64,000 nucleotides of DNA from Heteronotia binoei. Its lineage: Eukaryota. The translations under genes were made by a program, and so were the position numbers. Positions 1-64,000 of the stretch are shown piece by piece. How positions within the stretch are numbered: the first letter of the stretch is position 1; the number at the start of each line of letters is the position of its first letter. The notes beneath the pieces were generated by a model. That model was not told the DNA's origin. It did no database searches and saw only the letters and a list, made by a program, of their open reading frames with translations. The stretch spans positions 43,710,001-43,774,000 of the forward strand of contig NC_083232.1 in assembly GCF_032191835.1 (NCBI RefSeq), read 5' to 3'.

Positions 1-1765
1 CTGAAGGAGGATAGGGAAATGGCTGAGAAGCTGAATGAATTTTTTGCCTCCGTCTTCACTGTGGAAGATGAGAACTTTTTGCCTGCCCCAGAACCACTAA
101 TTTTGGAAGGGGTGTTGAAAGACCTGAGTGAGATTGAGGTGACAAGAGGTACTACAACTGATAGACAAATTAAAAACTAATAAGTCACCAGGTCCGGATA
201 GCATACATCCAAGAGTTCTGAAAGAACTCCAAGTTGAACTTGTGGATCTTCTGACAAAAATATGTAATCTTTCATTGAAATCTGCCTCCGTTCCTGAGGA
301 CTGGAAGGTAGAAAATGTCACCCCCATCTTTAAAAAGGGTTCCAGAGGAGATCCGGGAAATTACAGGCCAGTCAGTCTGACTTCAATACCGGGAAAGTTG
401 GTAGAAAGCATTATCAAGGACAGAATGTATAGGCACATTGATGGACACAGGTTATTGAGGAAGACTCAGCATGGGTTCTGTAAGGAAAGATCTTGCCTCA
501 CTAACCTGTTACATTTCTTTGAGGGGGTGAACAAACATGTGGACAAAGGAGACCTGATAGATGTTGTTTACCTTGAGTTCCAGAAAGCTTTTGATAAAGT
601 TCCTCATCAAAGGCTCCTTAGAAAGCTTGAGAGTCATGGAGTAAAAGGACAGGTCCTCTTGTGGATCAAAAACTGGCTGAGTAATAGGAAGCAGAGAGTG
701 AGTATAAATGGGCAGTCTTCGCAGTGGAGGACAGTAAGCAGTGGGGTGCCGCAGGGCTCGGTACTGGGTCCCATGCTCTTTAACTTGTTCATAAATGATT
801 TAGAGTTGGGAGTGAGCAGTGAAGTGGCCAAGTTTGCAGATGACACTAAATTGTTCAGGGTGGTGAGAACCAGAGAGGATTGTGAGGAACTCCAAAGGGA
901 TCTGTTGAGGCTGGGTGAGTGGGCGTCAACGTGGCAGATGCGGTTCAATGTGTCCAAGTGCAAAGTAATGCACATTGGGGCCAAGAATCCCAGCTACAAA
1001 TACAAGTTGATGGGGTGTGAACTGGCAGAGACTGACCAAGAGAGAGATCTTGGGGTCATGGTAGATAACTCACTGAAAATGTCAAGACAGTGTGCGTTTG
1101 CAATAAAAAAAGGCCAACGCCATGCTGGGAATTATTAGGAAGGGAATTGAAAACAAATCAGCCAGTATCATAATGCCCCTGTATAAATCGATGGTGCGGT
1201 CTCATTTGGAGTACTGTGTGCAGTTCTGGTCGCCGCACCTTAAAAAAGGATATTATAGCATTGGAGAAAGTCCAGAAAAGGGCAACTAGAATGATTAAAG
1301 GGCTGGAACACCTTCCCTATGAAGAAAGGTTGAAACGCTTGGGACTCTTTAGCTTGGAGAAACGTCGACTGCGGGGTGACATGATAGAGGTTTACAAGAT
1401 AATGCATGGGATGGAGAAAGTAGAGAAAGAAGTACTTTTCTCCCTTTCTCACAATACAAGAACTCGTGGGCATTTGATGAAATTGCTGAGCAGACAGGTT
1501 AAAACGGATAAAAGGAAGTACTTCTTCACCCAAAGGGTGATTAACATGTGGAATTCACTGCTACAGGAGGTGGTGGCGGCCACAAGTATAGCCACCTTCA
1601 AGAGGGGTTTAGATAAAAATATGGAGCAGAGGTCCATCAGTGGCTATTAGCCACAGTGTGTGTATATATATATAATTTTTTTTTGCCACTGTGTGACACA
1701 GAGCGTTGGACTGGATGGGCCATTGGCCTGATCTAACATGGCTTCTCTTATGTTCTTATGTTCTT
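1..1765 (+). mobile_element. CR1 LINE, 3' part (ORF2 reverse transcriptase, frameshifted; 3' UTR with (TTCTTATG)n tail)
   Basis: ORFs 242-1138 and 1216-1650 carry RT motifs (PGNYRPVSLTS, GVPQGSVLGP, FADDTK). An extra A in the A-run near 1104-1112 breaks the frame. Ends in the CR1-type tail ...CAACATGGCTTCTCTTATGTTCTTATG. The 5' part runs off the window. Confidence 0.95.
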
Positions 1766-3907
1766 TTTTTTAAATTATTATTTTTATTAACTCTTATAAT
1801 ATTGAGCATTACAACGTATGTTTGTTTCACCCCCCCATCCCTCCCCATCTACTCTTAATCTTTCCCCCTCAGCCATGGGCACAAAGTCTTGATCTTCCAC
1901 TGAATGTCCTTCCTTCTTTGTTCCGACATCCAATGTAAATAGAGCTTCCATCTGGACTCAATTTCCTTGGCTTTATCTTCCCACGTTGAATCCTTATTGA
2001 TTGATGCCACGATGTCAGACTGTATAAAATCAAGAAGAAGAAGATATTGGATTTATATCCCGCCCTCCACTCCGAAGAGTCTCAGAGCGGCTCACAATCT
2101 CCTTTACCTTCCTCCTTTACCTTCCCTGCGAGGTGGGTGGGGCTGGAGAGGGCTCTCACAGCAGCTGCCCTTTCAAGGATAACCTCTGCCAGAGCTATGG
2201 CAGACCCAAGGCCATTCCAGCAGGTGCAAGTGGAGGAGTGTGGAATCAAACCCGGTTCTCCCAGATAGGAGTCCACACACTTAACCACTACACCAAACTG
2301 GCTCTCCAATCAAACAAATAATTGTGCCAGATATCTATTGACCATTTACTTTTATCTTTCCAACCCATAGCAATGACCGCCTTCCCCGCTAATATCATTG
2401 CCTTGGCAAGGTTTTGAGTGGATCTATTTAGTACCGGACTTCCTATTGTACTTAACAACATCAGGTTAAAGCCGATGGTTAATGTTACATTACAGACTTT
2501 TCTGATAATTTCAATAATTTCCCCCCAGAAGGGCTTAACCTCATCACATTCCCACCACATATGTGCGAACCAACCCTTAGTTTGTTTACAATGCCAACAC
2601 TTGGAACTCATTCCTGGGAATATATTGACTAGTTGTGCGGGTGTCCTATACCATTTTGTAAGGAATTTATATTCCAGTTCTTTAAATTTAATTACTTTAA
2701 TCCCTTCTAGACCTTCCAGAATTTTCCCAGCCAACCTCTCTGTTATCTGGCCTTCATGACTCCAATTCTTTTGTAAATATTCTATTGTTTTATCTTTGTT
2801 TGATATCATTTTTCTACATAATAACCCCACTAGTCCCTTCCTTTGTTTGGCCAAAACTTTGTATATCTCATCCATTGGTGCATCTGACCAGAGCTCTCCC
2901 TTTTCATTGATCTTTTTGACTGCCTTGTGTAAGCCTGCTATTTTTAACCAGTATTGTTTACCTATCTCTTCTGTAATTTCCTGTGAAGGTTTTAGTTTAC
3001 CACCCCTAAACATATCATCCACTCTATAATAGCCTTTATTTTTTAACCTTTCCCACCATTTTATATCTTGCACATCCTTAACAATAGCTTCTAGGGGTGC
3101 CCATCTTGAGACCTTTCCTAACCACTGAGGATACCATTTCATCCAGGTTTCTAAAGATACTCTTCTGGGCCCTAATACTGCTTTTAAATCTTTTGCCAAC
3201 ACTATAGAAAAGATACCAAATCTTCCAATACCTCTATTCACTGCATTCTCTAAGTTAGCCCACTTCTGTACCTTTTCCTCACTCAGTTCTAATAGCACTC
3301 TTAGTTGAAAGGCCTCATAGTATTTATTTAAGTCTGGGATTCCCCAACCTAATTCTGATTTAAGGTTATATAAAGTTCTCTTATGAAACCTACAATTTTT
3401 GTTAGTAAAAATCCACACTTTAAATGCTTTATTCCATTGCTCAATTTGTTTTTTCCTCAAACCTAGGGGCAACGTTTGGAATAGATACATTAACTTTGGT
3501 AACCAGAACATTTTGAGGGATCTTATTCTAGCTGATATCCCTAATATTTTATGGTTCCATTTATTCATGTCTCTCTCTATTTTCTTCCATACTTTACGAT
3601 AGTTTTCCTTTATCATTTTATCAATATCTTTTTGCAAAACTATTCCTAGGTATTTAAGTCTCTTAGCCCCCATTCCTATATTCGTAATCCTATTTATTTC
3701 CTGTCTTTCCTCTCTATTAACATTAAGGTATAGAATTTCTGATTTTGCCATATTCACTCCTAGTCCTGAACACTTTTCAAAGTCTTCTAAAATAATCTTG
3801 ATCTCTTTAACACCGTCTTTAGGGTTTGACATAATTACAATGATATCGTCCGTGAATAAATTAATTTTCATTTCTTCCTTACCCGACTTATACTCCTCTA
3901 TTCTCCC
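1766..3907 (-). mobile_element. 5'-truncated L1/Tx1-clade LINE inserted in the CR1 tail, itself interrupted by a SINE
   Basis: 527-aa ORF 2288-3871 (FTDD RT motif, C-terminal CWHCKQTKGWFAHMWWEC knuckle). Poly(A) seen as a T-run near 1764-1771. 16-bp TSD ATGTTCTTATG(T/C)TCTT at 1750-1765 and 3908-3923. Removing the SINE restores the frame (WHNYLFD-FIQSDIV...RGKD*, stop 1855-1857). Confidence 0.92.
2032..2307 (-). mobile_element. tRNA-derived SINE (Squam3-like, L2-type tail)
   Basis: Head AGCCAGTTTGGTGTAGTGGTTAAG with A/B-box-like motifs, (TTC)n tail, 4-bp duplication AATC at 2028-2031 and 2308-2311. Near-identical copies at 24.0, 45.3 and 53.7 kb. Confidence 0.88.
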
Positions 3908-3923
3908 ATGTTCTTATGCTCTT

Positions 3924-4435
3924 ACCAGGTAGATGCCACAGCCAAAAAGGCCCTGGTCCTATTAAAAGCTAGTTGGACATCTTTTGGCCTGGGGACTAAA
4001 TGTAAGCCTTTGCTGATTACAGATTGCTGCTACAGTAAAATTTGGGAATTCCTCTTGATGGGTAAAGTTGCTGATTCTGTTTTAAGGTCCAACAATCAAC
4101 TTGGTCTAAGTTGATGGATAAATGGTTTCCCTTCCTGAGTAGCACAGTTATAGATCAAACATTATTTCTGAAATCAGCATTATCATTGTTATCATTTTTC
4201 TAAGATTTTTTATCTGACATGTTAATATAATTACTTCTTTCTCTGTCTAAATACAAGTTAAATGTTATCTAAATAAGTACTAGTTTTACAAAATTTTCTG
4301 AATCTTTGTAAAATGGGAGACATCATAATGAATCTTCCAAACTTTGTAAGATTATTGTAAAACTTATGAATATTTTGTTCCTTCTTTTTGTTCAATATGT
4401 TGTATATCTTTATTGTTCAATAAAAAAAAATTAAA
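3924..4435 (+). mobile_element. Older degraded L1 3' end
   Basis: Broken reading ...AKKALVLLKASW...IWEFLLMGKVADSVL...MDKWFPFLS, typical of an L1 ORF2 C-terminus, followed by AATAAA and an A-run near 4419-4430. Confidence 0.6.
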
Positions 4436-5539
4436 AGTGGGGGGAGGAGGGAATGAGGTGAAAATCTGCTTTGAGTTCCTGATAAGGAAGAAAAGTGGAA
4501 TATATAAGATAATAAGAATGTCAGAAGTTCATGGTGTCCGAAAAATGGGAGATTCTGTTATCGGCTTCCATATATAGCTGATACAAAGTATCCAGGTCAT
4601 CTAGCATGTTTAAAACAGTTATTCTTGTAGATTTCCTCATAAGATTTATGGCAATTGTTTCTATGGCTAGAATAAACCATATTACCGTCTGAAGCATCTT
4701 CCTTCTGTTGGATTAAAAACTTCCATTCTTCCATTAACAGCCCTCCACTGTTTCCCGCTCTTTCCAGCCCCAAAAGCTTTCTTGCATTTCCCGAGGTCCT
4801 GCCCCTTCAGGTCTGCTCTACACTGGTCTTTCCCTCTTCATAGACTTTGTCTGTGACTTGAGCTAAACATTTGATAAGAGGATTGAACCCTGAGAATGTA
4901 GAAAATACAACTTGGGGAGTACATTCATACTTGAAAAATCAATTTAAATTAGTTAAAGTAGGGGTATCAAACATGCAGTTCGGGGGCCGAATCAGGCCCC
5001 CGGAGAACTCCTATCAGGTCCCCGAGCAACTGGCTGTCATCTGCTTCCTTCTCCCTCTCTCTTGCTTCTTTCTGCATAACAGTTTGCTTTGCAAAGCTTG
5101 TTCAATTTCACATGAGCGACAGAACAAAACTTCTATTTTCTCCATTGGCTGAGGCTCCTCCCTTGGGGAGAAAGGGGGGAGGAATAGCTTGATTTGCCAG
5201 GCTCTCTCAATTGCACAGTGGAGCTACTGAGTCAAGCCTCTTTTCCTTCTATTGGCTGAGGCTCCTCCCCCCTGAGTCCCCTGGGGAAGGAAGGAAAGAG
5301 CCAGAGCTTCCTTTGCCCAGTTCCCTGGATCCCATGGGAGAAATACAAAGAAAGCATCTTTAAGACCAATGAGTGATAACATTTTAAGCATGTTTTAAGT
5401 TTATATATATTTATATATATATTTCAACATATGAAGCTGCCTTATACTGAATCAGACCCTTGGTCCATCAAAGTCAGTATTAGGGTTTGTAGAATCTTTC
5501 GGGCTCAAGTGCCGTGTTCTACTGGAGAAAGTTTTCCTT

Positions 5540-5580
5540 CCAGACGTTTCGTTCTCAGCTGCGGAGAACATCCTCAGTGG
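5540..5580 (-). ncRNA. Minimal type I hammerhead ribozyme motif (inverted copy)
   Basis: Exact reverse complement of 5751-5791. Confidence 0.8.
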
Positions 5581-5750
5581 CATTGCAGCCGGAGCAGGCG
5601 CTCTGACCTTCTTGGCTGCTGTGCATTGAGGCTCCTGCCCCCTGAGTCCCCTAGGGAAGGAAGGAAAGAGCCAGAGCTTCCTTTGCCCAGTTCCCTGGAT
5701 CTCAATGCACAGCAGCCAAGAAGGTCAGAGCGCCTGCTCCGGCTGCAATG

Positions 5751-5791
5751 CCACTGAGGATGTTCTCCGCAGCTGAGAACGAAACGTCTGG
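5751..5791 (+). ncRNA. Minimal type I hammerhead ribozyme motif
   Basis: CCA-CTGAGGA-T-GTTCTC/GAGAAC stem II-GAAA-CGTC-TGG: complete CUGANGA and GAAA core, GUC cleavage triplet, palindromic ACGU stem III of the dimer-type motif known from Penelope pLTRs. Confidence 0.8.
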
Positions 5792-7011
5792 AAGGAAAAC
5801 TTTCTCCAGTAGAACATGGCACTTGAGCCCGAAAGATTCTACAAACCCTAATGATGTTACCAGACATGAAAACCTGAAATCTTTGAAAGTCAGTATTGTC
5901 TTCTCAGACTGGCAGCGGCTCTCCATGGTCCCAAGCTGAGTTTTTTCACACCTATTTGCCTGGACCCTTTTTTGGAGATGCCAGGGATTGAACCTGGGAC
6001 CTTCTGCTTCCCAAGCAGATGCTCTACCACTGAGCCACCATCCCTATTTGTCTGTGTTCTTTGCAAAATTTGTATCTCTGCTACCTAATTTTAAATAGGT
6101 ACACACATGTCCCAGCCCGACATGGCTTGGCCCAACCTGACAGGGCCCGGCCCAACAAGGTTTCATTTATGTCAGTTCCAGTCCTCATAACAAATGAGTT
6201 CGACACCACTGTAAAGACTTAGTAAGTGCAGAAACTAAGCTCATTTATGTGTACTGTGCTAGAATCTGCCTCCCTACATACTGTTATTCCACTTTTGACA
6301 TTCTCTGTTACTCATCTTTTCCCATAAACTTACACAAAGGCCAGTTTGAAATAGCACAGTTTCGGCTACCACCTCATTACAGAGCATGCATAGATGTAGG
6401 CCAACTGAGGGATGGTCTCCCAAGCAACACTTCTTGAGCACAGATCCAAAACAGGAAATATTCCTGAACTCTCCATGCACATGACATGCAGTTGGGCCAT
6501 CCTAGTTTATGAGGTTCAAAGACATTCCAGGAGGTTGCAAAACACAGATTTAGAAGCAGTGAAAAGAAACACTGCAGCAGAATAATTTCTGTAGAACTTA
6601 AATTATGTAGCATGAACACCTCAAGTATGATCAACATGCAAGTATTAAACAGTTTTCAAAATCTACACCAGTGCTGATCAGAAACCAGCAGTAATGCGGA
6701 AACAAGGCAGTGGTCTGTGGTCTCAGAGACAGAAGAACATGTCAGCAATGCAAATGTCTCAGGACCAGAACCCACAATTTGTTTTGGAACATCATTCTCC
6801 AATGGGCTGAAATGAAACAGCATGACCATTGCACATATGAGTATGCATACTTAAACAAAATAGGTTTCAAAATCTAAATGTATAAGTACAATTAATCTGC
6901 AGAAACCAGTGACTATATTAAAGTGAGCAATGGTACTAATACAGATCAGCAGTAAAAACTTATCATGATAAGAACCCACAATTCATTTGGGATCACAATG
7001 GGTTGACTTAC

Positions 7012-7191
7012 TCTTGATCATACCGCAAGTCCGCTCACAATCTTTCTCACTTGAAAATTTATTTTCATTCCCTCCACATCCACCATAATTGAACTCCTTG
7101 CAAGTCTGTGTGTATTGGTCGTAATACCATTTAGGAATGATAGCCTTGCAGAATCCTATATCGCTTGGCAGCAGGCAGATCTCCCTGTTGT
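7012..7191 (-). CDS. Kunitz exon (KD1 type), P1 = Lys
   Basis: 180 nt, DNREICLLPSDIGFCKAIIPKWYYDQYTQTCKEFNYGGCGGNENKFSSEKDCERTCGMIK; TTATAG acceptor, GTAAGT donor. Not listed in the ORF track. Confidence 0.93.
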
Positions 7192-10100
7192 CTATAAGAA
7201 AAAGGGAAATATAAGGTGCTTCAGTTCAATCTGATTGGACCTTGTAAATAGATCCCACTTCAACAAAAGCAGTCATGGTAGCCTCTGCCAACTGTGGACA
7301 GTTAACCCAAAAGCAAGAGATAATTTTCTCATGATCATTGTACATCATCTTCCAGTTGCCCATCAAGAGTCACCTTGGCATAGTGGTTACAGGGGCTAGA
7401 GAGACAGGATTTAAATCCCCACTCTGCCATAAAATTTGCTGGGTGACTTTAAGTCCCCTTCTACCTAGCCTACCTCATACAGCTGTGGTTGTGGAAGAAA
7501 TGGGTAAGAGGAAGGATAGGATAAGCAAATGATAGATATATAAGGGAACATAAGATAATGGAAGATAACAAAATATAAAGTTTGGGGAGGAACCAAGCAT
7601 TTGCATGGCACTGTCTGGGGCAGTGATGCTCTGCATTCTTGGTGCCTTGGAGGCAACAGTTGGAGGGCTTCCAGAGTCTGGCCTGCTGGTGGACCTCCTG
7701 ATGGACCTGGTGCTGCAAGCCATGGCAAGTTGGCTCAGGCTGAGTAGGTTGAAGCTGAATTCAATGAAGACAGAGGTCCTTTGCCTAGGTCATGGCAGTC
7801 TGGGAAGGGAAATCCCTCTTCCAGTTTTTGATGGTACGCCATTGAAAGTGGTGCGCAAGGTCAAGAGCTTGGGGATTCTACTGGAGCCTTCCTTGTCAAT
7901 GGAGGCCCAGATAGCAGCCACGGCTAAATCCGCTTTTTTCCACCTTAGACGTGCAAGGCAGTTGACTCCCTTCCTAGAGTGTGCCGGCTTGGCAACATGC
8001 AACGGTCACCTCGATTTGGATTACTGTAATGCTCTTGGATTACTGTAATGGGGCTGCCCTTGTGCCAAACCCAGAAGTTGCAGCTAGTGCAATGCGGCAG
8101 CCAGGCTGTTATTAGGGCTCCCGAAGTGGGAGCACATGCAACCGGGGCTGTGGACTTCAAACAGAGACAGGCAGCTGTCTAGCCTGAGATATCCTGCACA
8201 CAGGAAGGTGAGACTAAATTGCCTAGAAGGCTTCTTCCAATTCCAATAGGGGGGGGGGGGGAACAGTATGGAAAACAGCATTACCTTCCTCTGACAGGCA
8301 GTAATTCATACATGAAAATTTAGTCAAAAATCGATTTTCATTTCCTTTACATCCCCCATAGTAAAATCTGTCACACTTCATTGTATTCAGGTTAAAGAAA
8401 TATCTTTTATAGAAAGCTCCACATTTTCCTTCATTGAGTTCCGGTCGGCATTCTTTGGGAACTCCTAAAGTAAAAAGAATCTACATGTCAATCAAAAGGC
8501 CAACCTAAGGTCAATTTATGAGCCATGCTGCCTGGTTGGGCAAAGTGTCCATCCCTGTTGGCTGTGGTATGGCTGGTAGGACCAGTGGTCCATGGAGTTC
8601 CTCAATATTTCTATCAACAGTCTACACACAGTTACATTGACATCATCACAGACATGGAACACCGACCACATGGTAACCATTAACAATAAGGTTATGAAAA
8701 GGACATGGTCTTTTAAAAATGGAAGATTGTGTTCTTGGTAATCACAGGCTTTTTTCCCTACATTTATACCCTACTTTTCTCCACAGTGGGGACCCATAAC
8801 TGCTTACAGCATTACATTCTATTTTACCCCTCAGAATACCCCTGTGAGTGCATATAGCCAGCAATATAGTGGAACAGTTGCTGGATTGACCAAAAAAGAC
8901 CATAGAGGATGTTTATGTACACAGAAACATGCATAGCCTGGCCTCTCAGTTACACATGCCAAAAAGAGACCCAGCAAAGAATAGCCTTGGAGAGGGACAA
9001 GAATCAAAGTAGTAATGGCCTTGAGTTGATTAGATGTCAAAGTTGTTGAGGCCAAGGTGCAAAAGAATGTCAAGAATGTCCAATTTCACATAAGTGAACT
9101 TGTGGTTCAAAGATGGGGCATATTAGTTGGGGGCCAGAAGATATCTATAGGCATAAGACACTTGTGATTCTTATTTTTAAACAGGCTTTGTTAAGATAAT
9201 AGCAAGAATGAACAAATAGGTCTTATATATTTTAAGAAGGATTTTCATGTACAGATAACCTTGTATGGTGTTTGAGGATAAGCAGTTAATTAGCCAAGTA
9301 TGTGTGCCTTTATCAAGTGGGACAACCAGCTTTTGTTAGGAGATAATGTTCAGAACCTACAAATATGGGAAGCTGGATTGATTGAGAACTACTTCTCAGA
9401 AGTGACCTACTTATCTTTGGGGAAATATATATTTTATAAACTCATGTAATCGCTCTCCTTTAATTCTTTGCGTGCCTCTAATAGATGGTATAGATTGCTG
9501 TTGATTTGATAGGGAATGCAGCACTGCTTTAATAAAATGCTTTAATAAAAGATTAACATGGAAGCAATTTTTTTTAAAAAATGTATTATTTGTATGCTGT
9601 ATCCACAGCAGATCAAAAATGTTACTGAGTTCTACTTCAAGTCATTAGCTAAATGATCTGACATTGGAAAGTTAACACTAGATGTCCAGGGCTTTGTATG
9701 TACATGCCTATCTCTGAATCAGAGTTGACTAGAGTAGTTTGGATGAGAGACGACTGGTCCAAGATCACTCATCAAGCTTCCATGGTCGAATAGGGATTCA
9801 AAGCTGGGTCTCCAAGTTTGCATTCTGGCATTGTAGCCACAACATGCTTTAGAACAGCGATAGGGAACGTTGGCTCGCCAGATGTTTTTTTTGCCTACAA
9901 CTCCCATCAGCCCCAGCCATTGGCCATGCTGGCTGGGGCTGATGGGAGTTGTAGGCAAAAAGCATCTGGAGAGCCAACGTTCCCTACCTCTGGTTTAGAA
10001 CAATCCTTCCTAAGGTATTACTGTTCTAATTCCAGTGATTTTCTTGTTTACATAGGGGAAATAGTATAAAAGTCACTAACTACCTCATTCTGTGACTCAG

Positions 10101-12234
10101 TTATGCAAGCTGGCAACCCTAGTGGTGCATCTCACACATTATGAGCACAACTCCAAAACAGGACTTATTCCTATCTGCTCTTTAGCACCTCAGAAATGGC
10201 ACATGACACAAAATTGGACTGCTCTAGCTTATAAGGCACACAGAAAGCTTTAGGAGATCACAGGGTATCTATTTTGAAAGATTAACTTGAGTTGCTGCAG
10301 AAGACTTACAGTTAGAAGGATTGAAAGGACACAACATCTCAAATATGATGAGTATGCTTACTTAAAAAAACATAGGTTTCAAAATCTGTCCACAGAAACC
10401 AGTGACTATATTAAAGTGAGCAATGGAAACAGCAGTCTGTGGCCATGATGGTAGTAATAGAGGTCAGCAATGAAAACTTATTGTGACAAGAACCCACAAT
10501 TCATTTGAGATCACAATTATACAATGGATTGACTTACTCTTGATCATACCACAAGTCTGCTCACAATGTTCCTCACTTTCAAAGTTATTTTCATTCCCTC
10601 CACATCCACCATAATCAAACTCCTCGCAAGTCTGTGTGTATCGGTTGTAATACCAACTAGGAATGATAGCTCTGCATAATCCTATATCTCTTGGCATCAG
10701 GCAGATCTCTCTCTTATCTGTTTGAAAAAGGGAAAGAGAAGGTGCTTCAGTACAATCCAACTGGAATGTGTGTTTACCTTGCAAATAGATCCCACTTCAA
10801 CAAAAGCAGTCTTGGCAGCAGAGCACTATGGACAGTTAACCCAAAAGCAAGAGATAATTGTCCCATGACCGTTATGCACAGTCTTCCACCATCTTTCAGT
10901 TGCCCATCAAGAGTCAATTTGGCATAGTGGTTACAGAGGTTAGGGCTAGGGAGACGGGATTCAAATCCCCACACTGCCATGAAATTTGCTGGGTGACTTT
11001 GAGATAAGTCCCCTTCTACCTAGCGTATTTCATACAGCTATTGTTGTGGATGAAATGGGTAAGAGGAAGGATGGGATAAGCAAATGATAGATATAGAAGG
11101 GAACATAAGGTAAGGAAGGGATACTGTCATTTGGCTGTGCCAGGCTCTGACCAGGCTTGGCCTATCTTCCCTTGGCGTAGTGCTCACAGGGACTAGGACT
11201 AAGGAGACTGGATGCAAATCCCCAGGGTAGTCTACCATGAAATTTGCTGGGTAAACTTGAGATAAGTCCCCTTCTATGTAACCTACCTCATAGGGCTGTT
11301 GTGGATGAAATGGGTAAGAGGAAGGATGGGAAGTATATGATTGGAGATGAAGGTGAGCTTTTCTAGAAGAAGTTTGTGGAGGGACCACAGTGTAGTGGGA
11401 AAGCATCTACATGGCATCTAGAAGGTGCCAGGTTAGGTACCCTGTCAGCCCCCCCCCCCCCCATGCATACATTTCCAGCTAACGGGATCAGATAGCAGGT
11501 AATGTGAAAGACTTCCTCCTGAGACCCTGAAGAGCCCTTAGCAGTTTGAGCAGAATATGCCAACTTTGATAGACTAACAGTCTGATTCAGTATAAGGTGG
11601 CTTCATGTGTTGAAGGTTGACCTTAAATGGGACACACTTGACCTTTTGTAATAGGTAAAACTAGAGGCAAGCTGCAAGTGTCCTATCTATAGAAATTTTC
11701 TTTTGTGGACTGCACACTTCATGTTTGGATTACTTTAATTATGGGAATTAATACGGATAAAGAAAAACTGGCATGTGCCATATAAAAAGGTAAAGGTAGT
11801 CCCCTGTGCAAGCACCAGTCATACAGACCCCTAAATACTGCACGCGTGGTGTGTGTGTGTATGTGGGGAGGGCGGGGGCTGACTCCCTACTGCAGCTCCA
11901 GAGCAGTCGTCGAAGAACGGGTGCATCTACGAGTCAATTATTTATCCCTCCCAAACACTTCGAGTTCGGAGGGGAAAGGAAAGGGCCGGCGGATGTCTCG
12001 AAGAAGCATCACACTGTGCAAACGCACCGACCGGCTGGCGACGGAACTCCCCCTCTGTCGGTCCAAAGAAGCAATGGACAAAGCAACCCCAGAAGAGCTC
12101 TGGAGGGCCGCCGCGAAGCTGTTCCTCAAGCCATTACCTTTCACGGCGTCCCTGAAGGGACAGACATGGCCCAGAAGCAGCAAGAAGCAGCCTGCCAGCA
12201 AGGCGTCCTGTCGAGGTCCGGAGCGCAGCGCCAT
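7012..12234 (-). CDS. TFPI2-like paralog T3: signal peptide-KD1-KD2-KD1' (3' end not in window)
   Basis: Exons 12234-12138, 10717-10538, 8464-8285 and 7191-7012, all GT-AG and phase 1, join into an open frame with three six-cysteine Kunitz domains. Splicing in this order is inferred, not observed. Confidence 0.8.
7711..8155 (+). mobile_element. L2 LINE fragment
   Basis: ORF 7605-8048 (WLRLSRLKLNSMKTEVL...SAFFHLRRARQL...LDYCNAL) is homologous to the L2 at 18.5-20.3 kb. Confidence 0.85.
8285..8464 (-). CDS. Kunitz exon (KD2 type), P1 = Gly
   Basis: 180 nt, (R)VPKECRPELNEGKCGAFYKRYFFNLNTMKCDRFYYGGCKGNENRFLTKFSCMNYCLSEE; TTTAG acceptor, GTAATG donor. Not listed in the ORF track. Confidence 0.93.
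9855..9992. mobile_element. Short palindromic MITE
   Basis: Self-complementary: TAGGGAACGTTGGCTC...CTACAACTCCCATCAGCCCC / GGGGCTGATGGGAGTTGTAG...GAGCCAACGTTCCCTA. Confidence 0.7.
10538..10717 (-). CDS. Kunitz exon (KD1 type), P1 = Arg
   Basis: 180 nt, DKREICLMPRDIGLCRAIIPSWYYNRYTQTCEEFDYGGCGGNENNFESEEHCEQTCGMIK; AACAG acceptor, GTAAGT donor. Confidence 0.93.
12138..12234 (-). CDS. T3 exon 1, signal peptide
   Basis: MALRSGPRQDALLAGCFLLLLGHVCPFRDAVK, phase 1, donor GTAATG; homologous to TFPI2 exon 1; lies in a CpG-rich block. Confidence 0.88.
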
Positions 12235-12289
12235 TGCGAGCAAAGAGGATCTGGGGCGCAGCAGCGTTTGCCGTCCTCTGCCCGGGCCC

Positions 12290-12400
12290 CCGACCAGCCC
12301 CCTTTATATGGGCTAATGTTCTCCCCCCGCTCCGGCGGGGCGCGGAGAGGAAGGCCTGTCATGCCTGCTGGTTCTGCGCTTCACCCACTTCCCCAATAGT
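12290..12400 (-). promoter_or_regulatory. T3 core promoter (TATA box, GC boxes)
   Basis: TATAAA on minus at 12303-12308, about 70 nt above the ATG; GC-rich upstream; same layout in T2 and TFPI2. Confidence 0.65.
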
Positions 12401-12454
12401 ATTCTCCACTAGGTAATATGAAGGGGAAGGGGAGAGCGAGGGGTGGGGCACGCA

Positions 12455-12660
12455 AGGTTTTCATGCCAGATCTGGTTTGGGAAATTCCGGGAGGCTTGGT
12501 GGCGGAGCCTAGGGAGGGCGGGGTTTGGTGAAGGAGGCCCGCAGGGTATAATGCCATACAGTTTAGCTTCCAATGCTGCCATTTTGTCGAGAGGAACTGC
12601 TCTGGGTTGGAATACTTGCGATCTCCAGGCCACTCTCTGTTTGGAGGTTGGCAACCTTGC
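12455..12660. mobile_element. About 200-bp MITE in T3 promoter
   Basis: Similar to the inverted element at 42321-42511 and ends in GGTTGGCAACC; homologous copy in the T2 promoter at about 25575-25790. Confidence 0.55.
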
Positions 12661-13875
12661 TCTCTAGCCACACTAGTTTTCTCCACCATTTCCACAGAGA
12701 GAGTGGAGGTGTTCATCTTCCAGCTCACAGTGAGGAGTCAGGGTCTATAAGTTGACATACCCCCTGAATCCTATAGTTTCAAGATATTGAAAAGTATGTG
12801 TAATACTTAAAAACCTTCCTTTCTCCGAAATTTAAAGGTTAATCGCTGCAGCTTGTCAGATGTCAGAATTTGATTCAGCAACCCCAGATGCTTTGGAAAG
12901 CAGTGACTGAAGAGCCAACTATGGAAAGTACCACTTCTCTTCTTTTTATCCATGGGAATTTTAAACTGTGGGAGGGGGGTATTTTAAGATCTAAACATTA
13001 CAGGTGCAAACTGAACTGGCATACCAGAAATGGACTTAACACCTGCATATCCTTTTGAAAAATACTATATTGGTTTTACTGAAAGTGCTCAAGCTTTGCT
13101 GTAGAAGCACCTTTTCTAAATTTCTCCAAGATGGTGGCGGAAGGAAGGAGAAGCAATATTGCTGTAGCTTTAGTGTTCCTGAACTAATCCAAGTCTTGGA
13201 TGCAGCAGCAGGCAAAAATAAATAGCAATGGAGTGAATCCTTTGGCAATGTAATTATGTACTTCAAAATTTGACCTTCGTTCTGTTTCCTGAGGTGCCTG
13301 ATGAAGATGAATGATCATTGGCAGGGGAACAAAATAGGAGTCAAGTTGCACCTTTAAGACCAACTTAGTTTTATTGTCCACTTGGATCTATCATTGGCAG
13401 GGTTATTTCATAGAAAAAAAGGGGCCAGAGCTCATTATCACAACTCATTTGCACATCCCACACTCTCCTGACATCACCGGAAGGTATACTAAATTCTTTC
13501 AGCCCAGCATCTACCTTAAAAGGCTTCTTGTATAATACAACCTTACTCCTGTCATACTTTTTAAATTACTTTCTCCTACATGGCCACAGTGGCATGATGA
13601 AGATTTCTATCTATCTGCTTTATATGTTTTGGTTATTTTCCCATTTTTTGGTGGGGAAAAATATTACAAAGTTTGTCAGATCTTCAGTTCAGCAGCATTC
13701 TTACAGGGGCTTTGAATAATGGAGCCCAGAAGCAAAGGTTTTTTTTGGGGGGGGGGAGGTAAGAAAAGAAACAGCACAATAAAATTTAGAGGTTCTGGAG
13801 CTCCTGTCCAAAATGAGGCCTAATAATTGGTTAGACATTTTGAAGGATAATTATTACAAACATGTTAGTTCTCCT

Positions 13876-14073
13876 CAGGGCTTTGTTTGTAGAGAAAGCC
13901 CAGCTGGAACTCATTTGCATATTAGGCCTCGCCCTCTTATGTCACCACTGTGTCACACAGTGCTTTTTGTTGAAAAAGCCCAGCAGTGGCTCATTTGCAT
14001 ATTAGGCCACACCCCCTTAAACCAAGCTGACTGGAACTGCATTCCTGTGCGTTCCTGCTCAAAAAAAGCCCTG
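13876..14073. mobile_element. hAT-type MITE carrying two octamer motifs
   Basis: TIRs CAGGGCTTT / AAAGCCCTG, perfect 8-bp TSD GTTCTCCT (13868-13875, 14074-14081), ATTTGCAT twice. Relatives at about 22712-22886, 33387-33503, 57714-57910, 60075-60185 and 62092-62280. Confidence 0.8.
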
Positions 14074-14439
14074 GTTCTCCTGAAGTGGGGTGGGGGGCAG
14101 CATCTGTTTAAGCTGTGGGGTGGTGGGAAGACAGCAAGGGTAGGTGAGTGAGTGAAGGCCAAGGGTTGGTGGGTGGGTGGGAAGATAGCAAGGGGAGGGG
14201 GTGAGTGAAAGTCATGGGTGGGGAAGTAGTGGAGTGCCAAGGATGTGGGGGTAGTCAAGAGGAAGAGGTATTTTGGGGATAGGTGATATTTGGAGGTGGG
14301 GTTGGAAGTTGGAGGTGGGGGGGGAGTGAATGACTTCACTTGGGTGGGTGGGAAATCAGGAAGGGGGGGCACTTGCCAAGAGCCTCTTTCTAGAGCCCAT
14401 TGTATTTTTCTTCACAACAAGCCTTATTCCTAGTGATTG

Positions 14440-15810
14440 TATAAAAGCCAAAATAATGTTATCAGCCCTTATATCCCAATGAGTAGATGTTGCACTCTTG
14501 CAGGAGATTCGTCTGAAAAATAATCAGCTTCCTTTTTTCACATCTATTGGTTGCCCACATAGGTCAATGCTTCTGGAATGTCCAAGTCTAGAGGCACGGC
14601 AATATTATTATCCAAAGCAGTCAGATTTCACTTAGACGCCACTGAAATAAGTCCTACAGGTAGATTCATCTTTGTGAAAGGCAAAGGAAATGGGGATTTG
14701 ACCAACCCTAGCATCTATCTATGCATCAAATATGGGGCAACTAGATTTTCTTCACTCCACATTCTGTAAATTATTACAACTTCAAGAAGGCCTCATAATC
14801 TTAGGAGGTTATCTCAACCTTATTGCAGATCCTGTTAAAGGCAGATCTTCCTCAACTAAATTAAGACATTAAAATGGAATCATCAGAATGTCTATCAAAA
14901 CTTACTCAACTATTTAAGGAATATGATTATCTGGAGGGACCTTAACACTAACGTCATGGATTACACTTTTTACTTGACAAGACTGAAAATTTATACATGA
15001 ATAGATTATATTTTGGTATCTTCTCTGAGATGCAAAATTCTTCAAGCCTCTATTGGAATTATAAAATGGTTGTATCATGCCCCAGTAAAGTGTTCTGTGA
15101 TGAATAAAGTTGCAAATACCTATAGGTTTGATTGGTCACTTAATAAAAATTTATTGTTGGTTGATAATACATCCCTACCAATAGGAAATTAAATACTATT
15201 TCAAAAACAACATGAAATGCAGAGTTCCATTTCATACGGCTTGGGATGCATTCAAGGAAGTAATCCAGGAAAAGTGCTTTGCATTATTCTACAAAAAAAG
15301 GAAAAACCTTTTAAAACAATATCTTCTGTTACAGATTAAACAGCTAAAACAGCTACATAAGAAAAATTGAAGAACTTATAATCAGCTTCTAATAGAAAGA
15401 AAAAAATAGAATCATTAGAAGTTTCTCAAAAAAAATATTTTTAAACCCCTTATATTCTTTATTTAAACAATTCTGGCATAAAAATCCTAAATCATTTAAG
15501 ATTGTATCTTGGAAAATTCATTAAAAGCTATCATCTAGGCAAATTAATTCTATAAAAGATGAAAATTGTGTCTTACAATTTTCTATGCAATATTCATCGG
15601 ACTTTTGTCCAGTATTATTCTCATTTACATGGAACCTCAAATATGAACAAATCAATACTTAAATATCTAAATTCTTATTCAGAATATCATAAAATCTTTA
15701 TAGAACAACCAGCTTCAGGATGTTTTGGGCACTATTCTGTCACTAAAAAAATGGTAAAGCACCAGGCTGTGATGGGTTTCCAGCAGAATTTTCCAAAAAT
15801 ATTGTGAAAT
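14440..15810 (+). mobile_element. Heavily degraded L1 ORF2 (endonuclease region)
   Basis: MSKSRGTAILLSKAVRFHLDATEISPTGRFIFVKGK and ...RIDYILVSS-like remnants match the L1 APE endonuclease; many stops. Confidence 0.7.
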
Positions 15811-16009
15811 TCTAGCTGAACTGTTCACAGTTGTTTACAATCTTGTAATGAATCAGGGTATATCTCCAGTATCTTGGGCCTATGATAAAATATCTGATGT
15901 CCCCAAGAAAGAAAATGGGTAAGAGAAAGGAAGGGGTAAGCATATGATAGAAAGAAAAGGAAATATATGGTTTGGAAAGTGACCTCAGCATAGTGGTCAA
16001 GCATCTACA

Positions 16010-16199
16010 TGGCACTGTCTGGGGCAGTGATGTTCTGTATTCTTGGTGCCTGGGAGGCAACCATAGGAGGGCTTCTGGAATGTGACCCCATTGATGTATC
16101 TTATGAAGGCACCTGGATTTTGCCCACACTGTGATGCAGAATGTTGGACTGGATGAGCCATTGGCCTGATCCAACATGGCTTCTCTTATGTTCTTATGT
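16010..16199 (+). mobile_element. Short element with CR1-type 3' end
   Basis: Ends GGCCTGATCCAACATGGCTTCTCTTATGTTCTTATG; homologous copies at about 20330-20512 and 7595-7710 mark equivalent positions in the repeat units. Confidence 0.6.
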
Positions 16200-17359
16200 C
16201 CCAGGTTTGGTACTAAGCCCCCCCTACCCCCCATACACATTTCCAGCTAAAAAGATCAGCTAGCATCTAATGTGAAATACTTATGCCTGAAACCCTTAAG
16301 AGCCCTTGCCAGTGTGTATGGGGGGTGGGGCGGGGAAGCTTGATAGTTATGTACCCTCTCTCAGTAGAAGACAACAGACAGATTCCAGGGCATGTACTTG
16401 GACTGCTCCCCTTTTAAAAAAGCACAATATGCATCTGGGCTGATAGTTGGTGAAAAAGAGTGGTAATCTATCAGGTTGAGCCTGGCCATGGCCAACAGTG
16501 TGGGCACATGTGCTGCTGCCTCATTGCCAGCAAGTCTCACCACTCCCAACTCCACCTCCTAAGGGTGCCATACTTGCCTGCATTACCAGGGCAGTGAGGC
16601 AGGTTGGGATAGGAGTCCCTGGACCCAGAAGCAGCCAGATGCTCAACCTCTCCCAGGTTTTTTACATCTACCTCTGAGCAGAAATGGCATCTTGGTCTAT
16701 CTGGCTAGACTGGCAGTGATGCCATGGCCAAACTGGGTACCATAGCCATGGTTCCCTCTCTCTGGTAGTGATGATGGTGGTCTCCTTGCTTGTCTGCCTG
16801 GCCCCTGCCAGCCTTGCAGGGATGCTGTGATATGGTTGTGTCAGGCATTAGTGAGGCTTGGCCTATCTGCCCTCCTCACTTCCCATAGCTGACCTGAGCA
16901 GGGGGGTTCAGAAGTTATGGTTCCCCAAGGTTAGTGGTCCAACAGCATCTTTCTAGGTGGTCATAATGGCTAGTCTACTTCAGGTCCCAGACAGAAAAGT
17001 TAAGGGGACAGATATTAGTTGGTCAGGAATAGGTTTAGTGACTCAGCTCCAGAGTGTCTTACATCTCCCATTTCTTCCCTAACAATCTAGACAAAAACTG
17101 CAGGGACATTTCTCCTATCTCCTCAACAGAAAGGGAGACCTTTTTAAAGAAATGGAAGCTGGGAATTCAGAGGGACAACATAACTGTGTGAGAACACTGT
17201 CTGCATATGTTCCTGGAAGCCTGCTGATCACGAGGGGAGGGGGACTCTTGGCTTCTCTAGTGGACTAGAGACAGGCAGCTGTCTAGCTTGAGATTTCCTG
17301 CACAAAGGGAGGTGAGACTAGATTGCCTCAAAGGCTCCTTCCAATTCCAATAGCATTAC

Positions 17360-17479
17360 TTTCCTCAGGCAGTCAGTAATCCATACAGGAAAATGTAATG
17401 AAAGCTCAATTTCCATGTCCTTCACATCCTCTGCATTTGAATCTCTTGCACATAATTGTACATAGATTAAAGAAATATT
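17360..17479 (-). pseudogene. Pseudo-exon of KD2 type (5' third deleted, two stop codons)
   Basis: KYFFNLCTIMCKRFKCRGCEGHGN*AFITFSCMDY*LPEE; TGA at 17408-17406 and 17375-17373; acceptor and first two cysteines removed by a deletion fusing it to intron-2 sequence. Confidence 0.88.
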
Positions 17480-17856
17480 TCTATCTGCTCTTTGGCTTCC
17501 CTGAAATGACATATTATTGGACTACCCTAGCTGATACGGTGCACAGAAAGTTTTAGGTAGTTATAAAAACATATTAAGAAATATTAATTTGAGCTGTTGC
17601 AGCAAAATTATATTTTGGAGACTTGAAATGACACAGTATGACCATCTCACATATGAGTATGCATACTTAAAGAAAATAGGTTTCAAAATCTAGACTTAAA
17701 AGTACAATTAATCTGCAGAAACCAGTGACTATATTAAAGTGAGCAAAACAGTGGTCTGTGGCCATGATGGTAGTAATAGAGGTCAGCAGTGAAAACCTAT
17801 CATGACAAGAACTCACAATTCTTTTGGGATCACAATTATACAATGAATTGACTTAC

Positions 17857-18036
17857 TCTTCATTAAAACGCAAGTCTGCTCACAATCTTCCGGACTTTCA
17901 AAGTTATTGTCATTCCCTCCACATCCACCATAATCAAACTCCTTGCAAGTCTGTGTGTATTGGCTGTAATACCATCTAGGAATGATAGATCTGCATAATC
18001 CTATATCTCTTGACATCAGGCAGATCTCTCTCTTAT
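17857..18036 (-). CDS. Kunitz exon (KD1 type), P1 = Arg
   Basis: 180 nt, DKREICLMSRDIGLCRSIIPRWYYSQYTQTCKEFDYGGCGGNDNNFESPEDCEQTCVLMK; intact splice sites. Confidence 0.9.
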
Positions 18037-21000
18037 CTGTTTGAAAAAAAGAAAGAGAAGGTGCTTCAGTACAATCCGACTGAAGTGTCTGCACCATGTA
18101 AATAGATCCCACTTCAACAAAAGTAGTTTTGGGCAGCAGAACACTATGAACAGTTAACCCCCAAGCAAGAGATAATTGTCTTGTGGCCATTGTACACAGC
18201 CTTCCACCAGCTTCCAGTTGTCCATCAAAAGGCAATTTGGCGGAGTGGTTACAGGGACTTGGGAGATGGGATTCAAATTCCTGCTCTGCCATGAAATTTG
18301 CTGGGTGACTTTGAAATAAGTCCCCTTCTACCTAACCTACCTCAAAGGGCTGTTGTTGCAGATGAAATGAGTAATCATATGACAGAATGAAGGAAACAGG
18401 CTTTTTAGAAGTTTGCTGGAGGATGATGACATAGTGGCAATCTGCATGGAATGCAGAACTGTTCATAGTGTTCTGCTGCCCAAAACTATTGCTTCGACCC
18501 ACTCAGCTTGGAGGAAGTCGACAGAATTCTTGGCACTGCACGATCCACAACTTGCGATCTGGACCCTTGTCCCTCCTGGCTAATTAAGGCCTGCCAGGAG
18601 GAATTAAGATGTCCTATAAGGGACATCATAAATTGATCCCTTTCAGAGGGTGCTTTTCCAACACCCCTGAAAGAGGCAGTGGTCCGCCCTCTCCTAAAAA
18701 AAGCTACATCAGACCCGGCCGAATTGGCACATTACTGACCGGTCTCAAATTTGCCCTTTCTGGGTAAAATTATCGACAGGGCTGTGGTGTTGCAGTTACA
18801 GGATTTTTTGGAGGACGCTTCCGTCCTGGACCCATGCCAGTCTGGCTTTCGCCCGGGCCATGGGATGGAAACAGTCCTGGTTGCCCTCATGGATGACCTC
18901 TGGCGGCAACTGGACCGAGGCGGCTCGGCAGTATTGCTGCTGCTAGACCTATCGGCTGCGTTCGATATGGTCGATCATCGGCTGCTGTCCCGCCGCCTCA
19001 CCGACACAGGAATTCGGGGGCTAGCCTTACAGTGGCTCTCCTCCTTCCTTGAAGGTTGGGGACAAAGGGTGGCAATTGGGGGGGAACTGTCTCAGAGACA
19101 CGCACTTCACTGTGGGGTGCCTCAGGGGCAGTTCTCTCCCCGATGTTGTTCAACATCTTTATGCGCCCCCTTGCCCAGATTGCACGGAGGTACGGGCTTG
19201 GCTGTCATCAGTACGCTGATGATACCCAGCTCTATCTATTGATGGACGCTCTATCTATAGGGACTGGTGATGTCCCTATAAATCTGGACCAGGCGTTACA
19301 AGCCGTGGCTGACTGGCTCAGGCTGAGTGGGCTGAAGTTGAACCCAGCGAAGACTGAGGTCCTTTGCGTGGGCCGCGGCGGACCAGGAGGGGAGATCATC
19401 CTACCGGCTTTTGACAATGTGCCACTGATACCAGTGCGCAGGGTCAAGAGCCTGGGAGTGCTACTGGAATCCTCTTTATCAATGGAGGCCCAGATAGCTG
19501 TCACTGCTAGAGCCTCCTTCTTCCACCTCAAGAGGGCGAGGCAGTTGGCTCCCTTCTTGGAACGCAGCAACCTAGCAACTGTGATCCACGCAACAGTCAC
19601 CTCGAGATTAGACTACTGCAATGCCCTCTACATGGGGCTGCCCTTATACCGAACACGGAAACTCCAGGTAGTGCAGAACGCGGCGGCCAGGCTGCTGGTG
19701 GGACTACCTCGGTGGGAACACGTGCAGCCTGGGCTGCGGGACCTGCACTGGCTGCCGGTTGTGTACCGTGTTCGCTATAAGGTGCTGGTTATTACCTTTA
19801 AAGCCCTATATGGCCGAGGGCCTGCCTACCTTAGGGACCGCCTCTCCCCATATGTCCCCCAGAGAGCACTGAGATCTAGCTCTCAAAATCTTTTAAAAAT
19901 CCCTGGGCCAAGAGAAGCTAGACTGAAGACAACCAGGGAGCAAGCCTTTTCAGCAATGGCCCCGCGATGGTGGAATCAACTTCCAGAGATGATGCGAGCC
20001 CTGCAGGACCTGAATCAGTTCCACAGGGCTTGCAAAACTTTTCTCTTTCAGCTTGCTTTTAAGATAGAACCTGGCTAAATTGAATTGACCTGTAGCCATC
20101 CAGCCATCTATGTATGATTGTGATCTATAGCACCTTATAGCACCTGTTTTTATCTATTTTAATTAATTTATGTAATTGAATTGTATTTTAAAAACTCTTG
20201 TTTACATTGTATTTTATTCAAATCATGGTGTCCCATGTCTGTGAGCCGCCCTGAGCCCGCCTTTGGTGGGGGAGGGCGGGATATAAAAATAAATTTACTT
20301 TACTTTACTTTACAGTGTAGTGTCCAGGCATCAGCATGGCACTATTGAGCAGTGGTGATCTGTATTCTTGGTGCCTGGTGGGCAGCAGTGGAAGGGCTTC
20401 TAGTGTCTAGTCATGTTGGCTGACCACCTGATGGCACGTGGGTTTTGGCCACTGTATGACAGAGTGTTCAACTGGATGGGCCATTGGCCTGATCCAACAT
20501 GGCTTCTCTTATATAATTATTTCCCAAGTTTGGTACCTAGTCTACCTTTCCCCCCACATTTCCAGCTAAAAGGATCAGATAGCAGCTAATGTGAAATACT
20601 TATGCCTGGGAACTTAAAGTGCCCTTTCCAGTGTGAGTGGTGGGGGGGGGGGGGAAGCTTGATAGTTATGCGCCCACCCTCAGTAGAAGACAACAGACAT
20701 ATCCCAGGGCATGTACTTGGACAGCTCACCTTTTAAAAAGCACAATATGCATCTGGGCTGATAGGCAGAGAAAAGGAGTGGTAGCCTAGCAGGTTGAGCC
20801 TGGTCATGGCCAACAGCATGAGCACATGTGCTGCTGCCTTGTTGCCAGCAAGTCTCACCCCACTCCCCTACTCCACCTCTGGAGCTGAGGGTGCTGCACT
20901 TACCTCCATTACCAGGGCAGTTTATGTACAGTGAGGCTGGCTGTGACAGGAGTCCCTGGACCCAGAAGCACCCAGATGCTTCCCCCACCCCCGCTCAACC

Positions 21001-23116
21001 TCTCCCAGGCTCTTCAAACCTACCTCTGAGCAGAAATGGCATCCTGGTCTACCTGGCTCACCTGGCAGTGATGCCATGGCCAAAATGGGTACCACCGACA
21101 TGGCTACCTCTGCCTCATAGTGATGGTGATGGTGGCCTCCTTGCTTGTCTACCTGGGCTCTGACAGCCTTGCAGGGATCCTGTACCAGACACTGGCCTAT
21201 CATGGCCTATCTGTCATCCTCACTCCCTATAGTTGACCTGAACAGGGGGATTCAGAAGTTATGGTTCCCCAAGGCTACGGGTCTATCAGTAGCTTTCCAG
21301 GTGGCCATAATGGCTAGTCTACTTCTGATCCTAGACAGAAAGGTTCAGGGGACAGATATTATTTTGTCAGGAATCGGTTCAGTGACTCAGCTGAGCTCCA
21401 GAGCCTCTTACAGCTCCCATTCCTTCCCTAACAATCCAGACAAAGACTGCAGGCACATTTCCTCCTCTATCTACCCAATGAAAAGTGCAAGAGACCTTTT
21501 TAATGAAATGAAAGCTGGGGATTCAGAGGGACAACATCATTTATTGAGAACACTGCCTGCATATGCCCTCTGTTGCTGCTGGCCTGCTGACCCTGAGGGG
21601 AAGTGGGGGCTTGGCCTCTCTAGTGGACATCAAACAGAGACAGGCAGCTGCCTAGCCTGAGATTTCCTGCATAGCAGGAGATGAGACTAGATTGCCTACA
21701 AGGCCCCTTCCAATTCAAAGATTCTAGTATAGGAAATAGCATTACCTTCCTCTGACAGGCAGTGATCTATACATGAAGATTTAGTCAAAAATCGATTTTT
21801 ATTTCCTTTACATCCTCTGTAGTTGAATTTCTCACAACTCATTGTATTTAGGTTAAAGAAATATCTTGTAATGTAATGTTCACATTTTCCTTCATCTGGT
21901 TCCAGTCGGCATTTTTTGGGAACTCCTAAAATAAAAAGAATGTGTGTCAATCAAAAGCCCAGGTTAAGGTCAATTTATGAGCCATGCTGTCTGATTGGGC
22001 AAAGCGTCCACCCCTTAAGGCTTCGGTATGGCTGGTAGGACCAGTGGTCCATGGCATTCCTCAGTCCTTCTATCATCAGTCTAAACACAGTTACACTGGC
22101 ATCTTCACAGACATGGAACACTGACCACATGCTAACCATTAACAAAAAGGTTATGAAAAGTACATGGTCTTTTAAAAATGGAAGATTGTGTTCTCAGTAG
22201 TCACAGGCTATTTATTTCTATATTTACCCTATTTTTTCTCCACAGTGAGGACCCATGATGGATTACAACATAGGGCTTTATTTGAACCCGCAAAACATCA
22301 CTGTGAGGTAGTATCGTGCATATAGCCAGGAATATAGGGGAACAGTTATTAGACTTGACCCAAAATATCACAGAGCATGTTCTTTACAGAAATATGGATA
22401 GCCTGGCCTCTCAGTTACACATGCCAAAAAGGGAGTTCAGAGACCCAGCAAAGAATAGCTTTGGAGTGGGACAAGAATCAAAGTAGTAACACAATTATAT
22501 GCCCTTGTGTTGATTAGAAGCTGCGGTATCCCTGTCGATATTGTTGAGGCCCAGGTGCAAAAAAGTCTGAGAATGGCAAGAATTTCCAACTTCACATAAG
22601 TGAACTTATGGATCAAAGATGGGATGTATTGGTTGAGGACCAGAAGATATGTCTATGAGACGACACTTGTAATCCTTGTTTTTAAATAGGCCTTATTAAA
22701 ATAAACAGTAGCAGGGCTTTTTTGAGCAGGAACGCAGTTCCGGCTGGTCTGGTGCCAGGGAATGTGGCCTAATATGCAAATGTATCCCCACTGGGCTTTT
22801 TCTATGTGAAACAACGATGAAATCAGGGGGTGTGGCCTAATATGCAAATGAGTTCCTGCTGGGCTCTTTCTACCAAAAAAGCCCTGTGAACAAGCATCTC
22901 TTATACAGTATATTTTAAGAAGGCTTTTCATGTACAGATAACCTTGTATGGTGTTTGAAGGTATGTAGTTAGTGAAGAATGTGTGCCTGCATCATGTGGG
23001 GAAGCTAGCTTTTGTTAGGAGATTATGTTCAAAACCTACAAATATGGGATGCTGAATTGACTGAGTTTCTTCTCAGAAGGGGCTACTTGCTTGTGACCTA
23101 CTTATATTTGGGGAAA

Positions 23117-23149
<33 letters not shown>

Positions 23150-25360
23150 AATTATTTGTGTAACGCTAATAGATGGTATAGATTTCTGAAGATTTGTTGT
23201 GAATGCATCATCACTTTAATAAAATGTTTAATAAAAGATTACCATGGAGGCATCTCACGTATTATGAGCAGAACTCCAAGACAGGAACTTATTTCTATCT
23301 GCTCTTTAGCACCCTAGAAATAGCACAGGACCCATAATTGGGCTGCCCTACTTATAAAGTTGGAAAAACAACAAAATACTATCCCCATGTACAAAACTAT
23401 TTCTCAATGTAATATATAGTCACAACAATTCGTAATATTTTTACAATACAGATATGCAGTTAAATGTCTTGTGCATGACATAGCTACTGTCCATAAATTA
23501 TAATATTTTCTGAATCCAGTCCGATGATAAAAAGAACCTGTCCAATTTCATTTTGGGTGTGGGCCACCCTTCTTCTAGGGGCCGTCTTCCAAATTCATAG
23601 ATTCAGTAGACTTGTGCTACAACTATTCCTGGCTTCCTCTGGGTTTTTTTTTACATTTTATTCATATGAAATGAATGCCACTGTGAATTTCTATCTATCA
23701 GTACACTGACAACAATCCAAAATTCATTTGGGATCACAATTATAAAATTAGTTTACTTACTCTTGATCTCACCACACATCTGCTCACAATCTTTTTCACT
23801 TGGGAATTTATTTTTATTCCCTCCACATTCACCAAAATTAAACTTCTTACAAGTCTGTTTGTATCGGTCGTAATACCAACCAGTCCTTGGAGCATTTTTA
23901 GATCGGCAAAATGCTCTGTCTTTTGGCAGTAGGCAGATATCCCTGTTGTCTGTAAGAAAAAGGAAAAGAGAAGGCGCTTCAGTAAAATCTGATTGGAAGA
24001 AGGATATTGGATTTATATCCCGCCCTCCACTCCAAATCTCAGAGTGGCTCACAATCTCCTTTTACCTTCCCACAACAGACACCCTGTGAGGTGGATGGGG
24101 CTGAGAGGACTCTCACAGTAGCTGCCCTTTCAAGGACAACCTCTGCCAGAGCTATGGCTTACCCAAGGCCATTCCAGCAGGTGCAAGTGGAGGAGTGGGG
24201 AATCAAACCCAGAGTCCACACACTTAACCACCACCAGACTGGCTCTCTACTCCAAACTGGAGTGTGTTTGCACCTTGTAAACAGATCCCACTTCAACAAA
24301 AGCAGTCTTGGCAGCAGAGTACTATGGACAGTTAGTTCCCAAGCAAGAGATAATTGTCTCATGGCCATTGTGCACAGCCTTCCACCAACTTCCAGTTGCC
24401 CATCAAAAGTCAATTTGGCAGAGTGGTTACAGGGATGAGGGAGATGAAATTCAAATTCCCGCGCTCTGCCATGAAATTTGCTGGGTGACTTTGAAAAAGT
24501 CCCCTTCTATCTAGTTTACCTCAAAAGGCTGTTGTTGCCAATGAAAGGGTAATCATATGATAGAATGAAGGAAACAGAGGCAAATTTTTCTAGAAGTTTG
24601 CGGGAGGACAATGGCATAGTGGCAATCTTCATGGGATGCAGAAGTTCTTAGGTTAGGTACCCTGTCTCCCCTCCCCCCCCCACACGCACATTTCTAGCTA
24701 AAATGATCAGATAGTATAGCAGGTAATGTGAACGACTTCTCTGCCAGAGACCCTGACTAGTACTTGGCTGTGTCAGCAGAAAATGCCAACTTTGACAGAC
24801 TAAGGGTCTGACTCAACATAAGGCCGCTTCATGTGTTGAGGGCTGACCTTAAATGGGACAAGCGTGACCGTTTGTAGCAGGTTAAACTAGGGGCAAGCTG
24901 CAAGTGTCCTATCTATAGAGATGTTTTTTTGTAGACTGGACATTTCACATCCGGGTTACTTTGGTTGTGGGAATTAATATGGGTAAAGAAAGACTGGCAT
25001 GTACCATATAGACCCCTGAATATTGGGTTGGGGGAGTAGTTCTAGAGCAGTCGTCGAAGAAGGGGCGCTTCTCACGCTTCTGGTACGGAGAGGAAAGGAA
25101 AAAGCCGGCGGATGTCTGGACAGGAGCACCACGCCGTGCAAACGCACCGACCCGTCGGCGACTGCATCCCCCCTCGGTCGGTCCAATGAAGCAATGACCA
25201 AAGCAACCCGAGAAGAGCCCGGGAGGGCCACCGCGAAGCCGCTCCTCAAGCCAACACCATTCACGGGGTCCCTGAAGGGCCAGGCAAGGTGGCCCAGAAG
25301 CAGCAGCCAGAAGCAGCCTGCCAGCAAGGCGACCTGTCGGGGTCTGGGGCGCAGCGCCAT
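17857..25360 (-). CDS. TFPI2-like paralog T2: signal peptide-KD1-KD2-KD1' (then pseudo-KD2; terminal exon not identified)
   Basis: Exons 25360-25258, 23949-23761, 21925-21746 and 18036-17857 are all phase 1 and join in an open frame. The exon-1 donor is a weak GTGTTG. Splicing is inferred. Confidence 0.72.
18472..20292 (+). mobile_element. 5'-truncated L2 LINE
   Basis: RT motifs (PVSNLPFLGK, QSGFRPGH, LLDLSAAFD, YADDTQLY) across ORFs 18751-19242 and 19056-20078 with a frameshift near 19127; L2 3' end and (TTTAC)n tail. Confidence 0.93.
21746..21925 (-). CDS. Kunitz exon (KD2 type), P1 = Glu
   Basis: 180 nt, (R)VPKKCRLEPDEGKCEHYITRYFFNLNTMSCEKFNYRGCKGNKNRFLTKSSCIDHCLSEE; intact splice sites. 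Confidence 0.93.
23761..23949 (-). CDS. Kunitz exon (KD1 type) with 3-residue insertion in the binding loop
   Basis: 189 nt, DNRDICLLPKDRAFCRSKNAPRTGWYYDRYKQTCKKFNFGECGGNKNKFPSEKDCEQMCGEIK; six cysteines, frame kept, TTACAG acceptor and GTAAGT donor. Confidence 0.9.
24001..24248 (-). mobile_element. Squam3-like SINE in T2 intron 1
   Basis: Near-identical to 2032-2307; about 50 nt above the KD1 acceptor; absent at the equivalent site of the other repeat units. Confidence 0.85.
25258..25360 (-). CDS. T2 exon 1, signal peptide
   Basis: MALRPRPRQVALLAGCFWLLLLGHLAWPFRDPVN, phase 1; donor GTGTTG at the position where T3 has GTAATG. Confidence 0.85.
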
Positions 25361-25409
25361 CACGAGCAAAGAGAATCTGGGGCGCAGTCGCGTTTGCCGG
25401 CCTCAGCCC

Positions 25410-25520
25410 CGCTCAGGCCCTTTTATAGGGGCCCAAACTCGCCTCCCGCTCCGCTGGGGCGCAGGGAGGAGGAAGGCCGGTCATGACTGCTGGCTCCGCT
25501 CTTCAGCCGCTGCCTCAATA
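25410..25520 (-). promoter_or_regulatory. T2 core promoter (TATA box, GC-rich)
   Basis: TATAAAA on minus at 25421-25427; CpG-rich block about 25.0-25.75 kb. Confidence 0.65.
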
Positions 25521-26403
25521 GGATTCTCTACTAAGGGGAAGGGGAGCGCGAGGATTGGGTGGAGGAGAAAAGGACACGCAGGTTTTTCACGCTAGATTTG
25601 GGGGCTGGAAAATACCTGAAAGTTTGGTGGCGGAGCTTAGGGAAGGCGGGGTTCGGGGAGGGGAGGGAGGCTCAGAAGGATATAATTCCATTGCCGTGCA
25701 ATCTAGCTTCCAAAGCTGCTATTTTGTCTGGGGATCATCGGTTGTACTTTTGGACGATCTCCAGGCCCCACTTGGAAGTTGGCAACAACCATATTCTCTA
25801 GCCACACTCGTTTTCTCCACCACTTCCACTGAGGGAGTAGAAGTGTTCTGTCTTCTTCCAGTTCACCGTTCCCTAAATCTCATGGTTTCAAGATACTAAA
25901 AAGTATGTGTAATACTTAAAACTCTACTTTCTTGGAATGTTAAAGGTTAATCTTTATAGCTGCAGCTTGTCAGCCGTCAGAACATGATTCAGCAGCCTTA
26001 GATACTTTGGAAAGCAGAGGCTGAAGGGCTGACCTTGGAAGGTGCAACTTCTCTTGTTTTTATCCATGGGGATTTTGAACTGGGAGAGCTGGACATTTTA
26101 AGAGCTACCATTACAGACACAAACTGGCACACCAGAAATGGACTCAACACCCTCAGATCCTTTTGTAGAAAAATTATATTGGTTACTGAAAATGCTCAGA
26201 AGCACCTTTTCCAAATTTTTCCACAATATGGCGGGGGAAGAAAGGAGAAGCTGTGTTGCTGCAGCTTCAGTGTTCCTGAACTAATCCCAGTCTTGGATGC
26301 AGCAGCAGGCAAAAACAAATAGCAATGGGGTAAATCCTTTGGCAATTTCATTCTATGCTTCAAAACTTGACCTTCATTTTGCTTTCTGAGGTGTTTGATG
26401 AAG

Positions 26404-26585
26404 CAAAACCACAGTCAAGAGGGGTTGAGATAAAAATATGGAGCAGAGGTCCATCAGTGGCTATTAGCCACAGTGTGTGTGTGTGTGTGTGTGTGTATAA
26501 TTTTTTTTTTTTGCCACTGTGTGACACAGAGTGTTGGACAGGATGGGCCATTGGCCTGATCTAACATGGCTTCTCTTATGTTCTT
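26404..26585 (+). mobile_element. Very short 5'-truncated CR1
   Basis: Matches the 3' end of the CR1 at about 1600-1765 including its microsatellite; ATGAAG duplicated at 26398-26403 and 26586-26591; empty site in the T3 paralogous region near 13300. Confidence 0.88.
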
Positions 26586-28025
26586 ATGAAGATGAATTGA
26601 CTGCCATTGGTTAGACATTTTGGATGATTATTTTTAAAAATGTTCATTCTCTTCAAAGCAGGGCCAATTTAAGACATGTGAGGCCTTAAATCTTGAGACA
26701 CCTCGTATAGCATTAACCCTATAATGGAAATATAGTAATCTGTAAGGATTTTTTAAAATCCCTCATAACCAATATACTTTTGTGTATAAACCTAGCTGTG
26801 GTTCAAGTAGTCTCCATTCTCTAATGTAGGGTGTGTAGGTTATCACAACCCAATTTGACTGGCAATCCAAAATTTTGTATAACAAAAAACTAATTTATCC
26901 AAGGATCCTCAGATGGGAGTTCATTCAGTATAGTTGGGTAATCTGACACTTTGATAAAAGAAAATGTTAGATTAAATTAGAACAGTGTAAGAACATAAAA
27001 GAGATATTCTATTGGACTGTGATCCTTCCAGCATCCTGTTTCACACAGTGGCCAAAACAGTTGCCATGGAGGCCCAACAAATAGAGTGGAGAGGCCAAGG
27101 CCTCTTCTGATGATCCCTCAAGGCAATGGTATCCATAGCTTGCTTCTTCTGTGTATGGCACTTCTCTTTAGTCACCATGGTTAGTAGCCACAGACTGACC
27201 TATTCTCCATGAATCCCTTTAAAAAGCATCTTACACTAGTGCCCACCAATTACATGATTGAATGGTTTGACCTTGGCCTAGGATCTGGGACATACAGGTT
27301 CAAATCCTCATCGTATCATGCAAGCTTCCTGAGCCAATCACTCACTTCCCATCTGAACTACCTCACAGAATTGTGAGGATAAAATGGAGGAGGGCAGAAT
27401 GTTGTAACCCAGTTTGGGTCTCCATTGTGAATAAAAGGGGGCATAAATGAATTGAATAAATGCATTCACTGGTCTGAATTCTACAATGTATATAAACTGT
27501 CTAGGATACAAGGAGTATCTGTGCAGGTGCAATAGCAGACTAATCTGGAGCTTTGTGGCACTTTAAAAATTAACACATCCTTGTTCCATCACAAGAGTAT
27601 ATCTGCAGAAGTGAACCATAGTCCACAGAGGTTTATGTTGTTAGTCTTTTAGATGTCATAAAAGTCCTGTTTTCTTCCATTGAGGCTAATGGGGCTATTC
27701 CTCTGTGAAATAGTTCTCAGTGAAATAGGATCTAGTATAACAGCAGAGGAGGAAGTTTGTGGACATTCATTTGCCAGATCAACAAGAACTTCTGTTCCTC
27801 CTCTGTTATGGGTATTTAAACCTGGGCGTGGCCAGAGGCATGAGCCTTTGGCATGAACCAAGCCTGTGGCATCTTGCCTGTGGCCTTGAGTGAGCCAAAC
27901 TAGTATAAACAGTGCCAGCGATGGAACATTTTGTGAGGTGCTTTGAGTTCCCAGACAAATAGAATATGAATATGTAAAACTTGTGGTTCAGGTGCTGTTG
28001 GAAGCCATTATGCATATATGCTCAG

Positions 28026-28322
28026 AAAGGTAAAGGTAGTCCCCTTTGCAAGTACCTAGCCATTACTGACCCATGGGGTGACCTCACATCACAATTTTTT
28101 CATGGCAGACTTTTTGTTATGGGGTGGTTTTCCATTGCCTTTCCCAGTCATCTTTGCTTTACTCTCAGCAAGCTGGGTACTCATTTTACTGATCTCAGAA
28201 GGATGGAAGGCTGAGTCAGCCTTGAGCCGGCTACCTGAACCCAGCTTCCACGGTGATAGAACTCAGGTCATGAGCAGAGCTTGGACTGCAATACTGCAGC
28301 TTGCAACTCTGCACCACAGGGC
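28026..28322 (-). mobile_element. Sauria-type SINE
   Basis: (ACCTTT)n tail and ...GGGTACTCATTTTACTGATCTCAGAAGGATGGAAGGCTGAGTC... body. A tail-only fragment is at about 11785-11822. Confidence 0.8.
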
Positions 28323-29954
28323 AACCATGTTACAAAACAAGGGTAGAAATAAACAAGAGCATAAAAAAACCAGGTACTGGAGCACAGATGAAGTACTGAG
28401 ATATAATATAAATAAACTTTCAATTTTATTTTGTAACTCATTTAAATAACAGGTTGACACATGTTGACATATTTACAAGGGAGTGAATTATATTTGCACT
28501 GAACCATTTAGTATATGACCTACACCTTCATCAACTGCTAATATTTTACCCGGTACAGGTGCAAAAATACTTGACACATGAAGACTTAGGGAGAGGGCAA
28601 TAAGGAGGTGAGACAGGTGAGTGTTCCCTGGTTTAGAGCAAATATTCAATTTAGCATAAGGAGATTAACAGAGGCATGTATAAATGCATCTGTTAAAAAA
28701 AGAGATGTGATCTTATTTCCAGTCTTTAGGAATTTCAGTTTCCTATGTAGTTGCTTTGGATCTGTTGTTCCTCATTCATCACTAGGAATAAATTAATGAT
28801 GAAGAGAAATCCTATTGTTTTACAACCAAAATCAAATGGTGGGGGAAAATGTAACCATTATTTCAGTCACCGGTACACAACCTTAAATAGCTTATTGGTC
28901 TTATTTGCTAATAAAAAGCTTACAAGAGCTAGATTTGAGTCTATTCCATTTAATTTCGAGAAACAACACTTTTGGAGATAACAGGCTTTGAAGAGTCAAA
29001 GCTCCCTTTGTCAGATACAAGATTAGCTCTGACTCTTGAAATCTCATTGGTCTCTAAGGTGCTACAGGATTCGTATCTAGCTTTTCTATGGGAGATGAAC
29101 ACGGCTACCCTCTAAAGGTAAGTTTAGAGTTAATTGTATTAGCAACACCCATGAAAACATGAACAAGTCATAATAGTTAAACATTCCCCCCTAACCTGAC
29201 ACAAACAGACTCAATAATATGATGATATGACTATTCCTTATCATCTTCATAAGAACTTCACAACTAAAAGCAGCAATATTTATTTTTACGGCCCTGAAAA
29301 ACTGACTAAAAGGTTGGTGTTTCAGCTGTACAGTGCTTAAGCCCTTCTCCCAAAACAGCAGGACAATTTCTGTATGCCATAAAGAAGGCCATGTTACTAC
29401 AAGTTTATTTACATTTAGTTTTAAACTTATGAAAATACTCACATACATTAAAAAAGACCTTGGGGATCTTTAGGTTCTGCAAAAGGATTCAAGAAAGCTG
29501 GCAATCCTATAAAGCAGTGACATCTTCTCGGCATGGCCTAATCACATATTAAGGCAGAAAGACAAGAGCGTAGCTCTCATTCCCCATATAACAGGATGGT
29601 GAAAAGACAGATCCCATCATTCAGAGCGTGGCAGAGAAAGGAGCATACGTGTGTGGAGCATGGTGAATGGAGTCCACTGGTGCCTACCAAGATCTCTGAA
29701 TGGGGTTCAGCTACCCAGATGCAGGACCTTTGAGTCTAGCTTCTCCAGAAGCTAGGTCACACAAGATCTACTCCAGAACAATGGGTTACTTGAAAATTGC
29801 CCGGTCTGAATCTGGTTTGGAACAATCAACAACTGATCATACAGGAAAATTATATATTATCAAAATTATAAATTAAGTTGAAGCATTGGGTTGCTTCCTC
29901 AGATAAAAACAGTAGGTGACATTCCATCAGACTGTTGTTGAAAACACCTCTTCC

Positions 29955-32900
29955 TCATGTCCGGGGTTTTGGTTTTTTCCCTGCTAAAAAGAACAACAAC
30001 AGAAATCAGATCACAATCCCACATATTTGAACACTCTATTCACTGTAGCAGCAGTTGTTGGTGGGGTGTGTGTGTGGAATTACATTGTTTCTGGAAAAAG
30101 ACAATCCCACCCACTGTTTGACAGTGGATAGAAGGTGAAGTGAAATGAAACATATGCTTTTACCATTGGAAAAGTCATTAATGTGGCATAATTGCTGAAA
30201 ACTGTCCAAAGCATGTGCTTTCATGAATAGGTGATTTAAATGCAAAGTTTGCTTCTAGTAGATTTGATTTCCTGCATAAAATGAGCTTGCACAATTTTGT
30301 ATTTCTGGTAGACAACAAGTTTGACTCTGGTTGATTTGAAGGGGTGGTAGATAGCCAGTCCCCTCATTCTGCTTTACATTTCCCTTCCCAATCTGTCTCC
30401 CCATAACATTCACTGTCTTCTTCCTAGAACCACCTTGAGCAAGTCTGGAGAGGCAATGTACCAATTTTCTAGGGAAATGGTGTCATTTGCCCTGCTTCAA
30501 AGGACAAGATATTTTTCTGACTTCCCTGGAGCATCTAGCTGGATAGCATCTACATACAACATTCTCAATTTGCTCTCCATAAACTAGCTCAAGTCTGCTT
30601 CCACAAGTGCGGATTGTCCATGTTGCTTTCATCACTGTCATTGGTACTGGCAATGGCAGTTTCCATCCGTGGGAGTTTTCTATGCATGTTGCTGTATGTT
30701 TTTTTCCAACTTTTCCCCCTATATGTGCTGTACTGAGTCTCAAGAGCATGGTCATTCTGGCTGTCAGGGTAACTTTTTTCATGCATGTGCTACAGCACTA
30801 TAATGGTTCTAATATGATTTATAACAGACACACAGAAGTAGATTGCTATAGTGCTTTAACAGTTACCCGGTTTTGTTCAAAATGCTGTTGGGTGGCACGG
30901 CATGAAAAAAATGCTGGAAAAATGGTTCCTGTGGTGGGCTGACAGTGGAGAAATGGTGATGATCTAGTCAAGAAATGTATACTATTCCTTTCAGATTACG
31001 TGCTAACATGCTAGGACTGCCTTTACAAAAAAAAAAATCAGTGTAAACCATGCTTGAGAAAGCACATAGAGAGGATGGGGGAAACTGAGCAAAAAACGAT
31101 TGCATCATGGGGAAGCTCCCCCCCCCCCCAAAAAAAAAGCTAAGAGTGGAAACTGCAAGAACAGCACTAGATGCTGCTGCATGGGTGCTCAATTGTTCAC
31201 CACTGGGGAAAACTTTCAGTCCTCCACTCCCTTACAGAATGGGTGGAGTGGTGATGGATAGTCATGTATTCATTACCCCCAAAAGTTGACCTATGATCGT
31301 CTTAACACTTTCTAGGGAATTAACATTTAACAGGTCCCTGTGCCATGGACAACCCACTCTTATTCATTTTTACAAGGAAACTAAGTCTCCATGGCTTGGA
31401 TCCAGAATAAAATTTCTGCTTACACAAGGCGCTTTTGTCAGAGTAATGGAATGTTTCTGCCTTCCCCTGTACTGCAGCCCACTGATCTCCCTGAAATGTT
31501 TCTCCTGTGGCACAGGGTACCCTCAGAAACAGCACATGTGTCTAACTGGGAAGGGGGGGGGGGCGCTGCAACAGGAAGAGGGAATTGGTGGAAATTACCC
31601 CCATCCCTTCCATGAGCAGGAAATGTAATCTGAATACAACCCACTGAGTTCAACATGATAGCAGTATTTTTTTCCTAGTTGTGAAGCCTTTTTAGTTTCC
31701 AAAAATTTAATGTATCCCAAGCATTTAGATTTGAATAAATGACCATAACTCTGCTCTGACCTGAATAGCCCAGGCTAGCCTAACCTTATTGGAACTTGGA
31801 AGCTAAGCAGGGTGAGCCTGGGCTAGTGCTTGGGGGGAAGACCCCCACGGAAGCCTAGGGTTGCTAAGCAGATCAGGCCATGGCAAATCACCACTGTTTG
31901 TCTCTCACCTTGAAAACCCCAAGAGGAGTTGCTGTAAATTAGCTGCAACTTGACGGCATTTTATGTGCATGCACATACACACACAAATACACACACAAAC
32001 ACAAATGCCTATAACTAGCTATCATGCCCAAAGGAAAGCAGCATACCTTTCTTACAGACTTTGATACAATCTTTCATCCTTGCAAAATTGTTTTCATTCC
32101 CACCACATCCGCTATAGCTGAATTTTTCACAGGTTTTTGTCTTTCTGTTGTAGTAAAAGCGAGTTACTGAACTTGAGCACGTTCCTTCATCTTTAGGGCT
32201 ATAGCAAAATGAAGGTCCATCTTAAAATTTAAAAAATAGATAAGTTGATGAGCATCTCTTTCTTTCATAGTGCATCCCAAACTTATTAACTGGTTGTGAG
32301 CCGCCCTGAGTCTGCTTTGGTGGGGAGGGTGGGATATAAAATCCAATAAACCTTAAGGAGGAAAAAGATACCCATTTTCTAAAATTATAAATATTTTCAG
32401 ACATCTAACACTGGAAACATGGGCATACTGTTTGCCTGATAGTAAAAGCCAACATTCCAGCACAGACATAGGAGAAAATAACTTCAGATTTGAACTTAGG
32501 AAGGGCACATAACATAGAGTCAGACATGTGGCTCTATGTGTATACAATGCCATTCTCTATTTTTTGCAATAAGCATGTATGACTTTCTTACTGTACTAAT
32601 ACAACTAGGCTACAGAACCTAAAAGGTGGTACGCAGGAATAAGCCTGATCCTTAATTACTGGACCATCAAGAAGAGGCATTTTCACCTCCTACCCCAATG
32701 GAGTTCCCATAGGTAGCTCTTTTGTTTAAATGTTGAGAGAAAGAAAAAATTTCATTCATTTATGGCAGAAAAAAATTAAGCAGGGATTATATTACTATGG
32801 CATCAAGCCATAGCTCTGATGCTTGATGGCTCACATATCCTAAAGGGCAGGGCACAGAATGCTTGGTTTGAAATAACAGCTGACAACTCAAGTTTGTAAG

Positions 32901-35646
32901 GCAGGCCCAGCTGATTTTTAGTTTCTACAGCAGTGGTCTCTAAGATGGAGAGAGGGAATGAAAAAAACAAACCAATGAACACCCTCCAGTATCTCTTCCT
33001 TGCTAGCTTATAAATCTTTGAGACCTTTGTAGAGGACAGAGCAAGGGACATAGGAGGGGAGCTTATGTGGGCTAGAGTTCCATTTCTTCCCTACCAATCA
33101 AACTAGACAGGCCCTTGCATTGTATTTTTTAAAAATCCTTACTGTTCAGAGGCAGGCAGTAGTCCATACAGGAATCTTCACTGTCAAATCGGTTCTCGTT
33201 CCCAAGACATCCCCCGTAGTAAAATTTCTCACAGGCCATTGAACTTAGGTTGAAGAAGTATTTCGATATTAAAGCTCTGCATAGCCCTTCATCAGATTCC
33301 AGTCGGCATATTTTAGGAACTTCTGAAGTGAAATGAAAAGAATTTAACAGATCATTAAGATGGCAATCTGAATTATACTTACAAACAGGGCTTTTTTTGA
33401 GCAGGAATGCACAGGAACACAGTTTTAGCTGGCTTGGCATCAGGGGTGTGGCCTGATATGCAAATGAGTTCCTTCTGGGCTTTCTGTACAAAAAAAGCCC
33501 TGTCTACAGACCTGTGGAGTGTTTGTGCGGCTCAGTCCTTCTTCAAACAGAGGCTCCATCATCTTTCCAAGCACAGAACATTTTACCACATGCTGGTATC
33601 GTGTGGTTGTTAGAGTGATGAGGTCGGGGCAGGACTTGCAATGACTGGCTCAGATCCTTGGCTCAACCATGGAAGCCTGCCAAGTGACCTTGGGCCTGTC
33701 ACAAATCACTCAGGCTAACCTATCCTCACAAAGTTGTCGTGAGGATTAAGAGGAGGAGCAGGAAACAAAGTGAAAGACTGCTTTGAGTCCCTGATCAGGG
33801 AGAAAAGTGGAATATAAAAGATAATAAGAATGATTTCATAAGTTCATGGTGTCTGAAAAAAGGGAGATTAGGTTGTCATCTAATATGTTTAGAACAGTTA
33901 TTCTTGTAGTTTTTCTCATGACCATTTATGGTAATTGTCTCTATGGCTGTCTGAAGTAGCTTCCTTCTGTTGAATTAAAAACTGCCATTTCCCCATTAAA
34001 AGGCCTTTACTGCTTCCTGCTCTTTCCAGCCCCAAAAGCTTTCTTGAATTTCCCAGGGTCCTGCCCCTTCAGGTCTGCTCTGCAGTATTCTGTCCGCCTC
34101 CACAGACTTTGCCTGTGGCTGGATCTAAACATCCAACAAGAGGATAGAATCCTGAGAAGGTAGAAAATACAGCTTGGGGAGTACTTTCATACTTGAAAAT
34201 CATTTTTTAATTATTTAAAGACTTAGTAAATGTGGAAACCAAGCTTGTTTATGTGTAGTGTACTGGAATCTGCCTCTCTACACACTGCTATTCCATTTCT
34301 GACCGACTCTCTTACTCATTCTTTCCCATAAACTCACACAAAGGCCCGTTTGAGGTAGTACAGTTCAGCTTACCACCCCATTATGGAGCATACATAGATG
34401 CAGGGATGGTCTCCCAAGTGCAGAAACAGGAACTTGTTTCTATCCTCTCTTGAACTCTCCATGCACATGACACATAGTTGGCCCACCCTAGTTTATGAGG
34501 TTCAAGGACATTTCAGGAGGTTGCAGAACACAGATTTAGAAACAGTGAAATAAAACGCTGCAGCAAAATCCTATTTCTGTAGGGCTGAAATTATACAGCA
34601 TGAACATCTCGAGTATGATCAACATGCAAATGTTAAATAAGCAGTTTTCAAAATCTGGATTGGCACTGATCAGAAACCAGCGGTAATGTTGAATTAAGCA
34701 ATGAAAACATCTCTGTGGTCTCAGAGATGGAAGAACATGTCAGAGATGGAAGAACATGTCAGCGGTGGACATGTCTCAAGCCAAGAATGCAAAATTCAGT
34801 TTTGGATCACAGTTCTCCAGTGGGGTGACTTACTTCTGATCATCCAGCAAGTTTTCTCACAATCTTCCTCAGTTAGGAAGTTATTGGCGTTCCCCTCACA
34901 ACCACCATAGATAAAGTTCTTGCAAGTCTGCGTGTATCGGTCATAAAACCACCTTTCATGAAGAGCTCGACAGGGTCCTTTAAGTGGTGGCTGCAAGCAG
35001 ATCTCTCGGTTGTCTATTGTGAAAAAGACAGAGAAGGTGCCTTAGTTACCACCTGGACCATCAAGGCTTTGTGTGGGTGAGAGGGGAATTCATACAACTA
35101 GATTCCGCTTCAACAACAGCATTCTTGGCAACAAAACAGTTTGGGCAAAACTACTAAATGACAAAGGGAGGGGGGAAGGACTATCTCAGACCCCACACAA
35201 AAACACTCCAGGAGAAAGTAAGTTATATGAGTGAAACATTCATGGGCTAAATTAGTTTGTAATTAACTTAGGCGTCAGCTGTTAGCCTAAACTTGCTTTT
35301 GAAAACTGGCCACTGCATATACCTGAATTTAGGAATAAGTACAGCGAACAGTGCTCCAGCATGCTATAAGTTTGTTTTCAAGAAATATATCCCTATATCT
35401 TTTTACTATTGCCCTTCCTCGCTTCAACTTCCATGCATATTTCTTGTTGGGTCGGGAGGAAGTGGAAAGCGCAGAAAGTTGTCTGTAAACGCGCATCGCG
35501 CCCTCAGTCCACCGAGCAAAGCAAAGAGAGAAGAGCCCCTTGAAGCGATTACCTTTCTTGACCGCCTGGGGACAGGCGTGCCCCAGAAGCAGCAAGAGGC
35601 AGCCTGCCAGCGACACGACCCGCGGGGTCCTAGAGGGCACCTGCAT
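29955..35646 (-). CDS. TFPI2: Tissue factor pathway inhibitor 2 (5 coding exons, 218 aa)
   Basis: Exons 35646-35553 (signal), 35013-34834 (KD1, GPCRAL...YDRYTQTC...YGGCEGNANNF), 33322-33143 (KD2, ...YFFNLSSMACEKF), 32220-32047 (KD3, PSFCYSPKDEGTCS...YSGCGGNENNF) and 29983-29955 (AGKKPKPRT*). 657 nt, open. Motifs match human TFPI2 as recalled, and the head-to-head position with a G-gamma gene fits known synteny. The last exon is the least certain. Confidence 0.93.
31757..31950 (+). mobile_element. 5S rRNA-derived SINE
   Basis: GGAAGCTAAGCAGGGTGAGCCTGGGCTAGTGCTTGG resembles the 5S internal control region, followed by a non-5S body. An inverted head-only copy is at about 45100-45205. Confidence 0.7.
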
Positions 35647-35724
35647 GGCCAAGAGAGGATGATCTCGGAGGGCGCCGGAGACGAAGAGGAGCAGAGAGCG
35701 CGTTTGGCGGCCTCTGCCCCATCC

Positions 35725-35810
35725 AGCCCTCTTTATAGGCGCAGCTCTACTGGCCGTCTGCGCCCTCCCTCGCGGGGACGGCGGAGGAGGGCTGATTCAC
35801 GCTGCTTTCT
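35725..35810 (-). promoter_or_regulatory. TFPI2 core promoter (TATA, GC boxes, AP-1-like site) in CpG island
   Basis: TATAAA on minus at 35732-35737; TGAATCA on minus at 35793-35799; CpG-rich about 35.45-36.0 kb. Confidence 0.65.
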
Positions 35811-37714
35811 GGAAGGCGATGCGAGTCCTTGGCGGCTGCCTGCTAGCGCCCCGCGCGTCATCGCCCTTCTTCCCAAAGTTAACGCTCGTTACTTCGGCTG
35901 GGAGCGGGGGAAGGCGAGGTCGAGGGGCAGGGAGAGGAGAGGAGAAGGGAGCCCGGGACAGCCCCAGCTCTGTTAAATCAAACCGGGGTCCCCCCCCCCC
36001 CCAGGACACAAAGTTTTACACACTTTCCCCTTTGCGTCTACAATTCCATCCAAGCTAGCAGAACTTGGGCGAAAGCGATTAAGTCCGCTTCAAGAGAATA
36101 TTGGGCCAAGAATATCGTAAATGTATCAGATGCCATCGCTGGTCTTTTCTGGTAAAAGGTTCCGAGGGTGTCCACAGTAGACTCTCTTATCTGGAAAGAA
36201 GTCCCATTGAACACCGTGGAGTATTTCGCAACACTCCAAAGATGAAAATCGACAAGTCTCCATCTCAGTGCCGGCTCGTAGGCATTCTGAGTTCTCGGCT
36301 CCATCCAAGGGCTGTATTTACTTCTTTCCCCGCACTGGCTATGCGGTAGCCTAGCCTTCAGTGAGATGGTCACCCAAGAAGTCAGTTTTGATAAGGACAG
36401 TGTGCAGTGAATGGTTAGAGAGCCAGACTAGGATCTGGGAGAGAGAGACAGGTCTGAATCCCCAGCCTGCCATGGTGGTACCCCCTCAGTCTCTCTCTCT
36501 TAGCCCTACCTCACAGGGCTTTTGTGAGGATATAATGGAGTAGGGGAAGGCACTATTCTAAGCTGCTTTGGGTTCCCATTGAAGAGAAATGCAGGATATG
36601 CAGCATAAAGAAGTAAAAATGCCTAAAAAGATAAGCATTCTACAATCCATTCTTGGCATTCAGAATCTACTTTGACAGGTGCAATGTGTGAATCAGTAGG
36701 CTGTGCACTTATATGCCCAGAGATGTATGCTAAACGAAAGATGCATTTGCTTGGAAAATCTCTAAGATACCTCCTGGGGAGGGGGGAGTTAAAGGAAAGG
36801 TGACTGCCAAAAAGCAGAACTAACATAAAATAAGCACAGAAATTGACCAAGGATAGAGACCACAAAAGACAGACTATTGTAAAGCTAGAGTTAGTATATG
36901 AAAGTGGATTTATTTTTGAACAGGGTCAGGGTCCATGGATATTCGACTTTTTAACCATTGCAGTAGACTCCTGGTTAGAAGTTCTTGCACAGAAAATTTG
37001 TCTGTTCTAATCCACAGACTTGTGTCTTAGACAGTGTGCTTGCAGCTTTCAGTTACTCAACATGCACTAATATTTTAGGCTATAGGCACAGGACCATTAA
37101 GAAGGAGTGCTGAAAGTTTCACAGTGCTCATAGTTTTACTGAGAAATCTATGACTGACCATTATCAATTTAAAAAGTTAGAAATGTCATATTATAAGGCA
37201 GTAAGGGCCTGTCAGTTTGTATTATCATATATCTTGCATACCTGTGCCTGTATAAATAAAATAATTATGAAAGAAATACCTCTTATCTGTCATTGCTGTT
37301 TTATCTATTCTTGGTCAATTCATGCACTGTTTGTACTATATCCCTCACATTTGGCAGGAATTCAGTAATAGTTTGGAAGAGTATTACTTCATTTTTAGAA
37401 AGTGGCTATCAATGAAGATCAGATTTCTTTCTCAATAAATTCAGCCTCAAAATGCCACCTAAACAGCACACTGGAGTAAATGTAGTGGATTTCCTGTGAA
37501 ATCTACAGAGCTTGGAGACTGCCCTGCCTGAGGCATCTCAATTTCCTCCTTTACTCTGAAAGACAATTATTTCTTTTCCTCTGACCTCTAGCTTCCTTGG
37601 AGTTGCTTCTTTCACAGGCTCCATGACGTCAGCACAATGCTCCTGGGACAAGACCACTGAAGGAGCTCCTCCCTGTGCCAGCACAAAACTCATTTTCGGA
37701 ATATAAATCTAGGT

Positions 37715-37915
37715 GGGTAGCCATGTTAGTCTGAAGCAGTGGAACAAAGTTAGAGACCAATGGTACCTTTAAGACCAACAAAGTTTTAGTCAGGGTGTGA
37801 GCTTTTATGTGCACACACTCTTCAGACAGTTTCTGTCTGATGAAGTGTGCCATGCACCTGAAAGCTCACAACCTGAATAAAACTGTGTTGGTCTTAAAAG
37901 GTACCATAGGACTCT
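37715..37915. mobile_element. Older Penelope inverted pLTR pair with degenerate hammerhead motif
   Basis: Imperfect inverted repeat centred near 37830; CTGATGA at 37837-37843, stem, GAAAGCTC from 37860. Related single pLTR scraps at about 13.3, 27.6, 29.0, 40.0, 46.4, 52.3-52.9 and 57.4 kb. Confidence 0.6.
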
Positions 37916-40292
37916 AATGTGTTCCATTTTCTGAATGCTAATGATGGGATAGAAAGCAGCTGCAATTCCAGAAATATCAGATTTTACCTCTATGTGACGT
38001 CTGATTCTGAAAGCTTAGATGTTAGCAGTAACTGACATCTCTTATTTATGGGTTTAAGTGATAGAGGATTTTATTAACAGTAGGTCTGTTAATAAAGTAA
38101 TCCATTGCTTTGCAATCAGACTACCATTAGCCTAATACACAAATCTGCAAATCTTCATTTACTTCAGTCATTTACTTCACCTATCTGCAGGTGAATTAAT
38201 TGGAAGACAGCAATAGCTACATATGGTTGTACCTAATATGTCTTCTGTCTGCATGAAGCTGGACGATCTCCCTAGAATTTAATAATCTCACTATACCTGA
38301 AAATAATTCATGGACTTTCTCAGTTGAGCAGGTCACTTAAGAAGAGAGAAGATCACAGTGTATGTGATGTTTATAGTATTATTATCATCACCATCCTTTT
38401 ACTGCACTGTATTCTACCTTTGTCATGGATAGACTTTATTTTTTTTCCTTTTGTAATCCTAGTTCTATTGCATTGTTTAATAGAGATTCTTGGAGACTGA
38501 TTTAAAAATAATTGTAATCCACCTTGAGTCTGACAGGAAAGGCAGGCTACAGATGAAATGAAATCAAATATAAATTATCTGCCAATTCTTTGGGGAGAGT
38601 TCTCCATACAGCCAGTTTGCTCAAGACATGCCACTAAATGCTCAGATCTTTGCTTTATCCTTTGACTTAGAAAACAGGAAGTGAACAATAAGGAAATTTG
38701 CTCAGTTTCTTTTTCTGGTAGACTTCCATGAAGCATCCAATATATTGGCCATCGCTGGAGACAGGAGACTGAACTTAACAAAAGGTGAGCCATATTATAG
38801 TTCTGCTATTTATGGAGCTAGGTATTGTTAGTCTTCCAGGAAGGCTGTTGAGCATACTGAAGAGTGTTAGAAGTTAACTCCTGCTGGTTCAGACCCAAAG
38901 TGCATCTTGTCCAGCATCCTGTTTCCCACAATGGTTTCCAGATGCCATCAGGAAGCCCACAAAGCAGGTCAAGAGCCATCCTTGCTGGTGCTCCTCCCAA
39001 CCAGTGATACTCTACAAAGGCTCTACAAAGTGAAACATCTACTCTGAAGTGTCTGCACCCTTTCAACTGATTTGTTCTACTGTGCTAGGTGTAAAGAGTA
39101 GCATGGGCGTGAGGAATAACAATGAAAGTAGAATAAGTGGTGTACAAGCCTCAGTTATAAGTCATGTTAACAGGGCAGGAGGTCAGAACTCCTGTATTTA
39201 TAATGGCCAGTTTAACAACACCAACAAAAGTGAATCCCTGAGAGTCCAAGCTCAGAGCAAGCAGAAGACAGATGGCAGGATATGACTAACTACATCTGGA
39301 ATGGAATTCCTAGCATTAATTTCCCTAGAACAGATGATGACCTGAGTGAAAGCAAGGAAAGGGATCACAGTCATTCAGGCAAGAGAAGTCTCCAAAAATA
39401 ACTTCTACAAGAGAATTCCCTGCTACCTCTCACCTTTAAAATGGTCTTTTTATTCTTACCTGCTCATTTTATCTTTCTCTCTCTCATTGCTCTGATCATT
39501 TGCCATGCATTTTTCAGCTTATTATCCTCTTTCCTATTACCTATTTGCTTAATTTACAACCCACCTTTCTCACTGAGATTCAAAGTGGATCCCACAATGA
39601 AAACAATGCAATAAGAACAGTATAACACACTCCACAAAAAGTGATAGAGCTGCATAACAAAATGGTTGCAACAACTGTCTCCCTTTTAAGGCTTTCTAAG
39701 ATCTCATGTCTCCTTATTTTGTTCCTCAGATTTCTCCTTCTGTTATCTTTTATTCTCTTAATTGTGAATCCATTTGACCCCCTTTTCTTTTATGTCTCTC
39801 TTCCACTTCCATACCTTCCTTGTTATGCAACAGATTGGGTTTTTTTTTTAATCTAGTCAACAACAAGCTGGAGCAAAAACTGCTCTGCTGAAAAATTGCT
39901 GGCCATTCACAAAAGAGGGTTGCATAATGGTAACATGTGAAACAAAATGAAAAGCTTACAACCACAGTAGAGAACATCTACCAGGACCAAACAAGTCTGT
40001 GAGGTAGATCCAAGAGAGCAGCCGTGTTGGTCTGAAGCAGCTGAACAAAGCAGGAGTCAAGTGCACCTTTAAGATCAACCAAGTTTTATTGATAACATAA
40101 GCTTTTGTGTGCTCCCTAAGCACACTTCATCAGACGAGGGGCTCAGGTATTGTGGGCTGAAATACGTGCAGTTTGTTGTTTAAGAGAGCAAAGTGGATGT
40201 GGTCACATGATACAACAGTGTGGCTTGCCCATTTGGTCTGGATAGCCATAAAAGGTAATAACGTTCCCTGCCAATTGGAAGTCTGTGAGGTA

Positions 40293-40968
40293 TAGGCTTG
40301 CCAATCCCGAGGTCCCAGCGGGGGTTCTTCCGCTTTCCCAGGCTCCTTCCTGCCCCCAGTCAGTTGGCCGGTGGGGGGAAGCCCCACCCCCAAAGCCACC
40401 ATGTGACTTTCCCGCTCCGGAGGCTCCAGTCTTTGATTGGAAAGGCTTTCTCTTGGGATGGGGTGTCTGTGTTACTTGGAAGAAGTTGGGTGCAACTCGT
40501 GAGTAGAGAGGCCAATCCCTCACTTCAGAGTTGCCAGAAAGGGGGGGGTGGGAAACGTCTGCTGAGCACTTCATTATTCCCTATGTAGAGATTGATTCTC
40601 ATAGGGTGTAATGGGGTATTGATCTGGAGGTTTTGGGGGCTCTGGGGGAGCTGTTTTTTGAGGTAGAGGCACCAAATTTTCAGTATAGTATCTAGTGCCT
40701 CTCCCCCAAAGTACCCTCTAAGTTTCAAAACAATTGGACCACAGGGTCCAATTCTATGAGCCCCAAAAGAAGGTGCCCCTATCCTTCATTATTTCCTATG
40801 GAAGGAAGACATTTAAATAGGTGTGCTGTCTGTTTAAATGTGATGACCAGAACTCCCTTGGAGTTCAATTATGCTTGTCACACCCTTGTTCCTGGCTCCA
40901 CCCCCAATGTCTCCTGGCTCCACCCCCAAAGTCCCCAGATATTTCTTGAATTGGACTTGGCAACCCTA
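40293..40968. mobile_element. hAT-type MITE
   Basis: TIRs TAGG(C)TTGCCAA / TTGGCAACCCTA; perfect 8-bp TSD GTGAGGTA; inverted relative at 62406-62911. Confidence 0.85.
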
Positions 40969-42320
40969 GTGAGGTATGAGGGCAAAACTAGCCAAGACCA
41001 GGCAAGCCATTACATGATTTTTTGGGGCCATTAATAAGTTTAGCTAGAATCTATTAATAACTACTACAGTGGAAGTGTTCATGTTTATATTCCATTTATT
41101 CCTAGAAAGTTCAGAGTAGCTTAAATAGGGCTTCCAATGTTCTGCTCTCAAGTAACTGATCTGCTGTTTAGTGCAGTCCTAAGCAGAATTATACACCCTG
41201 GTGGAACACTCTTCTGAGAGAGATCAGGGCCCTGCAGGCCCAGGATTTGTTGGAGTTCTGCTGGGCCTACAAAATGAAATTGTTCTGCCAGGTATATGGC
41301 TGAGGGCAGTGATCAGCTCCATCTTGATAGTTTCCGTCTTGGTTTGGTCTCCCCCCTTTCTCCCTCTCTCCCCTTCCACCTCCTCTTTTTCCTTCTAATT
41401 AGACAACTATTCCTTATTTCCCCCTGAGATTACACCATCTTTTAGCTGTATAGTGGGAAATATTTATTATGTATTTTATTGTAACTATAAATGAATTGAA
41501 TGTTTTTACAAATGCTTTGAGCCTGATTTCAAGGGAGAGTGGGTTGTTTATCATCATCTTCATCTGACTGCACTGAAGCCTTAGAAGGGTTTAACTTTGC
41601 ACTGCAAGTCCATGTTCATTTAGCTAATCATTATGGCCTTCTTCTTATTATTATTATTTAGAAAATGTGCATATTTCCCCTTCACACCAGCTCAAGGTAG
41701 CTTACTATTAAAACAATTACAGCAAAATGAAATGAGCAGTGATGAATTCCATAAAAACAAATCATACCAGTAAAACAAAAAATCCAGGTAGGAAAAAAAT
41801 AAATGACAAGTCAATAAAAAACACCAATAAAAACTGATCAATAAAAGCCTTGAACAGTCAGAAATGATAAAATGGAACAGTCTGAAATGATACTGGTAGA
41901 ACAGTTCTCAGGCTATCAGCACTTAAAAATTCAAAGTCTGGGTGTGGAGAAGTGTTTTGAGCTGGCATCCAGAAAAAAAATTTCTTCCCTGGAGCCTTGT
42001 CTGCATCTTAATACTAAACATTGCAGACGTGTTATGTTGTTGTGGTTGTTATCCCATCCTCCCCTGCAATCAGGCTCAGGGCGGATAACATACATAGTTA
42101 ATAAAATGTATGATGGTGAACCAATAATTTAACAGAGCTCCCAGATACTTGCTGTATGTGTGCCCCAAAGGGCCAGCATATTGAGCAAGTGGGGGAGAAC
42201 TGCCATCTATGGCACAGGTTGACATAGTGCACAACACAGGGGTGGACTGAAGCAAAGGAGGAAGATGTAATTGGGAACAAAACAAACCCCAATGGTATGC
42301 TCTTGGAAAGGCATTTTTGT

Positions 42321-42511
42321 TAGGGTTGCCAGACTCCAGGTGGGGCCTGGAGATCTCCCACCTTTACAACTGATCCCCAGGTGGCAGAGATCAGCTCCCC
42401 TGGAGAAAACAGCAGCTTTGAAGGGTGGACTCTCCCCTCCCAAGCCCTATCCTTTCCTGCATACACCCCCAATATCTCCAGGTATTTGCCAACACAGACC
42501 TGGTAACCCTA
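42321..42511. mobile_element. About 190-bp MITE
   Basis: TIRs TAGGGTTGCCAG / CTGGTAACCCTA; no clean TSD. Confidence 0.6.
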
Positions 42512-43430
42512 ATGTGCGCTCAGTGCATGGATCAAGACAAATCAATCTTAATATAAATGTTGAAAGAACTAATGCATAAATATGCAGTTGCCAGAGGGTT
42601 TCTTGTCTTCTTTGGGAGAAAGTCTGCCCTAATGGTTTTTCTAGAAGCTTTTTTTTGTTTTGTTTTTTGGTAAATCATTCTCTGACCCTCCTCCAAGCCC
42701 TCCTATTGTTTGGCCTCTCCAAGCTGGCACACAGAAGGACCAGGCATTTCCTTAGCAAACCTGTTTCCTCTTGACCACTCTGAATGGCTAGCTTTCCCAT
42801 TGTAGAGAAAGTTAAAAGCAGGCATCCTGTCTCTGACGGCTTTCCTCCATCCAGTCCCCCTCCCTTCACTCCACGCACTGCCAGCTCTGTTCAAGTACGT
42901 TAGAGATGATAGTGAGGATTTTTTTGCCTATAGGTGTACTAATCCCAGATTAACAATTCTAGGATTTCAGTGGATTGATCAATGATGCTCCCCAGAATCT
43001 TGCTGGTGATCATCCACTATTCTATGTAGTACAAAAACAGCAACCCTGATTCTTATGGTTGTACTTTAGGAAGGTTTGAAAACTTTTGGAGTGCTGTAGA
43101 GACAGAAGAGGATGGTTTTCCAAGCACGTGTAATAGCAAGGTCTGCTTGAGACAGTGGAAGGAGAGAGGTCAAACTGTGCGGTTTAATCAGCTTAAGACA
43201 GATTCTGCTGATGAATTAAAATCTTGTAACTAGTTACCAGGAGTCTGGAAAGCGGGTTGGCTGGAGAGTCTGCTACCATTCCAGGCAATCAGGAGACACT
43301 CACAACAAAAGTAAGGATTTGGGGCTAGGAGTGGAGTGGATGGAAGAGAGGGAGAAGGGGAGGGGGGCTTCTTATACAGCCAGCTGCATTCTTCAACCCA
43401 CTGTAATGCCTCTGTGTGTGTCAACCAGCG

Positions 43431-45966
43431 ATGCCGGCGATTAATATGGAAGATCTGAGCGAGAAGGATAAACTGAAAATGGAAGTGGAACAGCTCCGGA
43501 AAGAAGCAAAGTTGCAAAGACAACCGGTGAGTGCGTACCTGGCAGCGCTTTCCCCTAGATTTTGGAAGAAGTATTTGGAGTAGCTCCTGTTTCCCTGGCA
43601 GATTAGTCTCTGCTGGGCTTTTGGAGGATGGAAGGGGGGAAGAGAAGAGGCATGTGAACAGCTGAAACAAGAGTTGGGGATGTTGTAAACAGAGCTGGTA
43701 CCTTTAACAATTTGAAGTAATTTGCCTGAAAAGAGGTTTGTTTTAGTACCATTTCCCTTCATTGCAAGCCACCTCCCCCCCCCCCCATAGTTTATTAGGA
43801 AAACTGCAGAACTTTCCAACTTTCTAGACTGATACACACAAAAATCTCCCTTTGCATATTAAGCTTAAAAAGAAGGGGTAAAGCCTAAGTTTATTCTGTT
43901 GTAGAAAGTGACCACAGCAGGGATGCTCTCTAATGAGTAGCTCATTAAATTCCAGAAATTGTGGAGGAGGGCTTTGGAAAAAAATGCAGAAAGGATTAAT
44001 TTCCATACTAGGTTACCCATGTCCCCCTTTTTGCTTGGTTTCTGCCACCTCCTTACTTTCAGTGGTAAAACAGGAAAAAATGCAATAGGAAAATGTAAGT
44101 AAATGAAATACTACAGGAAGATTTTGTTCAGTGATCCTGCCAAAAAGACCAGGCTCTGTACTCCCAACATCCAATGTCAGGCTCTTTCTCCTTACTGCAG
44201 TATAACTCCTCCTACTGTTTCTAAATCTCTTGCAGTGCAGCTGGGGGGAGAGGTACCTCAGCTTGAAATCAATGGGTTTAGCCTGGAATAACTCTGCATA
44301 GTCTCACACTGTTGCTAATAACGCTGCCAAGCTTCACCATCCCAACCATTAGGCAGACTGTCTGTTATTTAACTTATTATTATACTTTTATAGCCCTGAG
44401 GGTGGGAAGAACATTGAATTGTCCTCACACACCAAGTGTCTGGTGTTATCTCCATCTACCCTTCTTACCTCCCCTCCCAACAGAAGCATGATGCTTGGGA
44501 ACCACTCCTGAGAGGAAATGGCTATTGACATGAACTGTAGAGTTGATGGCAGAGCCTGAGGAAAAATAAAAAGCCTATAATTCCAAGGAAAGGGAGAAGC
44601 GTGAACAGGCTAATTGCGGGGTACGAAGGGCTACATTTGGAACCTTTTATTGCTGTGGTACAGCTCAGAGGAAATAAACAGTCTGATGACTCAGGAGGGA
44701 AAATGGGCACCTCTTGGAATTTTCAGCGCTGTGAGAAAATGTTTCCATATGGTACACAATATGGTGCATTTGTTGCTGTTGGATTTTTAGAAATTTGGGC
44801 AGCTTCCTGACATATCTACTTTACAGCCTTCAGAGAAGTAAAACAAACTGCAATTTTGTAAAGTTCATTAGATGGAATAGTGTGTAGCAGGAATGTCATG
44901 TCAACAATATGAAACACTATGATGCTGTGTCCCTCGAAGAACCAGGCACCACAAAACAATGACTACACCACTCAGTGTGTCATGACACATGACCCATTTA
45001 ATTTGCGGGGAAAGTGCTGTCAAATCACAGCTGACTCCGTAGGATTTTTGAAGGCAAAGATGTCCACAGGTAGTTTGCCATTGCCTGTCTCCACATTACA
45101 ATCCTGATATTCCTTGGAGGTCTCCCATCTAAATGCTAGCTAGGACTTGACCCTGCTTAGTTTTGGAAATCTGATGGAATCAGACTAGCCTGGGCTATCC
45201 AGAACAGAGCCTCTTTTTATTGTGTGTGTAAAAATGACATATTCCCACAACAAAAGCATTGTTTGAGAAACGTGTGAACATTTTTCCCAGCAAAAATTAT
45301 GATGTAGCAAGTTCCTACTATTTAAAGTGTGTTCTCACATGTAAAGGAGAGCCAGTTTGGTGTAGTGGTTAAGTGTGCAGACTCTTATCTGGGAGAACTG
45401 GATTTGATTCCCCACTCCTCCACTTACAGCTGCTGGAATGGCCTTGAGTTAGCCATAGCTCTTGCAGGAGTTGTCTTTGAAAGGGCAGCTTCTGGGAGAG
45501 CCCTCTCAGTCCTACCCACCTCACAGGGTGTCTGTTGTGGGGGAGGAAGATATAGGAGATTGTAAGCCACTCTGAGTCTCTGATTCAGAGAGGAGGGTGG
45601 GGTATAAATCTGCAGTCTTCTTCTTTAAATAAGTTTTTGGCTGTTTCATGGCTGCACAGCAAGGTGTGCATACATGTGTGTATAGCTTTTGGTACTTTCA
45701 TGAGGCATGGCAGCCAAAACAGCATGGGTAGGTACAGCCAATTTATGCTTTAACGCTGGAAAATTCTATTTTGCCTTCTTCCAGTGGAAAATGTTATCCC
45801 TGCATATAGAAACCAGATGTGTTTTTTCCCCCCTCTTAAGGTTTCTAAATGTTCAGAAGAAATTAAAAATTACATTGAAGAAAGATCTGGAGAAGACCCT
45901 CTTGTGAAAGGTATTCCTGAAGACAGGAATCCTTTTAAAGAAAAAGCAGGATGCATTATTGCTTAG
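43431..45966 (+). CDS. GNG11: G protein gamma subunit, GNG11/GNGT1 type (2 coding exons, 73 aa)
   Basis: Exons 43431-43526 (MPAINMEDLSEKDKLKMEVEQLRKEAKLQRQP, donor GTGAGT) and 45841-45966 (VSKCSEEIKNYIEERSGEDPLVKGIPEDRNPFKEKAGCIIA*). CaaX box CIIA. The second exon matches mammalian GNG11 better than GNGT1 as recalled; such genes are annotated under either name outside mammals. AATAAA at 46644-46649. Confidence 0.9.
45343..45625 (+). mobile_element. Squam3-like SINE in the G-gamma intron
   Basis: Same family as 2032-2307. Confidence 0.85.
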
Positions 45967-48900
45967 AAGAACCAGACCACTTTGTAATGGGAATTCAAAA
46001 TGTTAATGAAAAAAGAAATCTAGTCCGGGTTAAATTCCAGCAGTTTTGAATTGACTTTTTATGAGAACAGAAATGCTTGTTTATAATTTCATTTCTTGAT
46101 GTGTTCCTGTTTCTTAATTTCCTGTACATGCTAATTTGAATTTGAAGAAATCTATTTGTATAACCAACTTCAGTGTTGTTTTGGTAATGCCAATTTAACA
46201 TACATGATACAAAACCTTCCTTTTCTTTTGCAGAATACAGAATTTAAGTTCAATAGCATCACAATGTTGCACTGTATTTAAAAATAGGATTTTGTTACAG
46301 TAAGCCATGAAACCGTGACAATGTCAATCTGAAGAAGTGTATATGCAAAGGAAAGCTTATACTCAGAATTAAACTTTGTTAGTCTTAAAGGTGCCACTGG
46401 ACTCAGACTTTGTTCTATTGTTTCAGATTAACACAACTACCCACCTGAATCAATGGGATGGTTATTTTTAAAACAATATTATTCTGTGGGGTATGAGGTC
46501 ACCAATGCAATAATTGTCGGAAGAATATATCATTTTAAGGTTAGAATCTCTCAATTGCTCATATTAGGAAATCAGTGAAACTTGACTTCCAAATCTGATA
46601 TTTAGGTAAATGTGCTTAGTTAAAAGTTACCAGTTAAAACGTCAATAAAAGTGTATCCATTAATTTAATGTATCATGCATATATTTTATTAAGCACTTTT
46701 TAATCATCTACATTACAGAAAATTATAAACATTTGAAACTTGCTGCCCAAAGGTATGCAATCTAAATAAATGAGATGTATCGGACAGAAGGGATGGGAGA
46801 GCAGAAAAACAAGTATGCAGTACAAATATTTGCCTCTGTAAAAGCCTATGACATTGATAGAACATGCCTGTATAATGCATAACTAGCAAGCATGAAAGGC
46901 CCATTGCCAGATATTCCCAAAATTATGCCCAGTATTGCAGCTTTAAGGAGGAAAACACAAGCACCAAGGTGAGAAGACTTAGGCTGCATCCTAAAAACAC
47001 TTTCTCAAGAGTAAGAGCCATTGAATAAAATTAAGCCCTTTTCACACTCACCTTACGCCGCTCTCACGATCGTCTTCTCAGTGCAACTTCCTTCTGATTT
47101 CACACTATCTGCCCCGAGGCTGCAGCAAGCATTGGCATTTTCGTGCAGCAAACAGAAACCGCTAAAAACCAGTTTTTGTTTGTTGAGTGAAAACGCTGAT
47201 ACTTGTTGCAGCCACGGGCAGATAGTGGCAGATAGTGTGAAATCCGTAGGAAGTCCCGCTGGGAAGAGGAACATGAGAGCAGCGTAAAGAAAGGGGAAAT
47301 CAGTCTGAAACTTACTTTTGAGTGGATCTGCTTAGAAGTGCTTCCATAAATTGAACTGTATGGTTTCCAACACTGCTACATAAATTAAAATTATTTACTG
47401 AGATGCATTGTTGTCAATTATGCAATTTAGAATATATATATTTGCTTATATTTCATAATTTTGCAAATCTTTTATTTTGACTTCACTACTCAAGAAGAGG
47501 GGCAAGAATGGTGCATGGCACAGAAACTCCACGCACTGTGACTCAGAAACCTATACTGTCCAATAAATTCAAAATCATATCTTACATAGCTGTGATACAA
47601 AGATCACAGGATCTTTGACAGGAAACAAAAACAGCTGGCTACCTTAAAGCCAGCGGAGCAGCATGCTGCCATTTCTCTAGGAGAGCAGTCAAGTGTTGTC
47701 AGACATGCTTCTTTGGCTGTAATCCTAACAACACTTTCTTGGGATGGGAGTAGGCCCCATTGAATAGCATGGGACATACATCTGAGTAGACCTGTTTAGG
47801 TTTACTTCCTTTGGAATTTAAGGTATCCTAAATTTGATTAAGGGTGCATTCCTAAACACATGTACTGAGAGTAAGCACCACTGAACTTCTAAGGAAGCAT
47901 TTGCCTTGACATGCTAGCTTTCTAGATGTTGGTGGTTTCTTCTCATATTTATGTGCTATTCATAATATGCCTTTCTCACTGAGCCTCAATGTGGATCACA
48001 CAATGTAAGTCAGAAGGCATGTTCATTTGGGTCTGCAGTCAAGCTATTTCTGTATGTTGAATCAGATACTGTCCTGCCGGTAAATGGTCAAAGGAGGAGC
48101 AAGAAAAACAAGCTAATACTTTGCTAGTTCTTGCTTCTCCATAAAGCAGATCACATTTGATAAACTTGTTTTTACATGGCACTCTAGGGGTGGTGATTCA
48201 AAAAAGCACACAAGCCCTACAAGAACTCTCCCCAGAGCTATCTAGCAACGTTTCTTTACTGTTATGTAGATTTCATTATCCATGTAATGAAATCTACATG
48301 CACTTGCTTGTATATCAAAGAAACCTCCACTTTTCTTGTTTTTATAAGATGCATATGTGTGTGTTGCAGTATGTACAGTGTATAAGTGAAATATAAAGTT
48401 AAAACAGACAAGTTCTCAATGGGCTATTGAGGTTCTCCTAGATAGACACTCCCTGTTCTTGTATGCATGAGGCAAGGTTCTTCTGCTAAAAATAATGAAA
48501 AGGGTTTTTTTAACATGTTCTGCCTGAGTAATGGCTTAAAAGATTTTAATCAACCAATCTAAATCTGCTGAAAAATAATTTCTTTTTTAAAAAGGAGAGA
48601 AGGAAGTGCACAAATTGCCACCTTCATAACCCAGTCACTCAGACCTGAGAGCTCTTTATGGAAGGCTATGTGTAGTGAAAACAGAGGCATATGATTGGAA
48701 ACACTAAGTGATGGGTACAGATTGTTGGACAATAATACTTAGCATTTCATGCTTTCAGGGTTCAAAGTACTCAGTGCACATTTCCCTTGTAAGCATCCTA
48801 TGAACTAGACCAGTATTATTCCCATACTGCAGATGTGAAATAAAAGATGAGATAAAGTAGTTTCCCTAAAGACACCATTAGTTTACACTTGAGACAAGAT

Positions 48901-49089
48901 TTGAATTGCCTTTCCCTCTGCAAGTCAATGTTTTATAATGAGTACACAAATTCTCCACTGTCCACATTGCCAACTCTGGTTTAGGAATCTCCTAGAGATT
49001 TGTTGACAGTTCCTGGGAAGGGCAGAATTTGGGGGAAAGAGGGAACTCAGTGATGTTGAGTCCAACTTCAGGTGCCATTTCTTCCAGAG

Positions 49090-49965
49090 CAGGGGTGGGC
49101 AAACTGTGGCTCGGGAGCCACGTGTGTCTCATGGAGATTGAGGAGAAACTTAATGCAGCTTTACTGTCATGGAAGCATGCTCAACATCAGGACCTCAGTC
49201 AGCCTCTGAGTGGTGACCCATAGGTAGACAACTATTTCCACCGTTTGTAAAGCAGGGAAGGAGGGGGAAATAGACAGGCTTGCAAGCTCTTCTCCACCAC
49301 AAAGGTCACCCAGAGACCTAGAGTGAGGAACAAAAACACAAGAGCTGAGGCAGCCCCTGGAAGAAGGGATGGGATTAAAGAGGGTAGTGCAGAGTTCCCC
49401 CTTAGTTTCATAGCTCTTAAAGGAGCTGTATTTATTAACCTTGATGTCAAGGCAAAGAGAGATGCATAATGATGCAAATAGTAGTCAGTGATTTATATAG
49501 TACATGTGTGTTTCCAGGGGTCGTTTTGTAGAAAAATAGGTGGTGGAGCTCATCCAGGGATTGTTATGCAGCTGCACCTACTATTCAATGGACAAGGAGG
49601 TGGAACTCTCAGGAGGAGGAGGAAGAACTCTCAGAAAGGCTCAGGAACTGTGCTCCTACGAGCTCCCACTGAATCCAAGTCCTGTTTGTTTCCTTCTCCC
49701 ACAGGTGCAAAAAAAAAAAAATTCCCTAACCTTTCTCTATGTTAGTTTTATGGGGACTGTTATTTCCAACTTTTTTTTTTGTTTAAGTCTCCTTCTAGCA
49801 TAGTTGTGTTGTAAAGTGCATCCATATGTATTTTATCTTCCTGTGCAAATAAAGTATTGAGTTTGAATAAAGACGTGTGGGTGATATTTGTTCATGTCTG
49901 GCAGCTCTCAAACATCTGATGTTTATCTATGTGGCTCTTACCTTAAAAAAGTTTGGCCACCCCTG
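49090..49965. mobile_element. hAT-type non-autonomous element with nested insert, upstream of CpG island
   Basis: TIRs CAGGGGTGG(G)CAAAC / GTTTGGCCACCCCTG; imperfect 8-bp TSD TTCCAGAG / TTCCGAAG. Confidence 0.7.
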
Positions 49966-50039
49966 TTCCGAAGGAACTGAACCCTGTAGTCTGAAGATCA
50001 CTTAAAATTCTGGGAGGACTGGACTCTTTCAGGAGGTTG

Positions 50040-50900
50040 GCAACGCGGCTCCTAAGCTGAGCGCTACGACCCCTCCCTCGGGCCAAATTAGCTCCTTTTT
50101 TTGTTCAGCACCAACTACCAGTAACAAATATGTAATCAATAAATACGTTTCACGAGCCTCAGGTCTGAAACCCCGACGCCTTCGCCCTCCCTCTTCGTTA
50201 CAAGACCTGTTAATTCAGCCAGGGGGATCAGCTTTGGAGACGCTGAAAAGCAAGCTGCAGACTCCTTGCCCTTCAGGGCCGAGATGACACCGACCTGATC
50301 TGGCTTTCGTGAAACTTTCCCACCCTTAGTTGGAACTCGGAAGTCACCTTTGCCACACATTCATCGTTGGTAAGCGAACAGCTCTTAAGGATGCGCGCGG
50401 CCGGAGTAAACAAGTTGTTTTGTCTGCAGCCGCGCATGCTCGACGTACTAAGTAGCTGCCCAGGCATGGCTTCGCGTTGGCTCGGTCTCCTCGCGCGCAA
50501 AGGGCAGGCGAAATGGCCGCTGCTGGGCTGTGCCTCTTGCAAGCCGAGCAGCACGGCCGCAGCAACAAACCACCTAATATACACGCAGGAACATTTCGCC
50601 CTGAGAGCGTCGCTGAGAAAGGTATGGGCAAGTGGCCTGCTCGGAGTTGAAAGTACAGCCGATTGGGTAATTGTGCCCGTCTGCGCTTTGGGACTCTGAC
50701 TTCCATGCCAGAGGGGGCGGGCAAGCACATTGGCGAGTCCCCCGTTGCAAAGGCACGCTCGAGAGCCTGTCATCCGCTAGGATTGTATCAACCTAATTTT
50801 TCGAGCATATACGCATTTTCCGGGAACGTCTACGGTTTCCTTTTTGTTGGTTCAGTTTAAACATCCCAGCTGTTCACTGAGGAAGATAGCTCTCATTTCG
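50040..50900. promoter_or_regulatory. CpG island / promoter
   Basis: High density of CpG dinucleotides around the putative first exon at 50466-50621. Confidence 0.8.
50466..50621 (+). CDS. Probable first exon of a mitochondrial acyl-CoA dehydrogenase-family gene
   Basis: MASRWLGLLARKGQAKWPLLGCASCKPSSTAAATNHLIYTQEHFALRASLRK, phase-0 donor AAG/GTATGG. Basic, acid-poor N-terminus like a mitochondrial presequence. IYTQEHFALRASLRK resembles the first helix of an ACAD family I recall from fish and birds. No second exon found in the window. Confidence 0.6.
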
Positions 50901-51324
50901 AGAGGAGCTACACGCCTTTCACTAGGACATATTGTTAAAAGTTCTTCACGGCCTGGCTTGTGCGGAGTCCCTTGTTTACGCAGCAGTAGTTTATTGGGCG
51001 ATAGTTTAAAAGTCAAGTTAAAGAGTTACCGTATATCTTATCATACCGTATATCTTGTATAAAAAAGTGCCTTAGCAGCTGTGGAGTTTGAAATAGTGGT
51101 CAGGTGGTTTATATGTAATGTGCTTTAAGAGGAGAAATGCCTCCACTTCTTGAATCCGGAGCAAAACTCTGAAGAATGAAAATGCGTGAATAAATTTTGA
51201 CTCCAGTTAGAATACTTCCCTTGGAGTAACCTCATTGAATGACAGAATTTGATTAGACCTTTTTAGGATTGCTCTCAGAATTAGTTTTCAGGGCATGACT
51301 GGACTCCTGTTTCATTCTAGTTCT

Positions 51325-52274
51325 TTTTTTTTTTTGTACAATATACTTTTATTAACATATAATTAAAAATTACACTTACATTTATAATACAATGTATCTA
51401 GGAGACTTAAGGAGGTGTACTTTTCGTGTATTAATATATAATCTAAATAAGCAAATATCTCATTACTTAGTTCAATAAAGCTGTAATTAATATTTGGTAT
51501 CTCAGTCCGTACATGTAAATATTCTAATATTGGTAACCAGATTGCTATAAAATCAGATTGATTTTCCACATTAGTTATTGGTTTCATTTGATCATTCAAT
51601 TTAGCCATGACATATATATTCCAAATGGTTTTATACCAGAGGTTGATTGTTAATGTTCTTTCATTTTTCCAGTTACTCGCGATTACTGATCTAGCTGCAA
51701 ATATAAGTAACATACATTTTTGAATAACGTTACATGCTTTAACTTCATTTCTGAGATTCAATAATAGTGATTCAGGTGATAAATTTATTTTTTGTCCTGT
51801 CATTAAATGAATTTCTTTTATTACTGTTTGCCAAAAGGATTGAATTTTTGGGCATTCTAGCCAACAGTGTATATATGACCGTATGTTGTTACATTTTCTC
51901 CAGCAATAGGGTTGAGCCTCTTTATTTAAATATACCAAATTCTTGGGAGTCATATACTAAAAAGTTAAAATTTTAAAAGCTTGTAGGCGTAAAGAAATAA
52001 TTGAAGCTGTATGTTCCATATTATGCCATATTTTATCCCAGTTTTCTGATGTAATTGATGTTGTACATATTTTTCCCCATTTAGCTTGATATGTAAGACC
52101 TGAATTCTTTGTAGTATTATCCAATATTCGATAAATTTCAGAAATATTTCTTTGTTTATTCTCATTAACCAAATTAATCAATAGTTCAAAACTTGTTAAT
52201 TGTTGTTTCATTATTTTTGGTAGTTTTATTTTCTTACACATATTTTGTATTTGAAGATATTGATACCAGGATAG
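51325..52274 (-). mobile_element. 5'-truncated L1 (ORF2 C-terminus, frameshifted)
   Basis: CWRKCNNIRSYIHCWLECPKI knuckle; poly(A) as T-run at 51324-51335; 15-bp TSD TTTCATTCT(A/C)GTTCT at 51310-51324 and 52275-52289. Confidence 0.9.
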
Positions 52275-52367
52275 TTTCATTCTCGTTCTAACCAGTGCAC
52301 TAACAGCCCTTTACAGTTTGAGTCCAGTGGCACTTTTCAGACCAACAGTTTTATTTAAGGTATAAAC

Positions 52368-52637
52368 CAGGGGTGGCCAAACTTGTTTAACATAAGAGCC
52401 ACATAAAATAAATGTCAGATGTTTGAGAGCTGCAAGGCAGGCAGGCAGGCAAAGAGATAGGGAGAGGGAGAAAGAAATGCATTCTGTAAGCCACCAGCTG
52501 GCTTGGCTTGGAGGAGTGGTTTAAAGAGAGAAATGCTTTCTCCAGGCTGGTCAACAGGGCATTAGGGGCGTCAAGAACCACACAATATGTATGGAAGAGC
52601 CACATGTGGCTCCTGAGCTACAGTTTGGCCACCCCTG
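52368..52637. mobile_element. hAT-type MITE
   Basis: TIRs CAGGGGTGGCCAAAC / GTTTGGCCACCCCTG; perfect 8-bp TSD GTATAAAC. Confidence 0.9.
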
Positions 52638-53711
52638 GTATAAACTTTGGCAACTGAACAAGGAGGCTTGTTCAGCTATCTGGACATAGGTGTCCCTGCA
52701 GACTTCAAGGTTCCCCCTCCCCGCCAATATCATATTAGAACTGGGGTATTGGTACATTAAATCTTCAAGTGTAGATAATAAGATTTTGTTTGCTTATACC
52801 TTGAATAAGACTTCGTTGGCTTGAAAGGTGCCACCGGATTCAAACTTTGTTCTGCTGCTTCAGGCCAACATGGCTACCCACCCAAACCTTTTAACAAGAG
52901 CTTATAAAGCCAGCAAAAACAGGGTCAGTTATTTACCAGACAGGAACCAGAAAAATGGGGAAAGTTGAAAAGAGAAGAGATTGGAGCAGGATTTAGGATA
53001 ATCAGGTTCAGATCCCAACTCTGCCATGGAAGATTACTGTGTGACCTTAGGCCAGTACTATACTTTCATCCTAACCTTCCTTACAGGGTTATTGGGAGAA
53101 TAAAATGGAGGAAAACTATATATGTCACTTTAGTCCTAGACTGGAAGAAAGGCTGGGTAAAATCAATACATAAATAGGGTCACCTGACAAGGTTTGCTAA
53201 TTTAAAGCAGAGATACAGTGCCATCCTAAGTATACCGTCCTTTACCCTTCTTAGTTAATTGAAGTGAATGGGCTTAGATGGGTAGAACTCTGTTTAGGAT
53301 GGCACTAATTGCTCTTTTGACCCAGCAGCTGAATTGTTAAGTTCCACTTGATACATGGTTATGTCAAAAGGCAGTGCACAGTGGCAGAAACAAAAGCTAT
53401 TTTGTGTTCAACTGCATTGCAAAAGAACCATTGTAGTTTATAGCTAAGGCATGTATGAAGATTCCAATCATTGCAAAGTCTTACTGTTCTTCTTGCATAT
53501 GACGACAACAAAGTTTACAAGCAGTCACCACTGAATGACCATTTTCATTACCAACTATGGCAAACTTCCCTCACACAAAGGATTTTCACTTCTGTCTTTT
53601 TTTCCCTGCTGAACAACCCCAATATATTTTCTTCTTTTTTTTTTCTGTGGCTGTCCCACCCAGTCACTTTATTATCTGTCTGTCTGTCGTCCGCTGACCC
53701 AGTCCAGGGTA

Positions 53712-54015
53712 GAAGAAGAAGAAGAAGATATTGGATTTATATCCCGCCCTCCACTCCGAAGAGTCTCAGAGCGGCTCACAATCTCCTTTACCTTCCTCCC
53801 CCACAACAGACACCCTGTGAGGTGGGTGGGGCTGGAGAGGGCTCTCACAGCAGCTGCCCTTTCAAGGACAACCTCTGCCAGAGCTATGGCTGACCCAAGG
53901 CCATTCCAGCAGGTGCAAGTGGAGGAGTGGGGAATCAAACCCGGTTCTCCCAGATAAGAGTCCGCTCACTTAACCACTACACCAAACTGGCTCACTTAAC
54001 CACTACACCAAACTG
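53712..54015 (-). mobile_element. Squam3-like SINE with duplicated head segment
   Basis: Same family as 2032-2307; CACTTAACCACTACACCAAACTGG occurs twice in tandem. Confidence 0.85.
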
Positions 54016-54781
54016 GGTACTGAGGGAAGAGACAAAATCACCTTCTTCCGCTTTTGAAATGGCGCAGAAGAGGCTTTTGAAAGTTCAAAATAAACAAAAT
54101 GTTTTATTTAACTTGGAGGAGAAAAGGGTCAGCTGGAATCAGTTGTAGGATGTATGAGGTGAACTGATAATAAAACTGAGGTAACTTTGTATTCACACAA
54201 ATACCAGATAATTTGTTGCCAACAAATAAGTATTTCTGCTATTCTGCAATGTCTTTATCACTTTAGGAGAGAGTCCTTCTTTTGTGTTTCTGCTTAAATA
54301 CTCAAGCATAGCTTCCTGAGTTTAACTGACATGTAAAATTAAGAAAACATGAATATACAGCCAAGTTCCCCAAATAGTTCTTTATACACAGACCAGGAAT
54401 CACTCCTCTTCCCTAGAAGCTATTTTCCTTCTTAAGTGGGTAGGGATCATTTCTTTCCTAGAAGCTATTTGCCTTTTTGACTTGAATGGGGATGCTCCTT
54501 GATCCACTCACTCTTTCTTAGCCTCTTTCCCAGTCAACAGTCAGTGATTAACTGTCTTTTCTTCAGTTTTCAGTTCCCAACTGTGATTCCTTAACTGACT
54601 CACAACAGAATTCCTTTGGAATAACCTGTCACTTAAAAGTTCTCGGAATCAGGCATTAACTCTTGACAGTTATCATAAAAACATAGCTGAAAATGTGCAC
54701 TATCTACCTTTGGAGGTTTTAGGACATTGTGATTTGGAGGTGTTTATAGTTACACTCACTACTGCTCATATGCTCTGTTGC

Positions 54782-56346
54782 CAGGGGCGGATTAACCATT
54801 AAGCAGACTAAGCATGTGTTTAGGGCACCAGGGCCAAAGGGGGCACCACAAAGTTGAGAAAAGGGTAAAAAGAAAAAAAATGAATGAAGATTTGTAAAAA
54901 AAAAAAAAAAATTGATAAAACTAGTGCAAATTGATCATGGTGCACCCTAGGGTTATCTTCTATTTTTTGTTGATGAGGTGCAGTGTCATAGCCTATGTTT
55001 AAAAGTAAAATGCACGTGTTTAAAAGTAAAATGATGGAGCCAAATTCAGTTGTCATGACAGTCATTTCAATGACCGTCTCTGCCCCTTTTTAATCTCAGC
55101 CCCATGTAAATGTCAAAAATGAAGTGTGTTCAGTTGAATGGTACGCAAAAGAGAAAACGTGCAAAAGAGAATTAGCAAAAGAATCTGTCTGTTGTAGCCA
55201 AGACAGGAAAGCTGACAGATTTCTTCTTACAAACTGCAGAGAAAGATGATCCAGATCAAAACCAGTGTCAGTCTTCAGAGACAGGAAGTGAATCAAATCT
55301 ATCTCCTTCATCAGAAACAGGCAGTGTTGGTGCAAGGCCAGATTTTCATGATGACGTTGCATATGATGAAGTGCCACAACCTGGACCTATTTCCATGACA
55401 AGATGTGTAAATGCTTTTGAACTGACCAAGGATGAAATGAACAAATCTAAGGACCCAGGGTTATGGGATGAATTTTATGGTGATGATGTGACTTATTGGG
55501 TTGCTTGTGGACCCAGTAAATGCCAGCACCACGATGGGCCATTTGACAAATCGTGTCGCAATTTCATCAGTGGGAAGCCAAAGAGATACTGTTCACAGAA
55601 GATATTTTTTGGAATAAAAGCGAATGGTGAACACTACAAGAGAGAATGGCTGTTGTACTCTCCTTCAAAAGGATCAGTTTACTGTTTTGTTTGTAAACTA
55701 TTTGTGCCCAAAGGGTCAACACAGTTTGCTGGTCTGCCAATGATGAATACATCTTTCACTCACATGGAACTTTACAACACAATTACAGAAGACAAACTAG
55801 AGAGTGCCTTTCCAAATGTTGAAATTGCCTTAAGAATATTTTTAACATTAATGGTCACCAACAGAAGACAAACTGCACAACAGGTTACCAACTGCACAAC
55901 AGAGAGGTTTTTCTCACAACTGAAACATGTAAAAAACCCCAAATAGATCAGTTATGCTTCAAGAAAGACTCAGCCCACTGTGTATATTAACAATTGAAGC
56001 AGACATTCTGAGAAATATTAATCTCGTGGATGTTCTCGTGATTTTGTGAAAATGAAATGTAGAAAAATGCCTTTCAGGTCATGAATATTGGAACTTTGAT
56101 ACATTAAAGTGAAATATTAAAATAGATGTTGTATTGCATTTTTGTAGAACTTTATGTAGCCCAAGCTTGGCTTAGTTTGTACAGTATATTGTGTTATCAT
56201 ATGAATAAATTTTTGTTTTGCTGCAACCTGCATTGTATATCTGGTCGGACAGGTCAACAACTAATATGGACTGGGTCAGTGTGGAAAGGAGGGGGGCACC
56301 AAGATTGGTCAGTGCTTAGGGCACCAGTGAGCCTTAATCCGCCCCG
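54782..56346 (+). mobile_element. Internally deleted hAT DNA transposon
   Basis: TIRs CAGGGGCGGATTAA / TTAATCCGCCCC(-)G; perfect 8-bp TSD TCTGTTGC; ORF 55371-55946 joins a TTF-type zinc-finger motif (REWLLYSPSKGSVYCFVCKLF) to a hAT dimerisation motif (FPNVEIALRIFLTLMVTN...ERFFSQLK). Confidence 0.9.
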
Positions 56347-56944
56347 TCTGTTGCTTATGCTGTCTCCAGCTTCTGCCAGCTCTTGAAATTAGTTGTATTG
56401 CAGAAATTCAGAAGTCTAGGAATCTATGTGCTTTCCTTATAGCTAGTGGTATTGGAGCATTCACAAGGCAGTTTCTCCTGCTCTTTCCTTGCTTTAGCCC
56501 CACCTCCTGAGTGCTTTTTAAAATGTATCAGCAATTACTGAATCATAACACAATAATGCTATAAAACCTATTGTCATAATCCACTAGTTCTTCATGATCT
56601 ACTAATTCTAGATTTATTAAGTTTATAACTCAGCGGTGTTGAACTTGTTTGTTATGAGGGCTGAATCTGACATTAATGTCACTTTGTTCGGCTAGGCCAT
56701 GCATGCCATAAAATGCAACATGAGGTACTAGAGAGATAAACTTTGTAAAGATGATTTCAAATGTTGAATGGCAATAGCAGGTGGATGACAACAGCAGGCT
56801 TGATTAGTGCGATATGCAGAGGGTTAATAGGCATGGAGATACCAGCATTGGTAATGAGACAGGAGACCTAGGAAACCTAGGTCTCAGTTATGTCCAGGAG
56901 GATTCAGTCCAGGAGGATGCAAAGAATAAATGGACATAAGTCTG

Positions 56945-57130
56945 ATGCTAGAACATTCAGCTGCTGACCTAAGAGTAGCTGTGCTTTTAAAAAGGAATTT
57001 CAAAAGGAGATTAGAGACTGTTGAATTGTAATTGATAATTAAGCTGAAGACAGTGCATCCTCCTGGACTGAGAGCTAGTTTTCCTGTCTCCTTACTAATG
57101 TGTGCTATTATCATTTTAACATCTGAAATC
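56945..57130 (+). mobile_element. Penelope-like element, GIY-YIG endonuclease 3' remnant
   Basis: Reads EHSAADLRVAVLLKRNFKRRLE..EL.LIIKLKTVHPPGL, typical of the end of squamate Penelope ORFs as recalled. Confidence 0.55.
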
Positions 57131-60100
57131 ACTCCACTCTCAAAGATATAAGGACAAATCCAAGTGTTCTGATTGCTAATCAGGATTTTTTTAAAAAGAA
57201 AATAAATCCAGATAGGAACATAGAAATCCATTTTTTTAAAAACAACATTTCAGAATAATCCAAAATAATTTCCCTAATATACATTATGCTTGTCAGAAAA
57301 ATCCATCCAACCAACCACTCTCTCAACCTCCCTCCCTCTGTCCAAAGAAATGTGCTTGTACATAAAAGCTTATAGCTGGAATAAAAAGTTGTTGGTCTTG
57401 AAGCTGACATCATGGGACTCCAGCTTCGGTTTTTCCTCTCTCACTTTCCTCCCCAAAAGAGGAGGAGCAGCCCCAGAGAAGGAAAAGGCTTGTTTTTGTA
57501 TCTCTCCCGAATGAAGCAGGAAGCAGCTATGGAGCTTTCTTACTGCATGGGCCAGATCCGTTCTGCATGTCACACTTTTGAGGCTCCTGCTCTAACCCCT
57601 TTTTAATAATAATAAAGATAGAAACATGCGCTCTCTCTCCCTCTCCCTCTGATTATTGAACACATATAAAGCCACCTTGCACTGAGTCAAACCAATGGGC
57701 TATCATAGTATCAGGGCTTTTTTAGTATAAAAAGCCCAGCAGGAACTTATTTATATATTAGGACATACCCCCTGACATCACCATTGTTTCACAAAGGACT
57801 TTTTTGTAGAAAAAGCCCAGGAGGAACTCTTTTTTATATTAGTCCACACCCCCTGACACCAAGCCAGCCGAAACTGCATTCCTGTACATTCCTGCTCAAA
57901 AAAAGCCCTGGCCAGTATTTGACTTGCAGTTGCTCTACAGTGTCTCAAGTGGGGATGTTTCACGTCACCTACTACCTGATCCTTATAGTGATTGAATCTG
58001 GTACCTCCTGCTTGCAGAGCAGATAGACCACTGAGCTAGGACTCTGTCCCATAACTTTATAATGTAATTGTGTTATACCCAACTAGCAAGTGCCATTTGT
58101 TGTTGTTTTTTAAAGTACCCCAGTGTTATCCAGTATAGGTAAGAAAAACGGTGTAGATGCAGGCAAAAAATGCATGTCTTCTCATGGCATGCAAAGGTTT
58201 TATGGATTATGTCATGTAGATGACATTGAATAGAACAGAATAGAAAGTGTTGTGGTTTGAATGCCAGAGAGGAGCAAAGCCTCCGTCTGGAAGCAACCAA
58301 AGCTGGTGAATGAAGGATTTAGTGCTGGCGGAAGCTGTAGCTAGGATGAGAAACAATTTAAATGAAACACTTTCCAATAAATGCTCAGAGAAGAAATTAC
58401 ATCACCCCAGTTACTGAGCATAGTGTGTGCTTTTCTGATGTTGAAAGGAGCTTTCACTTAAAAAGTACAAGAACATTACATTATTTAATCAGCATTAATG
58501 AATACGTTTATCATCCTACTCTCCCATTATTATTTTTGTAATTCTGTCATAAGATTAGGAAATAGTATTTACCTTGGTAACATGTTTCTGTAGGATGGAA
58601 TTCTGAACTCAGCAGCATTTGTTATATTGAAAGGAAACAGCTACATATTTTCTTGCTCTTTGTATAAACATCAACATCGCTTAGAGCCCTGCTGCCTGGG
58701 AATGTCTCATCATAATAGCACATACAATATTGCTACCTACGATCAGGCAAATTGAATGGATTTTCATATTATTCAGCTCCTGGAAGACTTTGATCCAATT
58801 CCTGTATAATTGAAAGAACTCACATTGCATGAATCCAGTGGGACAAATGATGCGCCCCCTTAAAGAGCACATTGCATGCCACATCACACATGGCTTTTGA
58901 AATCCTTCAGATCAAGTGTGCCATATGGCATGAAGGGCTGTTGTCCAAAAGGCTGCTAGAATGCTGTGAGTTGAAACAAAAGACTTGTAAGGAGGCTTGT
59001 CAAGAAGCTCCAGTCTAGGGGTTCTTGACATCAGTTGGGAGAGCACAAAATTACAAAGCCCTGGGGTGTGTGTCCACGCACTCACCAATTCTGGTATCTA
59101 CTACCAGCCCCTTGTACCATCCACAGTCAGAATCTAAGGGACAAGCTTGCAGTCCTGCTGAAATTAATCCAGAAATTAATCCAGAAAGTCAGCTCTGCAA
59201 GATAGGTCACTTGCAGAATGAATTTCCACAATTAACCTTAAGGACTGATGTACAAGATTGGAATTGAAGCACTTGAAGTATCAGACACATCAAATATGAT
59301 CAAAAGATATTTATTAAAGTGTGTAAGAATACTTCAAAAAAACATAGCAGTAAGGACTAAAACAAAGAAGCTACATTTAAAAGGCCATCTTCACAGTAAG
59401 ACATTAATTCAAAGTTACCAGATGTTACCTTCAGGGCTGAAGTCAGGCAGCATTCCATACCTCTCTGTTTAGAGAGCAGCTTGCTCCCTTCCAAGCTAGC
59501 TCACCACATCATGATAATTGGGGCTAGTTAAAAAAAACAAACCCAGAGTGGGCTTGGCCCCTGTCCAGTCAAAAATCAGACCGTTGATTATGTTAACAAG
59601 AACCTGTTATCTGCAATCTAACCCATCCTTTGTATAGTGTAAATCCCAGCACCAACTGAAGGATGCATTGGCACCAAGTCTTGTCCTGGTAAACAAATGG
59701 TTTGTCTCTGTACTTGAGTTGTTGTCCAAAAGTCAAGGTTGATTTGCCAACCCTTCCATATCAACAGCCTGTTATTTTCCCATTTGGTCACCCATTTGCA
59801 GGTCTGATGTTTGATTTGAGGCCTGGGTTTGCTGTTTAATGAAAGAACAAGGAATTGGGCTAAAGGTCCAATTTCTTGACAAGGTGAGAGCTACCATAAC
59901 TGTTGGTGCTCAGGCACAGAAAGTAATAAGGGCACGTAACATTGACACCTGTGACAGTTTAGGCATATGGAGCTTCTGGAGTGGCTGGGTTTAATGTAAC
60001 AATTGGAAATCGTCCTTTCTACCCTTATTTGGAAATGGGAGCAATAGAGAGTCAGCATTATATAGTGGTCAGACCAGGGCTTTTTTTGAGTAGGAAAGCA

Positions 60101-62405
60101 GTTCCGGCTGGCTTGGCATCAGGGGTGTGTGGCCTGATATGCAAATAAGTTCCTGCTGGGCTTTTTCTACCCCAAAAGCCCTTGGTCAAACTATATAACT
60201 AGGATCTGGGAAACTAAAGTGCAAATCCTCACTCTGCCATGGGAGTTTGCTGAGTAACCTGGGACTACTCTCTCTGATCCTAGCCTGTCATAATAATGAA
60301 ATGGAGGAGGGGAGAATATTGTAAACTGTTTTGATTTCCTTCTACTGGGGAAAAATGCAGGGTATAAATATCATCTGCTTGATCTTCTGAGGGCTCTATC
60401 TTCATCCAAAGCCATATTTCAAATATTTCTAATGAACTTTCTGCATTGAAAGTGCCCCTCGTGTATAGGGCTATAAATGCCAAAGCAGACATGTGAGAAG
60501 ATGATAATGTACCTGTGGTTGGTTGTATTTCATGTTTGGACTTAAGGTTTGAATTTTAATACAGATTTTATTATTGGTAGATTGTATTTTAACTTGGCTG
60601 ACTGAATGAATCTGGAAAAGAAGAATACTTTTAAATAAGCTACAATTGATCTTGGTTCTCTGAGTGGAATAGCAGCTCTGTCAGTCATTATTTATTATTC
60701 TGGGCCCTTTCACTTCTGGAATTTCTCTGCAAACATTTGTGACAGGAATTTACTCTTTTGTATTTATAAAGGTATCCTGAAAATCTAGGCTTAACTTGGT
60801 TTCCATGCAACCCTCTTTATTTTTAGTCACTAAGACTTTGAGAACACTTTCCTGGTAGTGAGACCCACTGAATAAAATGGGGCTTACTGCTGAGTAGACC
60901 TGCTTAGGCATGTTCCCTAAGTAACCAGGCAGGTAATAGCTTAACTAAAATTGGAGTTGATTGGAAAATCTGTGTATTTTTTCCCTCGCCAGAGAACTGT
61001 AGGTAGCATATTTGTAATGGCTATTATGGATATAATAATGTCAAAACTTTAATTGTGCCAGTGAAGGTCACAGAACAGATGCTTGAACTTCAGATAACCC
61101 TTTATGTTAAATTTTCTCTTGCCATGAAAAATACTTTTGTTGGCTTTTTTCTTAGTACTTTCCTTTAGGCAGCACAGGAAGTTCATTAGCTATTGAGTGA
61201 CATCTTTGTCATGTCTCTTATGTTCTTTTCATATGGTTGCCTTTGGCATCACAAAATGAGAGGCTGAACACATTATAACCAACCTTGACTGGTGCCTGTA
61301 TATTGCTAGGAATGCCAGAACCAGTATTGTGGACTTTTGTCAAATCAGAACTAGGGCAAGGCAGATATAATAGTTAATGGGAGCATTCATCTATAACCAA
61401 TGCTGGGCAATGGATGGTAGTCTGAAGTGGTCAAGTGGATAGGTTTGTGCTATACGATGAGCTTCCCTAAGTCAAAGTCAAAGGAAACAGTGTTTGAGAT
61501 TCCCCAGGAAGTAAAGAAGCAAGACTACGCACACTGGGATGTACTGAACCATGCAGTTTTGCTAATGGAACGGCCTTTCTGATTGGGGGTAGTGGTGGTG
61601 TCTATTTTTGTTGATTTCTCCTTCCACTGCAGAGCTCCACTTTGCTCCCCCCCATGGTGTACCTGATTGTCTGCTGTGTATCTGCTGTCCCCAGGAACAG
61701 AATTTCAGGGAATCAGTGGGGACTACAGCAAGAGGGGGAAGCTGTAAAGTTCCACTCTGTGAAATGGTTTGATACATGACAACATTTGGTGTGGCTTTGA
61801 GGCAAACTAAACACAACAGTATCCACAGATCTGACCCATGGACACTGCTGCCATTTTATAGCCCAGGAGGTGATTTAAAAGTACCATTGAGGGCCTGCAG
61901 CGTAGCAGGATGAGCTCTCTTGTTCCTCCTCTCTACTCCTTTTCAAGTGTGGAAACAGCTGTAAGTTAGGCAAGCTTTGGGACTTGAAAAGGAGAAAGGA
62001 GGGGATAAGACTGCAGCCCCAACCGGGATAGGGCCCTTGCAGCATTTTTTAATCACCTCATTAGGCTTTAAAATGGAACATGGATGCCATCAGGGCTTTT
62101 TTTTGAGCAGGAACACAATTTTGGCTGGCTTGGCCTCAGGGGGTGTGACCTGATATGCGAATGAGTTCCTACTGGGCTTTTTCCTACAAAAAAGCCCTGT
62201 GTGAAGCAATGGTGATGTCAGTGGGTGTGGCCTAATATGCAAATGAGTTCCTGCTGGGCGTTTTCTACAAAAAAGGCCTGGATGTCATCATGTCTAGTCT
62301 GTCCCTTAGATGTTCTTTCTTGGTAAAGAGAGTGCCTTAAAGGTGTGTGAACATTTGAAGCAGAAAGCTTATAAGTAGTCGAAGGTTATGAAAAAGCTGG
62401 TTGGA

Positions 62406-62911
62406 TAGGGTTGCCAAGTCCAATTCAAGAAATATCTAGGGACTTTGGGGGTGGAGCCAGGAGACATTAGGGGTGCAGCCAAGATCAAGGCTGTGACAAG
62501 CATAATTGAACTCCAAAGGGAGTTCTGGCCATCACTTTTCAAGGGACGGCACACCTTTCAATTCCTTCCTTGCATAGGAAATAATGAAGGATAGGGGCAC
62601 CTTCTTTTGGGGCTCACAGAATTGGACCCCCTGGTCCAAGCTTTTTGAAAGTTGGGGGGTATTTTCGGGAGAGGCACTAGATGCTATACTGAAAATTTGG
62701 TGCCTCTACCCCAAAAAACAGCCCTCCCAGAGCCCCAGATACCCACGGATCAATTCTCCATGATTTTCTATGGGAATAAATCTCCATAGGGAATAATAGA
62801 GTTTCCAGCAGACATTTTCCTCCCTCCCCCCGCTTTCTGACGACCCTGAAGCAGGGGAAGGGCAACCAAACCAGGGGATCCCCTGCCCCCACCTGGGGAT
62901 TGGCAACCTTA
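62406..62911. mobile_element. hAT-type MITE
   Basis: TIRs TAGGGTTGCCAA / TTGGCAACCTTA; perfect 8-bp TSD TGGTTGGA; inverted relative of 40293-40968. Confidence 0.85.
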
Positions 62912-63077
62912 TGGTTGGATCCTGGTTGTTTTTTCTGCTTTTCTTGTTACTTTTATTTTCTCTAATTAAAGTTCTGGCTTTAATTGTTTTGTCATGAGGA
63001 TATCTTTAATTATTTTCCCTATTGCTTTTTTCTTGCTGAAGTTACAGGTAAAGCCAGAACCCAGTGAATATCATAAC

Positions 63078-63764
63078 TAGGGATGGGCATGAACCAGGAA
63101 AATTGAGCTTCGTTTTGGTTCATGGGCCCCCACAAATCATGAACCTTCTCATTTACCAAACTAGTTCATTCTGTGTGATTCATGATGTGGTAGAACAGCC
63201 CCTTGCAGACTAGGGATGCCAAACTTGCAGCTACTCTGCAGCTGACGCTCATGTACCTGCCCTCCAAGTTTGGTGGGGGTATTGTGGGGTGAGTCATGGG
63301 CCCCCAAAGCAGTGGACCTCTCCAGAATGCCCTTCTACCTGCTCTCCAAGTTTAGTGAGGGGGGGTGGAGTAGCAGCTCCCCAAAGTAGGTGCCCCCCAG
63401 AAAGTGCTCTCTGGTGAAATGACAACTTCAGGTCCAAGAGGGTATAGAACAGAGCCCCTGGATGCCAGAGGCACCAAACCTGCAGCAGACCTCCCCAGAA
63501 TGTCCCTGTACTTGCCCCCTATAGAGCAGAGTATTGAGATTTGGAGGGCTACTATTGGAGTTTCCAGGGGTGCAGAAATCCATCCCCCCATTCTTTGACA
63601 ATTGTAATGTATCTGTGCCATACACCATCACAAACTGCCCGAACCTCTGAAAGCGACATGGAGAGTCATGGGAGGTTCAGTTTATGAACCTCAGCTCATG
63701 AACCACGAATCAGGTGATTTTTGTCACAAATTTAGGTTTATGAGCCAGTTTGTACCCATCTCTA
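63078..63764. mobile_element. hAT-type non-autonomous element
   Basis: TIRs TAGGGATGGGCA / TGTACCCATCTCTA; 8-bp TSD AT(C/T)ATAAC. Confidence 0.75.
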
Positions 63765-64000
63765 ATTATAACTCAAATGTACTGTATTTATTGGATTCCA
63801 AAAGGCGATTATGCATCTTATTGGTACAAAATCTCTGATTTCACTACCTTCTTTTGTCTTATACAAATGCTCAAGTGGTATTTCCAGGTATGAACAGCAC
63901 TTGAAGAATCCAAATATGCAAGAACACTTCTGTAATCAATATCTTGTATGCCAGGTCACCACTGAAAATAAATTTAGGGTTTGATTCACTGGCATAAATA

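Follow-up and report, generated by a model that had tools for sequence, protein, structure and literature searches.

Desmolaris of the vampire bat is a shortened TFPI. It is grouped here with shrew salivary TFPI2 and the snake venom Kunitz peptides as co-opted Kunitz anticoagulants, to which the gecko copies described below are alike in being predicted as secreted, although they are known from DNA alone. Desmolaris inhibits XIa (PMC12237034), TFPI2 is abundant in Blarina saliva, and shrew TFPI2 shows no positive selection (PMC7486961). Human TFPI2 is a five-exon gene with a single inhibitory domain, and its KD1, with Arg at P1, inhibits plasmin, kallikrein, trypsin, and XIa (PMC11554837).

Compared with TFPI2 of human and reptiles (KD1, PDB 1ZR0), the copies in the gecko Heteronotia binoei share the signal exon, the phase-1 KD1 and KD2 exons, Arg or Lys at P1 of KD1, and a G-gamma neighbor. 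Unlike TFPI2, three of them (T2, T3, and T5) have a second KD1 in place of KD3, Gly or Glu at P1 of KD2, and no KD2 sequon, and their branches in the phylogeny are much longer than those of gecko TFPI2.

A cluster of five units

The window, meaning the whole 64-kb stretch of DNA analyzed, was described in a first-pass annotation as holding three TFPI2 genes (T1–T3, Table 1). The cluster in H. binoei in fact consists of five units, one ordinary TFPI2 (T1) and four rearranged copies, with T4 and T5 outside the window and the cluster reaching 45 kb beyond its left edge. Negative coordinates denote the position on contig C10 minus 43,710,000 and thus lie left of the window. All nine Kunitz exons in the window match Pfam PF00014, and profile classification gives KD1-KD2-KD3 for T1 and KD1-KD2-KD1 for T2 and T3, the order proposed before. 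The six splice junctions put forward with it are all GT-AG, in phase 1, and free of internal stops, and the Kunitz exons are all phase 1-1 on one strand. The TATA/CpG promoters were likewise recovered, with the TATA box 67–91 bases upstream of each ATG and a CpG observed/expected ratio of 0.72–0.78 in T1–T3. T4, however, is dead yet retains a clean promoter, so that promoters are weak proof of activity.

Table 1. Features of the TFPI2 cluster within the 64-kb window.
Unit	Feature	Position	Strand	Source
T3	T1-type intron 2 remnant behind T3, mismatching T1 at 16-21%	4440..6810	-	
T3	KD1-type exon c, P1 Lys	7012..7191	-	
T3	KD2-type exon b with lost sequon; Gly at P1, shared with the Eublepharis paralogue	8285..8464	-	
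T3	KD1-type exon a, P1 Arg	10538..10717	-	
T3	Signal-peptide exon	12138..12234	-	RefSeq XP_060103680.1
T3	TATA box in CpG island	12303..12308	-	
T2	Second KD2, broken (5' part absent, stops), behind T2c; remnant of duplicated block	17361..17478	-	
T2	KD1-type exon c, P1 Arg	17857..18036	-	
T2	KD2-type exon b with lost sequon; Glu at P1	21746..21925	-	
T2	KD1-type exon a, P1 Arg	23761..23949	-	
T2	Signal-peptide exon; its 5' splice donor is degenerate	25258..25360	-	
T2	TATA box in CpG island	25422..25427	-	
T1	Tail exon, short and basic; coding portion up to stop	29955..29983	-	
T1	KD3 exon, P1 Ser	32047..32220	-	Pfam, profile
T1	KD2 exon, P1 Arg, NLS sequon	33143..33322	-	Pfam, profile
T1	KD1 exon, P1 Arg	34834..35013	-	Pfam, profile
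T1	Signal-peptide exon, coding part	35553..35646	-	matches XP_060103961.1
T1	TATA box in CpG island	35732..35737	-	
	G-protein gamma subunit exon, usual TFPI2 neighbor	45823..45960	+	GNG11/GNGT1 type

T1 is a plain TFPI2 orthologue: it reads signal-KD1-KD2-KD3-basic tail, nests among gecko TFPI2, and lies beside a G-gamma gene, which we take to be the expected neighbor from the human gene order. Its poly(A) signals are found at 29409, 29284, and 28430. Because KD2 of T1 already carries Arg at P1, two inhibitory heads may be present in ordinary gecko TFPI2 as well. The extra copies are identified as TFPI2-derived paralogues by the alignment to T1 of their signal exon, their KD1 and KD2 exons, and the adjoining introns, and all six matches to paralogue-type KD2 copies fall at the TFPI2 locus, with none at another. 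The KD2 sequon, NLS in T1, reads NLN in T2 and T3 as first noted, but its loss is no special mark of these copies, since 5 of 28 ordinary TFPI2 KD2 domains lack it as well.

Domain content and 3' ends of the rearranged copies

Every Kunitz exon of T2, T3, and T5 has its six Cys residues. A canonical loop with Lys or Arg at P1 is present in all six intact KD1-type exons, whereas the KD2-type exons of T2, T3, and T5 have Glu, Gly, and Glu; the P1 series is accordingly Arg-Gly-Lys in T3 and Arg-Glu-Arg in T5, an intact KD1-KD2-KD1 unit. The third domain of all three copies is KD1, as judged by both profile and intron flanks, and the KD3 copies are decayed.

T3 is already annotated in RefSeq as a TFPI2-like protein of H. 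binoei (XP_060103680.1), in a model whose three junctions agree with those given here for T3; the final exon of this model (C10:43697568) is repeat-derived and differs from the tail exon. The claim that KD3 and tail exons are missing holds inside the window and fails beyond it. The candidate last exons of T3 sit left of the window, where a dead KD3 (-17090) and an intact, in-frame tail exon (-19022) follow 24–26 kb behind T3. Over its 29 bases this tail exon has a single change (p = 0.07), a weak hint of conservation. Given its survival and the short tails of all seven gecko TFPI2 proteins, the earlier picture of tail-less, freely diffusible products is unsupported. Since all exons are in phase 1, T3 may skip KD3 and terminate on the short basic tail.

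The broken second KD2 behind T2c, absent from the first-pass annotation, has a counterpart behind T5. No tail exon was found for T2; neither a poly(A) signal within 2.5 kb behind T5c nor a tail homologue behind T5c was found, and T2 and T5 are absent among the protein matches listed. T2 cannot be counted as a safe live gene, as had been assumed. Its three Kunitz exons are all open, but its signal-exon donor fits 3 of 9 consensus positions, compared with 6–7 of 9 in 14 other donors, and no in-phase alternative to this donor was found. In addition, T2a has a three-residue insertion past the reactive site and a Gly37 to Glu change. We regard T2 as likely dying or unusually spliced.

Origin of the KD1-KD2-KD1 order

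The intron between exons b and c is chimeric, and homology to intron 1 stops at one shared point in T2, T4, and T5. Divergence from T1 falls into two age layers, 22–33% in the KD1 flanks and 12–21% in the 3' remnants, and the two dead KD3 copies have 20 differences from T1 in common versus 8 private to each. KD1-KD2-KD1 is likely the remainder of a single internal duplication of a KD1-KD2 block, after decay of the second KD2 and of KD3; the mechanism looks like block duplication with erosion and unlike the free recycling of exons suggested before. With the intron 2 remnant behind T3 there begins a TFPI2-type segment that is younger and has decayed.

In the history that we propose, an old duplication predating the Eublepharis/Heteronotia split would have produced a fast-evolving signal-KD1-KD2 paralogue, and a single unequal crossover, joining intron 3 of this paralogue to its intron 1, would have doubled the KD1-KD2 block. 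Whole-unit duplications would then have given T2–T5, with the second KD2 decayed or lost in each, and a younger TFPI2-type 3' segment, comprising a dying KD3 and a short basic tail, would have been placed behind T3 and T4.

Relatives in other species

The paralogue of Eublepharis (leopard gecko) and those of Heteronotia form one clade (support 100/97), and independent duplication in the two was rejected (p-AU 0.0003 and 0.0008). The paralogue is thus common to both geckos and not of recent, lineage-specific origin, as had been supposed. The TFPI2-like protein of Eublepharis macularius (XP_054847787.1, 164 aa), whose frame is also open, shares Gly at P1 of KD2, and the lost sequon, and its model likewise has no KD3, but this model consists of KD1-KD2 only; a likeness of its tail to a decayed KD1 found no support. 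The contig that carries it is equal in length to the one with the TFPI2 of this species. In the best tree the paralogue clade falls outside squamates, probably through long-branch attraction. The tree test did not reject an origin confined to geckos (p = 0.17), nor did it demonstrate one.

Among 35 proteins that have a strong KD2, a single one shows the KD1-KD2-KD1 order, and none from other species does, in line with the proposed tandem family of secreted, TFPI2-derived Kunitz genes in this gecko. TFPI2 is also multiplied in models from the alligator lizard and the coelacanth. The Elgaria model (XP_063003683.1) was the sole gain of a search of protein representatives with a derived-KD2 profile, in which long multi-Kunitz proteins dominated the matches listed. 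It has tandem TFPI2 domains too, (KD1-KD2-KD3)x2, but retains KD3 and groups with Varanus; a joint clade with the gecko paralogues was not rejected (p = 0.06). Coelacanth TFPI2 (Latimeria, XP_014354260.1) has five domains, a tandem multiplication like that of the gecko, in which it is the KD1-type head that is multiplied. Podarcis muralis has several near-identical TFPI2 entries, 0–6 residues apart, which may be alleles or model versions.

Selection and predicted function

Nine of the 17 Kunitz exons in the paralogue region are intact, whereas about 2% survival per exon is expected under neutral decay, so that the exon record points to past selection on the family; even if divergence were only a quarter of that measured, all nine would survive neutrally with a joint probability of 1e-4, with the exons not fully independent. 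An invariant class of about 25% of codons is required (M1a vs omega = 1, p = 3e-4). The overall omega among paralogues is 0.83–1.02, which also fits recent relaxation. The codon models exclude T4 and broken exons, and the dN/dS values exclude the three inserted codons of T2a.

We consider it reasonably probable that the cluster comprises one TFPI2 and four rearranged copies with the history outlined above, and that T3 and T5 are two-headed inhibitors of the trypsin type. As part of this overall best explanation, T3 and T5 are intact and likely encode secreted three-domain Kunitz proteins. Their two KD1 heads are predicted to act against trypsin-like proteases, with the KD2 between them probably a non-inhibitory spacer. 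Judged from the P1 residue only, they would act in the extracellular space as canonical, substrate-like inhibitors of plasmin, plasma kallikrein, or trypsin-type enzymes, which would limit clot and matrix breakdown while specificity drifts at P2'.

The targets may instead be foreign proteases of a parasite, microbe, prey, or predator, met in skin, gut, or oral secretions in an arms race that does not involve the gecko's own plasmin. Of 18 intact paralogue pairs, 15 have a non-synonymous divergence of 0.22–0.48 in the loop versus 0.11–0.22 in the scaffold. P2' (position 17) has a high posterior in five of five fits, M2a is preferred over M1a on three trees (p = 0.008–0.028), and copies have been born and have died. 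However, the same test weakens to p = 0.07 on the tree of best fit and to 0.10 once T2 is omitted, and it is our own implementation applied to few codons, where conversion between copies can inflate the signal. The reactive loops of T2c, T3a, and T3c are moreover nearly identical. Positive selection is borderline (p 0.02–0.07), and we think foreign targets somewhat unlikely. The contrast between dead KD3 (11% from T1) and live KD1/KD2 (22–31%) was rejected as a sign of positive selection, because the ages differ: dS of the live exons is 0.7–1.3 and their flanks are about 30% diverged.

A bleaker account, in which the extra copies once functioned but are now all silent or decaying and T1 alone works, would agree with an omega near 1, the death of T4, the defects of T2, and the uncertain 3' ends of T3 and T5. 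Together, however, T3 and T5 keep all six Kunitz exons with every Cys, open frames, and 6/9 donors; the neutral survival estimate and the open paralogue in Eublepharis also count against it, and we hold it to be unlikely. We see still less reason to treat the exons of T2, and perhaps T3, as modules of read-through transcripts from T1 or T2 with at least six Kunitz domains. The shared phase and strand, the open exons of T2 behind a poor first donor, and the Elgaria and coelacanth models would suit such transcripts, but T1 is equipped with a tail exon as well as several poly(A) signals, each unit starts from a promoter of its own, and neither RefSeq model at the locus spans units, which makes this very improbable. 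An assembly artefact from haplotype duplication is refuted by the 5.5–19% non-coding divergence and the differing insertions between units, by the absence of any N across 214 kb, and by the relative in another gecko family, so that the copies are genuine.

Significance

The gecko TFPI2 expansion is unreported in the literature searched, and the supplements of gecko genome papers may already contain it. It is a real, new variation on a common theme; taken as DNA only, it adds one more Kunitz birth-and-death cluster, a frequent pattern. That lizards repeatedly turned TFPI2 into multi-headed inhibitors, and that the long-lived gecko family of T3 and T5, with reactive loops under diversifying selection, yields bivalent inhibitors of plasmin and kallikrein which stabilize clot and matrix where a tail is shed or skin is torn, or block parasite proteases at such sites, is a speculative extension that we rate as quite doubtful. 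TFPI2 multiplication does recur in lizards, and at this locus the breakpoints and dead copies are still legible, revealing how a regulator can be remade, through an array of phase-1 exons, into an inhibitor predicted to be two-headed. Should T3 and T5 be expressed in skin or at wounds, they would offer a concrete and inexpensive way to test the control of bleeding and matrix breakdown in geckos after loss of tail or skin, as well as natural variants of plasmin and kallikrein inhibitors.

The TFPI2 cluster and its annotation

Scanning the window in all six frames and comparing it with itself revealed nine Kunitz exons, all on the minus strand and all nine matching Pfam PF00014. They form three units, each with a signal-peptide exon: T1, the ordinary TFPI2 orthologue, and the paralogues T2 and T3. 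Every one of T1–T3 has a CpG-rich promoter with a TATA box 67–91 bases upstream of the ATG. Classification by profiles made from TFPI2 orthologues gave KD1-KD2-KD3 for T1 (KD, TFPI2 Kunitz domain) and bore out the KD1-KD2-KD1 order of T2 and T3 claimed in the first-pass annotation, whose six splice junctions are all GT-AG, phase 1 and stop-free. A G-protein gamma exon beside the cluster agrees with the human gene order. About 4 kb past this exon lies a CpG island (window 50100-50900, o/e 0.88), which probably marks where an adjacent gene has its promoter.

A genome search returned 71 Kunitz matches, several immediately left of the window, and examination of 120 kb on that side added T4 and T5. 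The tandem expansion is real for T2 and T3; the count of three units was too low. In T4, the first KD1 has lost a Cys, KD2 carries a deletion, the second KD1 contains a stop, and KD3 is decayed. The promoter and signal exon of T4 and T5 are almost identical (L003:7740-8000 and L004:1870-2120) with introns ~6% different, which may be due either to protection of the CpG island or to a conversion event not long ago. Haplotype duplication was rejected, and the copies are not an assembly artefact, because the 214 kb are gap-free, without any N, and non-coding DNA differs by 5.5–19% between units. The derived KD2 exon, used as a DNA query, matched six places, all inside this cluster. Elsewhere, 29 of the 71 matches form one 770-kb cluster on both strands (C2:1.39-2.16 Mb), a Kunitz expansion much bigger than that of TFPI2; the five domains examined there are all generic Kunitz by score, and none matched the KD2 query.

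The cluster is real and partly annotated. XP_060103961.1 is T1, and XP_060103680.1 ('TFPI2-like [Heteronotia binoei]', 264 aa) is 100% identical to T3a, the first Kunitz exon of T3, and carries all three T3 junctions; its last exon, at -12432 (about C10:43697410-43697568), lies largely inside a repeat. T2 and T5 were absent among the protein matches listed (best 120 of 1308 in one search).

Features of the TFPI2 cluster in window coordinates; negative values are positions on C10 (chromosome NC_083232.1) minus 43,710,000
Feature	Window coordinates	C10 coordinates	Remark
G-protein gamma exon	45823-45960		beside TFPI2 cluster
Decayed KD3 behind T3	-17090	43692741-43692910	
Short basic tail exon behind T3	-19022	43690950-43690978	intact
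T4	-22059 to -34097	43675903-43687941	pseudogene sister of T5
T5	-37931 to -43013	43666987-43672069	intact promoter and signal-KD1-KD2-KD1
Broken KD1 and KD2 pieces behind T5		about 43664900-43665930	

Origin of the KD1-KD2-KD1 order

The intron between the second and third Kunitz exons of the paralogues is chimeric: its 5' part is the post-KD2 intron and its 3' 350–430 bases are intron 1. The intron-1 homology breaks off at one identical position in T2, T4 and T5 (the T3 alignment is slightly shorter), and remnants of a second KD2 lie behind the third exon in T2 (17361-17478) and T5. We infer one doubling of the KD1-KD2 block in the common ancestor of the paralogue units, after which whole units would have been duplicated and the second KD2 lost. 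A short repeat near the junction, present in both introns, may have seeded the crossover. In an older layer, the paralogue KD1 and KD2 exons with their flanks are ~30% different from T1 (dS 0.7–1.3); in a younger one, remnants of intron 2, KD3, tail and UTR behind T3 and T4 differ from T1 by 11–21% and likely derive from a later TFPI2 copy.

The 3' end

T4 is followed by the same pair as T3, a tail exon preceded by a decayed KD3. Behind T3, the tail exon codes for the T1 tail peptide, differs from T1 at one of its 29 bases, silently (p = 0.07 at a background of 14%), has an AG acceptor and an ATTAAA about 110 bases past the stop, and is in frame when joined to the third Kunitz exon of T3. The two dead KD3 exons have 20 common differences from T1 and 8 private ones each, with weakened splice sites in both, which makes it likely that the decay of KD3 had begun by the time these 3' segments were duplicated. 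No tail homologue was found behind T2 or T5, nor any terminal exon in the sequence behind T5. All seven gecko TFPI2 proteins stop 11 residues past the last Cys, indicating that the long basic tail, described as antibacterial in human TFPI2 (PMC3530512), is mostly missing in geckos. Of the earlier picture of tail-less, diffusible proteins, one part stands, namely that KD3, a basic domain (pI 9.2), has been lost; given the in-frame tail exon and the short gecko tails, diffusibility no longer follows for T3.

Age and spread across species

Eublepharis macularius has TFPI2 plus a 164-aa TFPI2-like protein with Gly at the reactive-loop position P1 of KD2, as in T3, and without the KD2 glycosylation sequon (NLS in T1); the contigs carrying the two are equal in length. 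The TFPI2-like protein forms one group with T2, T3 and T5 in a 23-row KD1+KD2 tree (support 100/97), and independent duplications in Eublepharis and Heteronotia were rejected (p-AU 0.0003, 0.0008), which on the tree evidence makes the paralogue older than the divergence of the two gecko families, about 100 million years ago. It was not retrieved for five other geckos in which TFPI2 was found, a weak negative from word-limited and crowded searches. The sequon change reported earlier is present in the paralogues as a loss, and the sequon is also missing from 5 of 28 ordinary TFPI2 KD2 domains. KD1-KD2-KD1 is not general across amniotes: in a non-random sample of 366 fetched proteins, 35 had a strong KD2, 29 of them KD1-KD2-KD3 and one, T3, KD1-KD2-KD1.

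TFPI2 multiplication recurs in gene models of other species. Elgaria XP_063003683.1 is (KD1-KD2-KD3)x2, groups with Varanus and may be two fused gene models; in Latimeria XP_014354260.1, four KD1-like domains, three of them very similar, precede KD3 and a basic tail, and no KD2 is clearly recognizable; several near-identical Podarcis entries are of ambiguous status. In Elgaria, P1 is Gly in both KD1 domains, which together occupy a long branch; this suggests a changed classical inhibitory head. KD1 of Varanus komodoensis TFPI2 likewise combines Gly at P1 with a long branch, a hint that TFPI2 specificity changed in anguimorphs.

Selection and predicted action

In our in-house codon models, overall omega is 0.83–1.02 and an invariant class is needed (p=3e-4). 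Testing M2a against M1a gave p=0.018, 0.028 and 0.008 for three trees; with the best-fitting tree the value was 0.07, and without T2 it was 0.10. KD1 position 17 (P2') and KD2 position 9 recurred as candidate sites; putative positive selection on the paralogues is borderline. An arms race of the copies with foreign proteases, partly compatible with our main reading, is a tentative minority explanation. Full decay of the extra copies is somewhat less probable still. Of the 17 Kunitz exons in the paralogue region, nine are intact and retain six Cys. At neutral rates from paralogue introns (0.094 substitutions and 0.0079 frame-breaking indels per site and lineage), a single exon would survive in about 2% of cases, and nine jointly at 4e-16, or 1e-4 at one quarter of that divergence, joint figures that are overstated since the exons have a common history. 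T2 is doubtful as a working gene because of its poor first donor (3/9 consensus positions vs 6–7/9 in 14 other donors) and the loop insertion and Gly37Glu in its first Kunitz exon; none of five nearby alternative donors is an in-phase substitute.

Human TFPI2 KD1, with P1 Arg, is reported to inhibit plasmin, plasma kallikrein, trypsin, chymotrypsin and XIa (PMC11554837). With P1 residues Arg, Gly and Lys in T3 and Arg, Glu and Arg in T5, both proteins should be secreted and should block trypsin-type proteases with two heads, their middle domain being non-inhibitory; this secretion, the protease targets and the tissue are predictions. Read-through transcripts giving longer Kunitz arrays are improbable.

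Human TFPI2 is up-regulated in wounded skin (PMC3530512). In skinks, TFPI2 is up-regulated in the pregnant uterus (PMC3318437); shrew TFPI2 is abundant in saliva and showed no positive selection (PMC7486961); reptile Kunitz transcripts form no clade specific to the venom gland (10.1101/006031), and desmolaris is a XIa inhibitor from a bat (PMC12237034, PMC11645312). A gecko or reptile TFPI2 expansion was not found in the literature searched, which was without subscription journals and supplements. The high value set on the locus in the first-pass annotation depends on a hypothetical function. Kunitz birth-and-death has here occurred at a usually single-copy haemostatic gene, and its history is unusually readable.

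Follow-up and report, generated by a model that had tools for sequence, protein, structure and literature searches.

A fast-evolving cluster of paralogous Kunitz genes lies next to TFPI2 in the gecko Heteronotia binoei, with residues probably changing at a neutral rate on a retained scaffold and exons diverging at the pace of introns. The window, a 64,000-nucleotide stretch of contig NC_083232.1, contains TFPI2 and two TFPI2-like genes, here designated A and B; its positions 1-22234 match H. binoei CM063334.1 at 100% identity. Since the duplication that gave rise to A and B, non-cysteine Kunitz residues have probably been replaced at an approximately neutral rate (pN, pS, and intron divergence are similar, and omega is approximately 1), so that the exons keep pace with the introns but do not outrun them. 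Over the same period, purifying selection has preserved the scaffold of disulfides, the open frames, the splice sites, and the signal peptides. Such a pattern fits secreted Kunitz proteins that need their fold but whose surfaces are weakly constrained. The difference between the KD2 domains of the two genes at P1-P4' is a one-sided remodeling of gene B KD2, with Gly36 and Tyr34 included. This remodeling might be adaptive retargeting or might be loss of a canonical inhibitor in a domain type that is noninhibitory in human TFPI-2; the data here could fit either and do not separate them. Because amino acid change proceeds at about the intron rate and not above it, adaptive retargeting is possible but unproven.

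Gene structure and ancestry

Genes A and B share one layout, a signal exon followed by three Kunitz domains of one exon each, arranged KD1-KD2-KD1 (Table 1). The Kunitz exons lie on the minus strand in phase 1-1, bounded by AG/GT splice sites. A cysteine-pattern scan placed their six cysteines at BPTI positions 5, 14, 30, 38, 51, and 55, and the Pfam PF00014 profile recovered nine Kunitz exons at 55 to 81 bits each (gathering cutoff, 21). None of the nine full exons has a stop, a frameshift, a lost cysteine, or a lost splice site. PDB sequence matches include 1zr0 (the TFPI-2 KD1 structure) and BPTI, in register 5-55. An earlier note on this DNA correctly described all six cysteines and splice sites as kept and P1 as R, R, R, K, E, and G. 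Signal exons were sought by their ATG, hydrophobic core, and phase-1 GT donor; three were identified in the window, and tblastn related that of gene B to those of gene A and TFPI2. In self-alignment, the unit at 6808-13306 (gene A) matched 17624-26403 (gene B). The gene A signal exon, KD1a, KD2a, and KD1c together equal P0001, an NCBI protein named "tissue factor pathway inhibitor 2-like."

Table 1. Features of the TFPI2 cluster, in window coordinates
Feature	Position	Strand	Basis or remark
TFPI2 ortholog signal-peptide exon, ATG at 35646, phase-1 donor	35553..35646	-	ATG/hydrophobic-core/GT-donor scan
TFPI2 KD1 exon, P1 Arg	34834..35013	-	cysteine pattern, splice sites, PF00014 E = 6e-23
TFPI2 KD2 exon, P1 Arg	33143..33322	-	cysteine pattern, splice sites, PF00014 E = 6e-20
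TFPI2 KD3 exon, P1 Ser	32047..32220	-	cysteine pattern, splice sites, PF00014 E = 3e-20
TFPI2 probable terminal coding exon, short basic tail and stop	29955..29983	-	acceptor/ORF scan, inferred
Gene B signal-peptide exon, donor GTGTTG	25258..25360	-	signal-exon scan
Gene B Kunitz exon 1, KD1b, P1 Arg	23761..23949	-	PF00014 E = 7e-15
Gene B Kunitz exon 2, KD2b, P1 Glu, loop EHYIT, Y34N, G36R	21746..21925	-	
Gene B Kunitz exon 3, KD1x, KD1-type, P1 Arg	17857..18036	-	unit position from self-alignment
Truncated KD2 pseudo-exon, residues 20-59 only	17361..17480	-	
Gene A signal-peptide exon	12138..12234	-	identical to NCBI protein P0001 residues 1-32
Gene A Kunitz exon 1, KD1a, P1 Arg	10538..10717	-	cysteine pattern, splice sites, PF00014
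Gene A Kunitz exon 2, KD2a, P1 Gly, loop GAFYK	8285..8464	-	cysteine pattern, splice sites, PF00014
Gene A Kunitz exon 3, KD1c, KD1-type, P1 Lys	7012..7191	-	cysteine pattern, splice sites, PF00014
Low-divergence intron block chosen in the earlier note	8581..8750	.	partner 22040-22209
Alignable gene A intron upstream of KD2a	8465..9566	.	partner 21926-23252; local neutral reference

The gene at 29955-35646 has the features of a TFPI2 ortholog (signal peptide, KD1 with P1 Arg, KD2, KD3 with P1 Ser, and a basic tail) and is collinear with TFPI2 of Gekko japonicus (P0006) and Sphaerodactylus (P0003). Its signal-exon peptide closely matches the N terminus of the Gekko protein, and the tail encoded by the probable terminal exon matches the C terminus of that protein. 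Genes A and B adjoin this gene on the same strand, have exons of the KD1 and KD2 types together with a related signal exon, and are lineage-specific tandem copies downstream of the TFPI2 ortholog. A TFPI2-like gene also lies directly downstream of TFPI2 in Eublepharis and Sphaerodactylus, and the paralog has been kept in three gecko families. It is probable that the paralog was already present in the common ancestor of geckos and that the A/B duplication, with approximately 15 to 20% neutral divergence, is younger. The old gecko paralog has apparently been unstudied so far, and its further duplication and rebuilding as KD1-KD2-KD1 genes in Heteronotia are of modest interest. The KD1 copies have reticulate, mosaic relationships, probably as a result of gene conversion.

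The parent gene in the window has the signal exon, KD1, KD2, KD3, and basic tail of human and other vertebrate TFPI2 (placental protein 5; PMC11554837), and the KD1- and KD2-type exons of the paralogs are clearly derived from TFPI2 KD1 and KD2. However, unlike TFPI2, the paralogs have a KD1-type exon in the third position in place of KD3, no basic tail recognizable within the window, and Gly or Glu at P1 of KD2, where gecko TFPI2 has Arg. Ruminant TKDP1-5 are likewise a lineage-restricted tandem Kunitz expansion with exon-level rearrangement and fast divergence (PMC1817651, PMC3426482). The TKDPs arose from the CTI/PTI locus, join one Kunitz domain to novel N-domains, and are documented to be expressed in the placenta (PMC1817651, PMC3426482), whereas the gecko genes are derived from TFPI2 and have three Kunitz domains. 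The products of genes A and B are putatively secreted and may be functional. In a skink, pregnancy brings strong induction of TFPI2 in the uterus (PMC3318437), so that a role of the paralogs in the reproductive tract deserves consideration.

Exon and intron divergence

The earlier note proposed that the Kunitz exons evolve faster than their introns. Its counts were reproduced exactly: KD1a and KD1x differ at 15 nt in 13 codons (12 amino acid changes and 1 silent change), KD2a and KD2b differ at 27 of 180 nt in 22 codons (19 amino acid changes and 3 silent changes), including GAFYK versus EHYIT at P1-P4', and the chosen intron block differs from its partner at 17 of 170 positions. However, when full intron alignments supplied the neutral rate, exon and flank divergence were equal, and the proposed excess disappeared. 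Intron divergence reaches a local low in this block, which is unrepresentative. Only 4.3% of all A-versus-B noncoding windows of 170 columns have 17 or fewer mismatches, as do 16.5% of the local intron windows, for which the mean is 23.9 per 170.

For the KD2 pair, divergence was 15.0% in the exon versus 121/848 (14.3%) in the full flanks (Fisher p = 0.82). The corresponding values were 15.0% and 14.9% for the third-exon pair and 20.6% and 21.8% for the first-Kunitz-exon pair. The KD1 pair chosen in the earlier note (exon, 8.3%; flanks, 13.0%) is not positional, because it sets the first Kunitz exon of gene A against the third of gene B. All of the exon-versus-flank Fisher tests on Kunitz exons were nonsignificant. 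Noncoding divergence between A and B was 884/4575 (0.193) overall and 0.143 to 0.149 in the local flanks. With the three positional exon pairs pooled, pN was approximately 0.170 to 0.171 and pS was 0.169 (summed by hand). Exon divergence or dN above intron divergence, the mark of accelerated toxin evolution, was not found, with pooled pN at approximately 0.171 versus 0.193 in noncoding DNA. These comparisons correct a tempting over-reading of a hand-picked 170-nt block and reveal no clean signature of adaptive evolution.

Codon models were fitted with the author's own likelihood code (not PAML or HyPhy) on fixed topologies with F3x4 frequencies, and their results carry the caveat that the reticulation among KD1 copies violates the tree model. 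The sample of 59 codons in 6 young sequences gave low power for detecting omega above 1. Within the Heteronotia paralog clade, omega was 1.02 and 0.99, and omega = 1 was not rejected (p = 0.94 and 0.97); Fisher tests of pairwise dN/dS gave p = 0.42 and 0.58. The branch-site test was not significant (2dlnL = 1.13, p = 0.14-0.29). Contact-site omega was 1.6 in the paralog clade versus 1.06 elsewhere, and the contrast between contact sites and the rest lost its significance after cysteines were set apart (p = 0.135). These codon models are consistent with unusually fast replacement on a conserved scaffold (omega approximately 1.0) but give no robust omega above 1.

The venom Kunitz/BPTI family of snakes (Zupunski & Kordis 2016, PMC5107962) resembles the gecko cluster in that both comprise tandem squamate Kunitz genes with one exon per domain, in which the cysteine scaffold is kept and surface and loop residues are replaced. 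In the snake family, site models give strong omega above 1 in 30 to 50% of the domain, and introns are highly conserved (PMC5107962). In contrast, exon and intron divergence are equal in the gecko cluster, omega is approximately 1, and no test is robustly significant. Furthermore, the gecko genes are multidomain TFPI2 derivatives in a nonvenomous animal, whereas the snake genes are single-domain toxin genes.

Reactive loops of the paralog domains

The suggestion that change is concentrated at the reactive site held for the KD2 pair but not for the KD1 pair, which has 1 replacement among 13 contact residues. For the KD2 pair, the probability of a run of at least five replaced residues somewhere in the exon was 0.08, and that of seven mismatches in 15 nt was 0.11. 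When changes were polarized with the ortholog of the leopard gecko (Eublepharis), all 7 contact replacements of the pair fell on KD2b. KD2a retains the Gly P1 found in Eublepharis, and its contact-site omega is 0. Omega at KD2b contact sites was approximately 8.6 versus 1.7 in the rest of the domain, and omega = 1 was rejected at a nominal p of 0.015, although this was the only nominally significant branch of eight and the value was approximately 0.12 after Bonferroni correction. Replacement of 7 of 13 contact residues on the KD2b lineage had p = 0.002-0.013 in simulations at the intron rate, whereas the unpolarized pair gave p = 0.06. The second loop of KD2b, 45 nt from the P1-P4' block, also changed, at Tyr34 and Gly36. 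Because the contact-loop excess of KD2b is nominally above neutral, some positive selection may hide within the average omega of 1.

In human TFPI-2, KD1 is the domain type with inhibitory activity, and proteases are inhibited through Arg24 (PMC11554837). The KD1-type paralog domains keep a basic P1 like Arg24; P1 is Arg or Lys in all four of them and varies in KD2 only. KD1a, KD1c, and KD1x combine a basic P1 with Gly12, Tyr35, Gly36, and Gly37, all canonical Laskowski-type features. Departures from these features are found in KD1b (G12A, Y35F, G37E, and a 3-residue insertion after the P1 loop, between Cys14 and Cys30), KD2a (P1 Gly), and KD2b (P1 Glu and G36R). Since the KD2b and KD1b changes affect the normally conserved Gly36, Gly37, Gly12, and Tyr35, they look like loss, not tuning.

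It is possible, though doubtful, that constraint on gene B was relaxed recently or that this copy is dying; its first two domains would have lost their canonical inhibitor loops and would go on to decay, gene A would carry the function, and the cluster of changes in KD2b would reflect relaxation plus chance. Loop-destabilizing changes are confined to gene B (Y34N and G36R in KD2b and those listed above in KD1b), and the absence of contact change in KD2a fits this explanation, as do the weaker signal-exon donor of gene B and a SINE inserted 46 bp ahead of the acceptor of KD1b. Whereas gene A is represented by an NCBI model, the locus table and two word searches contain no protein-coding gene call for gene B, which may thus already be nonfunctional, but absence from the word index is weak evidence because H. 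binoei's own TFPI2 is likewise unlisted there. However, all three Kunitz exons of gene B have open frames, six cysteines, and splice sites, its sole indel is in frame, and its signal exon is conserved relative to that of gene A. Relaxation alone would also predict a loop omega of approximately 1, not the approximately 8 estimated for KD2b.

The earlier note favored diversifying selection that retargets Kunitz domains to new proteases through loop-focused change, as in venom Kunitz toxins. The nominal excess of contact replacements on KD2b, the higher contact-site omega in the paralog clade, the maintained frames and scaffold, and the precedent in snake venom Kunitz genes (PMC5107962) are consistent with this proposal. 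However, dN/dS across the clade is indistinguishable from 1 and the branch-site test is not significant, the exons are not faster than the introns, the contrast of contact sites with the rest loses significance when cysteines are set apart, and the KD2b signal weakens when the number of branches is corrected for or when polarization is withheld. In two loop codons, neighboring nucleotides both changed, and double changes of this kind inflate such tests. The conserved Arg or Lys at P1 of the four KD1-type domains and the alteration of normally conserved loop residues in KD2b and KD1b also argue against retargeting. Diversifying selection in this cluster is therefore unproven, and general retargeting appears unlikely. 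It is similarly unlikely that positive selection rebuilt both protease-binding loops of KD2b after the Heteronotia-specific duplication (P1 Gly to Glu, P1'-P4', Tyr34, and Gly36), yielding an inhibitor or binder of a new target. If it did, KD2b would be a gecko-specific counterpart, outside venom, of the Kunitz toxins of snakes and the TKDPs of ruminants.

Hypervariability of the reactive centers of protease inhibitors (serpins and ovomucoids) was reportedly described by Hill and Hastie in 1987 and by Laskowski et al. in 1987. KD2b is similar in that replacements pile up at the enzyme-contact residues of one domain. The classical cases span many orthologs and paralogs, whereas the gecko signal comes from one branch and 13 codons. 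The one-sided loop remodeling of KD2b offers a testable hypothesis. That the paralog domains retain their fold while changing at the neutral rate is of modest interest.

An origin of the P1-P4' block in one or two mutational events, either as a multinucleotide mutation or as a short patch that was templated or came from gene conversion, is improbable. The 7 nucleotide changes within 15 nt include double changes at adjacent positions in two codons (GCT to CAT and TAT to ATT), 4.6% of 15-nt intron windows are equally dense, and the mosaic relationships at the locus are typical of conversion. However, searches of the window and of the loci retrieved from this genome, with up to 2-3 mismatches allowed, yielded no donor, and the change in the second loop occurred on the same lineage.

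Constraint on the Kunitz scaffold

The six paralog exons keep 36 of 36 cysteines (P < 5e-5 under neutral simulation) and are free of stops (P = 0.007). In their alignments, one indel, in frame, was seen in 540 nt where 13.8 were expected (P = 1.5e-5), and neutral evolution of the cysteine codons was rejected (2dlnL = 12.2, p ~5e-4). Constraint extends to the signal exons, which differ by 8.2% between A and B versus 21.8% in their flanks (p = 0.001). The kept cysteines, open frames, and absence of frameshifts rule out plain pseudogene decay of the paralog exons. That all of these exons are neutral relics, with an omega of approximately 1 and equal exon and intron divergence reflecting decay, is strongly disfavored and highly improbable given these results and the persistence of the paralog in three gecko families. 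The truly dead KD2 copy at the same locus, in contrast, has two stops and a lost cysteine (Cys55) within 40 codons and is without an acceptor site; it is an internal example of neutral decay.

Gene layout and gecko relatives

Nine intact Kunitz exons lie in the window. Those listed in an earlier note read on the minus strand, in phase 1-1 with a 2-nt offset, and encode perfect Kunitz domains. Each of the nine passed Pfam PF00014 and carries a polypyrimidine tract, an AG acceptor, and a GTAAG/GTAAT-type donor. The exon peptides follow BPTI numbering (Cys5, Cys14, P1 = 15, Cys30, Cys38, Cys51, and Cys55), and PDB matches align with them in the register 5-55 on 5-55. Exon KD1b (3-residue insertion) was skipped by the cysteine-pattern scan and was picked up by self-alignment, which also revealed that the unit at 6808-13306 is a copy of 17624-26403. 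Together with three signal-peptide exons with phase-1 donors, these results indicate three minus-strand genes, TFPI2 and two TFPI2-like paralogs designated gene A and gene B. An arrangement of four two-domain genes was rejected because the signal-exon scan found no signal exon upstream of KD1x or KD1c.

Exons of TFPI2 and its two paralogs, and a truncated pseudo-exon, in window positions
Feature	Positions	Strand	Remark
TFPI2 signal exon	35553-35646	-	
TFPI2 KD1	34834-35013	-	
TFPI2 KD2	33143-33322	-	
TFPI2 KD3	32047-32220	-	
TFPI2 probable short basic tail exon	near 29955-29983	-	
Gene B signal exon	25258-25360	-	
Gene B KD1b	23761-23949	-	first Kunitz exon
Gene B KD2b	21746-21925	-	second Kunitz exon
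Gene B KD1x	17857-18036	-	third Kunitz exon
Truncated KD2 pseudo-exon	17361-17480	-	residues 20-59 only, directly downstream of KD1x
Gene A signal exon	12138-12234	-	
Gene A KD1a	10538-10717	-	first Kunitz exon
Gene A KD2a	8285-8464	-	second Kunitz exon
Gene A KD1c	7012-7191	-	third Kunitz exon

The order KD1-KD2-KD1 in gene A is confirmed by the model from NCBI itself. Protein P0001, 'tissue factor pathway inhibitor 2-like [Heteronotia binoei]' (264 aa), consists of the signal exon, KD1a, KD2a, and KD1c, followed by a tail; it was the sole protein returned by a word search with the natural ORF around KD1x, in which only the Kunitz part was scored. The H. binoei locus from CM063334.1 (L001) is 100% identical to window positions 1-22234. 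The predicted terminal exon of gene A in the NCBI model lies at L001 34624-34821, about 12.5 kb past the window start, and the tail that it encodes is non-basic and unrelated to the TFPI2 tail. The terminal-exon search yielded a convincing tail exon for TFPI2 only, and a terminal exon for gene B was not found. Neither the L001 locus table nor two word searches, one with the KD1x ORF and one with full-length P0001 as query, contained a protein-coding call for gene B, which is weak evidence because H. binoei TFPI2 itself is also unlisted.

Related genes are present in other geckos. Eublepharis macularius has a TFPI2-like gene about 6 kb downstream of TFPI2 (P0011; locus L002, 10001-14405), modeled as a signal exon plus two Kunitz exons, one KD1-type and one KD2-type with Gly at P1. 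In Sphaerodactylus townsendi a signal exon and a KD1-type exon lie about 6.6 kb downstream of TFPI2 (locus L003, 23390-23938). Thus, the paralog is older than the sampled gecko families, and the duplication that gave A and B is confined to the Heteronotia lineage. Because Kunitz exons number only two in the Eublepharis model, the third one, of KD1 type, may have been added in the lineage of Heteronotia. Downstream of gene A, about 17 kb past the window start, L001 39333-39443 is a degenerate KD3-type exon fragment, and about 21 kb past it L001 43333-44631 is another copy of the 5' region of the paralog (79% to window 25084-26393). Therefore, the cluster runs past the window and once included KD3.

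Divergence at replacement, silent, and intron sites

The earlier note proposed that the Kunitz exons outrun their introns under diversifying selection, with change focused at the reactive site. Its hand counts were reproduced for the KD1a/KD1x pair (15 nt; 12 replacement codons and 1 silent), the KD2a/KD2b pair (27/180 nt; 19 replacement and 3 silent), and one intron block (17/170). The faster evolution of exons disappears when all alignable intron sequence is considered, because divergences are then equal. Between genes A and B, the KD2 exon differs at 0.150 and its flanks at 0.143 (121/848), the third Kunitz exon at 0.150 and its flanks at 0.149 (77/518), and the first Kunitz exon at 0.206 and its flanks at 0.218. 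The signal exon is less diverged, at 0.082 versus 0.218 for its flanks (p = 0.001). The 170-nt intron block is a local minimum of divergence: similarity this high is reached by only 4.3% of all 170-column intron windows and by 16.5% of local windows, and 37% of the latter match or exceed the divergence of the KD2 exon.

The KD1 exons that had been compared are not positional counterparts but the first Kunitz exon of gene A and the third of gene B. For this pair the divergence of the exon, 8.3%, does not exceed that of its flanks (upstream 15.5%, downstream 8.3%, and combined 13.0%). Among the KD1-type copies KD1a, KD1c, and KD1x group together with KD1b outside, and the relationships of the flanks conflict with those of the exons. 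These reticulate sequence relationships suggest gene conversion, and therefore only local exon-flank comparisons are fair. Divergence over all non-coding sequence was 0.193 (884/4575), or 0.187 without the block 7702-8153 versus 19285-19739 (divergence p = 0.255), which overlaps LINE reverse-transcriptase ORFs and may be non-orthologous.

By the Nei-Gojobori method KD1a/KD1x had dN = 0.099, dS = 0.049, and omega = 2.0 (Fisher p = 0.42), and KD2a/KD2b had dN = 0.172, dS = 0.166, and omega = 1.04 (p = 0.58). Hand totals for the three A-B exon pairs that correspond in position gave a pN of 0.170 and a pS of 0.169. The rate is equal at replacement, silent, and intron sites.

Codon likelihoods were computed with home-made code (GY-type, F3x4, fixed trees, and a synonymous rate common to classes) from 59 codons per domain and six young sequences, and the trees were held fixed although gene conversion is likely. 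With window sequences only, omega was 0.35 for TFPI2 and the stem branch and 1.02 for the paralog clade (difference, p = 0.009), and omega = 1 was not rejected for that clade (p = 0.94). Branch-site model A assigned omega2 = 1.5 to 65% of sites without significance (2dlnL = 1.13). With cysteines set apart, omega for the other residues was 1.18 and did not differ from 1 (p = 0.58). For contact residues, set from textbook BPTI-trypsin contacts as 11-13, 15-19, 34-37, and 39, it was 1.62 versus 1.06 for the others, again with cysteines set apart, and neither this difference (p = 0.135) nor an excess over 1 (p = 0.18) was significant. When gecko outgroups were included, omega was 0.54 for TFPI2 orthologs, 0.58 for the stem, 0.63 for old paralog branches, and 0.99 for the Heteronotia clade. 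No contrast among these classes reached significance, including those of the Heteronotia clade with the old paralog branches (p = 0.28) and with all others (p = 0.11). Omega for the TFPI2 Kunitz exons (32047-35013, L002, and L003) is rather high among geckos, about 0.54, and the family background is therefore already weakly constrained.

Maintenance of the fold and changes in the reactive loop

Decay of the whole cluster into pseudogenes is excluded by absent stops, kept cysteines, and a deficit of indels. In neutral simulations with fitted branch lengths, the probability of no stop in the six paralog exons was 0.007, and that of keeping 36/36 cysteines was below 5e-5. Intron indel openings, at 25.6/kb, predict 13.8 over 540 nt of Kunitz-exon sequence, where a single in-frame 9-nt insertion was seen (P = 1.5e-5). 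Neutral evolution of the cysteine codons was likewise rejected (2dlnL = 12.2). The pseudo-exon at 17361-17480 is an example of real decay at this locus, with two stops and the loss of Cys55 and core Phe45 in 40 codons, and 24% divergence. It shares Arg36 with KD2b and other states with KD2a, and its flank 15991-17478 is a copy of 20318-21864; its history is therefore mosaic.

The loop sequences GAFYK and EHYIT and the P1 residues R, R, R, K, E, and G were as previously reported. Clustering of change at the reactive site held for the KD2 pair, in which 7/13 contact residues differ, but not for KD1a/KD1x, in which 1/13 does. Unpolarized, the KD2 pattern gave p = 0.06 at the intron mutation rate for the contact differences, p = 0.08 for a run of at least five replaced residues anywhere, and p = 0.11 for seven mismatches in 15 nt, a density equaled by 4.6% of intron 15-mers. 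When changes were polarized with the Eublepharis paralog and TFPI2 KD2 exons, 7/7 contact replacements fell on KD2b (G15E, A16H, F17Y, Y18I, K19T, Y34N, and G36R), and KD2a retains Gly at P1 and Tyr at P3', as in Eublepharis. Contact omega was 0 for KD2a and 8.6 on the KD2b branch, where omega = 1 was rejected (p = 0.015); simulation at half the intron distance gave p = 0.002-0.013 for the KD2b excess. KD2b was the sole nominal hit among eight Heteronotia branches tested, and the corrected p is therefore about 0.12. Two of these codons have adjacent double changes, which are known to produce false positives in such tests. No donor for a conversion patch of this loop was found in the window or in the other loci examined from this genome, with up to 2-3 mismatches allowed. 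KD1b of gene B has the 3-residue insertion in its loop together with G12A, Y35F, and G37E, with a contact omega of 1.6 that was not significant. Every KD1-type domain has Arg or Lys at P1. The inhibitory activity of human TFPI-2 is in KD1, via the P1 arginine (PMC11554837). Thus, the specificity residue of the inhibitory domain type is conserved rather than diversified.

Genes A and B are probably a young tandem pair of predicted secreted TFPI2-like genes whose Kunitz folds are maintained, whose non-cysteine residues drift at about the neutral rate, and in which the binding loops of gene B's first two domains are remodeled. This remodeling may reflect either adaptive retargeting or a loss of canonical inhibition. 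It is doubtful that gene B is relaxed or dying. Adaptive retargeting through the gene B loops, to which the polarized KD2b changes point and against which the corrected p weighs, is rather unlikely. Both readings overlap with that of a maintained fold with drifting residues.

Snake venom Kunitz/BPTI genes combine fast evolution, loop replacements, and strong omega > 1 with conserved introns (PMC5107962), and the ruminant TKDPs are Kunitz expansions that are lineage-specific and show rearranged exons (PMC1817651, PMC3426482). The gecko cluster resembles both in its conserved scaffold and variable surface but is without their defining statistical signatures. No paper on the TFPI2-like genes of geckos turned up in literature searches. 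TFPI2 is strongly up-regulated in the pregnant uterus of one skink (PMC3318437), which by analogy may hint at where the gecko paralogs could be expressed.

Repeats and other elements

Four copies of a tRNA-derived SINE of the squamate 'Sauria' type, recognized by its sequence, lie at 2032-2304, 23996-24255, 45346-45625, and 53716-53993 and are 82-94% alike. The second ends 46 bp upstream of the KD1b acceptor in gene B, and gene A lacks it. Fragments of LINE reverse-transcriptase ORFs (Pfam RVT_1) occur at 242-1138 (+), 2288-3871 (-), and 19056-20078 (+), the last of which is inside the KD2b-KD1x intron of gene B and matches LINE-derived sequence of gene A at 7605-8153. A tRNA-Pro(GGG)-like sequence at 5972-6046 (-) was detected by Rfam (58 bits) and ARAGORN, and Rfam and tRNA scans of the window gave nothing beyond this match. 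Intron 1 of gene A contains a direct repeat (10919-11088 versus 11172-11341, 79% identity) with related copies at 7373-7533 and 18237-18374. Upstream of TFPI2, an inverted repeat of about 450 bp with 85% identity (40523-40968 versus 62406-62851) probably represents two copies of a transposable element.
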